Below the pieces are notes generated by a model, which was not told the origin of the DNA, made no database searches, and worked only from the letters and a program-made list of their open reading frames with translations. Positions 1-64,000 of a DNA stretch of 64,000 bases are shown one piece after another. Positions within the stretch are counted from its first letter, which is position 1, and each line of letters starts with the position of its first letter. The stretch is taken from positions 80,476,001-80,540,000 of the forward strand of contig NC_135816.1 of assembly GCF_964213995.1 (NCBI RefSeq). The letters are read 5' to 3'. Source of the stretch: Mustelus asterias. Lineage: Eukaryota. Both the position numbers and the translations under genes were made by a program.

Positions 1-358
1 TAAAGCATGGTTCAGGCACAGCAAAGGAGATCGAGGAGCTGAGTTCCACTGATCACCAACCATCCTGGTGTGTGGGGGGAAGTGCGGGGTCTCAGCCACC
101 GCCATGGAGCGGGGTGGGTGGGGCGCTTGCATGGTTGTGAGATTTGGGGCGGTATGGAGGGTCTTCAGGACAGGGTTGGCCCTGGCTTGGGGCTTGAGTT
201 GCGCGATTCCCTCTGACCGCTGAATGACCCCTGAGGGGTCGCTTGTGAGGTTGACTCCCAATCCCACTGATGTCGCTCTGTTTACCCTGCCATCTGTCTG
301 CTGTAAGAAGTCTCACAACACCAGGTTAAAGTCCAACAGGTTTATTTGGTAGCAAATA

Positions 359-397
359 CCATAAGCTTTCGGAGCGTGCTGCTCCTTCGTCAGATGG
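359..397 (-). ncRNA. Minimal hammerhead ribozyme motif
   Basis: ccat CTGACGA a ggagc agcac gctcc GAAA gctt atgg. Confidence 0.75.
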
Positions 398-1574
398 AGT
401 GGTCTCTGTTCTCCAACAGTGCACAGACACAGAAATCAAGTTACAGAATACTAATTAGAATGCAAATCTCTACAGCCAGCCAGGTCTTAAAAGGTACAGA
501 TAATGTGGTTGGAGGGAACATTAAACACAGGTTAAAGAGATGTGTATTGTCTCCAGACAGAACAGCTGGTGAGATTATGCAAGACCAGGGGCAAGCTGTG
601 GGGGTTACTGATAATGTGACATAAATCCAACATCCCGGTTTAGGCCGTCCTCATGTGTGCGGAACTTGGCTATCAGTTTCTGCTCAGCGACTCTGCGCTG
701 TCGTGTGTCGTGAAGGCCGCCTTGGAGAACGCTTACCTGAAGATCCAAGGCTGAATGCCTGTGACTGCTGAAGTGCTCCCCCACAGGAAGAGAACAGTCT
801 TGCCTGGTGATTGTCGAGCGGTGTTCATTCATCCGTTGTCGTAGCGTCTGCATGGTTTCCCCAATGTACCATGCCTCGGGACATCCTTTCCTGCAACGTA
901 TCAGGTAGACAATGTTGGCCGAGTTGCAAGAGTAGGTACCGTGTACCTGGTAGACGGTGTTCTATAAGACGTGCCGGATCATCGACACGGATGCCATCAT
1001 CTCACGTGAGAACACCATCTACCAGGTACACGGTACATACTCTTGCAACTCGGCCAACATTGTCTACCTGATACGCTGCAGGAAAGGATGTCCCGAGGCA
1101 TGGTACATTGGGGAAACCATGCAGACGCTACGACAACGGATGAATGAACACCGCTCGACAATCACCAGGCAAGACTGTTCTCTTCCTGTGGGGGAGCACT
1201 TCAGCAGTCACGGGCATTCAGCCTTGGATCTTCAGGTAAGCGTTCTCCAAGGCGGCCTTCACGACACACGGCAGCGCAGAGTCGCTGAGCAGAAACTGAT
1301 AGCCAAGTTCCGCACACATGAGGACGGCCTAAACCGGGATGTTGAATTTATGTCACATTATCAGTAGCCCCCACAGCTTGCCCCTGGTCTTGCATAATCT
1401 CACTGGCTGTTCTGTCTGGAGACAATACACATCTCTTTAACCTGTGTTTAATGTTCCCTCCAACCACATTATCTGTACCTTTTAAGACCTGGCTGGCTGT
1501 AGAGATTTGCATTCTAATTAGTATTCTGTAACTTGATTTCTGTGTCTGTGCACTGTTGGAGAACAGAGACCACT

Positions 1575-1611
1575 CCATCTGACGAAGGAGCAGCGCTCCG
1601 AAAGCTTATGG
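1575..1611 (+). ncRNA. Minimal hammerhead ribozyme motif (Penelope type)
   Basis: ccat CTGACGA a ggagc agc gctcc GAAA gctt atgg. Confidence 0.75.
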
Positions 1612-2219
1612 TATTTGCTACCAAATAAACCTGTTGGACTTTAACCTGGTGTTGTGAGACTTCTTACTGTGCTTACCCCAGTCCAACGCCGGCATCTCCA
1701 CATCTGTCTGCTGGACAGGCTCTGTGGCTGACTGCTGCCATCCCATCCCACGCCCCACTAACAGCAACAAGAACCAGGCCTGGCAGTTATTGCTCCAGTC
1801 AAGACAGCTCTGCTGGTGTTAACACAGCTCCTCACACACCATGGACTCTGCAGTGCTGCCCTCATTGGAAACCCATCTCGTGCTCATCACGAGGGTGCTT
1901 CCCCACCGTCTGTCTGAACTGCCAGCCGTCCCAGGAAGCCACTGCAGCCCACATCCTGTATAAGCTTCAGGAGTTCCCTATGGGGACCCATTCACAGCCA
2001 CCTGTACTCGCCATGACGAGGATGTGGCCAGGGTTGGCAGCCCATTGAGGTGACACATGGCATTGTGGATGGTGCTGGCTTGCCAGCATCCAGATTCATG
2101 GAGATATGGGTTGCTGGGAGGGAATGAGGGGCCCAGCATGAATAACCTTACAGACTACCTCTCTCTCTCTTCTCTCTCTCTCTCTCTCTGTCTCCTTCCT
2201 CCCCAACATCCACACCAAA

Positions 2220-2545
2220 TCATAGAATCCCTCTAGTTGGAAGGTCGACTCCCAATCCCACTGATTGAGTCTGCACCAGCCGCAATCCCACCCAGGCCCT
2301 ATCCCTGTAACCATCCCCTATTTACCCAGCTGGTCCCCCTGACCCTCAGGGGCAATTTAGCATGGCCAATCCACCTAACCAGCACATCTTTCGGACTATG
2401 GGAGGAAAACAGAGCACCCGGAGGAAACCCACGCAGACATGGGGAGATTGCGCAAACTCCACACAGACAGTGACCTGAGGCCAGAATTGAACCTGCGTCC
2501 CTTGCGCTGTGAGGCAGCTAATTACTGTGCCACCGTGCCGCCCCA
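2220..2545 (-). mobile_element. tRNA-derived SINE (HE1/Mermaid-like)
   Basis: Head ggggcggcacggtggcacagt..ggttcaattc; core gtctgtgtggagtttgc..gggtttcctccgggtgctc. Confidence 0.8.
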
Positions 2546-2549
2546 AAGG

Positions 2550-4690
2550 CATAATTGATGTTGCATTCCAGTCAGTTGAGCTGGCTGTTATAATAGCAAC
2601 TGAGGAGGAGGAGGGAGATGTCTGCCTGCTGCAAGGCCAGCCTAGACCAGAGGCCAGAGCAGGAGACAGGGGGCCACCATCGAGCAGCAAAATATCAGCC
2701 CAAGGGAAGGGCTAGAGGACGTCGGAGATGGGGACCCCGCCTAGACAAAACCTGCATGTCCTTTGATAGCTGCCAGATGCCGTGTGTCACTGCAGGCTGT
2801 GTCTCAGCAAGGACATCGTGTGGCTCCTGTGCCATGTGCTTGCGGACTTGGCACCACATGGGGCAGGAGAACACCTGTTCCCTGAGACAATGAAGGTCAT
2901 GGTGTCCCTCAACTTTACCCCACCTGGTCCTTCCAGGCCACCGGTGGAGACTCCTGTGGCATCTCCCAGTCCTCTGCATACAAGTGCATCCGCAAGGTGA
3001 CAGGCAGGCCACTATATCACCCTTGATGTGGGTCAGGCCATTGCACACTCCTTGGGCCTCTCTCGTGTAGAACGGCGCTCTGGGCCTCTATGCATCAGCT
3101 CGGGGTACGGTTACCCCTGTGGGAGGTGGGTCACAGACAGATCAGCCACAGCTGTGGAATGCAACAACATTTATTAATGATTTGCTAATTGACAAAATTA
3201 ACAGAACCCTAACAGTGCACGCTTTCTCCCGTGTCCTCTTGCTGACCCTACAACTTCTTAACCTTAGGTGTCCTATCGCTACGTCTAGGTGCCCCCTGCC
3301 AGGCTGCATATCAGAGTTGGATGCAGTCAACCGCGTTGCCACACTCTATGGCCTGTGATGCCCTTGGCAGGCATCCCCTGGACTGTCATGGATGTGGCCG
3401 TGCCACCCTGTTCATCCAGCTGCCCAGGAGATGCACCAACGTCAGGAAGGGGGGAAGCGAAAGGCCTGGGTACGGTCGGGGGCTCGGGATCACCTGGCTC
3501 TGAAAGTCCTGGAGGCCCAGTTGTGTCTTCCCTGTGGTGTGAGAGCTCTCCGCCGTGGCCCTCTTCAGTCTGTACCATGCTCTGGTCCTCTCATCGATGG
3601 ATCTCTGAGCTTGGACCAAGCTCTGGATCCATTCAGCGATTGCCCTCTGGGTCTGGGCAAAGCTCTGGAGCCCCTCAGCAAGTACCCTCTGAGACTGGGC
3701 CAAGCTCTCGAGGCCCACAGCCATGGCACGCTGGAGCATACCTCTGAGGCCTTCATTCAGGTCCCTAGCATCTCGGCCATGTTCCCTGCCACCCATAATG
3801 GCCATTTCCTGCTCCAAGTTTTCCACGGCGGTCGTCACCCTTGGAGTGTTTGTCTGAGCGCCAATCAATGTTGGCACCATCTCCTGCAACTTAACGCTGT
3901 GAGAGTCCTCCAATCAGACTTACAGTTGCTGCAATGTTGCTGACAGTCCCCCCTGCCATCCCTGGATCTGCTTCTGCATCTTCAGCAGCTTCAGGGGAAC
4001 TGATCCCAGCGACCCGGCCCCTGGCTGGGGGGGGGGCTAGCTGTTTCCTCGGCTCTGGCAGACCTCCATGTGCCCAATCCGCCGGATGTTCCCGCTTTCA
4101 CCTGATGTTCAACGGCTGTGTGGTGTTCACCAGAAAGTGCCCCAGAAGCCTCACCAAGAACATGTCCCACTGTATCAGCACTGGTGGATGGTGCGTGTGA
4201 TGTCTCTGTCAACTGTTGGATGCTTTCCTTGGAGTTGTCATTGGACCCTCTCTCCAGGTATCCACGGGGTCTCAGCGGGGGCGCTGACCCCTGAGGGCCC
4301 AGCCTCATCGGGGTTGACTCCTGCAAAACAAGACACATGGGTAAGTGCAAGGGAGGGACAGATAACTGGGCAGATTGCAACTTACTTGAGATAGGTCATA
4401 TTAATGAAGGTTTTGTGGCTCCTCACTTCGGCGGCACACCCTGACCTGGCTGTCGGTCACGACTCTATCCTTGGATTCCCCCGACAGCTCGAAAGTAGTG
4501 AGAAAGTGCAGCTTGGGGACCCCACCTCCAGTCTTACCCCACTCCCAGCGATTATGGACCATATTCTCCTGTGGGGACAGAAGGAAGGGGATTGAAAGCC
4601 TGATGGTTAGGAGGGTGTGGGGTGTTGAGAGTGTTAGTGGTGGGGGCGATTGGGCGGGGTGTGTCGGCATGATGCTTCTGCAGGAAGGGG
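2550..4690. mobile_element. Degenerate PIF/Harbinger-like transposon remains (nuclease fragment on +, convergent second gene on -)
   Basis: CRLCLSKDIVWLLC..KVMVSLNF (2782..3000) resembles HARBI1-type RLRLSxxxVxxLC..VKVTxALNF; heptad-like ORF 3386..3913 on the opposite strand; recognised by eye. Confidence 0.5.
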
Positions 4691-4693
4691 TGA

Positions 4694-4891
4694 TGATGTG
4701 GAGATGCCGGCATTGGACTGGGGTGAACACAGTAAGAGTTTTAACAACACCAGGTTCAAGTCCAACAGGTTTATTTGGTAGCAAATACCATAAGCTTTCG
4801 GAGCGCTCCTCCTTCGTCAGATGGAGTGGAAATGTGCTCTCAAACAGTGAACAGAGACACAAAATCAAGTTACAGAATACTGATTAGAATG
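4694..4891 (-). mobile_element. Penelope 3' terminal fragment
   Basis: Matches reverse complement of ~1510-1704. Confidence 0.85.
4788..4824 (-). ncRNA. Minimal hammerhead ribozyme motif
   Basis: ccat CTGACGA a ggag gagcg ctcc GAAA gctt atgg. Confidence 0.7.
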
Positions 4892-4914
4892 ATTAGCATT
4901 CTAACTTAGCATTA

Positions 4915-7910
4915 ATGCTTCTAACAGGCCATCGGCCCTTAATATCCATCTTAAGTCTGTTCACTGGGATAATGTCCATGACGGCAGCTCGATTGCTAAG
5001 CTCGGCGTTGGTGCTGTCAGCCTACTCGTATGAGATCCGGTACCGTCAGTCAGAGAAACATGGCAATGTGGATGCTCAGTCAAGGCTGCCTTTTCCTGGA
5101 GATAAAGATGCTCCCAGCTGGAATCCGAAGATAACATACTTCACACAGGAGGATAAAGTTCCGCTCACTGCTCACCAGGTGCGGAATGCTATCCAGAATT
5201 ATCCGATTATGAATCAAGTATTGAATGTGGTCCAGAGAGGAAGCTCAAGTTGCAGGAACCATCTGGAGCTTTGGCCGTATATGTCCCAAAAATGGGAGTT
5301 GCCCATATTGGATGGATGTTTGTTATGGGGCATGAGAGTCGTCATTCCCCCATCATTAAGAGGAAAGGTGCTGGAACAGATACACCGAGGGCACCCGGGG
5401 GTAATGTGAATTTGATGAACAAGTTGAAGAAAAAGTGGGATCGTTTGAATCCTGAGCTTTGGTCGGGAAGGCCTCATCGCCCCTTCATCCGTGGGAATGG
5501 CCACAATCGCCGTGACAGCGATTCCACATTGACTTTGCTGGGCCAGCAGAAGGGCAGATGGTTTTAGTGGTAATAGAAGCCCACTCCAAGTTGCCGGGGG
5601 TTGTGGCTATGAAGTCCACGTCTGTGGAGTGAACACGAGACAAATTGAAGAAATATTTCCCCGGTTTGGTCATGGGGAACAAGTGGTCAGTGACAATGGA
5701 TCCCAGTTTGTGACACAGGATTTGACGGAGTACATGGTGCACCATGAAATCAGACATCTGATGTCGGCACCATATCACCCGGCGATGAATGGTCTGGTGG
5801 GTGATTTGTTTAGACTCTGAAACAGTCTCTGAAGTTGTCACAGGAAGGGGAGGGGTCGCTAGGGCGGAGGATAAATAAATTTCTTAGCACAACACGGCAC
5901 ACGCAACAACTCAGTGCTCACCAGCTTTGTTGATGTTCAACAGAAAAATAATCACCATGTTCAACCTGCTGTGACCGGAGGAGACCTAAGACTTGGTTAA
6001 ACAGAACCAAGAGGGACAGATGACCAGAATGTGTGAAGTCGAGGACTTTCCAGAGCGAGGAATTATACTTCTGAAGAGAAGTGGACACTGGCTAGCATTG
6101 TTACAGGTCCTTTGTCGTACACAGTACAGACCAGGATGAATTGGTTTGGGGAGGATCTGCGGACCTGTTAGTCACAGCACTGCATCAGAGGTGGGAAGTC
6201 CCACAAATGATGGAACCGTCCACGTTGGCCCCAGCGGGTTTGCCCAGCCCGAGTATTTCAGAGTCAGAGTTGATTCGCCCAAGGGAGGACGCAGCATCTG
6301 TGGCACCAGCCACCTGGGGAACGTCAGATAGGGGACCCTCATGCTGAACAGCAAGACCTTCCAGAATCCCGGGAGACTACTCTGGAAGAGGTTCAGGAAG
6401 CAAAGAAACAACTTCTACGAAACTGCCACCCCGCTGATAAACTCATTGGGTGTGATTCTCCCATTCCATTCCGCTAATTTTTCTGCACAGCAGGCTGGGA
6501 GAATCGTGCGTTGGCCGATTCGCGGGATTCCTGTGAGCAGTCGCGCCACATTTGCGTCTCCCAGGTCCGTATTTCTGGTGGTGTCTGCACTGCACTGGAA
6601 ATTGTTCGGGAGAAAGGGCGAGCAGTATTTTACTACTTAAATGCTATTAGCGGGCCCGGGACTGAATTCTCTTAGCCCGCTCGCATCTCCCACCCCACCA
6701 GGTGTATTTCCCTCCAGTGGGGTTCAGACTAGCTCCCTACTTTTGGGAGTTAACGGCCTGAATCTGCTGGAGTGAAGGGGGGGCAATCGGGTCCCCCCTG
6801 GGAGTTGCGCTAAGGAGAGGGTGGTGCCCCCTAGGCATGGTCCCTGGCACTACCCAAGGGGCAAAGTGCACATGCCTGGGGGCACTTGGCACTGCCCATC
6901 GGGCATGCAGTGCCAAGTAGACAGAGTCTATTGGGGGTCTTGCCTTCTGTGGTGGGACCTGCTGGGGTGGGGCCTAGGGAGTGACCTGTGGGGTTGGGGG
7001 GGTCCCGCTGCCACTCTGCATAGGGATCATTGGGGGCTGGAGGGCAGTCAGCGATCGGGGCGGTCTGGGATGGGGCGGTCAGCTGGGGGGGGCGGAGTCT
7101 GCCAAGGGGGTCTGCCATGGGGAGGGGGGGGGGTTGGTGGGGTTCTGCCTGTGGGAGGGTGGGGGAATCGCCACTGCTGGGGGCAAGGGGACTGGAGATC
7201 AGGGAGGTCCGGGACGGGGGGGTCGGGGCTGAGCCTGGGAATGTTCAGGTGGGCGGGGGGGCGAGATTGGGCCATGCGGGGTTTGGGGTGCAGCATTGTG
7301 GGGGTCCCGGGCTGGCCAGCGATCGAGCTAGTCAGCATACCAGAGGCTGACAGTTTGGGGCCTCTGCACATGCTCAGTGACCTGGTGATTTAAGCCTCTC
7401 CAGCGTGAATAGGCCCCGCCGCCTGAAATTTAATAATATTCATGTTTGTGGGAGATTCTTGTCTGAAGAGCCACTGAAAAGACCAGCATGAATTACTCCA
7501 GTTTTCCCACAAATTCGACACTTAGAAATTTTTTTGGGAGAATCGTCCCCATTCTGTCCATTTGTCAGAATGATTTTACATTGTGGTCAGTGGTAGATTG
7601 GAACACTCTGTACAAATAGGACTCATTGTGTGTAAACATGTTCTTCCTTGTTTGTATGTTTTCCACCTTTGCTTTCAGTTGGGAAATTTTGGATTTACGG
7701 GGGAGGTGATAATATGTATCTTTATATATATATAGAATGTTGAGGTTTGGGGTACTTTAAGAGTACAGGTCAGATGACCCCTGGGTGACCCGTGGGCTGT
7801 TAGCTCCGCCCTGTGGTCAGCCTTAGACCTGACTGCGAAAGAGTGCATACCTTCAATAAACTCCCAGTATTGAAGTATTCAAGCATACCTTGTGATTTCT
7901 AATCCCCCTT
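4915..7910 (+). mobile_element. Degenerate Gypsy/Ty3 LTR retrotransposon (RNase H-integrase, PPT, 3' LTR), split by a MITE
   Basis: LLTDH.PL, HGNADALSRLP, GCLLWGMRVVIP..LEQIH.GHPG, VVSDNGSQF, SAPYHPA.NG; PPT gggggagg at 7699 then TG; aataaa 7855. Confidence 0.85.
6448..7550. mobile_element. Non-autonomous Harbinger-type MITE; copies 26017-27122 and 43003-~43965 (right end deleted)
   Basis: TIRs GGGTGTGATTCTCCCA vs GGGGACGATTCTCCCA (13/16), 3-bp TSD ATT, GC-rich interior. Confidence 0.75.
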
Positions 7911-7929
7911 AGTCCACAGGGACATGCAG

Positions 7930-9570
7930 TGAATTCCTCAGCAAAGGCACTGCCTCGTTCATGATGTCTGGGTTAGAGCAACACACTGGACACTTCCTCG
8001 GGCGGAATACTTTTAATCCACCTCTTTTGCTTCAGGGTGCTGCCTGCTGAGGCCTTACTCTGCTGGCTGGGGTGGGCAGGGCCAGTGAATCGGTTTCTGA
8101 GGTCAGTGCCTCAGATAGGGTATTGCTCAGAGCTGGCTCAATGTCAGGACCTGGATATGTGACTGGGACTGACCCAGGATCAGGATCGGGAACAGTGACT
8201 GGGACTGGCCCAGGATCAGGATCGGGAACAGTGACTGGGACTGGCACTGAACAAGAACAAAGAACAATACAGCACAGGAACAGGCCCTTCGGCCCTCCAA
8301 GCCCGCGCCGCTCCCCGGTCCAGGATTGAATCCTGAATCCAGGATCCCCGCCCAATTTTCCAGCCTATCTACATACCAATATCCTATCCACCGAGCTGTC
8401 CCTCACAGCTACGATGCTTTGTTCATTACAACCTATTAACTTACCCCCACCCCCCCATTCCAGACCATGTGATCTCCAGGGAGAGGCAATGACTGGGACT
8501 GGCACTGGATCAGGATCGGAAACAGTGACTGGGACTGGCACTGGATCAGCAGGGCCATGGGATTAGGATTGGGGTTTGCTTCTTCCAATCCCTCGAAAAC
8601 AGATGGAACTGGTGGCTGTTGTCCTGGGCGTCGAGTGCCTTTAATTGGTTCACATAATATCATCCAGTCACCAGGCGTCCAGTAACATTTTATGCACTGA
8701 CAGTGTTGCTTTATCCACAACAGAATGGGGACCTGAATCCCTCGGGGACAGGAATGTTCTGGCTGAAAGACCGGCAGCGTTACCTGCTGTCCTACTTCAT
8801 ATTCGACCCGGCTCACCTTCCCTTTAAAGACAGCCGCACTCTGCTTCTTTCTTTTTGCTGTTTTGATGGCTGCTGCCTTCCGTGCAGCCTGTGTATTATC
8901 CAGTCGGGTTCTTATAGTTTTCTCATGAATAAAGCTGTGACCTCGGGCTCTGACAAGTTGAATCTTGGTAGGGGTTCAATACCTCTCATGGGGCTTCCAG
9001 TCTTTAAGAAATGGGGAGTGAATCCAGTTGAACAAGAGGGTCAGTTCCATCGGATCATGAGACCAAAGGAAAGGACTATTCCAGGTCGAGTTATTTTGCT
9101 GTATGACCTTGCGCTGCATCTCTTTGAGGGTGCGGTCCATCCTCTCTACAATCCTACTGGATTGAGGATGGTAGGGGGTATGAAACCTTTGGCTGTACCA
9201 AATATATTCAGCACCGCCTGCATTACCTGGGCCGTATAACTGCCACATCCTCTGTCTTTTGGTGTGCATCCTCTACCACAGAGGGTCCATCTACAAATAA
9301 TTTTACACATTTCTCTGCTCCCCAGGTTCCCTTGGGTCTTCCCCTGTTTTGTTTTGGCACAGATTGTCCCTTGGGATCAGTTGTTTCCGCTACCTGACAC
9401 TCATGGGGTTCCCCACCGTAGCTGAAGCTGTCAGCCAGGAAGGTGGGCAACTTGGTACATTTTACCGTAATGTCGTGTGCCTGCGTTAGGGTCCAACCCA
9501 TTCTGTAGTTTTGGCTGACTGTGCCATCTTTAATTTGGCCGTCCTGCAAAATGTGGATGAGAGTGTTGTA
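7930..9570 (-). mobile_element. Degenerate retrovirus-like pol (RNase H / integrase); copies ~27480-29795 and ~44300-45650
   Basis: LFVDG (RNase H); QRFHTPYHPQSSRIVERMDRTLKE (integrase); YEVGQQV. Confidence 0.75.
8250..8489 (-). mobile_element. Short retroposon with CR1-like 3' tail, unit 1 only
   Basis: gagggccgaagggcctgttcctgtgctgta+(ttgttct)n tail; 18-bp flanking repeat tgactgggactggcactg. Confidence 0.75.
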
Positions 9571-9611
9571 GAAAGATAGAAAAGAACAGGGCTACTATAC
9601 GATTGCCAGAC

Positions 9612-10692
9612 TGTTAGGGTTTTTGTCTAATCAACTTAGATGCAGAATTCACTTTAAATCAATGGGGAGTAAGTTTGTTAGTAATTGTAATGAGGTGTTT
9701 TAAATACTTTGTAGTTTTGAAGGACATGTAATACCTTAAATTAGTCCATACATATAAATATATCTTCTATACATTTTTAGAAGTTAAACAAAGAAACTTT
9801 GATGCACAGTTACAGAGTGCCCCTTTGATACCAAACACATGTTAGATACATTCCTTTAAAGCACCCAACTGTTGGAATCACAGGGCCATAAAGGAGGCTT
9901 CATTGCCTCACCTGACACCTTATCAGAAACAACTGATACAAGATTGAGTTTTAATGAAGCTGCTTCACAGTTTCCAATCAAAACAGAGTCAGAAAGACAT
10001 TAATGTCTTAGCTAATGAAAGAGTTATGGTCGGGGACTTAGTGGGAACTGACAAGAATTAATGGTAACATGATGACACCCCTCAAAATTGTAGGTTGTGA
10101 TGAAAAGCTCAGTCATTGAATTGATAAGCAATACATACGTGTGTTTCATTACGTTGGCAATAAACAAACTTATCAGGGCTATAATTGGGAAATATCCTGA
10201 AGGCAAATTGAGTTGACCACATCCCTTAGAGATTCAGTTAACTTCACTGACAAGGCCATAAAATACTAATGGCTTTTGTAGGTCCCCTTTATCAATTAAA
10301 GGATGCCCATGTGAGACTGTTTTAGTGAAGATGCTTTGTGAGGCTGCTATCAAAATAGAGACATGATGTCTGACTAAGAGACTGGAGGACAGGCTTAGGG
10401 ATGATATATTGGGGTATCCCACGAGGTATCGTGATCTCAGATCAGGGTGGTTCAGTGTTTTTTCTATTGGATCAATACGTAAAGTATGTCATTTGTAGCA
10501 CTTTTGATTGGATTGTGCCCAACTGACTGTGAGCTGCAGAATTGTATAAACCAGGATGATTTTCTTTGTCTGACCCATTGTGTCAAGACCGCTCCCCTTG
10601 CCAGCAAGTAAATAAAAACAATCTGTTGGTTAAGTATCTTGTGTTAATGAGTGTTTGTATTAAAGTCAAACTTGGAAGTTGAGATTTCGACA
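9612..10692 (+). mobile_element. Probable solo LTR; copies 29840-31050 and 45697-46779
   Basis: TG..CA ends, ATTGG boxes, TATAAA 10545, AATAAA 10611; no TSD found, left end uncertain. Confidence 0.5.
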
Positions 10693-10939
10693 GTATGTTC
10701 TGTCAGGATGGTTCAGGGAATCAGGCCAATGATATAAGGTGAAGTGGATCACCACCCAGAACACAGCTAACAATTGCTCCTCACATACAGAGATGCTGTG
10801 TTTTACTGGAGAAAGGAGCTGGGAAACATAGGCTACCACTCCGAGTCAGTAATGGAGCGCTGGGAGGAGAATGGTGCAAGTGTGGCATCCGTGGCTGCAA
10901 CTTCCAAGGCAAAGGGAAGCTCTGGGTCGGGCGCTTGCA

Positions 10940-12900
10940 GTGCGGGCACAGGTAGACACGCGGCAGCAGGATGTCATTGCTATGATGGAAACCTGGCTAA
11001 AGGCGGGGTTAAATTGGCAGCTCAATATCCCTGCTTATAGAGTCTTCAGACTCCCACTAGAGTGGGAGATAAAAAAGGGAGTAGCCCAAAGGTTAAATAG
11101 TCAATTCCAGTTATGAGAAGGGATGACATATTAAACAGGTTTAAAAAGTGAGGGTTTATGGGTTAAAAATGAAAAAAGTGCAAGCACAGTACTGGGAGTA
11201 TACTGCAGATCCTCAAATAGTGAAAGGAAGACAGTAGAACAAATATGTAGGCACATTTCTGCCTGTAATAACAAGGGCAATAACAGTAGGAGACTTTAAC
11301 TATTCCAATATCAACTGGGATTCAAACAATATAAGGGGCACAGAGGGAGAATCATGCATTGTGTGCAGGAAATTTTTTTCAGCGAACTAGTGACGAACCC
11401 AATGAGAAGGGATGTAATTCTAGACCTAGCCTTGGGGAACGAAGGGGCAAGTGGGTGAAGTGACAGTTGCCGACTATATCAGGGATAGTGATCACAATTC
11501 AGTTAGATTTAGCATTACTATGGAAAATGACAGAGATAAAGCTTGAATAAAGGTTTTGTAGGGGGGGGAGGAAAATTTTGTAGGAATGAGAAGGGACTTG
11601 GCTGAGATATACTGGACAGCCCTGCCACAGGATAAATTAATCGAAAACCAGTGGGAAGCACTGAACAGCAAGATCCTAAATATACAAAGCAGACCTGGCC
11701 CCTCCAAAATTGAGAATGATGCTGCCAAATCTGTACCCATCGGTTGTCCAGAAGAATTCAGGGGAAGATCAAACAGAAAAAGAAAGTGTATGATAGGAAC
11801 AAAGAACTAAGCACTGCAGATAAATTAGATGAATATCGGAAGTGCAGGGTCGAAATAAAGAAGAAAATAAAGAAATCAAAGCGAGAGCATAAAAAAATTA
11901 GCAAGAAAATTTAAAGAAAACCCACAAATGTTTTACCAAAATATTATTGGTCAAAGGTTAGCTAAGGGAAAAGTGGGACCTATCAGAGATGAAGAAAGGA
12001 ACTTGCGGATTGATGCAGAATCTGTGAGAAGGGTTTTAAATGAATATTTTGTCTCCATGTTTACAAAGGAAAGAGATGATGCAGATATAGCAGTCCAGGA
12101 GGAACACTGTGGGATATTGGACGGAATAATCATAAAGAGAGAGGAAGTACTTGAAGGGTTGCAATCCTTGCAATCCTGGAAATTGATAAGTCACCAGGGC
12201 AAGATGGACTGTTTCCAAGGCTGCTGAAGGAGATCAGGAAGGAAATAGCAGATGCTCTGAAGATGATTTTCCAATCCTCACTCGATAGAAGGGAGGTACC
12301 AGAGGACTGGAGAAATGCAAACATAGTTCCATTGTTTTAAACGGGATCAAAGAAAATGCCAAACAATTATACGCCAGTTAGTCTTACATTTGGTGGGCAA
12401 ATTAGTAGATTCAACCCTGAGATATAGGATTAACTGTCATGGAGAAAGGCAAGAATTTGTCAGGGATGATCAGCATGGATTTGCTAAAGGAATAATAAAG
12501 GTTTTTTTTCTTGGAACAAAGAAGGCTGAGGGGTGACTTGATAAAGGTATAAAATTACGAGGAGAACAGATAGAGTGGACAGTATTTCCCTTGGTGGAGA
12601 ATTCTGGAACCAGGGGACATTGATTCAAGATAAGTGGCAGTTGGTGTGGAGGGGACATGAAGAGGATTTTATTTTAAGCAAAGGGCAGCGGGTGTCCTGA
12701 ATTTGCTGCCTGAATTGGTGGTGGAGGCTGAGACCCTCAACTCTTTCAAAAAGTATCTGGATCTGCACCTTGAGTGCTGTAAGCTATAGGGCTATGACTT
12801 GGGTGCCAGAAGGTGGGACTGGAAAGGGCACCTGGGGTATCAGCAGACTGGCATGGACAAAATGGGCTGAATGACCTCCTTCTGTGCCGTAACTTTTCAA
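10940..12900 (+). mobile_element. Degenerate, internally deleted CR1-clade LINE; copies ~31300-33250 and ~47025-48990
   Basis: DVIAMMETWL, GDFNY, SDHNSVRF, LNEYFVSMFTKE, PEDWRNANIVPLF, QHGF. Confidence 0.85.
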
Positions 12901-13304
12901 TGGTTCTAAGTGCTGTCCTTGTCACATTATGGCTCTGGCCTCTTACAGAGCTGGGTGCCACCAAGTCTGAGTAGCATTCTTCGAACAAAGCACATTCACT
13001 GGAAGTGTAAGTAACGGTTCATTCTGAAATAAGGTGGCCTTTAGCATCTGATCAGGTCAGTCTGGTTTTAATGGGAATTTGATAGCCCAAGGCTTGGCCG
13101 CATGAAGACTATTTGTTCCAGCTCTGCAGTTTGCAAATTGCTGAGTCTGGCTCAGTTTAAAATGGACTTCCTCATTTTGAGTTTTCATCCATGTGCATGA
13201 AGAAATATCAATATTTGTGTAACAAACCTGGAGGTCATGTGTTTCCTGAACACAATAAGGATCCTGTAAATGGACCTTGCTGTGGTTTCTCTTCAGATTG
13301 TATA

Positions 13305-14040
13305 AACTTTACTCTGTATCTAACCCCGTGCTGTACCTGTCCTGGGGGTGTTTGATGAGGACAGTGTAGAAGTAGCTTTACTCTGTATCTAACCCCGTGC
13401 TGTACTTGTCCTGGGAGTGTTTGATGGGGACAATGTAGAGGGAGCTTTACTCTGTATCTAACCCCGTGCTGTACCTGTCCTGGGGGTGTTTGATGAGGAC
13501 AGTGTAGAGGGAGCTTTACCCTGTATCTAACCCCGTGCTGTACCTGTCCTGGGGGTGTTTGATGAGGACAGTGTAGAGGGAGCTTTACTCTGTATCTAAC
13601 CCCGTGCTGTACCTGTCCTGGGGGTGTTTGATGAGGACAGTGTAGAGGGAGCTTTACTCTGTATCTAACGCCGTGCTGTACCTGTCCTGGGGGTGTTTGA
13701 TGGGGACAGTGCAGAGGGAGCTTCACTCTATATTAACCCCATGCTGTACCTGTCCTGAGAGTGTTTGATGAGGACAGTGTAGAGGGAGCTTTACTCTGTA
13801 TCTAACCTTGTGCAGTACCTGTCCTGGGTGTGTTTGACGGGGACAGTGTAAAGGGAGCTTTACTTTCTAACTACTCCATGCTGTACCTGTCCTGGAAATG
13901 ATTGATGGGGACAGCTTAGAGGAAGTGTACTCTGTATCTGACCCTGTACTGTACCTGACCTGGGCGTGTTTGATGTGTACAGTGTAGAGGGAACTTTACT
14001 CTGTATTTAACGCCATGTTGTACCTACCCTGGGAGGATGG
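13305..14040. repeat. 69-bp minisatellite, ~11 units (also 33655-33890 ~4, 49393-50060 ~10)
   Basis: ctgtatctaaccccgtgctgtacctgtcctggg(g/a)gtgtttgatg(a/g)ggacagtgtagagggagctttact; 23-aa periodic ORF. Confidence 0.95.
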
Positions 14041-14375
14041 GGAACTGTAAATATCACTGACTAGGCCACAGCTGAAGTTTTATGTATAGTTATGGTTAAC
14101 ACGTTACAGGAAGGACATAATTGCCCTGGAGCAAGTGCAAAGAAGATTCACAAAGATGTGGCCAGGGTTTGAATATTGTAGCTATGAGGTAGGGTTGGAT
14201 AGGCTCAGATTGTTATCCTTATAACAGTAGAGGCTAATTGAAGTAAACAAGTTCAGAAGAACCCAGGCAGGGTAGACAGGAAAGACCTGTTTCCCCTCGC
14301 AGAGGAATCAATTACCAGGGGGCATGGATTTAAGAACTACCCCACAAGATTTCTCTTTTTTGAAGCAAAACAAAC

Positions 14376-14386
14376 TTTAATTTATT
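14376..14386 (-). terminator. Candidate poly(A) signal of copy 1 (AATAAA/ATTAAA); equivalents near 50400 and 62015
   Basis: Minus strand AATAAATTAAA followed by GT-rich gtttgttttg; AATAAA retained in the diverged segment at 62 kb. Confidence 0.5.
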
Positions 14387-14879
14387 ACAAAAGTTCTACA
14401 AACTTGACATTGTACATTTTATAACCACGTATGCTGCAAATCTACATTTTTACTTTGTACTGAGATCGCTCACAAAATCCTGAAGATTAATTCATTTCTT
14501 CGAGAAGCAACTCAAATGTATGCCATAGCCCTCTAGAATTCACTTTGATTTCTCATCAGTTTCACACTGTGGCACTTAGACATCCAGAGCGGCTTCTCCC
14601 AGGAAGGATTCCATTGCCTTCGTGCCCTGACTTTGGACTGACAGACTGGTTTTCCCCAGTCTACTCCCATAGCTTCTCTACTGCTCCTTTTAAGATAACT
14701 ATTCAACTAACTGCTTCCTGCCACAAAGTGAACTGTCTTTCACTGAGGTTCCTCCCACTATTCCCATTCTGTCAGCTTCTTTTCCCCTCATGAATTACAA
14801 ATACATTTCAACAAGACCATATCTGCAAATAACTTAGGTCAGCAACATCCAGATAACTTAAACTGAAGAATTTTTGAAT

Positions 14880-15008
14880 CCCCCCCCCCACCGCCCACAG
14901 CCCACCGCCCACACCCAACCCCCACCGCCCCCCCAAACCCCCCACCCCCCCACCCCCCCCACCCCCCCCACCTCCCTCCCCACCCCCCCACCTCCCCCCA
15001 CCTCCCTT
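14880..15008. repeat. C-run tract (G-quadruplex-prone on - strand); copy 50897-51045
   Basis: Many runs of 3 or more C. Confidence 0.85.
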
Positions 15009-15196
15009 GAGCAACATGGAAACGGGATTGATGAAGTAATCCTATCAGATACTCAATGGGAATTGTGTGGTTTTCCTTTGCTTCTCTGAACAAGCTTTGA
15101 GCACCTCTGAGACATCAGATGTGGAGTATGACTGGCAGGTGCTGGGATTTCTCTCTGAAACAGGAATTCTGTCTGTTCAGGGACAAGACATCCCAG

Positions 15197-15535
15197 AGGA
15201 GGTTACAGAGATAGGGAGGGTTATAGAGGCTGGAGGAGGTTACAGAGACAGGGAGGATTATAGGGGCTGGAGGAGGTTACAGAGACAGGGAGGGTTATAG
15301 AGGCTGGAGGAGGTTACAGAGACAGGGAGGATTATAGGGGCTGGAGGAGGTTACAGAGATAGGGAGAGTTATAGGGGCTGGATGAGGTTACAGAGACAGG
15401 GAGGGTTATAGAGGCTCGAGGAGGTTATAGAGATAGGGAGGGTTGAAGGGGCTGGAGGAGATTACAGAGATAGGGAGGGTTATAGGGGCTGGAGGAGGTT
15501 AGAGAGATAGGGAGGGTTGTAGGGGCGAGAGGAGA
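15197..15535 (-). repeat. 37-bp minisatellite in inverted orientation, ~9 units (51234-51460 ~6)
   Basis: ggaggaggttacagagatagggagggttataggggct. Confidence 0.95.
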
Positions 15536-16343
15536 TTCCAAGTTAGGGATGAGTTCATACTGGGATTTGAACAAGAGGATAAGTGAATAGTCCCTCTCAG
15601 AATACACAATGACACTTTCTGTTCCACCTTCCTGACATTCTCAGCCTTGTCACAGGGCAGATTGTCAGCGATTGTCCTCTGATTGGCTACTGCTGCAATC
15701 TTGCTGTGATCGGCTGGGAATTCTGTGATTTTCCTGATGGGATGTCATGGACTGCTCTCTGGAAATGGCCCGGAATCAGAATGTCTTTCAGACTGTTGGA
15801 AAACACCTCTCCTCTCCCTCCTCTCACTCCATTCTTCTCCTCTGTCTCCTCCTCAGCCCGTTTCCTCCTTTTCCTCAGCCATCCAGCTCATAGACAGGTC
15901 CCTCTGTCCCTCCTCGAAGTTCTGTGAGAGAGGCAGGAGTCACAAAAAGTTATGACTGTGCATCCAGATACTGGTTTTTGGGTGCTTCAAGCTGAGGGGC
16001 TGAACGGAGGGAGAGGGGGAGAGAGAGAGAGAGGGAGAGGAGAGGGCAGGGGAGCAGGGAGATGAGATGGTGAGGAAGTGAATGAGGGAAAGGGAGAGGG
16101 AAGAAGAAGGAACAGCATTAGGGGAGGGAAGTTCAGAGCAGTGAGGAGACGAGGAAAGGGAAGGGTTCTCTGACGTGAGGGAGCGGGGAGGGAGAGGAGA
16201 AGAAAGGGAGGGAGGGGAATGGGAATGGAGGGTCAAGAGAGGAGGGAGCAGGCGAAAGGAAAAGGAATGTGAGAAATTGAAGGCGATGGAACGTGTAGCA
16301 ATGTGGGGGAGAGGGATACAAGTCTACAGAAAGAATCACCTAC

Positions 16344-16388
16344 CGTTTTGGATTTGCCCTCGGGTTCTCCTGGCCCCCAGTTCAGTGC
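16344..16388 (-). other. Candidate cytoplasmic-tail exon, 45 nt; copy at 52273-52317
   Basis: Acceptor ccttctctcttctatcag, donor CG|gtaggt, symmetric length. Confidence 0.55.
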
Positions 16389-16889
16389 CTGATAGAAGAG
16401 AGAAGGATGGGGGTCAGTGATCCCAGTCCTGACACAGAGCTGGATCCCAATCTCTATCTTCCTGTCTGTTCTCTTTCTCTTACCCTCTCTCTCAATCACT
16501 TGCTCTGCATTCAAAAACCCTCTCAATCCCCAACTCTCAACCATTATCTCTCTCTCTCTCTCTCTCCATCAAACTCATTTATTACCTCTATCTTTCCTGC
16601 CTCACAATTATTCTCTCTCAACCATTACCTCTCTCATTCTATCTCTCCCTCTCTCTGCCTCCCTCAATCTCACAGTCTCTTTCCCTCTCAATCTCCCACT
16701 CTCTTTCTGTCTTTCGGTCTCCCTGTTTCCCTGACTTTCTCCCTGAATCTCTGTCTCTCTTTTTCTCTCTCTGTCCCTCCTTCTGACTGAATCTTTTCCC
16801 ATTATGTCGGTCTCTCTATGTTTCTTACCCTTTATCTCTCCCTCTTCCTCTCTCTCAGTATCACGGGGCAGAAGTTTCAGGCCGCTCAC

Positions 16890-16962
16890 ACCCTCAGGGG
16901 TTTCTGGTCATGCTGCAATGAACGGTGTTTTGGCTGAGTGCCAAATTCTTTGCCTTTGCTTG
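16890..16962 (-). other. Candidate (possibly fossil) cytoplasmic-tail exon, 73 nt; copy at 52815-52887
   Basis: Unique island in CT-rich DNA; acceptor ccgctgcag, donor gtgagc; open only in phase 1 (xSKGKEFGTQPKHRSLQHDQKPLR). Confidence 0.5.
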
Positions 16963-17254
16963 CTGCAGCGGTGGGGCACGAACAGCAGGAAAATTCTCAT
17001 CTATGTCTCTCCTGTCTTGGTCTTTCTGTCTCTTTCTCTCCAATCCTGTCTATCTCAATCTCTCTCTCTCTTCGACTCTTTAAACTCTGGCCCTCTTACC
17101 CGCTCAATCTCTCACTCTGCCTCTCCCTCTATCTCATTCACAATCTCTCTCAGGCACTCTCAATCTCTCTCTCTCTGTCCCCTTCAATTACAATCTCTCT
17201 CGCTCTCTCTCTTGTTGCCCTCTCTCTCTTTCTCTCGCTCTGTCTCATTCTGTC

Positions 17255-17590
17255 TTTAAGGGGAGGTCTATAAAATAATGAGGGGCACAGGTCAGTTAGA
17301 TAGTCAACATCCTTTCCCAAAGGTAGGGGAGTCTAAAACTAGAGGGCAGAGGTTTAAGATGAGAGGGGAGAGATACAAAGAGGATGGTGAGCGTCTGGAA
17401 CAAGCTGCCAGACGTAGTAGTGGAGGTGGGTACAATTTAGACAGTTACATGGTTAAGATGGGTAAAGAGAGATATGAGCCAAACGTGGACGATTGGGAAC
17501 AGCTTGGTGGTTAAAAAAAAAGGGTGGCATGGACATGTTGGGGCAAAGGGCCTGTTTCCATGCTGTAAACCTCTATGACTCTATGACTCC
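17255..17590 (+). mobile_element. CR1 3' fragment; copies ~33960-34335 and ~53180-53515
   Basis: FPKVGESKTRG.RFK.RG; gggcctgtttccatgctgta tail. Confidence 0.75.
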
Positions 17591-17851
17591 TTGTTCTTCT
17601 CTTTCTGTCCCTCTGTCTCCACCACTATATCCCTGAATATTGAAGAGTAACACTCAGTATTATGTCTCTATCCCTCCTCCCTTCCTCTAACTCTCTCTTA
17701 TTCTCTCTTGTATCTCTGACTCTTTCTCCCTTTCTCTCGCTGTCTCATTCTGTTTTTATCTTCTAATCTCTCTCTCTCTCCCTCTGTCTCCATCACAATA
17801 TCCATGAAGATTGAAGAGTAACAGTACGATTCAGGAATGAGTTGCTAATAC

Positions 17852-17961
17852 TCAACGTTTGCTGATCACATGGACGATGACAATAATCGAGAGAAGAATA
17901 GTCAGAATGATGACAGAGCTGATGATCTTCGCAGTACATGGAGAGCTATAGGATGGTTCAG
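17852..17961 (-). CDS. Copy 1 exon 4, stalk + transmembrane
   Basis: Strong acceptor tttcccttctcctcctccag; ~21 hydrophobic residues then SKR-TGA; alternative in-frame acceptor at 18033. Confidence 0.8.
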
Positions 17962-20900
17962 CTGGAGGAGGAGAAGGGAAACAATCACTGTTAGAGGGAT
18001 GTATTTCACGGCCCATCACTTCACACTCACTGTCTGAGAGTAACAAAAGCAGAGAAAATGACACAGAGATACTGAGCAGTGGGTGCATGGTGGCACAGTG
18101 ATTAGCACTGCTGCCTCACAGTGCCAGGGAGCCGGGTTTGATTCCCGGCTAAGGTGACTGGGTGGAGTTTGCACGTTTTCCCCATGTCTGCGTGAGTTTC
18201 CTCCAGGTGCTCCAGTTTCCTCCCACAGCCTGAAAGACGTGCTGATTAGGTGCATTGGCCACGCTAAATGTTCCCACAGGATACCCAAACAGGCATCGGA
18301 GTGTGGCGACTAAGGAATTTTCACAGTAATTTCATTGCAGTGATAATGTAAGCCTACTTGTGACACTAATAAATTAACTTTAAAGTGAAGCTCCCTCTAC
18401 CCTGTCCCCATCAAACACACCATCCCCATACCCCCACTTCTTGCCTTCAAACAACTGCACAACCTCAAACAGACCATTGTCCGCAGCAAACTACCCAGCC
18501 TTCAGGAGAACAGTGACCATGACACTACACAACCCTGCCACAGCAATCTCTGCAAGATGTACCGGATCATCGACACGGATGCCATCAATCTCACGTGAGA
18601 ACACCATCCACCAGGTACACGGTACATACTCTTGCAACTCGGCCAACGTTGTCTACCTGATACGCTGCAGGAAAGGATGTCCCGAGGCATGGTACATTGG
18701 GGAAACCATGCAGACGCTACGACAACGGATGAATGAACACCGATCGACAATCACCAGACAAGACTGTTCTCTTCCTGTTGGGGAACACTTCAGCGGTCAT
18801 GGGCATTCAGCCTCTGATCTCCGGGTAAGCGCTCTCCAAGGCGGCCTTCACGACACACGACAGCGCAGAATCGCTGAGCAGAAACTGATAGCCAAGTTCC
18901 GCACACATGAGGACGGCCTCAACCGGGATGTTGGGTTCATGTCACACTATCTGTAACCCCCACAACTTGCCTGGATGTGCAAAATCTCACTCGCTGTCCT
19001 GTCTGGAGACAATACACAGCTCTTTAACCTGTGCTTAATGCTCCCTCCACTCACATTGTCTGTACCTTTAAGACTTGATTAGCTGTAAAGACTCGCATTC
19101 CAATCATTATTCATGTAAATTGAGTTTGTGTCTTTGTGCCCTGTTTGTGATCAGAACTCCCACCCACCTGATGAAGGAACAGCCTGTTCCGAAAGCTTGT
19201 GGCTTTTGCTACCAAATAAACCTGTTGGACTTTAACCTGGTGTTGTAAGACTTCTTACTGTGTTTACCCCATCAAATACACCCAGGACATTACAAAATAG
19301 AGCCATTTAACATTTGAATGCAGTTGTTTCTTTGTCTGACTGTGATACTCACTCAGTACAGTTACATTTTTCTCTTCCTCAGACTCACCAGGTTTGTTTT
19401 CATTGCAGACGTCACTCAGTTTGATGCGTGCAGTGTCTTCACTGACGGGGTTCCTGGCCTCACACTTGTACACATTGTCCTCGATCTGTGCTGTGAAATG
19501 AAGCTGTAACTCCTGTCCATTTTCAGAGAGATGATGGATGCTTTCATTCCTCAATGCTTCTTGTCCCATCCACCAACTGAAGCTGGTGTTGTCGCCTGTG
19601 TTCACTGAGCAGCTCAGGGTGATGTTACAGTTCTCTGTGATCTGACAGCTGATCTTTGTTCCTGTCACAGGCTCTGATATTCAGATTGAAAGACAAGAGA
19701 TACATGAGGAAGGAATGTCGGCCCTTGTGGGTCACCTCAATATCCAGCACCCTCACGCCCGCTTCAAGACAACTCTGAACCCCGCTCAACCCTCCATTTT
19801 AACCATTCACTCAGAGTGTGGGATTGTATCCTGGGAATTCTCTCTGGATCAGTCTCATTGGTGACTCCAGTAAGTGGTCCCTGTGACCCTCATTATCTGG
19901 AGGGCACACTCTCGATCTGCTGGGGAATTGGTTAAAGAAGATCAGTCTGGGTTCACAATAGAGAGACTCTAGAATGATGATAGAGTTGTCACTGTGTACC
20001 CTGTTCAGGGAGATAGTGGTGTTGTGATAATGTCACTAGACCAGTAATCCAGAGACCCAGACTAAAGCTCTGCTGGTGTCGGTTCAAATCCAACCATGGC
20101 AGCTGATAGAAATTAAATTCAATTAATAAAATCTGGAATCGAAAACTTATCTCAGCAATGGTGAACATGAAACTGCCATTGATTGTTGTAAAAACCCATC
20201 AAGTTCATAATGTCCTTTAGGGACGGAAATCTGCTATCCTTACCTACATGTGACTCCAGATCCAAAGCAATGTGGTTGACTTTTAACTGCCCTCTGAAAT
20301 TGTCAAGCAAGCCGCAAAGTTCAAGGGCAATTAAGGATAGGAAACAAAGTCTGGCCTTGCCAACAACGCCCACATCCCATGAAAGAAGAAAATATCCCTG
20401 ACGAATGGAATATATTAGAGGCTGTCCTCTCTGATCTCAGTAACATCTGGACTAGGAGACGGTGGTTGAGGCAACAACTCATTTATTTACGTGTGGCAGG
20501 TGAAGGATTATACATGACGGTTAAAATCGTTAGTGTGTTTGACATGGCAGATACTGTGAGGCTGTTCCCCCTTCCCTGCCCCGCTTGGAGATAGTGGAAT
20601 TAGAGGGGTCACAATTTCGGGGTAAGGGGTATTATAGGATACTTAAGGGGCTTGACAGGATAAATGCTAAGAGTATGTTTCCCCTCATGGGAGAGTCGAG
20701 AACCAGGGGGCATCGTCTCAGAATAAAGGATCGCCGATTTAAGACTGAGGCGATGAGGAATTTCTGCTGTCAGAAGGTTGTGAGTGTTTGGAACTCCTTG
20801 CCACAGAGAGCTGTGGGGAAAGATTCCTTGTGTATATCTAATGCTGCAATAGATAGATTCTTGATTAAGCGAATCGAGGGTTATGGGAAAAGGGCAGGAA

Positions 20901-22358
20901 AGTGGCTGTGAGGAATATGGGGTCCCCTATGTTGCAGTGGATGATGGAGCAGGCTTGAAGGGTTGAATGACTGGCTCTTGTTCCTATTTCTCATGGTCTT
21001 GTGGTCAGACTATTCCAGATTGAGAAGAGGAGGAACTGATTTCTCGCAGGGTTTTGAAGATTTGGAATTCTCTCCCCTCGGGAGCTCGGGATTCTCTCTC
21101 GATGAGGATATTCAAGACCAAGATGGAGAGATGTTTTGACAGAAGTCAGATTGAGGGATTTGGGAATCGGGTGGGATGATGGAGTTGATGTAGCTGATCA
21201 GACAGGATCTTATTGAATGGTGGAACAGGCTCAAGGAGCTGAATGACCTCTTATTCCTATCTTTCAGAGAGCAGTGAAGCTCAGTCATCCAATAGAATCT
21301 CACTTACCGTACACATCCAGTTTAACTCTCTCTGTATTTTCCACTTCTGAATTTCCGGTTACAATCACCTCATAATCCCCGGTGTCCGCTCTCTGTAAGT
21401 CACTGATTTGCAGGCTGAAGTTCCCAGGATGAAGTTTTATCCGTTTCTTGTAATCCTCAGCACCAAAATATTGAACATGGCCCTTCATGTATCTTGCTAC
21501 TCTGAGTCTGGGTGAAGACCGTATCCAGAAAACCTCTTCAATCTTCGATCCATGTGGATTCTCCAGAGACAGGTAGACTGACTGACCCAGGGAGCCATTC
21601 ACAGGGAGACGGGCAGCCTGATTCTGAACTGAAGTTTAACAAGAGGAAACAGTCAGTGAGTGCAGAACGAGACCAGCTCAGTGACTGGAGGTTATTTCAA
21701 TTCAGAGCACAACACAGTACAGGAAGAGGCCATTCAACCCATCATGCCCATACTAGTTCTATGACAGTGATCTTCTTAATCTCATTCCCTTCTACTTCTT
21801 CCATCTCACTGCAAATTTACCCCCTTCAAAGTATTTCTCCAATTCCCCCATTTGCAAGTTGCTATTGAATCTGCTTCCACTGCCTTCCAGGCGGCACCTT
21901 CCAGATCACAACAACTTGCTGTGTAAAAACATTCCTCCTCATCCTCCTCTCTGGTTATTTTACTGATTCTCTTCAATCTGTATCTCTCTGTGGTTACCAA
22001 CTCCCCTGTCACTAGAAACACTTTCCCCTCGTTCACTCCATCCAAACGCTTCCTGATTTTGAACGCCTCAATTCAATCTTCCCTTAACCTTCTGTGCTCT
22101 AAGGAGAACAATCCCAGTTTCTCCCAGTCTCTCTGCATTGACTGAAGCCCCTGATTTCCTGGACCTGTTCCAGTAAATTTTCCACATCCTCTCCGAGGCC
22201 TTCAGAGTGTTCCAATGAGAATTTGGACATCAAAATCTCAAATGAGGAAGCAAAACAGAACTGAGAGAGACAGAGAGAACCACAGACACTGAATAAAACT
22301 CACAGATCGATATGGAGAGAGCCAGCGAACAGCAGATTAACCATTTCCCGAACTCCAT
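17852..22358 (-). CDS. CD2/SLAM-family Ig receptor, copy 1 (exons 22358-22304, 21628-21308, 19673-19389, 17961-17852; ~256 aa)
   Basis: Exons join in frame through phase-1 GT-AG introns: MEFGKWLICCSLALSISI|FQNQAARLPVNGSLGQSV..D(T)GDY..KLDVY|EPV..CNITLSC..YKCEARNPVS..C|AEPSYSSPCTAKIISSVIILTILLSIIVIVHVISKR*. A Cys-less V domain plus C2 with YxCxAxNPVS is the CD2/SLAM architecture. The 3' end is uncertain (see findings). Confidence 0.9.
18081..18380 (+). mobile_element. tRNA-derived SINE (HE1/Mermaid-like); copies ~34855-35155 and ~54007-54305
   Basis: A box tggcacagtga, B box ggtttgattcc, gtttcctccaggtgctccagtttcctcccaca core. Confidence 0.8.
18422..19271 (+). mobile_element. Penelope-like element in intron 3 of copy 1
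   Basis: GIY-YIG ORF 18441..18956; ~16-bp flanking repeat ccccatcaaa(c/t)acacc. Confidence 0.9.
19164..19202 (+). ncRNA. Minimal hammerhead ribozyme motif
   Basis: ccac CTGATGA a ggaaca gcc tgttcc GAAA gctt gtgg. Confidence 0.75.
19389..19673 (-). CDS. Copy 1 exon 3, IgC2 domain
   Basis: Acceptor atatcag, donor gtgagt, 285 nt; CNITLSC..FSW..YKCEARNPVS. Confidence 0.92.
20010..20390 (+). mobile_element. Second SINE family with tRNA-like head; copies ~36782-37165 and ~55932-56315
   Basis: B box ggttcaaatcc; LINE-like tail ggccttgccaacaacgcccacatcccatgaa. Confidence 0.6.
20490..22210. mobile_element. Several CR1/L2-type 3' fragments in introns 1-2 (not the V exon); repeated in copies 2 and 3
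   Basis: ILKGLDR..FPLMGESRTRGH..VWNSLP (20585..20911); minus-strand piece 21700-22200. Confidence 0.7.
21308..21628 (-). CDS. Copy 1 exon 2, IgV domain
   Basis: Acceptor aacttcag, donor gtaagt, 321 nt; W in C strand, SLQISDL..DTGDY motif, no Cys. Confidence 0.92.
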
Positions 22359-22770
22359 CTTCCTTCAGTAACAGAAGTGAGGGGTGGCTCTGAGAGATTG
22401 GAGACAATCTTGGGGGAAGGGGGGGTTTTGGTGGTGACGGTGGGACAGGAGAGACAGATCAGAACCCAACAGCCCAGTCACCACCTTCCCTTTACTCCCT
22501 GCTGGACTGCTAACAGTGAGGTAGATAGTTGGAGTGAGATTTGGTTGGATGGTGGGCTCGGGGAGGCTGCACTCTGATCTGGCAGAGTCTCACTATCCAG
22601 TCAGTATTGAAGAGCAGTCCGGTCAGTTGATGCGTGTAAAGCAGACGATAGAATAGGCGAAGAGAGGAAGCCAGGCTGGGAGGAAGTTATTCTGAAATTA
22701 GAGAGAGGCACATACTGGTCACAGTTGTTGAGTCAGAAAGTGCGTGGAGCTGGACCACACCACTTTCCAG
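22240..22770 (-). promoter_or_regulatory. Putative promoter / intron-1 region of copy 1 with ETS-like (GAGGAAG) and RUNX-like (ACCACA) motifs
   Basis: gaggaag at 22244, 22664 and 22680; aaccaca 22278; gaccaca 22753; same motifs in copies 2 and 3; short motifs only. Confidence 0.3.
22304..22358 (-). CDS. Copy 1 exon 1, signal peptide
   Basis: ATG at 22358, MEFGKWLICCSLALSISI+T, donor gtgagt; 55 nt, phase 1. Confidence 0.85.
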
Positions 22771-23809
22771 CTTTGCCTGGGGGGAGGGGGGAGCTCCATC
22801 TGCAAACTATCAGCTCCTGAGACTCCAGCCTTTTATCTAGGCCGACCCTCAGACTGCCATGTGGGGATTGGGCATGCATGAGGTGAGTCCGTGTACCAAT
22901 CTTCAGAAGACAGTGCAGAGGGGGTAGCAAGAGTTGTACACGGGGAGTTTGGGAACAGGATTCAGGGGGTTTGGAGTGAGGGCAGGGTAAGGGGGTTGTC
23001 ATCCTGGTTTATGGCTGTGTAAGGGTGAGGGTTAAGGGTCAGCGATCAGGGCTGTTTGTCAAGGTTTTTAAATGAGGGGTTTTGGGGTCAGGTTTCGAGG
23101 CTCAGAGACTCCTCAGTCTGGGAGCATGGTGTGACATCAGTCTGGGGTCAGGGTGTATGGACAAGGGTCAGAGATTAAAGTCACAATGTGCGTCTTGGGG
23201 CCAGAGGGTGCGTTTGCAGTGTGCAGTGCAGGGTTAGAGTTCACTGACATGTGCAGTAAGGGGTCAGAGATCACTGACCGAGTGCACAGTCAGGGGTCAG
23301 AGTTCACTCACCATGTGCAGTCAGGGTTAAGAGTTCACCGACAGTGTTTGCAGTCTGGGGTGAGGGTTAGCTGCCAGGTTGTGCTGCCAGAGGTCACTGC
23401 CAGTGGGTACAGTCAAACCCCAGAGGTTTGGGTCAGGATTCACGGGTCAGATATGATTTATACCCTCCTGTCTTGAGTGGTAACCTCTGGTGTTGTTTTG
23501 GATCAAATGCTGTTTGAACAGCCAGCGTGGGGGCAGAGGGTGTAGGTCACATGTGGCAAGGCAGAGTTCACTGATTGGAGGGTGCGTGATGAGAGCTGGG
23601 AGGGATCAAGGGGTCCAGCCAGCCTGAGGAAGATGGGGTGGGCCTGAGTGATAGGGAGTGAGGCGAGAGGGATCAGGGCTTTTGGATGTGGAGGCCAGAT
23701 AGGAAGAAGAGATGGAGGAGCCTCTGAGAGAGCAAGGGGCTGGAGGATGGGCAAGGCAAGAGAAATTGAGGAGGAGCTGGTGATGAGGGGGAAGAGAAAT
23801 AATCAACTA

Positions 23810-24025
23810 CAACCCTCCCTATCTCTGTAACCACCTCCAGCCCCTACAACACTCCCTATCTCTGTAACCTCCTCCAGCCCCGACAACCCTCCCTATCTCT
23901 GTAACCTCCTCCAGCCCCAAGAACCCTCCCTATCTCTGTAACCTCCTCCAGCCCCGACAACCCTCCCTATCTCTGTAACCTCCTCCAGCCCCAACAACTC
24001 TCCCTTTCTCTGTAACCTCCTCCAA
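23810..24025 (+). repeat. 37-bp minisatellite, ~6 units (40415-40815 ~11; 59560-60165 ~17)
   Basis: ccctccctatctctgtaacctcctccagcccctacaa. Confidence 0.95.
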
Positions 24026-24299
24026 TTCCAGCCTCCTGAGCATTGCCCGATTCCCATTGGTCCACCATGAGCAGCCGTGCCTTCAGCTGCCTGGGGGCTG
24101 AAACTCTGGAATTCCCTTCCTAAACCTCACCAACTGTCACTCTCTCTTTCCCTCTGTCTTTCTCTCTCTGTCTGTCTCTCTCTCTCTGTCAGTGTCACTG
24201 TCCTGTCTCTCTGTCTGTCTCACTCTCTGTCAGTGTCACTGTCCTGTCTCTCTGTCTGTCTCACTCTCTGTCAGTGTCACTGTCCTGTCTCTCTGTCTC

Positions 24300-27200
24300 T
24301 CTGCCCTATGAGGTTGGGGCTGTCCTGTCTCACATTATGCCGAATGGGGAGGGAAGATCCATAGTATTCGCTTCTAGATCATTGAGAAAGGCTGAGGAAA
24401 AGTATACTCAGGTGAATAAAGAAGGCTTGGACATCAAAATTGGTGTTAAGAGATTTTATCATGTCCTTTATGGTAGGCATTTCATGCTTCTAACAGACCA
24501 TCGGTCCTTAATATCCATCTTAAGTCTGTTCACTGGGATACTGTCCATGACGGCAGCTCGATTGCTAAGCTCGGCGTTGGTGCTGTCAGCCTACTCGTAT
24601 GAGATCCGGTACCGTCAGTCAGAGAAACACGGCAATGCGGATGCTCTGTCAAGGCTGCCTTTTACTGGAGATAAAGATGCTCCCAGCTGGAATCTGAAGA
24701 TAATGTACTTCACACTGGAGGGTAAAGTTCCGCTCACTGCTCACCAGGTGTGGAATGCTATCCAGAATGATCCGATTATGAATCAAGTATTGAATGTGGT
24801 CCAGAGAGGAAGCTCAAGTTGCAGGAACCACCTGGAGCTTTGGCCGTATATGTCCCGAAGATGGGAGTTGCCCATATTGGATGGATGTTTGTTATGGGGC
24901 ATGAGAGTCGTCATTCCCCCATCATTAAGAGGAAAGGTGCTGGAACAGATACACCGAGGGCACCCGGGGGTAATGTGAATTTGATGAACAAGTTGAAGAA
25001 AAAGTGGGATCGTTTGAATCCTGAGCTTTGGTAGGGAAGGCCTTATCGCCCCTTCATCCGTGGGAATGGCCACAATCGCCGTGACAGCGAATCCACATTG
25101 ACTTTGCCGGGCCAGCAGAAGGGCAGATGGTTTTAGTGGTAATAGATGCCCACTCCAAGTTGCCGGGGGTTGTGGCTATGAAGTCCACGTCTGCGGAGTG
25201 AACACGAGACAAATTGATGAAATATTTCCCCGGTTTGGTAATGGGGGACAAGTGGTCAGTGACAATGGATCCCAGTTTGTGGCACAGGATTTGACGGAGT
25301 ACATGGTGCACCATGAAATCAGACATCTGATGTTGGCACCATATCACCCGGCGATGAATGGTCTGGTGGGTGATTTGTTTAGACTCTGAAACAGTCTCTG
25401 AAGTTGTCACAGGAAGGGGAGGGGTCGCTAGGGCAGAGGATAAATAAATTTCTTAGCACAACACGGCACACGCAACAACTCAGTGCTCACCAGCTTTGTT
25501 GATGTTCAACAGAAAAATAATCACCAAGTTCAACCTGCTGTGGCCGGAGGAGACCTAAGACTTGGTTAAACAGAACCAAGAGGGACAGATGACCAGAATG
25601 TGTGAAGTCGAGGACTTTCCAGAGCGAGGAATTATACTTCTGAAGAGAAGTGGACACTGGCTAGCATTGTTACAGGTCCTTTGTCGTACACAGTACAGAC
25701 CAGGATGAATTGGTTTGGGAAGGATATGCGGACCTGTTAGTCACAGCACTGCATCAGAGGTGGGAAGTCCCACAAATGATGGAACCGTCCACGTTGGCAC
25801 CAGCGGGTTTGCCCAGGCCGAGTATTTCAGAGTCAGAGTTGATTCGCCCAAGGGAGGACGCAGCATCTGTGGCACCAGCCACCTGGGGAACGTCAGATAG
25901 GGGACCCTAATGCTGAACAGCAAGACCTTCCAGAATCCCGGGAGACTACTCTGGAAGAGGTTCAGGAAGCAAAGAAACAACTTCTACGAAACTGCCACCC
26001 CCCTGATAAACTCATTGGGTGTGATTCTCCCATTCCATTCCGCTAATTTTTCTGCACAGCAGGCTGGGAGAATCGTGCGTTGGCCGATTCGCGGGATTCC
26101 TGTGAGCAGTCGCGCCGCATTTGCGTCTCCCAGGTCCGTATTTCTGGCGGTGTCGCACTGCACTGGAAATTGTTCGGGAGAAAGGGCGAGCAGTATTTTA
26201 CTACTTAAATGCTATTAGCGGGCCCGGGACTGAATTCTCTTAGCCCGCTCGCATCTCCCACCCCACCAGGTGTATTTCACTCCAGTGGGGTTCAGACTAG
26301 CTCCCCGCTTTTGGGAGTTAACGGCCTGAATCTGCTGGAGTGAAGTGGGGGCAATCGGGTCCCCCCTGGGAGTTGCGCTAAGGAGAGGGTGGTGCCCCCT
26401 AGGCATGGTCCCTGGCACTACCCAAGGGGCAAATTGCACATGCCTGGGGGCACTTGGCACTGCCCATCGGGCATGCAGTGCCAAGTAGACAGAGTCTATT
26501 GGGGGTCTTGCCTTCTGTGGTGGGACCTGCTGGGATGGGACCTCGGGAGTGACCTGTGGGGTTGGGGGGGTCCCGCTGCCACTCTGCATAGGGATCATTG
26601 GGGGCTGGAGGGCAGTCAGCGATCGGGGCGGTCTGGGATGGGGCGGTCAGCTGGGGAGGGCGGAGTCTGCCAAGGGGGTCTGCCATGGGGAGGGGGGGGG
26701 TTGGTGGGGTTCTGCCTGTGGGAGGGTGGGGGAATCGCCACTGCTGGGGGCAAGGGGACTGGAGATCGGGGAGGTCCGGGACGGGGGGGTCGGGGCTGAG
26801 CCTGGGAATGTTCAGGGTGGGGGGGGGGGGGGTGAAATTGGGCCATGCGGGGTGTGGGGTGCAGCATTGTGGGGGTCCTGGGCTGGCCAGCGATCGAGCT
26901 AGCCAGCATACCAGAGGCTGACAGTTTGGGGCCTCTGCACATGCTCAGAGACCTGGTGATTTAAGCCTCTCCAGCGTGAATCGGCCCCGCCGCCTGAAAT
27001 TTAATAATATTCACGCTTGTGGGAGATTCTTGTCTGAAGAGCCACTGAAAAGACCAGCATGAATTACTCCAGTTTTCCCACAAATTCGACACTTAGAATT
27101 TTTTGGGGGGAGAATCGTCCCCATTCTGTCCATTTGTCAGAATGATTTTACATTGTGGTCAGTGGTAGATTGCAACACTCTGTACAAATAGGACTCATTG

Positions 27201-27455
27201 TGTGTAAACATGTTCTTCCTTGTTTGTATGTTTTCCACCTTGGATTTACGGGGGAGGTGATAATATGTATCTTTATATATATATAGAATGTTGAGGTTTG
27301 GGGTACTTTAAGAGTACAGGTCAGATGACCCCTGGGTGACCCGTGGGCTGTTAGCTCCACCCTGTGGTCAGCCTTAGACCTGACTGCGAAAGAGTGCATA
27401 CCTTCAATAAACAACTCCCAGTACTGAAGTATTCAAGCATACCTTGTGATTCCTA
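24300..27455 (+). mobile_element. Gypsy remnant, unit 2
   Basis: ORF 24274..24978 PYEVGAVLSH..FASRSL..KYTQ..KEGL. Confidence 0.85.
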
Positions 27456-28199
27456 ATCCCCCTTAGTCCACAGGGACATGCAGTGAATTCCTTAGCAAAG
27501 GCACTGCCTCGTTCATGATCTCTGGGTCAGAGCAACACACTGGACACTTCCTCGGGCGGAATACTTTTAATCCACCTCTTTTGCTTCAGGGTGCTGCCTG
27601 CTGAGGCCTTACTCTGCTGGCTGGGGTGGGCAGGGCCAGTGAATCGGGTTCTGAGGTCAGTGCCTCAGATAGGGTATTGCTCAGAGCTGGCTCAGTGTCA
27701 GGATCGGGAACAGTGATTGGGACTGGCACTGGATCAGCAGGGCCACGGGATTAGGATTGGGGTTTGCTTCTTCCAATCCCTCGAAAACAGATGGAACTGG
27801 TGGCTGTTGTCCTGGGCGTCGAGTGCCTTTAATTGGTTCACATAATATCATCCAGTCACCAGGCGTCCAGTAACATTTTATGCACTGACAGTGTTGCTTT
27901 ATCCACAACAGAATGGGGACCTGAATCCCTCAGGGACAGGAATGTTCTGGCTGAAAGACCGGCAGCGTTACCTGCTGTCCTACTTCATATTCTACCCGGC
28001 TCACCTTCCCTTTAAAGACAGCCTTACTCTGCTTCTTTCTTTTTGCTGTTTTGATGGCTGCTGCCTTCCGTGCAGCCTGTGTATTATCCAGTCGGGTTCT
28101 TATAGTTTTCTCATGAATAAAGCTGTGACCTCGGGCTCTGACAAGTTGAATCTTGGTAGGGGTTCAATACCTCTCATGGGGCTTCCAGTCTTTAAGAAA

Positions 28200-29227
28200 T
28201 AGAACATAGAACATAGAACATTACAGCGCAGAACAGGCCCTTCGGCCCACGATGTTGCACCGACCAGTTAAAAAAAAAAAAAAAAACTGTGACCCTCCAA
28301 CCTAAACCAATTTCTTTTCGTCCATGAACCTATCTACGGATCTCTTAAACGCCCCCAAACTAGGCGCATTTACTACTGATGCTGGCAGGGCATTCCAATC
28401 CCTCACCACCCTCTGGGTAAAGAACCTACCCCTGACATCGGTTCTATAACTACCCCCCCTCAATTTAAAGCCATGCCCCCTCGTGCTGGATTTCTCCATC
28501 AGAGGAAAAAGGCTATCACTATCCACCCTATCTAAACCTCTCATCATCTTATATGTTTCAATAAGATCCCCTCTTAGCCGCCGCCTTTCCAGCGAAAACA
28601 ATCCCAAATCCCTCAGCCTCTCCTCATAGGATCTCCCCTCCATACCAGGCAACATCCTGGTAAACCTCCTCTGCACCCTCTCCAAAGCCTCCACATCCTT
28701 CCTGTAATGTGGGGACCAGAACTGCACACAGTACTCCAAGTGCGGCCGCACCAGAGTTGTGTACAGTTGCAACATAACGCTACGACTCCTAAATTCAATC
28801 CCCCTACCAATAAACGCCAAGACACCATATGCCTTCTTAACAACCTTATCTACTTGATTCCCAACTTTCAGGGATCTATGCACACATACACCTAGATCCC
28901 TCTGCTCCTCCACACTATTCAAAGTCCTCCCGTTAGCCCTATACTCAACACATCTGTTATTCCTACCAAAGTGAATTACCTCACACTTCTCCGCATTAAA
29001 CTCCATCCGCCACCTCTCGGCCCAACTTTGCAACCTGTCTAAGTCTTCCTGCAAACTACGACACCCTTCCTCACTGTCTACCACACCACCGACTTTGGTG
29101 TCATCAGCAAATTTGCTAATCCACCCAACTATACCCTCATCCAGATCATTAATAAATATTACAAACAGCAGTGGCCCCAAAACAGATCCCTGAGGTACAC
29201 CACTTGTAACCGCACTCCATGATGAAT
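28200..29227 (-). mobile_element. Young 5'-truncated CR1-clade LINE, unit 2 only
   Basis: Uninterrupted ORF 28302..29180 (KFADDTK, VRPHLEYCVQFWSP); (TTCTATG)n tail. Confidence 0.95.
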
Positions 29228-30616
29228 ATGGGGAATGAATGGGGAATGAATCCAGTTGAACAAGAGGGTCAGCTCCATCGGATCATGAGACCAAAGGAAA
29301 GGACTATTCCAGGTCGAGTTATTTTGCTGGATGACCTTGCGCTGCATCTCTTTGAGGGTGCGGTCCATCCTCTCTACAATCCTACTGGATTGAGGATGGA
29401 AGGCGGTATGAAACCTTTGGCTGTACCAAATATATTCAGCACCGCCTGCATTACCTGGGCCGTATAACTGCCACATCCTCTGTCTTCTGGTGTGCATCCT
29501 CTACCATAGAGGGTCCATCTACAAATAATTTTACACATTTCTCTGCTCCCCAGGTTCCCTTGGGTCTTCCCCTGTTTTGTTTTGGCACAGATTGTCCCTT
29601 GGGATCAGTTGTTTCCGCTACCTGACACTCATGGGGTTCCCCACCGTAGCTGAAGCTGTCAGCCAGGAAGGTGGGCAACTTGGTACATTTTACCGTAATG
29701 TCGTGTGCCTGCGTTAGGGTCCAACCCATTCTGTAGTTTTGGCTGACTGTGCCATCTTTAATTTGGCCGTCCTGCAAAATGTGGATGAGAGTGTTGTAGA
29801 AAGATAGAAAAGAACAGGGCTACTATACGATTGCCAGACTGTTCGGGTTTTTGTCTAATCAACTTAGATGCAGAATTCACGTTAAATCAATGGGGAGTAA
29901 GTTTGTTAGTAATTGTAATGAGGTGTTTTAAATACTTTGTAGTCTTGAAGGACATGTAATACCTTAAATTAGTCCATACATATAAATATATCTTCTGTAC
30001 ATTTTTAGAAGTTAAACAAAGAAACTTTGATGCACAGTTACAGAGTGCCCCTTTGATACCAAACATATGTTAGATACATTCCTTTAAAACACCCAACTGT
30101 TGGAATCACAGGGCAATAAAGGAGGCTTCATTGCCTCACCAGACACCTCATCAGAAACAACTGAGACAAGAGTGAGTTTTAATGAAGCTGCCTTCACAGT
30201 TTCTAATCAAAACAGAGTCAGAAAGACATTAATGTCTTAGCTAACGAAAAAGTTATGGTAGGGGACTTAGTGGGAACTGACAAGAATTAATGGTGACGTG
30301 ATGACACCCCTCAAAATTGTAGGTTGTGATGAAAAGCTCAGTCATTGAATTGATAAGCAATATATACGTGTGTTTCATTACGTTGGCAATAAACAAACTT
30401 ATCAGGGCTATAATTGGGAAATATCATGAAGGCAAATTGAGTTGACCACATCCCTTAGAGATTCAGTTAACTTCACTGACAAGGCCATAAAATACTAATG
30501 GCTTTTGTAGGTCCCCTTTATCAATTAAAGGATGCCCATGTGAGACTGTTTTGGTGAAGGTGCTTTGTGAGGCTGCGATCAAAATAGAGACATGATGTCT
30601 GACTAAGAGACTAGAG

Positions 30617-30734
30617 CAGTAAGAAGTCTCACAACACCAGGTTAAAGTCCAACAGGTTTATTTGGTAGCAAATACCATAAGCTTTCGGAGCAGAGCTCCT
30701 TCGTCAGATGGAGTGGATATCTGAGCTGGGCTGC
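30617..30734 (-). mobile_element. 118-bp Penelope terminal fragment, unit 2 only
   Basis: 9-bp TSD agactagag (30608-16, 30735-43); empty site in units 1 and 3. Confidence 0.9.
30675..30711 (-). ncRNA. Minimal hammerhead ribozyme motif
   Basis: ccat CTGACGA a ggagc tct gctcc GAAA gctt atgg. Confidence 0.75.
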
Positions 30735-33700
30735 AGACTAGAGGACAGGCTTAGGGATGATATATTGGGGTATCCCACGAGGTATCATGATCTCATCGAT
30801 CAGGGTGGTTCAGTATTGTTTCTATTGGATCAATACGTAAAGTATGTCATTTGTAACACTTTTGATTGGATTGTGCCCAACTAACTGTGAGCTGCAGAAT
30901 TGTATAAACCAGGATGATTTTCTTTGTCTGACCCATTGTGTAAAGACCACTCCCCTTGCCAGCAAGTAAATAAAGACAATCTGTTGGTTAAGTGTCTTGT
31001 GTTAATGAGTGTTTGTATTAAAGTCAAACTTGGAAGTTGAGATTTCGACAGTATGTTCTGTCAGGATGGTTCAGGGAATCAGGCCAATGATATAAGGTGA
31101 AGTGGATCACCACCCAGAACACAGCTAACAATTGCTCCTCACATACAGAGATGCTGTGTTTTACTGGAGAAAGGAGCTGGGAAACATAGGCTACCACTCC
31201 GAGTCAGTAATGGAGCGCTGGGAGGAGAATGGTGCAAGTGTGGCATCCGTGGCTGCAACTTCCAAGGCAAAGGGAAGCTCTGGGTCGGGTGCTTGCAGTG
31301 TGGGCACAGGTAGACACGCGGCAGCAGGATGTCATTGCTATGATGGAAACCTATGATGGAAATTGGCAGCTCAATATCCCTGCTTATAGAGTCTTCAGAT
31401 TCCCACTAGAGTGGGAGATAAAAAAGGGAGTAGCCCAAAGGTTAAATAATCGATTCCAGTTATGAGAAGGGATGACATATTAAACAGGTTAAAAAGTGAG
31501 GGTTTATGGGTTAAAAATGAAAAAAGGGCAAGCACAGTACTGGGAGTATACTGCAGATCCTCAAATAGTGAAAGGAAGACAGTAGAACAAATATGTAGGC
31601 ACATTTCTGCCTGTAATAATGAGGGCAATAACAGTAGGAGACTTTAACTATTCCAATATCAAATGGGATTCAAACAATATAAGGGGCACAGAGGGAGAAT
31701 CATGCATTGTGTGCAGGAAATGTTTTTCAACGAACGAGTGACAAACGCAATGAGAAGGGATGTAATTCTAGACCTAGCCTTGGGGAACGAAGGGGCAAGT
31801 GGGTGGAGTGACAGTTGCCGACTATATCAGGGATAGTGATCACAATTCAGTTAGATTTAGCATTACCATGGAAAATGACAGAGATAAAGCTGGAATAAAA
31901 GTTTTGTACTGGGGGGAGGAAAATTTTGTAGGAATGAGAAGGGACTTGGCTGAGATATACTGGACAGCCCTGCTACAGGATAAATTAATCGAAAACCAGT
32001 GGGAAGCACTGAACAGCAAGATCCTAAATATACAAAGCAGACCTGGCCCCTCCAAAATTGAGAATGATGCTGCCAAATCTGCACCCATCGGTTGTCCAGA
32101 AGAATTCAGGGGAAGATCAAACAGAAAAAGAAAGTGTATGATAGGAACAAAGAACTAAGCACTGCAGATAAATTAGATGAATATCGGAAGTGCAGGGTCG
32201 AAATAAAAAAGAAAATAAAGAAATCAAAGCGAGAGCAAAAAATTAGCAAGAAAATTTAAAGAAAACCCAAAAATGTTTTACCAAAATATTATTGGTCAAA
32301 GGTTAGCTAAGGGAAAAGTGGGACCTATCAGAGATGAAGAAAGGAACTTGCGGATTGATGCAGAAGCTGTGAGAAGGATTTTAAATGAATATTTTGTCTC
32401 CATGTTTACAAAGGAAAGGGATGATGCAGATATAGCAGTCCAGGAGGAACACTGTGGGATATTGGATGGAATAATCATAAAGAGAGATGAAGTACTTGAA
32501 GGGTTGCAATCCTTGCAATCCTGGAAATTGATAAGTCACCAGGGCAAGATGGACTGTTTCCAAGGCTGCTGAAGGAGATCAGGAAGGAAATAGCAGATGC
32601 TCTGAAGATGATTTTCCAATCCTCACTAGATAGAAGGGAGGTACCAGAGGACTGGAGAAATGCAAACATAGTTCCATTGTTTTAAACGGGATCGAAGAAA
32701 ATGCCAAACAATTATATGCCAGTTAGTCTTACATTTGGTGGGCAAATTAGTAGATTCAACCCTGAGAGATAGGATTAACTGTCATGGAGAAAGGCAAGAA
32801 TTTGTCAGGGATGATCAGCATGGATTTGCTAAAGGAATAATAAAGGATTTTTTTCTTGGAACAAAGAAGGCTGAGGGGTGACTTGATAAAGGTATAAAAT
32901 TATGAGGAGAACAGATAGAGTGGACAGTATTTCCCTTGGTGGAGAATTCTAGAAGCAGGAGACATTGATCCAAGATAAGTGGCAGTTGGTGTGGAGGGGA
33001 CATGAAGAGGAATTTTTCTTTAAGCAAAGGGCAGTGGGTGTCCTGAATTTGCTGCCTGAATTGGTGGTGGAGGCTGAGACCCTAAACTCTTTCAAAAAGT
33101 ACCTGGATCTGCACCTTGAGTGCTGTAAGCTATAGGGCTATGACTTGGGTGCCAGAAGGTGGGACTGGAAAGGGCACCTGGGCTATCAGCAGACTGGCAT
33201 GGACAAAATGGGCTGAATGACCTCCTTCTGTGCCGTAACTTTTCAATGGTTCTAAGTGCTGTCCTTGTCACATTATGGCTCTGGCCTCTTACAGAGCTGG
33301 GTGCCACCAAGTCTGAGTAGCATTCTTCGAACAAAGCACATTCACTGGAGGTGTAAGTAACGGTTCATTCTGAAATAAGGTGGCCTTTAGCATCCGATCA
33401 GGTCAGTCTGGTTTTAATGGGAATTTGATAGCCCAAGGCTTGGCTGCATGAAGACTATTTGTTCCAGCTCTGAAGTTTACAAATTGCAGAGTCCGGCTCA
33501 GTTTAAAATTGACTTCCTCATTTTGAGTTTTCATCCATGTGCATGAAGAAATATCAATATTTGTGTAACAAACCTGGAGGTCATGTGTTTCCTGAACACA
33601 ATGAGGATCCTGTAAATGGACCTTGCTGTGGTTTCTCTTCAGATTGTATAAACTTCACTCTGTATCTAACCCCGTGCTGTACCTGTCCTGGGGGTGTTTG

Positions 33701-34595
33701 ATGGGGACAGTGTAGAGGGAGCTTTACTCTGTATCTAACCCCGTGCTGTACCTGTCCTGAGAGTGTTTGATGAGGACAGTGTAGAGGGAGCTTTACTCTG
33801 TATCTAACCTTGTGCAGTACCTGTCCTGGGAGTGTTTGATGAGGACAGTGTAGAGGGAGCTTTACTCTGTATCTAACCTTGTTCAGTACCCCATCTCATT
33901 TTCTCTTTATCTCTCTCTCTTTACCTCTCTCTCTCTTTCTCTCGCTCTGTCTCATTCTGTCTTTAAGGGGAGGTCTATAAAATAATGAGGGGCACAGGTC
34001 AGTTAGATAGTCAACATCCTTTCCCAAAGGTAGGGGAGTCTAAAACTAGAGGGCAGAGGTTTAAGATGAGAGGGGAGAGATACAAAAGGGTCCAGAGGGG
34101 TAATCTTTTCACACAGAGGATGGTGAGCGTCTGGAACAAGCTGCCAGACGTTGTAGTGGAGGTGGGTACAATTTTGTCTTTTAAAAAGCATTTAGACAGT
34201 TACATGGTTAAGATGGGTAAAGAGAGATATGAGCCAAACGTGGACACTTGGGACTAGCTTGGTGGTTAAAAAAAAAGGTGGCATGGACATGTCGGGGCAA
34301 AGGGCCTGTTTCCATGCTGTAAACCTCTATGACTCCTTGTTCCTCTCTCTCTGTCCCTCTGTCTCCAACACCATATCCATGAATATTGAAGAGTAACACT
34401 CAGTGTTATGTCTCTATTCCTTCTCCCTTCCTCTAACTCTCTCTTATTCTCTCTTTTATCTCTGACTCTTTCTCCCTTTCTCTCGCTGTCTCATTCTGTT
34501 TTTATCTTCTTATCTCTCTCTCTCTCTCTGTCTCCATCAGAATATCCATGAATATTGAAGAGTAACAGTACGATTCAGGAATGAGTTGCTAATAC

Positions 34596-34705
34596 TCAAC
34601 GTTTGCTGATCACATGGACGATGACAATAATCGAGAGAAGAATAGTCAGAATGATGACAGAGCTGATGATCTTCACAGTACATGGAGAGCTGCAGGATTG
34701 TTCAG
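34596..34705 (-). CDS. Copy 2 exon 4, stalk + transmembrane
   Basis: AEQSCSSPCTVKIISSVIILTILLSIIVIVHVISKR*. Confidence 0.8.
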
Positions 34706-37700
34706 CTGGAGGAGGAGAAGGGGAATCACTGTTAAAGGGGTGTATTTCACAGCTCAGTGAAAAAAACTGCTTCATCAATTCACGGCCCATCACTTCAAAC
34801 TCACTGTCTAAGAGTAACAAAAGCAGAGTAAGTGACACAGAGATACAGAGCAGTGGGTGCACGTTGGCACAGTGATTAGCACTGCTGCCTCACAGTGCCA
34901 GGGAGCCGGGTTTGATTCCCGGCTAAGGTGACTGGGTGGAGTTTGCACGTTTTCCCCATGTCTGCGTGAGTTTCCTCCGGGTGCTCCGGTTTCCTCCCAC
35001 AGCCTGAAAGACGTGCTGATTAGGTCCATTGGCCACGCTAAATGTTCCCACAGGATACCCAAACAGGCATCGGAGTGTGGTGACTAAGGAATTTTCACAG
35101 TAACTTCATTGCAGTGTTAATGTAAGCCTACTTGTGACACGAATAAATGAACTTTAAAGTAAAGTTCCCTCTACCCTGTCCCCATCAAAAACACCATCCC
35201 CACACCCCCACTTCTTGCCTTCAAACAATCACGCAACCTCAAACAGACCATTGTCCGCAGCAAACTACCCAGCCGTCAGGAGAACAGTGACCACGGCACC
35301 ACACAACCCTGCCACAGCATCCTCTGCAAGACGTGCCGGATCATCGACACGGATGCCATCATCTCACGCAGCACACCATCCACCAGGTACACGGTACATA
35401 CTCTTGCAACTCGGCCAATGTTGTCTACCTGTTACGCTGCAGGAAAGGATGTCCCGAGGCATGGTACATTGGGGAAACCATGCAGACGCTACGACAACGG
35501 ATGAATGAACACCGCTCGACAATCACCAGGCAAGACTGTTCTCTTCCTGTTGGGGAGCCCTTCAGCGGTCATGGGCATTCAGCCTCTGATCTCCGGGTAA
35601 GCGTTCTCCAAGGCGGCCTTCCCGACACACGACAGCGCAGAGTCGCTGAGCAGAAACTGATAGCCAAGTTCCGCACACATGAGGACGGCCTCAACCGGGA
35701 TGTTGGGTTCATGTCACACTATCTGTAACCCCCACAACTTGCCTGGATGTGCAAAATCTCACTCGCTGTCCTGTCTGGAGACAATACACAGCTCTTTAAC
35801 CTGTGCTTAATACTCCCTCCACTCACATTGTCTGTACCTTTAAGACTTGATTAGCTGGAAAGACTCGCATTCCAATCATTATTCATGTAAATTGAGTTTG
35901 TGTCTTTGTGCCCTGTTTGTGATCAGAACTCCCACCCACCTGATGAAGGAACAGCCTGTTCCGAAAGCTTGTGGCTTTTGCTACCAAATAAACCTGTTGG
36001 ACTTTAACCTGGTGTTGTAAGACTTTTTACTGTGTTTACCCCATCAAATACACCCAGGACATTACAAATTAGAGCCATTTAACATTTGAATGCAGTTGTT
36101 TCTTTGTCTGACTGTGATACTCACTGAGTACAGTTACATTTTTCTCTTCCTCAGACTCACCAGGTTTGTTTTCATTGCAGACGTCACTCAGTTTGATGTG
36201 TGCAGTGTCTTCACTGACGGGGTTCCTGGCCTCACACTTGTACACATTGTCCTCGATCTGTGCTGTGAAATGAAGCTGTAACTCCTGTCCATTTTCAGAG
36301 AGATGATGGATGCTGTCATTCCCCAATGCTTCTTGTCCCATCCACCAGCTGAAGCTGGTGTTGTCGCCTGTGTTCACTGAGCAGCTCAGGGTGATGTTAC
36401 AGTTCTCTGTGATCTGACAGCTGATCTTTGTTCCTGTCACAGGCTCTGATATTCAGATTGAAAGACAAAAGATACATGAGGAAGGAATGTCGGCCCTTGT
36501 GGGTCACCTCAATATCCAGCACCCTCACGCCTGCTTCAAGACAACTCTGAACCCCGCTCAACCCTCCATTTTAACCATTCCGCTCAGAGTGTGGGACTGT
36601 ATCCTGGGAATTCTCTCTGGATCAGTCTCATTGGTGACTCCAGTAAGTGGTCCCTGTGACCCTCATTATCTGGAGGGCACCCTCTCGATCTGCTGGGGAA
36701 TTGGTTAAAGAAGATCAGTCTGGGTTCACAATAGAGAGACTCTAGAATGAGGATAGAGTTGTCACTGTGTACCCTGTTCAGGGAGATAGTGGTGTTGTGA
36801 TAATGTCACTGGACCAGTAATCCAGAGACCCAGACTAAAGCTCTGCTGGTGTCGGTTCAAATCCAACCATGGCAGCTGATAGAAATTAAATTCAATTAAT
36901 AAAATCTGGAATCGAAAAAGTATCTCAGCAATGGTGAACATGAAACTGCCAATTATTGTTGTAAAAACCCATCAAGTTCATAATGTCCTTTAGGGACGGA
37001 AATCTGCTGTCCTTACCTACATGTGACTCCAGATCCAAAGCAATGTGGTTGACTTTTAACTGCCCTCTGAAATTGTCAAGCAAGCCGCAAAGTTCAAGGG
37101 CAATTAAGGATAGGAAACAAAGTCTGGCCTTGCCAACAACGCCCACATCCCATGAAAGAAGAAAATATCCCTGACGAATGGAATATATTAGAGGCTGTCC
37201 TCTCTGATCTCAGGAACATCTGGACTAGGAGACGGTGGTTGAGGCAACAACTCATTTATTTATGTGGGGCAGGTGAAGGATTATACATGACGGTTAAAAT
37301 TGTTAGTGTGTTTGACATGGTAGATACTGAGAGGCTGTTCCCCCTTCCCTGCCCCGCTTGGAGATAGTGGAATTAGAGGGGTCACAATTTCGGGGTAAGG
37401 GGTATTATAGGATACTTAAGGGGCTTGACAGGATAAATGCTGAGAGTATGTTTCCCCTCATGGGAGAGTCGAGAACCAGGGGGCATCGTCTCAGAATAAA
37501 GGATCGCCGATTTAAGACTGAGGTGATGAGGAATTTCTGCTCTCAGAAGGTTGTGAGTGTTTGGAACTCCTTGCCACAGAGAGCTGTGGGGAAAGATTCC
37601 TTGTGTATATCTAATGCTGCAATAGATAGATTCTTGATTAAGCGAATCGAGGGTTACGAGAAAAGGGCAGGAAAGTGGCTGTGAGGAATATGGGGTCACC

Positions 37701-38963
37701 TATGTTGCAATGGATGATGGAGCAGGCTTGAAGGGTTGAATGACTGGCTCCTGTTCCTATTTCTCATGGTCTTGTGGTCAGACTATTCCAGATTGAGAAG
37801 AGGAGGAACTGATTTCTCACAGGGTTTTGAAGATTTGGAATTCTCTCCCCTCGGGAGCTCGGGTTTCTCTCTCGATGAGGATAATCAAGACCAAGATGGA
37901 GAGATGTTTTGACAGAAGTCAGATTGAGGGATTTGGGAATCGGGTGGGATGATGGAGTTGATGTAGCTGATCAGACAGGATCTTATTGAATGGTGGAACA
38001 GGCTCAAGGAGCTGAATGACCTCTTACTCCTATCTTTCAGTGAGCAGTGAAGCTCAGTCATCCAATAGAATCTCACTTACCGTACACATCCAGTTTAACT
38101 CTCTCTGTATTTTCCACTTCTGCATTTCCGGTTACAGTCACCTCATACTCATAATCCCCGGTGTCCGCTCTCTGTAAGTCACTGATTTGCAGGCTGAAGT
38201 TCCCAGGATGAAGTTTTATCCGTTTCTTGTAATCCTCAGCACCAAAATATTGAACATGGTTCTCTATGTATCTTGCTACTCTGAGTCTGGGTGAAGATCG
38301 TTTCCAGAAAACCTCGTCAATCTTCAATCCATGTGGATTCTCCAGAGACAGGTAGACTGACTGACCCAGGGAGCCATTCACAGGGAGACGGGCAGCCTGA
38401 TTCTGAACTGAAGTTTAACAAGAGGAAACAGTCAGTGAGTGCAGAACGAGACCAGCTCAGTGACTGGAGGATATTTCAATTCAGAGCACAACACAGTACA
38501 GGAAGAGGCCATTCCACACATCGTGCCCATACTAGTTCTATGACAGTGATCTTATTAATCTCATTCCCTTCTACTTCTTCCATCTCACTGCAAATTTACC
38601 CCCTTCAAAGTATTTCTCCAATTCCCCCCTTTTTGCAAGTTGCTATTGAATCTGCTTCCACTTTTGAACGCCTCAATTCAATCTTCCCTTAACCTTCTGT
38701 GCTCTAAGGAGAACAATCCCAGTTTCTCCCAGTCTCTCTGCGTTGACTGAAGCCCCTGATTTCCTGGACCTGTTCCAGTAAATTTTCAACATCCCCTCCG
38801 AGGCCTTGAGAGTGTTCCAAGGAGAATTTGGACATCAAAATCCCAAATGAGGAAGCAAAACAGAACTGAGAGAGACAGAGAGAACCACAGACATTGAATA
38901 AAACTCACAGATTGATACGGAGAGAGCCAGCGAACAGCAGATTAACCATTTCCCGAACTCCAT
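34596..38963 (-). CDS. CD2/SLAM-family Ig receptor, copy 2 (exons 38963-38909, 38407-38081, 36445-36161, 34705-34596; ~258 aa)
   Basis: Same exon structure, splice sites intact, frame open; 6-nt in-frame duplication (YEYE) in V exon. Confidence 0.88.
35196..36043 (+). mobile_element. Penelope-like element in intron 3 of copy 2
   Basis: GIY-YIG ORF 35333..35728. Confidence 0.9.
35936..35974 (+). ncRNA. Minimal hammerhead ribozyme motif
   Basis: Identical to 19164-19202. Confidence 0.75.
36161..36445 (-). CDS. Copy 2 exon 3, IgC2 domain
   Basis: 285 nt, AG/GT intact, overlaps ORF 36069..36440. Confidence 0.92.
38081..38407 (-). CDS. Copy 2 exon 2, IgV domain
   Basis: 327 nt, AG/GT intact, overlaps ORF 38073..38381. 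Confidence 0.92.
38909..38963 (-). CDS. Copy 2 exon 1, signal peptide
   Basis: MEFGKWLICCSLALSVSI+T, donor gtgagt. Confidence 0.85.
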
Positions 38964-40924
38964 CTTCCTTCAGTAATAGAAGTGAGGGGTGGCTCTGAGA
39001 GATTGGAGACAATCTTGGGGGAAGGGGGGGTTTTGGTGGTGACGTTGGGGCAGGAGAGACAGATCAGAACCCAACAGCCCAGTCACCACCTTCCCTTTAC
39101 TCCCTGCTGGACTGCTAACAGTGAGGTAGATAGTTGGAGTGGGATTTGGTTGGATGGTGGGCTCGGGGAGGCTGCACTCTGATCTGGCAGAGTCTCACTA
39201 TCCAGTCAGTATTGAAGAGCAGTCCGGTCAGTTGATGTGTGTAAAGCAGACGATAGAATAGGCGAGGAGAGGAAGCCAGGCTGGGAGGAAGTTATTCTGA
39301 AATTAGAGAGAGGCACATACTGGTCACAGTTGTTGAGTCAGAAAGTGCGTGGAGCTGGACCACACCACTTTCCAGCTTTGCCTGGGGGGAGGGGGGGAGC
39401 TCCATCTGCAAACTATCAGCTCCTGAGACTCCAGCCTTTTATCTAGGCCGACCCTCAGACTGCCATGTGGGGATTGGGCATGCATGAGGTGAGTCCGTGT
39501 ACCAATCTTCAGAAGACAGTGCAGAGGGGGTAGCAAGAGTTGTACACGGGGAGTTTGGGAACAGGATTCAGGGGGTTTGGAGTGAGGGCAGGGTAAGGGG
39601 GTTGTCATCCTGGTTTATGGCTGTGTAAGGGTGAGGGTTAAGGGTCAGCGATCAGGGCTGTTTGTCAAGGTTTTTAAATGAGGGGTTTTGGGGTCAGGTT
39701 TCGAGGCTCAGAGACTCCTCAGTCTGGGAGCATGGTGTGACATCAGTCTGGGGTCAGGGTGTATGGACAAGGGTCAGAGATTAAAGTCACAATGTGCGTC
39801 TTGGGGCCAGAGGGTGCGTTTGCAGTGTGCAGTCAGGGTTAGAGTTCACTGACATGTGCAGTAAGGGGTCAGAGATCACTGACCGAGTGCACAGTCAGGG
39901 GTCAGAGTTCACTCACCATGTGCAGTCAGGGGTAAGAGTTCACCGACAGTGTTTGCAGTCTGGGGTGAGGATTAGCTGCCAGGTTGTGCTGCCAGAGGTC
40001 ACTGCCAGTGGGTACAGTCAAACCCCAGAGCTTTGGGTCAGGATTCATGGGTCAGATATGATTTATACCCTCCTGTCTTGAGTGGTAACCTCTGGTGTTG
40101 TTTTGGATCAAATGCTGTTTGAACAGCCAGCGTTGGGGCAGAGGGTGTAGGTCACATGTGGCAAGGCAGAGTTCACTGATTGGAGGGTGCGTGATGAGAG
40201 CTGGGAGGGATCAAGGGGTCCAGCCAGCCTGAGGAAGATGGGGTGGGCCTGAGTGATAGGGAGTGAGGCGAGAGGGATCAGGGCTTTTGGATGTGGAGGC
40301 CAGATAGGAAGAAGAGATGGAGGAGCCTCTGAGAGAGCAAGGGGCTGGAGGATGGGCAAGGCAAAAGAAATTGAGGAGGAGCTGGTGATGAGGGGGAAGA
40401 GAAATAATCAACTACAACCCTCCCTATCTCTGTAACCTCCTCCAGCCCCTACAACCCTCCCTATCTCTGTAACGTCCTCCAGCCCCTCCAACCCTCCCTA
40501 TCTCTGTAACATCCTCCAACCCCTACAACCCTCCCTATCTCTGTAACATCCTCCAACCCCTACAATCCTCCCTATCTCTGTAACGTCCTCCAGCCCCAAC
40601 AACCCTCCCTATCTCTGTAACCTCCCCCAGCCCCTACAACCCTCCCTATCTCTGTAACCTCCTCCAGCCCCAACAACCCTCCCTATCTCTGTAACCTCCT
40701 CCAGCCCCAACAACCCTCCCTATCTCTGTAACCTCCTCCAGCCCCTACAACCCTCCCTATCTCTGTAACCTCCTCCAGCCCCAACAACCCTCTCTATCTC
40801 TGTAACCTCCTCCAATTCCAGCCTCCTGAGCATTGCCCGATTCCCATCGGTCCACCATGAGCAGACGTGCCTTCAGCTGCCTGGGGGCTGAAACTCTGGA
40901 ATTCCCTTCCTAAACCTCACCAAC

Positions 40925-41290
40925 TGTCACTCTCTCTTTCCCTCTGTCTTTCTCTCTCTGTCTGTCTGTCTCTCTCTGTCAGTGTCACTGTCCTGTCTCT
41001 CTGTCTCTCTGTCTGTCTCAGTGTCTGTCAGTGTCACTGTCCTGTCTCTCTCTGTCTCTCTGTCTATCTCACTCTCTGTCAGTGTCACTGTCCTGTCTCT
41101 CTGTCTCTCTGTCTGTCTCACTCTCTGTCAGCGTCACTGTCCTGTCTCTCTGTCTCTCTGTCTGTCTCACTCTCTGTCAGTGTCACTGTCTGTCTCTCTG
41201 TCCGCCTCGCTCTCTGTCAGTGTCACTGTCCTGTCTCTCTGTCTGTCTCACTCTCTGTCAGTGTCACTGTCCTGTCTCTCTGTCTCTCTG
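40925..41290. repeat. CT-rich (tctctgtcagtgtcactgtcctg)n repeat at unit junction; shorter at 24135-24303 and 60270-60345
   Basis: Direct reading. Confidence 0.85.
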
Positions 41291-44280
41291 CCCTATGGGG
41301 TCGGTGCTGTCCTGTCTCACATTAGCTGACTGGGGAGGGAAGATCCATAGCATTCGCTTCTAGATCATTGACAAAGGCTAAGGAAAAGTATACTCAGGTG
41401 AATAAAGAAGGCTTGGACATCGAAATTGCTGTTAAGAGATTTTATCATGTCCTTTATGGTAGGCATTTCATGCTTCTAACAGACTATTGGCCCTTAATAT
41501 CCATCTTAAGTCTGTTCACTGGGATACTATCCATGACGGCAGCTCGATTGCTAAGCTCGGCGTTGGTGCTGTCAGCCTACTCGTATGAGATCCGGTACCG
41601 TCAGTCAGAGAAACACGGCAATGCGGATGCTCAGTCAAGGCTGCCTTTTCCTGGAGATAAAGATGCTCCCAGCTGGAATCCGAAGATAACATACTTCACA
41701 CAGGAGGATAAAGTTCCGCTCACTGCTCACCAGGTGCGGAATGCTATCCAGAATGATCCAATTATGAATCAAGTATTGAATGTGGTCCAGAGAGGAAGCT
41801 CAAGTTGCAGGAACCATCTGGAGCTTTGGTCGTATATGTCCCGAAAATGGGAGTTGCCCATATTGGATGGATGTTTGTTATGGGGCATGAGAGTCGTCAT
41901 TCTCCCATCATTAAGAGGAAAGGTGCTGGAACAGATACACCGAGGGCACCCGGGGGTAATGTGAATTTGATGAACAAGTTGAAGAAAAAGTGGGATTGTT
42001 TGGATCCTGAGCTTTGGTAGGGGAGGCCTTATCGCCCCTTCATCCGTGGGAATGGCCACAATCGCCATGACAGCGAATCCACATTGACTTTGCCGGGCCA
42101 GCAGAAGGGCAGATGCTTTTAGTGGTAATAGATGCCCACTCCAGGTTGCCGGGGGTTGTGGCTATGAAGTCCACGTCTGCGGAGTGAACACTAGACAAAT
42201 TGATGAAGTATTTCCCCGGTTTGGTAATGGGGAACAAGTGGTCAGTGACAATGGATCCCAGTTTGTGGCACAGGATTTGACGGAGTACATGGTGCACCAT
42301 GAAATCAGACATCTGATGTCGGCACCATATCACCTGGCGATGAATGGTCTGGTGGGTGATTTGTTTAGACTCTGAAACAGTCTCTGAAGTTGTCACAGGA
42401 AGGGGAGGGGTCGCTAGGGCAGAGGATAAATAAATTTCTTAGCACAACACGGCACACGCAACAACTCAGTGCTCACCAGCTTTGTTGATGTTCAACAGAA
42501 AAATAATCACCATGTTCAACCTGCTGTGGCCGGAGGAGACATAAGACTTGGTTAAACAGAACCAAGAGGAACAGATGACCAGAACGCGTGAAGTCGAGGA
42601 CTTTCCAGAGCGAGGAATTATACTTCTGAAGAGAAGTGGACACTGGCTAGCATTGTTACAGGTCCTTTGTCGTACACAGTACAGACCAGGATGAATTGGT
42701 TTGAGGAGGATATGCGGACCTGTTAGTCACAGCACTGCACCAGAGGTGGGAAGTCCCACAAATGATGGAACCGTCCACGTTGGCCCCAGCGTGTTTGCCC
42801 AGGCCGAGTATTTCAGAGTCAGAGTTGATTCGCCCAAGGGAGGACGCAGCATCTGTGGCACCAGCCACCTGGGGAACGTCAGATAGGGGACCCTAATGCT
42901 GAACAGCAAGATCTTCCAGAATCCCGGGAGACTACTCTGGAAGAGGTTCAGGAAGCAAAGAAACAACCTCTACGAAACTGCCACCCCCCTGATAAACTCA
43001 TTGGGTGTGATTCTCCCATTCCATTCCGCTAATTTTTCTGCACAGCAGGCTGGGAGAATCGTGCGTTGGCCGATTCGCGGGATTCCTGTGAGCAGTCGTG
43101 CCACATTTGCGTCTCCCAGGTCCGTATTTCTGGCGGTGTCGCACTGCACTGGAAATTGTTCGGGAGAAAGGGCGAGCAGTATTTTACTACTTAAATGCTA
43201 TTAGCGGGCCCGGGACTGAATTCTCTTAGCCCGCTCGCATCTCCCACCCCACCAGGTGTATTTCACTCCAGTGGGGTTCAGACTAGCTCCCTACTTTTGG
43301 GAGTTAACGGCCTGAATCTGCTGGAGTGAAGGGGGGGCAATCGGGTCCCCCCTGGGAGTTGCGCTAAGGAGAGGGTGGTGCCCCCTAGGCATGGTCCCTG
43401 GCAGTACCCAAGGGGCAAAGTGCACATGCCTGGGGGCACTTGGCACTGCCCATCGGGCATGCAGTGCCAAGTAGACAGAGTCCATTGGGGGTCTTGCCTT
43501 CTGTGGTGGGACCTGCTGGGATGGGACCTCGGGAGTGACCTGTGGGGTTGGGGGGGTCCCGCTGCCACTCTGCATAGGGATCATTGGGGGCTGGAGGGCA
43601 GTCAGCGATCGGGGCGGTCTGGGATGGGGCGGTCAGCTGGGGGGGACGGAGTCTGCCAAGGGGGCCTGCCATGGGGAGGGGGGGGGTGGTTTGGTGGGGT
43701 TCTGCCTGTGGGAGGGTGGGGGAATCGCCACTGCTGGGGGCAAGGGGACTGGAGATCGGGGCGCTCCAGGCCGGGGGGGGGGGGGGGGGGTCGGGGCTGA
43801 GCCTGGGAATGTTCAGGTGGGCGGGGGGGGCGAAATTGGGCCATGCGGGGTTTGGGGTGCAGCATTGTGGGGGTCCCGGGCTGGCCAGCGATCGAGCTAG
43901 CCAGCATACCAGAGGCTGACAGTTTGGGGCCTCTGCACATGCTCAGAGGCCTGGTGATTTAAGCACCGCTCTAGATTGCAACACTGTACAAATAGGACTC
44001 ATTGTGTGTAAACATGTTCTTCCTTGTTTGTATGTTTTCCACCTTTGCTTTCAGTTGGGAAATTTTGGATTTACGGGGGAGGTGATAATATGTATCTTTA
44101 TATATATATAGAATGTTGAGGTTTGGGGTACTTTCAGAGTACAGGTCAGATGACCCCTGGGTGACCCGTGGGCTGTTAGCTCCACCCTGTGGTCAGCCTT
44201 AGACCTGACTGCGAAAGAGTGCATACCTTCAATAAACAACTCCCAGTATTGAAGTATTCAAGCATACCTTGTGATTCCTA
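41290..44280 (+). mobile_element. Gypsy remnant, unit 3
   Basis: ORFs 41368..41964 and 42184..42375. Confidence 0.85.
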
Positions 44281-47200
44281 ATCCCTCTTAGTCCACAGGG
44301 ACATGCAGTGAATTCCTTAGCAAAGGCACTGCCTCGTTCATGATGTCTGGGTTAGAGCAACACATTGGACACTTCCTCGGGCGGACTACTTTTAATCCAC
44401 CTCTTTTGCTTCATGGTGCTGCCTGCTGAGGCCTTACTCTGCTGGCTGGGGTGGGCAGGGCCAGTGAATCGGGTTCTGAGGTCAGTGCCTCAGATAGGGT
44501 ATTGCTCAGAGCTGGCTCAGCGTCAGGACCTGGATCTGTGACTGGGACTGGCCCAGGATCAGGATCGGGAACAGTGACTGGGACTGGCACTGGATCAGGA
44601 TCGGGAACAGTGACTGGGACTGGCACTGGATCAGCAGGGCCATGGGATTAGGATTGGGGTTTGCTTCTTCCAATCCCTCGAAAACAGATGGAACTGGTGG
44701 CTGTTGTCCTGGGCGTCGAGTGCCTTTAATTGGTTCACATAATATCATCCAGTCACCAGGCGTCCAGTAACATTTTATGCACTGACAGTGTTGCTTTATC
44801 CACAACAGAATGGGGACCTGAATCCCTCGGGGACAGGAATGTTCTGGCTGAAAGACCGGCAGCGTTACCTGCTGTCCTACTTCATATTCTACCCGGCTCA
44901 CCTTCCCTTTAAAGACAGCCTTACTCTGCTTCTTTCTTTTTGCTGTTTTGATGGCTGCTGCCTTCCGTGCAGCCTGTATATTATCCAGTCGGGTTCTTAT
45001 AGTTTTCTCATGAATAAAGCTGTGACCTCGGGCTCTGACAAGTTGAATCTTGGTAGGGGTTCCATACCTCTCATGGGGCTTCCAGTCTTTAAGGAATGGG
45101 GAATGAATCCAGTTGAACAAGAGGGTCAGTTCCATCGGATCATGAGACCAAAGGAAAGGACTATTCCAGGTCGAGTTATTTTGCTGGATGACCTTGCGCT
45201 GCATCTCTTTGAGGGTGCGGTCCATCCTCCCTACAATCCTACTGGATTGAGGATGGAAGGCGGTATGAAACCTTTGGCCGTACCAAATATATTCAGCACC
45301 GCCTGCATTACCTGGGCCGTATAACTGCCACATCCTCTGTCTATTGGTGTGCATCCTCTACCATTGAGGGTCCATCTACAAATAATTTTACACATTTCTC
45401 TGCTCCCCAGGTTCCCTTGGGTCTTCCCCTGTTTTGTTTTGGCACAGATTGTCCCTTGGGATCAGTTGTTTCCGCTACCTGACACTCATGGGGTTCCCCA
45501 CCGTAGCTGAAGCTGTCAGCCAGGAAGGTGGGCAACTTGGTACATTTTACCGTAATGTCGTGTGCCTGCGTTAGGGTCCAACCCATTCTGTAGTTTTGGC
45601 TGACTGTGCCATCTTTAATTTGGCCGTCCTGCAAAATGTGGATGAGAGTGTTGTAGAAAGATAGAAAAGAACAGGGCTACTATACGATTGCCAGACTGTT
45701 AGGGTTTTTGTCTAATCAACTTAGATGCAGAATTCACTTTAAATCAATGGGGAGTAAGTTTGTTAGTAATTGTAATGAGGTATTTTAAATACTTTGTAGT
45801 TTTGAAGGACATGTAATACCTTAAATTAGTCCATACATATAAATATATCTTCTGTACATTTTTAGAAGTTAAACAAAGAAACTTTGATGCACAGTTACAG
45901 AGTGCCCCTTTGATACCAAACACATGCCAGATACAGTCCTTTAAAACACCCAACTGTTGGAATCACAGGGCCATAAAGGAGGCTTCATTGCCTCACCTGA
46001 CACCTTATTAGAAACAACTGATACAAGAGTGAGTTTTAATGAAGCTGCTTCACAGTTTCTAATCAAAACAGAGTCAGAAAGATATTAATGTCTTAGCTAA
46101 CGAACGAGTTATGATCGGGGACTTAGTGGGAACTGACAAGAATTAATGGTAACATGATGACACCCCTCAAAATTGTAGGTTGTGATGAAAAGCTCAGTCA
46201 TTGAATTGATAAGCAATATATACGTGTGTTTCATTACGTTGGCAATAAACAAACTTATCAGGGCTATAATTGGGAAATATCCTGAAGGCAAATTGTGTTG
46301 ACCACATCCCTTAGAGATTCAGTTAACTTCACTGACAAGGCCATAAAATACTAATGGCTTTTGTAGGTCCCCTTTATCAGTTAAAGGATGCCCATGTGAG
46401 ACTGTTTTGGTGAAGATGCTTTGTGAGGCTGCTATCAAAATACAGACATGATGTCTGACTGAGAGACTGGAGGACAGGCTGAGGGATGATATATTGGGGT
46501 ATCCCACGAGGTATCGTGATCTCATCGATCAGGGTGGTTCAGTATTGTTTCTATTGGATCAATACGTAAAGTATGTCATTTGTAGCACTTTTGATTGGAT
46601 TGTGCCCAACTAACTGTGAGCTGCAGAATTGTATAAACCAGGATGATTTTCTTTGTCTGACCCATTGTGTCAAGACCGCTCCCCTTGCCAGCAAGTAAAT
46701 AAAGACAATCTGTTGGTTAAGTGTCTTGTGTTAATGAGTGTTTGTATTAAAGTCAAACTTGGAAGTTGAGATTTCGACAGTATGTTCTGTTAGGATGGTT
46801 CAGGGAATCAGGCCAATGATATAAGGTGAAGTGGTTCACCACCCAGAACACAGCTAACAATTGCTCCTCACATACAGAGATGCTCTGTTTTACTGGAGAA
46901 AGGAGCTGGGAAACATAGGCTACCACTCTGAGTCAGTAATGGAGCGCTGGGAGAATGGTGCAAGTGTGGCATCCGTGGCTGCAACTTCCAAGGCAAAGGG
47001 AAGCTATGGGTCGGGTGCTTGCAGTGCGGGCACAGGGAGACACGCGGCAGCAGGATGTCATTGCTATGATGGAAACCTGGCTAAAGGCTGGGTTAAATTG
47101 GCAGCTCAGTATCCCTGCTTATAGAGTCTTCAGACTCCCACTAGAGTAGGAGATAAAAAAGGGAGTAGCCCAAAGGTTAAATAGTCAATTCCAGTTAAGA

Positions 47201-50200
47201 GAAGGGATGACATATTAAACAGGTTAAAAAGTGAGGGTTTATGGGTTAAAAATGAAAAAAGGTCAAGCACAGTACTGGGAGTATACTGCAGATCCTCAAA
47301 TAGTGAAAGGAAGACAGTAGAACAAATATGTAGGCACATTTCTGCCTGTAATAACGAGGGCAATAACAGTAGGAGACTTTAACTATTCCAATATCAACTG
47401 GGTTTCAAACAATATAAGGGGTACAGAGGGAGAATAATTCATGCATTGTGTGCAGGAAATGTTTTTCAACCAACTAGCGACAAGCGCAATGAGAAGGGAT
47501 GCAATTCTAGACCTAGCCTTGGGGAATGAAGAAAGGCAAGTGGGTGAAGTGACAGTTGCCGACTATATCAGGGATAGTGATCACAATTCAGTTAGATTTA
47601 GCATTACCATGGAAAATGACAGAGATAAAGCTAGAATAAAAGTTTTGGGGGGGGAAGGAAAATTTTGTAGAATGGGAAGGGACTTGGCTGAGATATACTG
47701 GACAGCCCTGCTACAGGATAAATTAATCGAAAACCAGTGGGAAGCACTGAACAGCAAGATCCTAAATATACAAAGCAGACCTGGCCCTTCCAAAATTGAG
47801 AATGATGCTGCCAAATCTGCACCCATCGGTTGTCCAGAAGAATTCAGGGGAAGATCAAACAGAAAAAGAAAGTGTATGATAGGAACAAAGAACTAAGCAC
47901 TGCAGATAAATTAGATGAATATCGGAAGTGCAGGGTCGAAATAAAGAAGAAAATAAAGAAATCAAAGCGAGAGCATAAAAAAATTAGCAAGAAAATTTAA
48001 AGAAAACCCAAAAATGTTTTACCAAAATATTATTGGTCAAAGGTTAGCTAAGGGAAAAATGGGACCTATCAGAGATGAAGAAAGGAACTTGTGGATTGAT
48101 GCAGAATCTGTGAGAAGGGTTTTAAATGAATATTTTGTCTCCATGTTTACAAAGGAAAGGGATGATGCACATATAGCAGTCCAGGAGGAACACTGTGGGA
48201 TATTGGATGGAATAATCATAAAGAGAGAGGAAGAACTTGAAGGGTTGCAATCCTTGCAATCCTGGAAATTGATAAGTCACCAGGGCCAGATGGACTGTTT
48301 CCAAGGCTGCTGAAGGAGATCAGGAAGGAAATAGCAGATGCTCTGAAGATGATTTTCCAATCCTCACTAGATAGAAGGGAGGTACCAGAGGACTGGAGAA
48401 ATGCAAACATAGTTCCATTGTTTTAAACGGGATCGAAGAAAATGCCAAACAATTATATGCCAGTTAGTCTTACATTTGGTGGGCAAATTAGTAGATTCAA
48501 CCCTGAGAGATAGGATTAACTGTCATGGAGAAAGGCAAGAATTTGTCAGGGATGATCAGCATGGATTTGCTAAAGGAATAATAAAGGGTTTTTTTCTTGG
48601 AATAAAGAAGGCTGAGGGGTGACTTGATAAAGGTATAAAATTATGAGGAGAACAGATAGCGTGGACAGTATTTCCCTTGGTGGAGAATTCTAGAACCAGG
48701 AGACATTGATTCAAGATAAGTGGCAGTTGGTGTGGAGGGGACATGAGGAGGATTTTATTTTAAGCAAAGGGCAGTGGGTGTCCTGAATTTGCTGCCTGAA
48801 TTGGTGGTGGAGGCTGAGACCCTAAACTCTTTCAAAAAGTACCTGGATCTGCACCTTGAGTGCTGTAAGCTATAGGGCTATGACTTGGGTGCCAGAAGGT
48901 GGGACTGGAAAGGGCACCTGGGCTATCAGCAGACTGGCATGGACAAAATTGGCTGAATGACCTCCTTCTGTGCCGTAACTTTTCAATGGTTCTAAGTGCT
49001 GTCCTTGTCACATTATGGCTCTGGCCTCTTACAGAGCTGGGTGCCACCAAGTCTGAGTAGCATTCTTCTCACAAAGCACATTCACTGGAAGTGTAAGTAA
49101 CGGTTCATTCTGAAATAAGGTGGCCTTTAGCATCTGATCAGGTCAGTCTGGTTTTAATGGGAATTTGATAGCCCAAGGCTTGGCCGCATGAAGACTATTT
49201 GTTCCAGCTCTGCAGTTTGCAAATTGCTGAGTCCGGCTCAGTTTAAAATTGACTTCCTCATTTTGAGTTTTCATCCATGTGCATGAAGAAATATCAATAT
49301 TTGTGTAACAAACCTAGAGGTCATGTGATTCCTGAACACAATAAGGATCCTGTAAATGGACCTTGCTGTGGTTTCTCTTCAGATTGTATAAACTTTACTC
49401 TGTATCTAACCCCGTGCTGTACCTGTCCTGGGGGTGTTTGATGAGGACAGTGTAGAGGGAGCTTTACTCTGTATCTAACCCCGTGCTGTACCTGTCCTGG
49501 GGGTGTTTGATGAGGACAGTGTAGAGGGAGCTTTACCCTGTATCTAACCCCGTGCTGTACCTGTCCTGGGGGTGTTTGATGGGGACAGTGTAGAGGGAGC
49601 TTTACTCTGTATCTAACCCCGTGCTGTACCTGTCCTGGGGGTGTTTGATGAGGACAGTGTAGAGGGAGCTTTACTCTGTATCTATCCCCGTGCTGTACCT
49701 GTCGTGGGGGTGTTTGATGGGGACAGTGCAGAGGGAGCTTCACTCTATATTAACCCCATGCTGTACCTGTCCTGAGAGTGTTTGATGAGGACAGTGTAGA
49801 GGGAGCTTTACTCTGTATCTAACCTTGTGCAGTACCTGTCCTGGGAGTGTTTGACGGGGACAGTGTAAAGGGAGCTTTACTTTCTAACTACTCCATGCTG
49901 TACCTGTCCTGGAAATGATTGATGGGGACAGCGTAGAGGAAGTGTACTCTGTATCTGACCCTGTACTGTACCTGACCTGGGCGTGTTTGATGTGTACAGT
50001 GTAGAGGGAACTTTACTCTGTATTTAACGCCATGTTGTACCTACCCTGGGAGGATGGGGAACTGTAAATATCACTGACTAGGCAACAGCTGAAGTTTTAT
50101 GTATAGTTATGGTTAACACGTTACAGGAAGGACATAATTGCCCTGGAGCAAGTGCAAAGAAGATTCACAAAGATGTGGCCAGGGTTTGAATATTGTAGCT

Positions 50201-53200
50201 ATGAGGTAGGGTTGGATGGGCTCAGATTGTTATCCTTATAACAGAAGAGGCTAATTGAAGTAAACAAGTTCAGAAGAACCCAGGCAGGGTAGACAGGAAA
50301 GACCTGTTTCCCCTCGCAGAGGAATCAATTACCAGGGGGCATGGATTTAAGAACTACCCCACAAGATTTCTCTTTTTTGAAGCAAAGCAAACTTTAATTT
50401 ATTACAAAAGTTCTACAAACTTGACATTGTACATTTTATAACCACGTATGCTGCAAATCTACATTTTTACTTTGTACTGAGATCGCTCACAAAATCCTGA
50501 AGATTAATTCATTTCTTCGAGAAGCAACTCAAATGTATGCCATAGCCCTCTCGAATTCACTTTGATTTCTCATCAGTTTCACACTGTGGCACTTAGACAT
50601 CCAGAGCGGCTTCTCCCAGTAAGTATTCCATTGCCTTCGTGCCCTGACTTTGGACTGACAGACTGGTTTTCCCCAGTCTACTCCCATAGCTTCTCTACTG
50701 CTCCTTCTAAGATAACTATTCAACTAACTGCTTCCTGCCACAAAGTGAACTGTCTTTCACTGAGGTTCCTCCCACTATTCCCATTCTGTCAGCTTCTTTT
50801 CCCCTCATGAATTACAAATACATTTCAACAAGACCATATCTGCAAATAACTTAGGTCAGCAACATCCAGATAACTTAAACTGAAGAATTTTTGAATCCCC
50901 CCCCCCCACTGCCCACAGCCCACCGCCCACACCCAACCCCCACCGCCCCCCCAAACCCCCAACCCCCCCACCCCCCCCACCCCCCCCCCCCCCACCCCCC
51001 CCCCCCACCTCCCTCCCCACCCCCCCACCTCCCCCCACCTCCCTTGAGCAACATGGAAAGGGGATTGATGAAGTAATCCTATCAGATACTCAATGGGAAT
51101 TGTGTGGTTTTCCTTTGCTTCTCTGAACAAGCTTTGAGCACCTTTGATACATCAGATGTGGAGTATGACTGGCAGGTGCTGAGATTTCTCTCTGAAACAG
51201 GAATTGTGTCTGTTTTGGGACCAGACATCCCAGAGGAGGTTACAGAGACAGGGAGAGTTTTAGGGGCTGGAGGAGGTTACAGAGACAGGGAGGGTTATAG
51301 GGGCTGGAGGAGGTTACAGAGATAGGGAGGGTTATAGAGGCTCGAGGAGGTTATAGAGATAGGGAGGGTTGAAGGGGCTGGAGGAGATTACAGAGATAGG
51401 GAGGGTTATAGGGGCTGGAGGAGGTTAGAGAGATGGGGAGGGTTGTAGGGACTGGAGGAGATTCCAAGTTAGGGATGAGTTCATACTGGGATTTGACCAA
51501 GAGGATAAGTGAATAGTCCCTCTCAGAATACACAATGACACTTTCTGTTCCACCTTCCTGACATTCTCAGCCTTGTCACAGGGCAGATTGTCAGCGATTG
51601 TCCTCTGATTGGCTACTGCTGCAATCTTGCTGTGATCGGCTGGGAATTCTGTGATTTTCCTGATGGGATGTCATGGACTGCTCTCTGGAAATGGCCCGGA
51701 ATCAGAATGTCTTTCAGACTGTTGGAAAACACCTCTCCTCTCCCTCCTCTCACTCCCTTCTTCTCCTCTGTCTCCTCCTCAGCCCGTTTCCTCCTTTTCC
51801 TCAGCCATCCAGCTCATAGACAGGTCCCTCTGTCCCTCCTCGAAGTTCTGTGAGGGAGGCAGGAGTCACAACAAGTTATGACTGTGCATCCAGATACTGG
51901 TTTTTGGGTGCTTCAAGCTGAGGGGCTGAACGGAGGGAGAGGGGGAGAGAGAGAGAGGGAGAGGAGAGGAGAGGGCAGGGGAGCAGGGAGATGAGATGGT
52001 GAGGAAGTGAATGAGGGAAAGGGAGAAGGAAGAAGAAGGAACAGCATTAGGGGAGGGAAGTTCAGAGCAGTGAGGAGACAAGGAAAGGGAAGGGTTCTCT
52101 GACGTGAGGGAGTGGGGAGGGAGAGGAGAAGAAAGGGAGGGAGGGGAATGGGAATGGAGGGTCAAGCGAGGAGGGAGCAGGCGAAAGGAAAAGGGATGTG
52201 AGAAATTGAAGGCGATGGAAAGTGTAGCAATGTGGGGGAGAGGGATACAAGTCTACAGAAAGAATCACCTACCGTTTTGGATTTGCCCTCGGGTTCTCCT
52301 GGCCCCCAGTTCAGTGCCTGATAGAAGAGAGAAGGATGGGGGTCAGTGATCCCAGTCCTGACACAGAGCTGGATCCCAATCTCTATCTTCCTGTCTGCTC
52401 TCTTTCTCTTACCCTCTCTCTCAATCACTTGCTCTGCATTCAAAAACCCTCTCAATCCCCAACTCTCAACCATTATCTCTCTCTCTCTCTCCATAAAACT
52501 CATTTATTACCTCTATCTTTCCTGCCTCACAATTATTCTCTCTCAACCATTACCTCTCTCATTCTGTCTCTCCCTCTCTCTGCCTCCCTCAATCTCACAG
52601 TCTCTTTCCCTCTCAATCTCCCACTCTCTTTATGTCTTTCGGTCTCCCTGTTTCCCTGACTTTCTCCCTGAATCTCTGTCTCTCTTTTTCTCTCTCTGTC
52701 CCTCCTTCTGTCTGAATCTTTTCCCATTATGTCGGTCTCTCTATGTTTCTTACCCTTTATCTCTCCCTCTTCCTCTCTCTCAGTATCACGGGGCAGAAGT
52801 TTCAGGCCGCTCACACCCTCAGGGGTTTCTGGTCATGCTGCAATGAACGGTGTTTTGGCTGAGTGCCAAATTCTTTGTCTTTGCTTGCTGCAGCGGTGGG
52901 GCACGAACAGCCGGACAATTCTCATCTAAGTCTCTCCTGTCTTGGTCTTTCTGTCTCTTTCTCTCCAATCCTGTCTATCTCAATCTCTCTCTCTCTTCGA
53001 CTCTTTAAACTCTGGCCCTCTTACCCGCTCAATCTCTCACTCTGTCTCTCCCTCTATCTCATTCACAATCTCTCTCAGTCACTCTCAATCTCTCTCTCTC
53101 TGTCCCCTTCAATTACAATCTCTCTCGCTCTCTCTCTCGTTGCCTCTCACTCTCTTTCTCTCGCTCTGTCTCATTCTGTCTTTAAGGGGATGTCTATAAA

Positions 53201-53777
53201 ATAATGAGGGGCACAGGTCAGTTAGATAGTCAACATCCTTTCCCAAAGGTAGGGGAGTCTAAAACTAGAGGGCAGAGGTTTAAGATGAGAGGGGAGAGAT
53301 ACAAAGAGGATTGTGAGCGTCTGGAACAAGCTGCCAGACGTAGTAGTGGAGGTGGGTACAATTTAGACAGTTACATGGTTAAGACGGGTAAAGAGAGATA
53401 TGAGCCAAACGTGGACGATTGGGAACAGCTTGGTGGTTAAAAAAAAAGGGTGGCATGGACATGTTGGGGCAAAGGGCCTGTTTCCATGCTGTAAACCTCT
53501 ATGACTCTATGACTCCTTGTTCCTCTCTCTCTGTCCCTCTGTCTCCATCACTATATCCAAGAATATTGAAGAGTAACACTCAGTATTATGTCTCTATCCC
53601 TTCTCCCTACCTCTAACTCTCTCTTATTCTCTCTTTTATCTCTGACTCTTTCTCCCTTTCTCTCGCTGTCTCATTCTGTTTTTATCTTCTTATCTCTCTC
53701 TCTCTCCCTCTGTCTCCATCACAATATCCATGAATATTGAAGAGTAACAGTACGATTCAGGAATGAGTTGCTAATAC

Positions 53778-53887
53778 TCAACGTTTGCTGATCACATGGA
53801 CGATGACAATAATCGAGAGAAGAATAGTCAGAATGATGACAGAGCTGATGATCTTCGCAGTACATGGAGAGCTATAGGATGGTTCAG
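53778..53887 (-). CDS. Copy 3 exon 4, stalk + transmembrane
   Basis: AEPSYSSPCTAKIISSVIILTILLSIIVIVHVISKR*. Confidence 0.8.
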
Positions 53888-56800
53888 CTGGAGGAGGAGA
53901 AGGGAAACAATCACTGTTAGAGGGATGTATTTCACGGCCCATCACTTCACACTCACTGTCTGAGAGTAACAAAAGCAGAGTAAGTGACACAGAGATACAG
54001 AGCAGTGGGTGCATGGTGGCACAGTGATTAGCACTGCTGCCTCACAGTGCCAGGGAGCCGGGTTTGATTCCCGGCTAAGGTGACTGGGTGGAGTTTGCAC
54101 GTTTTCCCCATGTCTTCGTGAGTTTCCTCCGGGTGCTCCGGTTTCCTCCCACAGCCTGAAAGACGTGCTGATTAGGTGCATTGGCCACGCTAAATGTTCC
54201 CACAGGATACCCAAACAGGCATCGGAGTGTGGCGACTAAGGAATTTTCACAGTAATTGCATTGCAGTGTTAATGTAAGCCTACTTGTGACACTAATAAAT
54301 TAACTTTAAAGTAAAGCTCCCTCTATCCTGTCCCCATCAAACACACCATCCCCACACCCCCACTTCTTGCCTTCAAACAACTGCACAACCTCAAACAGAC
54401 CATTGTCCGCAGCAAACTACCCAGCCTTCAGGAGAACAGTGACCACGACACCACACAACCCTGCCACAGCAATCTCTGCAAGATGTGCCGGATCATCGAC
54501 ACGGATGCCATCACTCACGTGAGAACACCATCCACCAGGTACACGGTACATACTCTTGCAACTCGGCCAATGTTATCTACCTGATACGCTGCAGGAATGG
54601 ATGTCCCGAGGCATGGTACATTGGGGAAACCATGCAGACGCGACGACAACGGATGAATGAACACCGCTCGACAATCACCAGACAAGAGTGTTCTCTTCCT
54701 GTTGGGGAACACTTCAGCGGTCATTGGCATTCAGCCTCTGATCTCCGGGTAAGCGCTCTCCAAGGCGGCCCTCACGACACACGACAGCGCAGAGTCGCTG
54801 AGCAGAAACTGATAGCCAAGTTCCGCACACATGAGGACGGCCTCAACCGGGATGTTGGGTTCATGTCACACGATCTGTAACCCCCACAACTTGCCTGGAT
54901 GTGCAAAATCTTACTGGCTGTCCTGTCTGGAGACAATACACATCTCTTTAACCTGTGCTTAATGCTCCCTCCACTCACATTGTCTGTACCTTTAAGAATT
55001 GATTAGCTGGAAAGACTCGCATTCCAATCATTATTCATGTAAATTTAGTTTGTGTCTTTGTGCCCTGTTTGTGATCAGAACTCCCACCCACCTGATGAAG
55101 GAACAGCCTGTTCCGAAAGCTTGTGGCTTTTGCTACCAAATAAACCTGTTGGACTTTAACCTGGTGTTGTAAGACTTCTTACTGTGTTTACCCCATCAAA
55201 TACACACAGGACATTACAAAATAGAGCCATTTAACATTTGAATGCAGTTGTTTCTTTGTCTGACTGTGATACTCACTGAGTACAGTTACATTTTTCTCTT
55301 CCTCAGACTCACCAGGTTTGGTTACATTGCAGACGTCACTCAGTTTGATGTGTGCAGTGTCTTCACTGACGGGGTTCCTGGCCTCACACTTGTACACAGT
55401 GTCATTGGTCTCCAGTGTGAAATGAAGCTGTGACTCCTGTCCATTGTCAGAGAGATGATGGATGCTGTCATTCCCCAATGCTTCTTGTCCCATCCACCAA
55501 CTGAAGCTGGTGCTGTCGCCTGTGTTCACTGAGCAGCTCAGGGTGATGTTACAGTTCTCTGTGATCTGACAGCTGATCTTTGTTCCTGTCACAGGCTCTG
55601 ATATTCAGATTGAAAGACAAAAGAAACATGAGGGAGGAATGTCGGCCCTTGTGGGTCACCTCAATATCCAGCACCCTCACGCCCGCTTCAAGACAACTCT
55701 GAACCCCGCTCAACCCTCCATTTTAACCATTCCGCTCAGAGTGTGGGATTGTATCCTGGGAATTCTCTCTGGATCAGTCTCATTGGTGACTCCAGTAAGT
55801 GGTCCCTGTGACCCTCATTATCTGGAGGGCACCCTCTCGATCTGCTGGGGAATTGGTTAAAGAAGATCAGTCTGGGTTCACAATAGAGAGACTCTAGAAT
55901 GATGATAGAGTTGTCACTGTGTACCCTGTTCAGGGAGATAGTGGTGTTGTGATAATGTCACTGGATCAGTAATCCAGAGACCCAGACTAAAGCTCTGCTG
56001 GTGTCGGTTCAAATCCAACCATGGCAGCTGATAGAAATTAAATTCAATTAATAAAATCTGGAATCGAAAACGTATCTCAGCAATGGTGAACATGAAACTG
56101 CCATTGATTGTTGTAAAAACCCATCAAGTTCATAATGTCCTTTTGTGACAGAAATCTGCTATCCTTACCTACATGTGACTACAGATCCAAAGCAATGTGG
56201 TTGACTTTTAACTGCCCTCTGAAATTGTCAAGCAAGCCGCAAAGTTCAAGGGCAATTAAGGATAGGAAACAAAGTCTGGCCTTGCCAACAACGCCCACAT
56301 CCCATGAAAGAAGAAAATATCCCTGACGAATGGAATATATTAGAAGCTGTCCTCTCTGATCTCAGTAACATCTGGACTAGGAGACGGTGGTTTTGGCAAC
56401 AACTCATTTATTTACGTGGGGCAGGTGAAGGATTATACATGACGGTTAAAATCGTTAGTGTGTTTGACATGGTAGATACTGAGAGGCTGTTCCCCCTTCC
56501 CTGCCCCGCTTGGAGATAGTGGAATTAGAGGGGTCACAATTTCGGGGTAAGGGGTATTATAGGATACTTAAGGGGCTTGACAGAATAAATGCTGAGAGTA
56601 TGTTTCCCCTCATGGGAGAGTCGAGAACCAGGGGGCATCGTCTCAGAATAAAGGATCGCCGATTTAAGACTGTGTTGTCCAGGAATTTCTGCTGTCAGAA
56701 GGTTGTGAGTGTTTGGAACTCCTTGCCACAGAGAGCTGTGGGGAAAGATTCCTTGTGTATATCTAATGCTGCAATAGATAGATTCTTGATTAAGCGAATC

Positions 56801-58109
56801 GAGGGTTACGAGAAAAGGGCAGGAAAGTGGCTGTGAGGAATATGGGGTCACCTATGTTGCAATGGATGATGGAGCAGGCTTGAAGGGTTGAATGACTGGC
56901 TCCTGTTCCTATTTCTCATGGTCTTGTGGTCAGACTATTCCAGATTGAGAAGAGGAGGAACTGATTTCTCGCAGGGTTTTGAAGATTTGGAATTCTCTCC
57001 CCTCGGGAGCTCGGGTTTCTCTCTCGATGAGGATAATCAAGACCAAGATGGAGAGATGTTTTGACAGAAGTCAGATTGAGGGATTTGGGAATCGGGTGGG
57101 ATGATGGAGTTGATGTAGCTGATCAGACAGGATCTTATTGAATGGTGGAACAGGCTCAAGGAGCTGAATGACCTCTTATTCCTATCTTTCAGTGAGCAGT
57201 GAAGCTCAGTCATCCAATAGAATCTCACTTACCGTACACTTCCAGTTTAACTCTCTCTGTATTTTCCACTCCTGAATTTCCGGTTACAATCACCTCATAA
57301 TCCCCGGGGTCCGCTCTCCGTAAATCACTGATTTGCAGGCTGAAGTTCCCAGGATGAAGTTTTATCCGTTTCTTGTAATCCTCAGCACCAAAATATTCAA
57401 CATGGCCCTTCATGTATCTTGCTACTCTGAGTCTGGGTGAAGATCGTTTCCAGAAAACCTCGTCAATCTTCAATCCATGTGGATTCTCCAGAGACAGGTA
57501 GACTGACTGACCCAGGGAGCCATTCACAGGGAGACGGGCAGCCTGATTCTGAACTGAAGTTTAACAAGAGGAAACAGTCAGTGAGTGCAGAACGAGACCA
57601 GCTCAGTGACTGGAGGATATTTCAATTCAGAGCACAACACAGTACAGGAAGAGGCCATTCCACACATCGGGCCCATACTAGTTCTATGACAGTGATCTTA
57701 TTAATCTCATTCCCTTCTACTTCTTCCATCTCACTGCAAATTTACCCCCTTCAAAGTATTTCTCCAATTCCCCCCTTTTTGCAAGTTGCTATTGAATCTG
57801 CTTCCACTTTTGAACGCCTCAATTCAATCTTCCCTTAACCTTCTGTGCTCTAAGGAGAACAATCCCAGTTTCTCCCAGTCTCTCTGCGTTGACTGAAGCC
57901 CCTGATTTCCTGGACCTGTTCCAGTAAATTTTCAACATCCCCTCCGAGGCCTTGAGAGTGTTCCAAGGAGAATTTGGACATCAAAATCCCAAATGAGGAA
58001 GCAAAACAGAACTGAGAGAGACAGAGAGAACCACAGACATTGAATAAAACTCACAGATTGATACGGAGAGAGCCAGCGAACAGCAGATTAACCATTTCCC
58101 GAACTCCAT
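53778..58109 (-). CDS. CD2/SLAM-family Ig receptor, copy 3 (exons 58109-58055, 57553-57233, 55597-55313, 53887-53778; ~256 aa)
   Basis: Same exon structure, splice sites intact, frame open. Confidence 0.9.
54348..55195 (+). mobile_element. Penelope-like element in intron 3 of copy 3
   Basis: GIY-YIG ORF 54485..54880. Confidence 0.9.
55088..55126 (+). ncRNA. Minimal hammerhead ribozyme motif
   Basis: Identical to 19164-19202. Confidence 0.75.
55313..55597 (-). CDS. Copy 3 exon 3, IgC2 domain
   Basis: 285 nt, AG/GT intact, overlaps ORF 55188..55592. Confidence 0.92.
57233..57553 (-). CDS. Copy 3 exon 2, IgV domain
   Basis: 321 nt, AG/GT intact, overlaps ORF 57225..57527. Confidence 0.92.
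58055..58109 (-). CDS. Copy 3 exon 1, signal peptide
   Basis: MEFGKWLICCSLALSVSI+T, donor gtgagt. Confidence 0.85.
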
Positions 58110-60869
58110 CTTCCTTCAGTAATAGAAGTGAGGGGTGGCTCTGAGAGATTGGAGACAATCTTGGGGGAAGGGGGGGTTTTGGTGGTGACGTTGGGGCAGG
58201 AGAGACAGATCAGAACCCAACAGCCCAGTCACCACCTTCCCTTTACTCCCTGCTGGACTGCTAACAGTGAGGTAGATAGTTGGAGTGGGATTTAGTTGGA
58301 TGGTGGGCTCGGGGAGGCTGCACTCTGATCTGGCAGAGTCTCACTATCCAGTCAGTATTGAAGAGCAGTCCGGTCAGTTGATGTGTGTAAAGCAGACGAT
58401 AGAATAGGCGAAGAGAGGAAGCCAGGCTGGGAGGAAGTTATTCTGAAATTAGATAGAGGCACAGACTGGTCACAGTTGTTGAGTCAGAAAGTGCGTGGAG
58501 CTGGACCACACCACTTTCCAGCTTTGCCTGGGGGGAGGGGGGAGCTCCATCTGCAAACTATCAGCTGCTGAGCCTCCAGCCTTTTATCTAGGCCGACCCT
58601 CAGACTGCCATGTGGGGATTGGGCATGCATGAGGTGAGTCCGTGTACCAATCTTCAGAAGACAGTGCAGAGGGGGTAGCAAGAGTTGTACATGGGGAGTT
58701 TGGGAACAGGATTCAGGGGGTTTGGAGTGAGGGCAGGGTAAGGGGGTTGTCATCCTGGTTTATGGCTGTGTAAGGGTGAGGGTTAAGGGTCAGCGATCAG
58801 GGCTGTTTGTCAAAGTTTTTAAATGAGGGGTTTTGGGGTCAGGTTTCGAGGCTCAGAGACTCCTCAGTCTGGGAGCATGGTGTGACATCAGTCTGGGGTC
58901 AGGGTGTATAGACAAGGGTCAGAGATTAAAGTCACAATGTGCGTCTTGGGGCCAGAGGCTGCGTTTGCAGTGTGCAGTCAGGGTTAGAGTTCACTGACAT
59001 GTGCAGTAAGGGGTCAGAGATCACTGACCGAGTGCACAGTCAGGGGTCAGAGTTCACTCACCATGTGCAGTCAGGGTTAAGAGTTCACCGACAGTGTTTG
59101 CAGTCTGGGGTGAGGATTAGCTGCCAGGTTGTGCTGCCAGAGGTCACTGCCAGTGGGCACAGTCAAACCCCAGAGTTTTGGGTCAGGATTCACGGGTCAG
59201 ATATGATTTATACCCTCCTGTCTTGAGTGGTAACCTCTGGTGTTGTTTTGGATCAAATGCTGTTTGAACAGCCAGCGTGGGGGCAGAGGGTGTAGGTCAC
59301 ATGTGGCAAGGCAGAGTTCACTGATTGGAGGGTGCGTGATGAGAGCTGGGAGGGATCAAGGGGTCCAGCCAGCCTGAGGAAGATGGGGTGGGCCTGAGTG
59401 ATAGGGAGTGAGGCGAGAGGGATCAGGGCTTTTGGATGTGGAGGCCAGATAGGAAGAAGAGATGGAGGAGCCTCTGAGAGAGCAAGGGGCTGGAGGATGG
59501 GCAAGGCAAAAGAAATTGAGGAGGAGCTGGTGATGAGGGGGAAGAGAAATAATCAACTACAACCCTCCCTATCTCTGTAACCACCTCCAGCCCCGACAAC
59601 CCTCCCTATCCCTGTAACCTCCTCCAACTCTGACAACCTTCCCTATCTCTGTAACCTCTTCCAGCCCCTACAACAATCCCTATCTCTGTAACATCCCACA
59701 GCCCCTATAACCCTGCCTTATCTCTGTAACCTACTCCAGCCTCAACAACTCTCCCTATCTCTGTAACCTCCTCCAGCCCCAACATCCCTCCCTATATTTG
59801 TAACCTCCTCCACTCCCTAAAGCCCTTCTGATCTCTGTACCCTCATTCAGCCCCCAACAACCCTCCCTATCTCTGTAACCTCCTCCAGCCCCTACAACCC
59901 TCCCTATCTCTGTAACCTTCTCCAGCCCCAACCACCCTCCCTATCTCTGTAACCTCCTCCAGCCCCAACCACCCTCCCTATCTCTGTAACCTCCTCCAAC
60001 CCTCCCTATCTCTGTAACCTTCTCCAGCCCCAACCACCCTCCCTATCTCTGTAACCTCCTCCAGCCCCAACCACCCTCCCTATCTCTCTAACCTCCTCCA
60101 GCCCCAACAACCCTCCCTATCTCTGTAACCTCCTCCAACCCTCCCTATCTCTGTAACCTCCTCCTATTCCAGCCTCCTGAGCATTGCCCGATTCCCATCG
60201 GTCCACCATGAGCAGCCGTGCCTTCAGCTGGGGGCTGAAACTCTGGAATTCCCTTCCTAAACCTCACCAACTGTCACTCTCTCTTTCCCTCTGTCTTTCT
60301 CTCTCTGTCTGTCTCTCTCTCTGTCAGTGTCACTGTCCTGTCTCTCTCTCTCTCTCTCTTTTCCTTTTCCTGCCTTTGTGTCACTCCATCTTTTCCCATG
60401 ACTCTCGCTCTTTCTGTCTCTATTTTCCCCTCTCTCCGCTGCTCAGTTTGCCTCTCTCTCTCTGTCTCTGCATCTCTCTTTCTCTCTCTCCAGCTCTCGC
60501 TTCCTCTATCTCTTCCTCTTTCTGTTACTCTCTCTCTCCTTCTCTCACGCATTCCTCCTTTAATAGGCTCCTTTAACCCTCACTCTGTGAGCAAGCTTGT
60601 GGTCACCAGTCCTGAATATCTGCTTCTGTGTCTCGTGTTAAATATGATTTGATTACTCCTACGGAGAGTCTTGCAATGATTAACTGAAGGTGCTGTGTAC
60701 TTGCAGAACTATACTCTGTACACAATGTCCTGCATTTACCTGGGAAAGTAATTTGGGAAAAGGCACTTCAGGCAGTTCTCATAACTCTTTCAGTTATGAG
60801 AACTCATTGATAAACAAATCAGGGGAATTGGTTTCGGCCTTAACTTCCTCGATGGATCTCTTACACTTG

Positions 60870-61682
60870 TGCCATACCTGTCCTGGGAGTGTTTGACGAA
60901 ACCAGTGCAGTGGGAACTTTACTCTCTATCTTGGGAGTGTTTGATGGGGACAGTGTAGAGGGAGATTTACTCTGTATCTAACCCCGTGCTGTACCTGTCC
61001 TGGGAGTGTTTGATGGGGACAGTGTAGAGGGAGCTTTACTCTGTATCTAACCCCGTGCTGTATCTGTCCTGGGAGTGTTTGATGGGGACAGTGTAGAGGG
61101 AGCTTTACTCTGTATCTAACCCCGTGCTGTATCTGTCCTGGGAGTGTTCGATGGGGACAGTGTCGAGGGAGCTTTACTCTGTATCTAACCCCGTGCTGTA
61201 CCTGTCCTGGGAGTGTTTGATGGGGACAGTGTAGAGGGAGCTTTACTCTGTATCTAACCCCGTGCTGTATCTGTCCTGGGAGTGTTCGATGGGGACAGTG
61301 TAGAGGGAGCTTTACTCTGTATCTAACCCCGTGCTGTACCTGTCCTGGGAGTGTTTGATGGGGACAATGTAGAAGGAGCTTTACTCTGTATCTAACCCCG
61401 TGCTGTACCTGTCCTGGCAGTGTTTGATGGGGACAGTGTAGAGGGAGCTTTACTCTGTATCTAACCCCGTGCTGTACCTGTCCTGGCAGGTTTTGATGGG
61501 GACAGTGTAGAGGGAGCTTTCCTCTGTATCTAACCCCGTGTTGTACCTGTCCTGGGAGTGTTTGATGGGGACAATGTAGAGGAGCTTTCCTCTGTATCTA
61601 ACCCCGTGCTGTACCTGTCCTGGGAATGTTTGATGGGGACAGTGTAGAGGGAGCTTTACTCAGAGCTGTACCTGTCCTGGGA
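60870..61682. repeat. 69-bp minisatellite, ~11-12 units
   Basis: Same unit. Confidence 0.95.
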
Positions 61683-62085
61683 GGGCAAGGATGTAATGCT
61701 GGAACTGTAGATAACACTAGATAGGTCACAACTGGAGTTTTATGTATAGTCTGGCCACCACATTACAGGAAGGACATAATTGTTCTGGAGAGATTGTAGA
61801 GATTTACAAGAATGTGGCCAGGAGTTGAAAATTGCAGCTATGAGGAGGGATTGGACAGGGTGAGGTTATATTCCAAGGTAGTTTGGACCAGGGAGCGGCG
61901 CGGGCTTGGAGGGCCGAAGGGCCTGTTCCTGTGCTGTATTGTTCTTTGTTCTTTGGTACATAGGTTTAAAAACTAGCTCACAGGATTTCACTTTTTTGAA
62001 ACAAAAACAAACTTTATTTTATTAAAAAAGACTTAAACAATGGAAGTCCTACAAACGTGACACTGTAGATTTTATAGCCACATAC

Positions 62086-63920
62086 ACAGGAGGTTAAAAA
62101 GAGGGACCTCAGGGGTAGTAATTCCTGGATTACTCCCAGTGCCACGTGCTAGTGCGAGTAGGAATAGGAAGATAGGGCAGATGAATGAGTGGCTGAGCAG
62201 CTGGTGCAGGGGGCAGGGATTCAGACTTTTGGAGCATTGGGAACTCTTGGGGTAGAGGAATGGGTTGCACCTGAACTGGAGGGGGACCGATATACTGATG
62301 GGGAGATTTGCTACATCTATTTGTGAGGGTTTAAACTGGCAGGGGGGGTGGAACACTAAAGAGTAGTGTGACAAAATGGGACACTGAGGCTCATGCAGAA
62401 TTTAAAGAGGGCAAGTTAAATAGACAAGGCAAGTAGGATCATTGCAGGAAACGAGGGAAGACTGATGAATTAACTACGATTATTTTGATACAAGAGATCT
62501 GACAGGTAAGGCAGATGAACTCAGGGCCCAGATGGGTACATGGAACTGGAATATCATAAGTATTATAAAAGCATGGCTGGACTTGCGGATAGCGATGAAC
62601 ATTGTCGGACAATACAGCACGATATAGATAGGCTGGAAAATTGGGCGGAGAAATGGTAGATGGAATTTAATCCAGATAAATGCGAAGTGATGCATTTTGG
62701 AAGAACTAATGTAGGGGGGAGTTATACAATAAATGGCAGAGCCATCAAGAGTATAGAAACACAGAGGGACCTAAGTGTGCAAGTCCACAAATCCTTGAAG
62801 GTGGCAGCACAGGTGGAGAAGCTGGTGAAGAAGGCATATGGTATGCTTGCCTTTATAGGATGGGGTATAGAGTATAAAAGCTGGAGTCTGATGATGCAGC
62901 TGTATAGAACGCTGGTTAGGCCACATTTGGAGTACTGCGTCCAGTTCTGGTTGCCACACTACCAGAAGGACGTGAAGGTTTTAGAGAGAGTGCAGAGAAG
63001 GTTTACCAGGATGTTGCCTGGTACGGAGGGTCTTTGCTCTAAGGAGAGATTGGGTAAACTGGGCTTGTTCTCCCTGGAAAGACGGAGAATGAGGGGAGAC
63101 CTAATAGACGTGAACAAAATTATGAAGGGTATAGATAGGGTGAACAGTGGGAAGCTTTTTCCCAGGTCGGAGGTAATGATCACGAGGGGCCACGGGCTCA
63201 AGGTGAGAGGGGCGAGGTTTAACTCAGATATCAGAGGGATGTTTTTTACACAGAGAGCGGTGGGGGCCTGGAATGCGCTGCCAAGTAGGGTGGTGGAGGC
63301 AGACACGCTGGCATCGTTTAAGACTTACCTGGATAGTCAGATGAGCAGCCTGGGAATGGAGGGATACAAATGATTGGTCTAGTTGGACCAAGGAGCGGCA
63401 CAGGCTTGGAGGGCCGAGGGAGGGACAGGACTGGCAGCTCAAAGTTCTGGGGTACAGATGCTTTAGGAAGGATAGAAGGGAAGGCAAGAAAGGAGGTGGA
63501 GTTGAGTTTTTGATTCGGGAAAACATCACGGCAATAGTTAGAGAGCATATTCCTGAGAGATTTAAAAAAGGTTCCAACAGAAATCCGGGAAATTGTAGGC
63601 CAGTAAATTTGACGTCGGTGGTGGGCAAGTGATTGGAAGGTGTGATAAGGGATAGGATCTACAAATATTTGGATAGGCAGGGACTTATTAGGGAGAGTCA
63701 GCATGGCTTTGTGCGTGGTAGGTCATGTTTGACCAATCTATTAGAGTTTTTCGAGGAGGTTACCAGGAAAGTGGATGAAGGGAAGGCAGTGGATATTGTC
63801 TACCTGGGTTTCAGCAAGGCCTTTGACAAGGTCCCTCATGGGAGGTTAGTTCGGAAGGTTCAGTCGCTAGGTATACATGGGGAAGTAGTAAATTGGATTA
63901 GACACTGGCTCAATGGAAGA
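62086..63920 (+). mobile_element. Nested CR1-clade LINE fragments
   Basis: ORF 62660..63373 (RT C-terminus) sits inside an endonuclease fragment (AWL|EGQDWQL); ORF 63633 has SQHGF..SCLTNL..FSKAFDKVPH. Confidence 0.9.
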
Positions 63921-64000
63921 ATGATGTGGAGATGCCGGCGTTGGACTGGGGTAAACACAGTAAGAAGTTTAACAACACCAGGTTAAAGTCCAACAGGTTT
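63921..64000 (-). mobile_element. Penelope 3' terminus running off the window
   Basis: atgatgtggagatgccggcgttggactgggg..caccaggttaaagtccaacagg. Confidence 0.85.

Follow-up and report, generated by a model that had tools for sequence, protein, structure and literature searches.

Three tandem CD2/SLAM-like genes and an inverted ITSM-bearing neighbor as candidate paired receptors in Mustelus asterias

The three genes and their repeat units

Three CD2/SLAM-like receptor genes, termed here copies A, B, and C, lie in tandem on the minus strand of the window, the whole stretch of 64,000 nucleotides of Mustelus asterias DNA that was analyzed (contig NC_135816.1, positions 80,476,001 to 80,540,000), and a related gene, D, lies outside it in the opposite orientation. 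In their four-exon forms, the copies occupy positions 22358-17852 (A), 38963-34596 (B), and 58109-53778 (C), and each comprises leader, V, C2, and transmembrane exons joined by phase-1 GT-AG introns, with open frames of 256, 258, and 256 amino acids, respectively; splicing and translation bore out the three intact genes of the initial annotation. The features are as follows.

4912..24300, unstranded: repeat unit with copy A (gene and downstream TE-rich spacer), from self-alignment
24340..41320, unstranded: repeat unit with copy B, from self-alignment; no counterpart of 13545-17193, and a LINE insertion of its own at ~28200-29238
41326..60360, unstranded: repeat unit with copy C, from self-alignment
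22304..22358, minus: copy A exon 1, leader; the same leader occurs in NCBI proteins of other sharks
21308..21628, minus: copy A exon 2, V domain without Cys; Pfam V-set, E 6e-11; SLAMF6 in PDB, E 2.6e-6; near-identical to the V exon of gene D
19389..19673, minus: copy A exon 3, C2 domain with C141, C147, C196, and C215 plus C135; near-identical to the C2 exon of gene D
17852..17961, minus: copy A exon 4, stalk, C-x-x-K232, hydrophobic run, and H251; weak donor GTTGAG at 17856
16344..16388, minus: copy A exon 5, short cytoplasmic tail
15874..15921, minus: copy A exon 6 (coding part), ending in ELDG and a stop, without ITSM
34596..38963, minus: copy B, whole; exons 38963-38909, 38407-38081, 36445-36161, and 34705-34596
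51800..58109, minus: copy C, whole; exons 58109-58055, 57553-57233, 55597-55313, 53887-53783, 52317-52273, and 51847-51800
G000:C16:80418681-80456149, plus: gene D, ITSM-bearing; opposite to the array, 20 to 57 kb outside the window

The genes had been described as having four exons, but the coding sequence of A and C spans six exons, the last two of which add a tail of 29 residues; in B, exons 5 and 6 are deleted, so that no tail is possible, and the V exon (38407-38081) carries a 6-nt in-frame insertion. A contig from run X1, guessed to be RNA from a related organism, is spliced across copy A exons 4, 5, and 6, and exons 5 and 6 are used by the NCBI model XP_078087451.1, while XP_078087788.1 is the four-exon form of copy C. 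The donor of exon 4 is weak (GTTGAG) in all three copies, and read-through leads to a stop two residues past the hydrophobic run, at 17854-17852 in A and at 53778 in C; for copy C and two Cetorhinus genes, there are models that end at such a stop. Loss of the donor as a Mustelus novelty was considered and rejected, since the Cetorhinus models show both endings too.

The units measure 17 to 19.5 kb and differ pairwise by 2.37%, 2.61%, and 2.58% (323/13608, 484/18546, and 336/13030 aligned bases, one A-C block overlapping another). The extent first given for the array, 17852-58109, holds the three genes, but the units reach from 4912 to ~60360 and the cluster, within which two dead array-type copies were also observed, continues beyond the window. 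The shared, decayed TE frames noted initially are present as a gypsy-like segment with 13 to 28 stops per frame in every unit. No lesions were seen in A to C, where the substitution and indel rates of the units themselves predict ~3.8 under neutrality (P of ~0.02), which is modest evidence that the genes have been kept intact by selection. At the epaulette-shark rate, a divergence of 2.5% equals ~18 million generations (9 to 89), and the triplication is probably millions of generations old; the description "young, lineage-specific" applies to it alone, the gene type being common to other sharks and rays. With the two junctions alike in structure and all three pairs equally distant, the array may have arisen by two unequal crossovers in close succession, and triplication would both raise the dosage of the short-tailed partner of gene D and diversify it. 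Tandem triplication is nothing unusual for a SLAM-like gene; the interest lies in the pair.

Membership of the CD2/SLAM family

CD2/SLAM receptors are outlined in PMC12084948 as having an N-terminal V domain without the canonical disulfide and a C2 domain with two disulfides. Copies A, B, and C match the Pfam V-set and lack Cys between residues 11 and 134; C141, C147, C196, and C215 of the C2 domain, which do not vary in any of the 22 relatives aligned, would form two disulfides. A PDB search with the V exon returned SLAMF6 and SLAMF5 first and CD48 fourth; in a fold search with a predicted structure of pLDDT 72 and pTM 0.48, CD48, CD2, CD58, and NTB-A filled ranks 1 to 7, and the top four VIA-align matches were CD2-family proteins (Z of 13.0 to 13.6), but with nectin-1 within 1. 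The proposed CD2/SLAM membership is upheld by the V exon and the fold, whereas the YxCxAxNPVS motif that had been taken to define it is not diagnostic: the genes carry YKCEARNPVS, but CEA has YKCETQNPVS and is the best sequence match of the C2 exon alone (E of 2e-9), so that assignment to the family depends on the V exon, the fold, and the second disulfide of C2. Nothing in these results contradicts the earlier suggestion that the array corresponds to no single named SLAMF gene. It is very improbable that the genes are instead CEACAM- or HEPACAM-like. CEA also ranks second in the family-profile search (3e-15, versus 4e-17 for SLAMF6 in first place), a few ray homologs are labeled HEPACAM2-like or CEACAM5-like, and converted pairs are also known among CEACAMs, but the V exon, the fold ranks (mouse CEACAM1 is only 13th), VIA-align, and the four invariant cysteines point to the CD2 family, and the ceacam flank gene LIPE, which borders the CEACAM locus together with BCL3 (PMC5112662), lies on contig C20, the array being on C16.

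The ITSM (TxYxxI/V) occurs twice in gene D and in neither splice form of A to C, which resemble in this respect the family's own ITSM-less members SLAMF2, 8, and 9. VANGL, CASQ, and nicastrin, which we take to be flank markers of SLAM/CD2 clusters, were located on other contigs (VANGL and CASQ on C17, CASQ on C230, and nicastrin on C4643, one search being stricter), and none was found on C16. A scan of the flanks against Pfam (248/266 frames) gave transposon-type domains only, by a method that short exons escape.

The inverted neighbor and relatives in sharks and rays

Gene D has its own leader, its own transmembrane exon, and two TxYxxV/I motifs. Its V and C2 domains are 90 to 92% and 85 to 92% identical in amino acids to those of A, B, and C, with one to three synonymous differences per exon (pS of 0.018 to 0.042), about the distance between units. 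Local DNA alignment of D with the array covers the V exon plus 41/21 nt and the C2 exon plus 135/6 nt and then ends, and no match to the array leader or transmembrane exon was found in gene D. All three 2:2 partitions are present among A, B, C, and D (five informative sites), and a pseudogene has a C2 exon 97 to 99% like that of A between flanks of 76 to 79%. Judged from these sequence patterns, gene conversion is very probably the cause of the likeness. Among A to D, 13 of 18 amino acid differences fall on the C-C'-C''-F-G side (p of 0.012, with the borders of the face drawn after the variable sites were known; moving the border by one residue leaves the count as it is). Over six species pairs, the enrichment does not reach significance (36/287 versus 14/196; p of 0.068). 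A claim of positive selection was dropped because pN/pS rests on one to three synonymous changes per exon, which are too few.

Both gene types, short-tailed and ITSM-bearing, occur in 12 elasmobranch species (six sharks and six rays or skates), all homologs being automatic gene models. Their ectodomains group by species: the short-tail label requires 8 changes on the tree (11 versus 12 rows), and a single short-tail clade is rejected (AU p of 6e-67; V, 4e-48; C2, 2e-47), in trees where one S. canicula ITSM-type row was divided too early between C2 and transmembrane parts. All 11 shark short-tailed copies are closer in the ectodomain to the best same-species ITSM type (84 to 94%) than to any short-tailed copy of another genus (57 to 80%), whereas their transmembrane exons are 18 to 32% identical to the former and 50 to 81% to the latter. 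In rays, the same comparison, which omitted one protein that the pattern could not split, gave four of seven closer to the same-species ITSM type, two ties, and one reversal, and the tree joins three stingray/manta short-tail ectodomains. Catsharks, lamniforms, Mustelus, and Heptranchias each show exchange of ectodomains on their own, and conservation of the short-tail transmembrane exon extends from hexanchiform sharks to rays. The transmembrane tree, from which two further rows were omitted, has weak support (92/96 unstarred; 76 in a second tree) and is partly circular because the groups were defined by transmembrane segment and tail.

All 18 short-tail rows have C-x-x-K/R with H/Q at +19 in the transmembrane exon, whereas C-x-x-K/R occurs within the first 20 residues of 0 of 31 ITSM-type rows. 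In each of the 18, the basic residue, Lys in M. asterias, falls immediately beyond the best hydrophobic window of 21 residues. The short-tail type was not retrieved for four carpet sharks, Hypanus, and Narcine. Among 123 new proteins from a representative set, clustered at 50% and thus apt to hide this type, the short-tail transmembrane profile was matched by one V-only ray-type isoform, and the sole Callorhinchus match among ten named was ITSM-type; a turtle protein, XP_034612318.1, matches weakly (6.4 bits) with the same motif and spacing. Outside subscription journals, the literature yielded no report of SLAM pairs in sharks or rays, and supplements of genome papers might list the genes.

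A candidate receptor pair

We suggest, with a probability of about 0.52, that A to C are the short-tailed, likely activating half of a pair with gene D, with V and C2 exons kept alike by repeated exon-limited gene conversion and signaling through an FcR-gamma-type adaptor. Sequence features of paired receptors under conversion are found here, namely, a near-identical ectodomain, a differing transmembrane segment and tail, linkage, exon-limited likeness, and a species-wise tree. One ligand would be common to both types, and a microbe binding the V face of D may be the selective reason. In copies A to C, the basic residue at the outer end of the transmembrane helix would recruit the ITAM adaptor; by analogy, we give adaptor binding and activating output even odds. 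An N-terminal NxxR transmembrane motif with a short tail is given in PMC2413239 as a mark of FcR-gamma association, and NxxR is also reported from Xenopus CD2/SLAM members (PMC4536121). The array copies have 2 or 31 residues past the helix end and no ITSM match, but C-x-x-K/R replaces NxxR at the N terminus of the helix in all 18 rows, so that the claim is one of working alike only. The genome encodes two TCR-zeta-family transmembrane exons with an acidic residue, and a complex prediction for the copy C transmembrane segment with two FcR-gamma-like segments scored 0.16, against a mark of 0.34, and weighs neither way. D and A to C would not necessarily signal in opposite ways, because ITSMs can activate or inhibit (PMC4718992).

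Against this reading, unspliced exon 4 ends right past the hydrophobic run, as would fit a GPI-anchored or tail-less form, and A to C might be nonsignaling ligands or decoys like CD48 and CD58 that bind D, or the binder of D, through the V face, with conversion keeping self-recognition matched. We regard this as possible, at well under even odds. SLAMs are described as mostly self-ligands and CD48 as GPI anchored (PMC4718992). The weak exon 4 donor, the models that end at read-through, the loss of the tail exons from B, and the absence of ITSMs from every short-tail row agree with such a role. A GPI signal combines a polar spacer with a hydrophobic end and would need no invariant basic residue; S224-Y225-S226 with its polar spacer and hydrophobic end fits this rule by eye, but the basic residue is invariant, the only spliced contig (X1) carries the tail, and tails are present in all seven ray/skate short-tail models and in Heptranchias.

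It is improbable that there is no lasting pair, only redundant birth-and-death duplicates in which a short-tail gene is rebuilt once per lineage from local ITSM exons and the three copies drift neutrally. The dead array-type copies, the two exons lost from B, and a P of only ~0.02 for selection on intactness are compatible with drift, but the conserved transmembrane exon, the separate ectodomain exchanges, and the mosaic sites among A to D argue for a maintained pair. An array made by assembly, with haplotypes placed in tandem, is very unlikely: contig evidence covers copy A exons 4 to 6, short of the unit junctions, but there are three copies, each pair ~2.5% apart, with copy-specific kilobase indels, and A-, C-, and B-specific letters occur in contigs of runs X3, X5, and X6 (which may include the assembly's own source).

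The pair shares with the CD2/SLAM family (SLAMF1-9, CD2, and CD58) the Cys-free V domain, the two-disulfide C2 domain, and the two motifs of D, which is 31% identical to cuckoo SLAMF1 over 194 amino acids, but the array copies lack ITSMs, and the cluster flank markers were not found on their contig. SLAMF8, SLAMF9, and CD48 likewise have no ITSM, with a short basic tail in SLAMF9 and a possible GPI form in CD48; the sources cited here describe no mammalian SLAMFs in which a signaling gene and a short-tailed one have near-identical ectodomains. Xenopus CD2/SLAM and FCRL NxxR members, as presented in PMC4536121 and PMC2413239, also form an expanded family with short tails, a basic N-terminal helix edge, and Tyr-tailed partner genes, but with NxxR in place of C-x-x-K/R and the tail on the same rather than separate exons; FcR-gamma association is demonstrated for Xenopus FCRL and only predicted for the shark copies. 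Opposite orientation with exon-limited conversion is reported for Xenopus ceacam pairs (PMC5112662), and CEACAM1/CEACAM3, Xenopus ceacam, and Siglec-11/16 (PMC5112662, PMC2832619, and PMC5701461) resemble the shark genes in their opposite orientation, in tracts confined to exons, in binding domains that group within species, and in changes on the CC'FG face. Those pairs belong to other families, whereas in the shark both V and C2 appear converted across 16 kb of intron in D, and the pattern spans sharks and, more weakly, rays.

If real, the pair would show, for the oldest lineage of jawed vertebrates, inhibitory/activating (or receptor/decoy) pairing within the SLAM family, and its maintenance by conversion over the shark radiation would point to long pathogen pressure on one shark leukocyte receptor. 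It provides a concrete test of ITSM-less SLAM signaling, with the variable V face as a candidate. More speculatively, and probably wrongly, the C-x-x-K/R...H exon could be an ancestral jawed-vertebrate SLAM activating module, conversion-paired to an ITSM receptor since before the shark/ray split and kept in turtle XP_034612318.1 and possibly in mammalian SLAMF9; orphan SLAMF9, with no known ligand or signaling mode as reported in 2018 (PMC6145869), would then signal via an ITAM adaptor. We also flag an annotation trap at this locus, an NCBI "Ly-9-like" four-domain protein in which the exons of copy B are joined to those of copy A.

Gene anatomy and family membership

When the three minus-strand CD2/SLAM-like genes of the window (A, 22358-17852; B, 38963-34596; C, 58109-53778) are spliced and translated, their introns are phase 1 and GT-AG bounded and their frames stay open for 256, 258, and 256 residues, in keeping with the initial annotation; its four-exon layout holds for B but not for A and C, which possess two further exons, absent from B, that encode a 29-residue tail with an ELDG end. 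A 529-nt contig of sequencing run X1, which we guess to be RNA, splices exon 4 to exon 5 across a GT-AG intron and joins exon 5 to exon 6 no more than 2 bases from the predicted joint; with 8/107 and 4/221 letters mismatched, it is likely to derive from a relative. Exon 4 has a weak donor, and reading past it meets a stop immediately, so that two endings are possible, and both are present among NCBI models in Mustelus asterias and in Cetorhinus. The NCBI four-domain "Ly-9-like" protein XP_078087451.1 (489 amino acids) consists of B exons 1 to 3 and A exons 2 to 6 (window 34596-38963 and 15874-21628) and represents either an annotation chimera or read-through after the loss of B's last exons; B-to-A read-through would offer a route to a V-C2-V-C2 architecture. 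Skipping of exon 4 is in frame and would yield a secreted form (window 19389 to 16388 and 55313 to 52317), a layout found in one Cetorhinus gene model. An extra Cys135 in A, B, and C (window ~19646), replaced by Tyr in the ITSM-bearing neighbor, gene D, and the one or two stalk cysteines of exon 4 in A to C (B keeps two) could form a dimer or an intrachain bond.

The V exon matches Pfam V-set, with SLAMF6 and SLAMF5 as top PDB matches, and the predicted fold (pLDDT 72) places CD48, CD2, CD58, and NTB-A at ranks 1 to 7; a second fold comparison agrees with this CD2-family ranking by small margins. The C2 exon alone has CEA as its top match, and because CEA bears a nearly identical motif, the C2 motif does not define the family, contrary to what had been claimed; a CD2/SLAM rather than a CEACAM or HEPACAM affinity is upheld by the V exon, the fold, and the second C2 disulfide. 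The four C2 cysteines are kept in 22/22 relatives and agree with the two disulfides of the SLAMF C2 domain (PMC12084948). Named Atlas neighbors carry mostly SLAM labels, with one HEPACAM-like. The top named matches in a viral-library fold search were the monkey cytomegalovirus membrane proteins S30, A33, A45, and A44, which we take to be captured SLAMF genes, in line with PMC4718992. LIPE and the genes that flank the SLAM and CD2 clusters elsewhere map to contigs other than C16, the contig of the window. Further, distant SLAM/CD2-like V and C2 exons lie on C1352 (a V-C2 pair), C676, C8 (genes near 14.2 Mb), C3, C2353, and other contigs.

Array units and their age

Self-alignment resolved three tandem units (window 4912 to ~60360), each pairing a gene on the minus strand with a spacer rich in transposons; all pairs differ by 2.37 to 2.61%, and both unit-unit junctions are built alike. 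The decay of old transposon frames noted previously is borne out by a gypsy-like segment common to the units (13 to 28 stops per frame), and the coding regions of A, B, and C contain 0 lesions versus ~3.8 expected under neutrality (P ~0.02). At the epaulette shark mutation rate of 7e-10 per generation (95% CI, 1.4-14.1e-10; PMC10587355), 2.5% divergence corresponds to 18 million generations (range, 9 to 89). The rate comes from another species and from five mutations, so this age says only that the triplication is not necessarily recent in years. Genes of this type are older than the shark-ray split; of the proposed young, lineage-specific expansion, lineage specificity stands for the triplication alone. 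Two minisatellites differ in copy number per unit:

Window 13307-14033, 33653-33878, 49393-50050, 60932-61661: 69-bp minisatellite
Window 15196-15549, 23809-24024, 40412-40814, 51233-51475, 59559-60141: 37-bp minisatellite

The breakpoint of a deletion in unit B lies at the 69-bp array, and only this unit carries an inserted LINE reverse-transcriptase-like open frame (326 codons; window 28302-29282). Intron 3 of each copy holds a repeat fragment with a nuclease-like frame, presumably Penelope-like (window 18384-19271, 35158-36043, and 54315-55195), of a family that also occurs as an inverted pair at window 303-1680.

An ITSM-bearing neighbor and its relatives across elasmobranchs

Genome searches revealed more copies to the left of the window and one divergent exon to the right:

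C16:80418681-80456149, plus strand: gene D, six exons (NCBI XP_078087452.1)
C16:80442460-80445580, minus strand: dead array-type fragment in intron 3 of D; V exon without exon 1; ~84% like A
C16:80471408-80473850, plus strand: pseudogene; C2 halves 97-99% like A, flanks 76-79%
About C16:80582957-80583292, plus strand: divergent V-like exon, open, phase-1 AG/GT-bounded, 43 kb right of the window

Gene D is oriented opposite to A to C, its leader and transmembrane exon are unrelated to theirs, and its tail contains TIYACV and TVYDTI, both matching the ITSM consensus TxYxxI/V (PMC10213746). Its V and C2 are nevertheless 85 to 92% identical to those of A to C, with 1 to 3 synonymous differences per exon, and the DNA likeness ends 6 to 135 nt beyond these exons; informative sites among the four genes support each of the three pairings. 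In the pseudogene, V is broken and C2 is split by a repeat of the intron-3 family. The divergent exon has a CD2/SLAM-type start, extra cysteines, and a weak profile match (E 0.027), with no C2 within the flank examined and no clear PDB match for the portion searched.

Protein searches found both the short-tail type (like A to C, without ITSMs) and the ITSM type (like D) in six sharks and six rays or skates; no short-tail protein was among those retrieved for four carpet sharks, Hypanus, and Narcine, where the type may still exist. In ectodomain, V, and C2 trees of 23 rows, the types cluster by species, and a single short-tail clade is rejected (p 6e-67, 4e-48, and 2e-47, respectively). All 11 shark short-tail copies are nearer in ectodomain to the ITSM type of their own species than to short-tail copies from any other genus; in rays this holds for 4/7, with 2 ties and 1 reversal. 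The short-tail transmembrane exon is recognizable throughout, and in 18/18 it carries C-x-x-K/R followed 19 residues later by H/Q; since the types are defined by the transmembrane region itself, its tree shows only homology across species. Rays have a far larger expansion of this subfamily, including V-only, multi-V, and several ITSM forms.

A proposed paired-receptor system and wider leads

Gene structure, linkage, exon-limited identity, tree conflict, and a conserved basic residue form the observed base of our proposal. We infer that gene conversion between the inverted neighbors, D and A to C, keeps the binding surface matched; such conversion has been reported for Xenopus ceacam pairs (PMC5112662), mammalian CEACAMs (PMC2832619), and Siglec-11/16 (PMC5701461). 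Differences among A, B, C, and D fall on the C-C'-C''-F-G side in 13/18 cases (p 0.012, with face borders drawn afterwards), and enrichment over six species pairs gives p 0.068. Through its ITSMs, D would activate with SAP/EAT-2 or inhibit with SHP-1/2 (PMC4718992); short-tail copies may recruit an ITAM adaptor via K232, the basic residue of C-x-x-K/R in exon 4, on the model of NxxR receptors (PMC2413239), which include Xenopus CD2/SLAM members (PMC4536121). Against this analogy stand a motif other than NxxR, Lys as its basic residue in Mustelus asterias, and the position of that residue at the edge of the helix. C275 and C17 hold two zeta-family transmembrane exons that have the acidic residue, presumably FcR-gamma and CD3-zeta. 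The array copies might instead be GPI anchored or act as decoys, a reading that agrees with the unspliced exon-4 ending.

Receptor pairs that undergo conversion are already known, as are activating-type SLAM members in frogs, and a CD2-family expansion occurs in cyprinids. Our literature search, which covered open-access listings, found no report of a shark or ray SLAM pair; in the excerpts available, a study of nurse-shark T cells notes Slamf6 and nothing more on SLAM (PMC10529500), and PMC13278318 does not mention SLAM. The tail of SLAMF9 is short and basic, and as of 2018 this protein had no known signaling mode (PMC7078004, PMC6145869). Among 227 proteins (148 with a hydrophobic segment), the sole match in a transmembrane position outside the elasmobranch short-tail type was a turtle SLAM-like protein, XP_034612318.1, whose C-x-x-K and +19 His precede a tail that is short and basic; we regard it as a lead, the motif having been defined afterwards.
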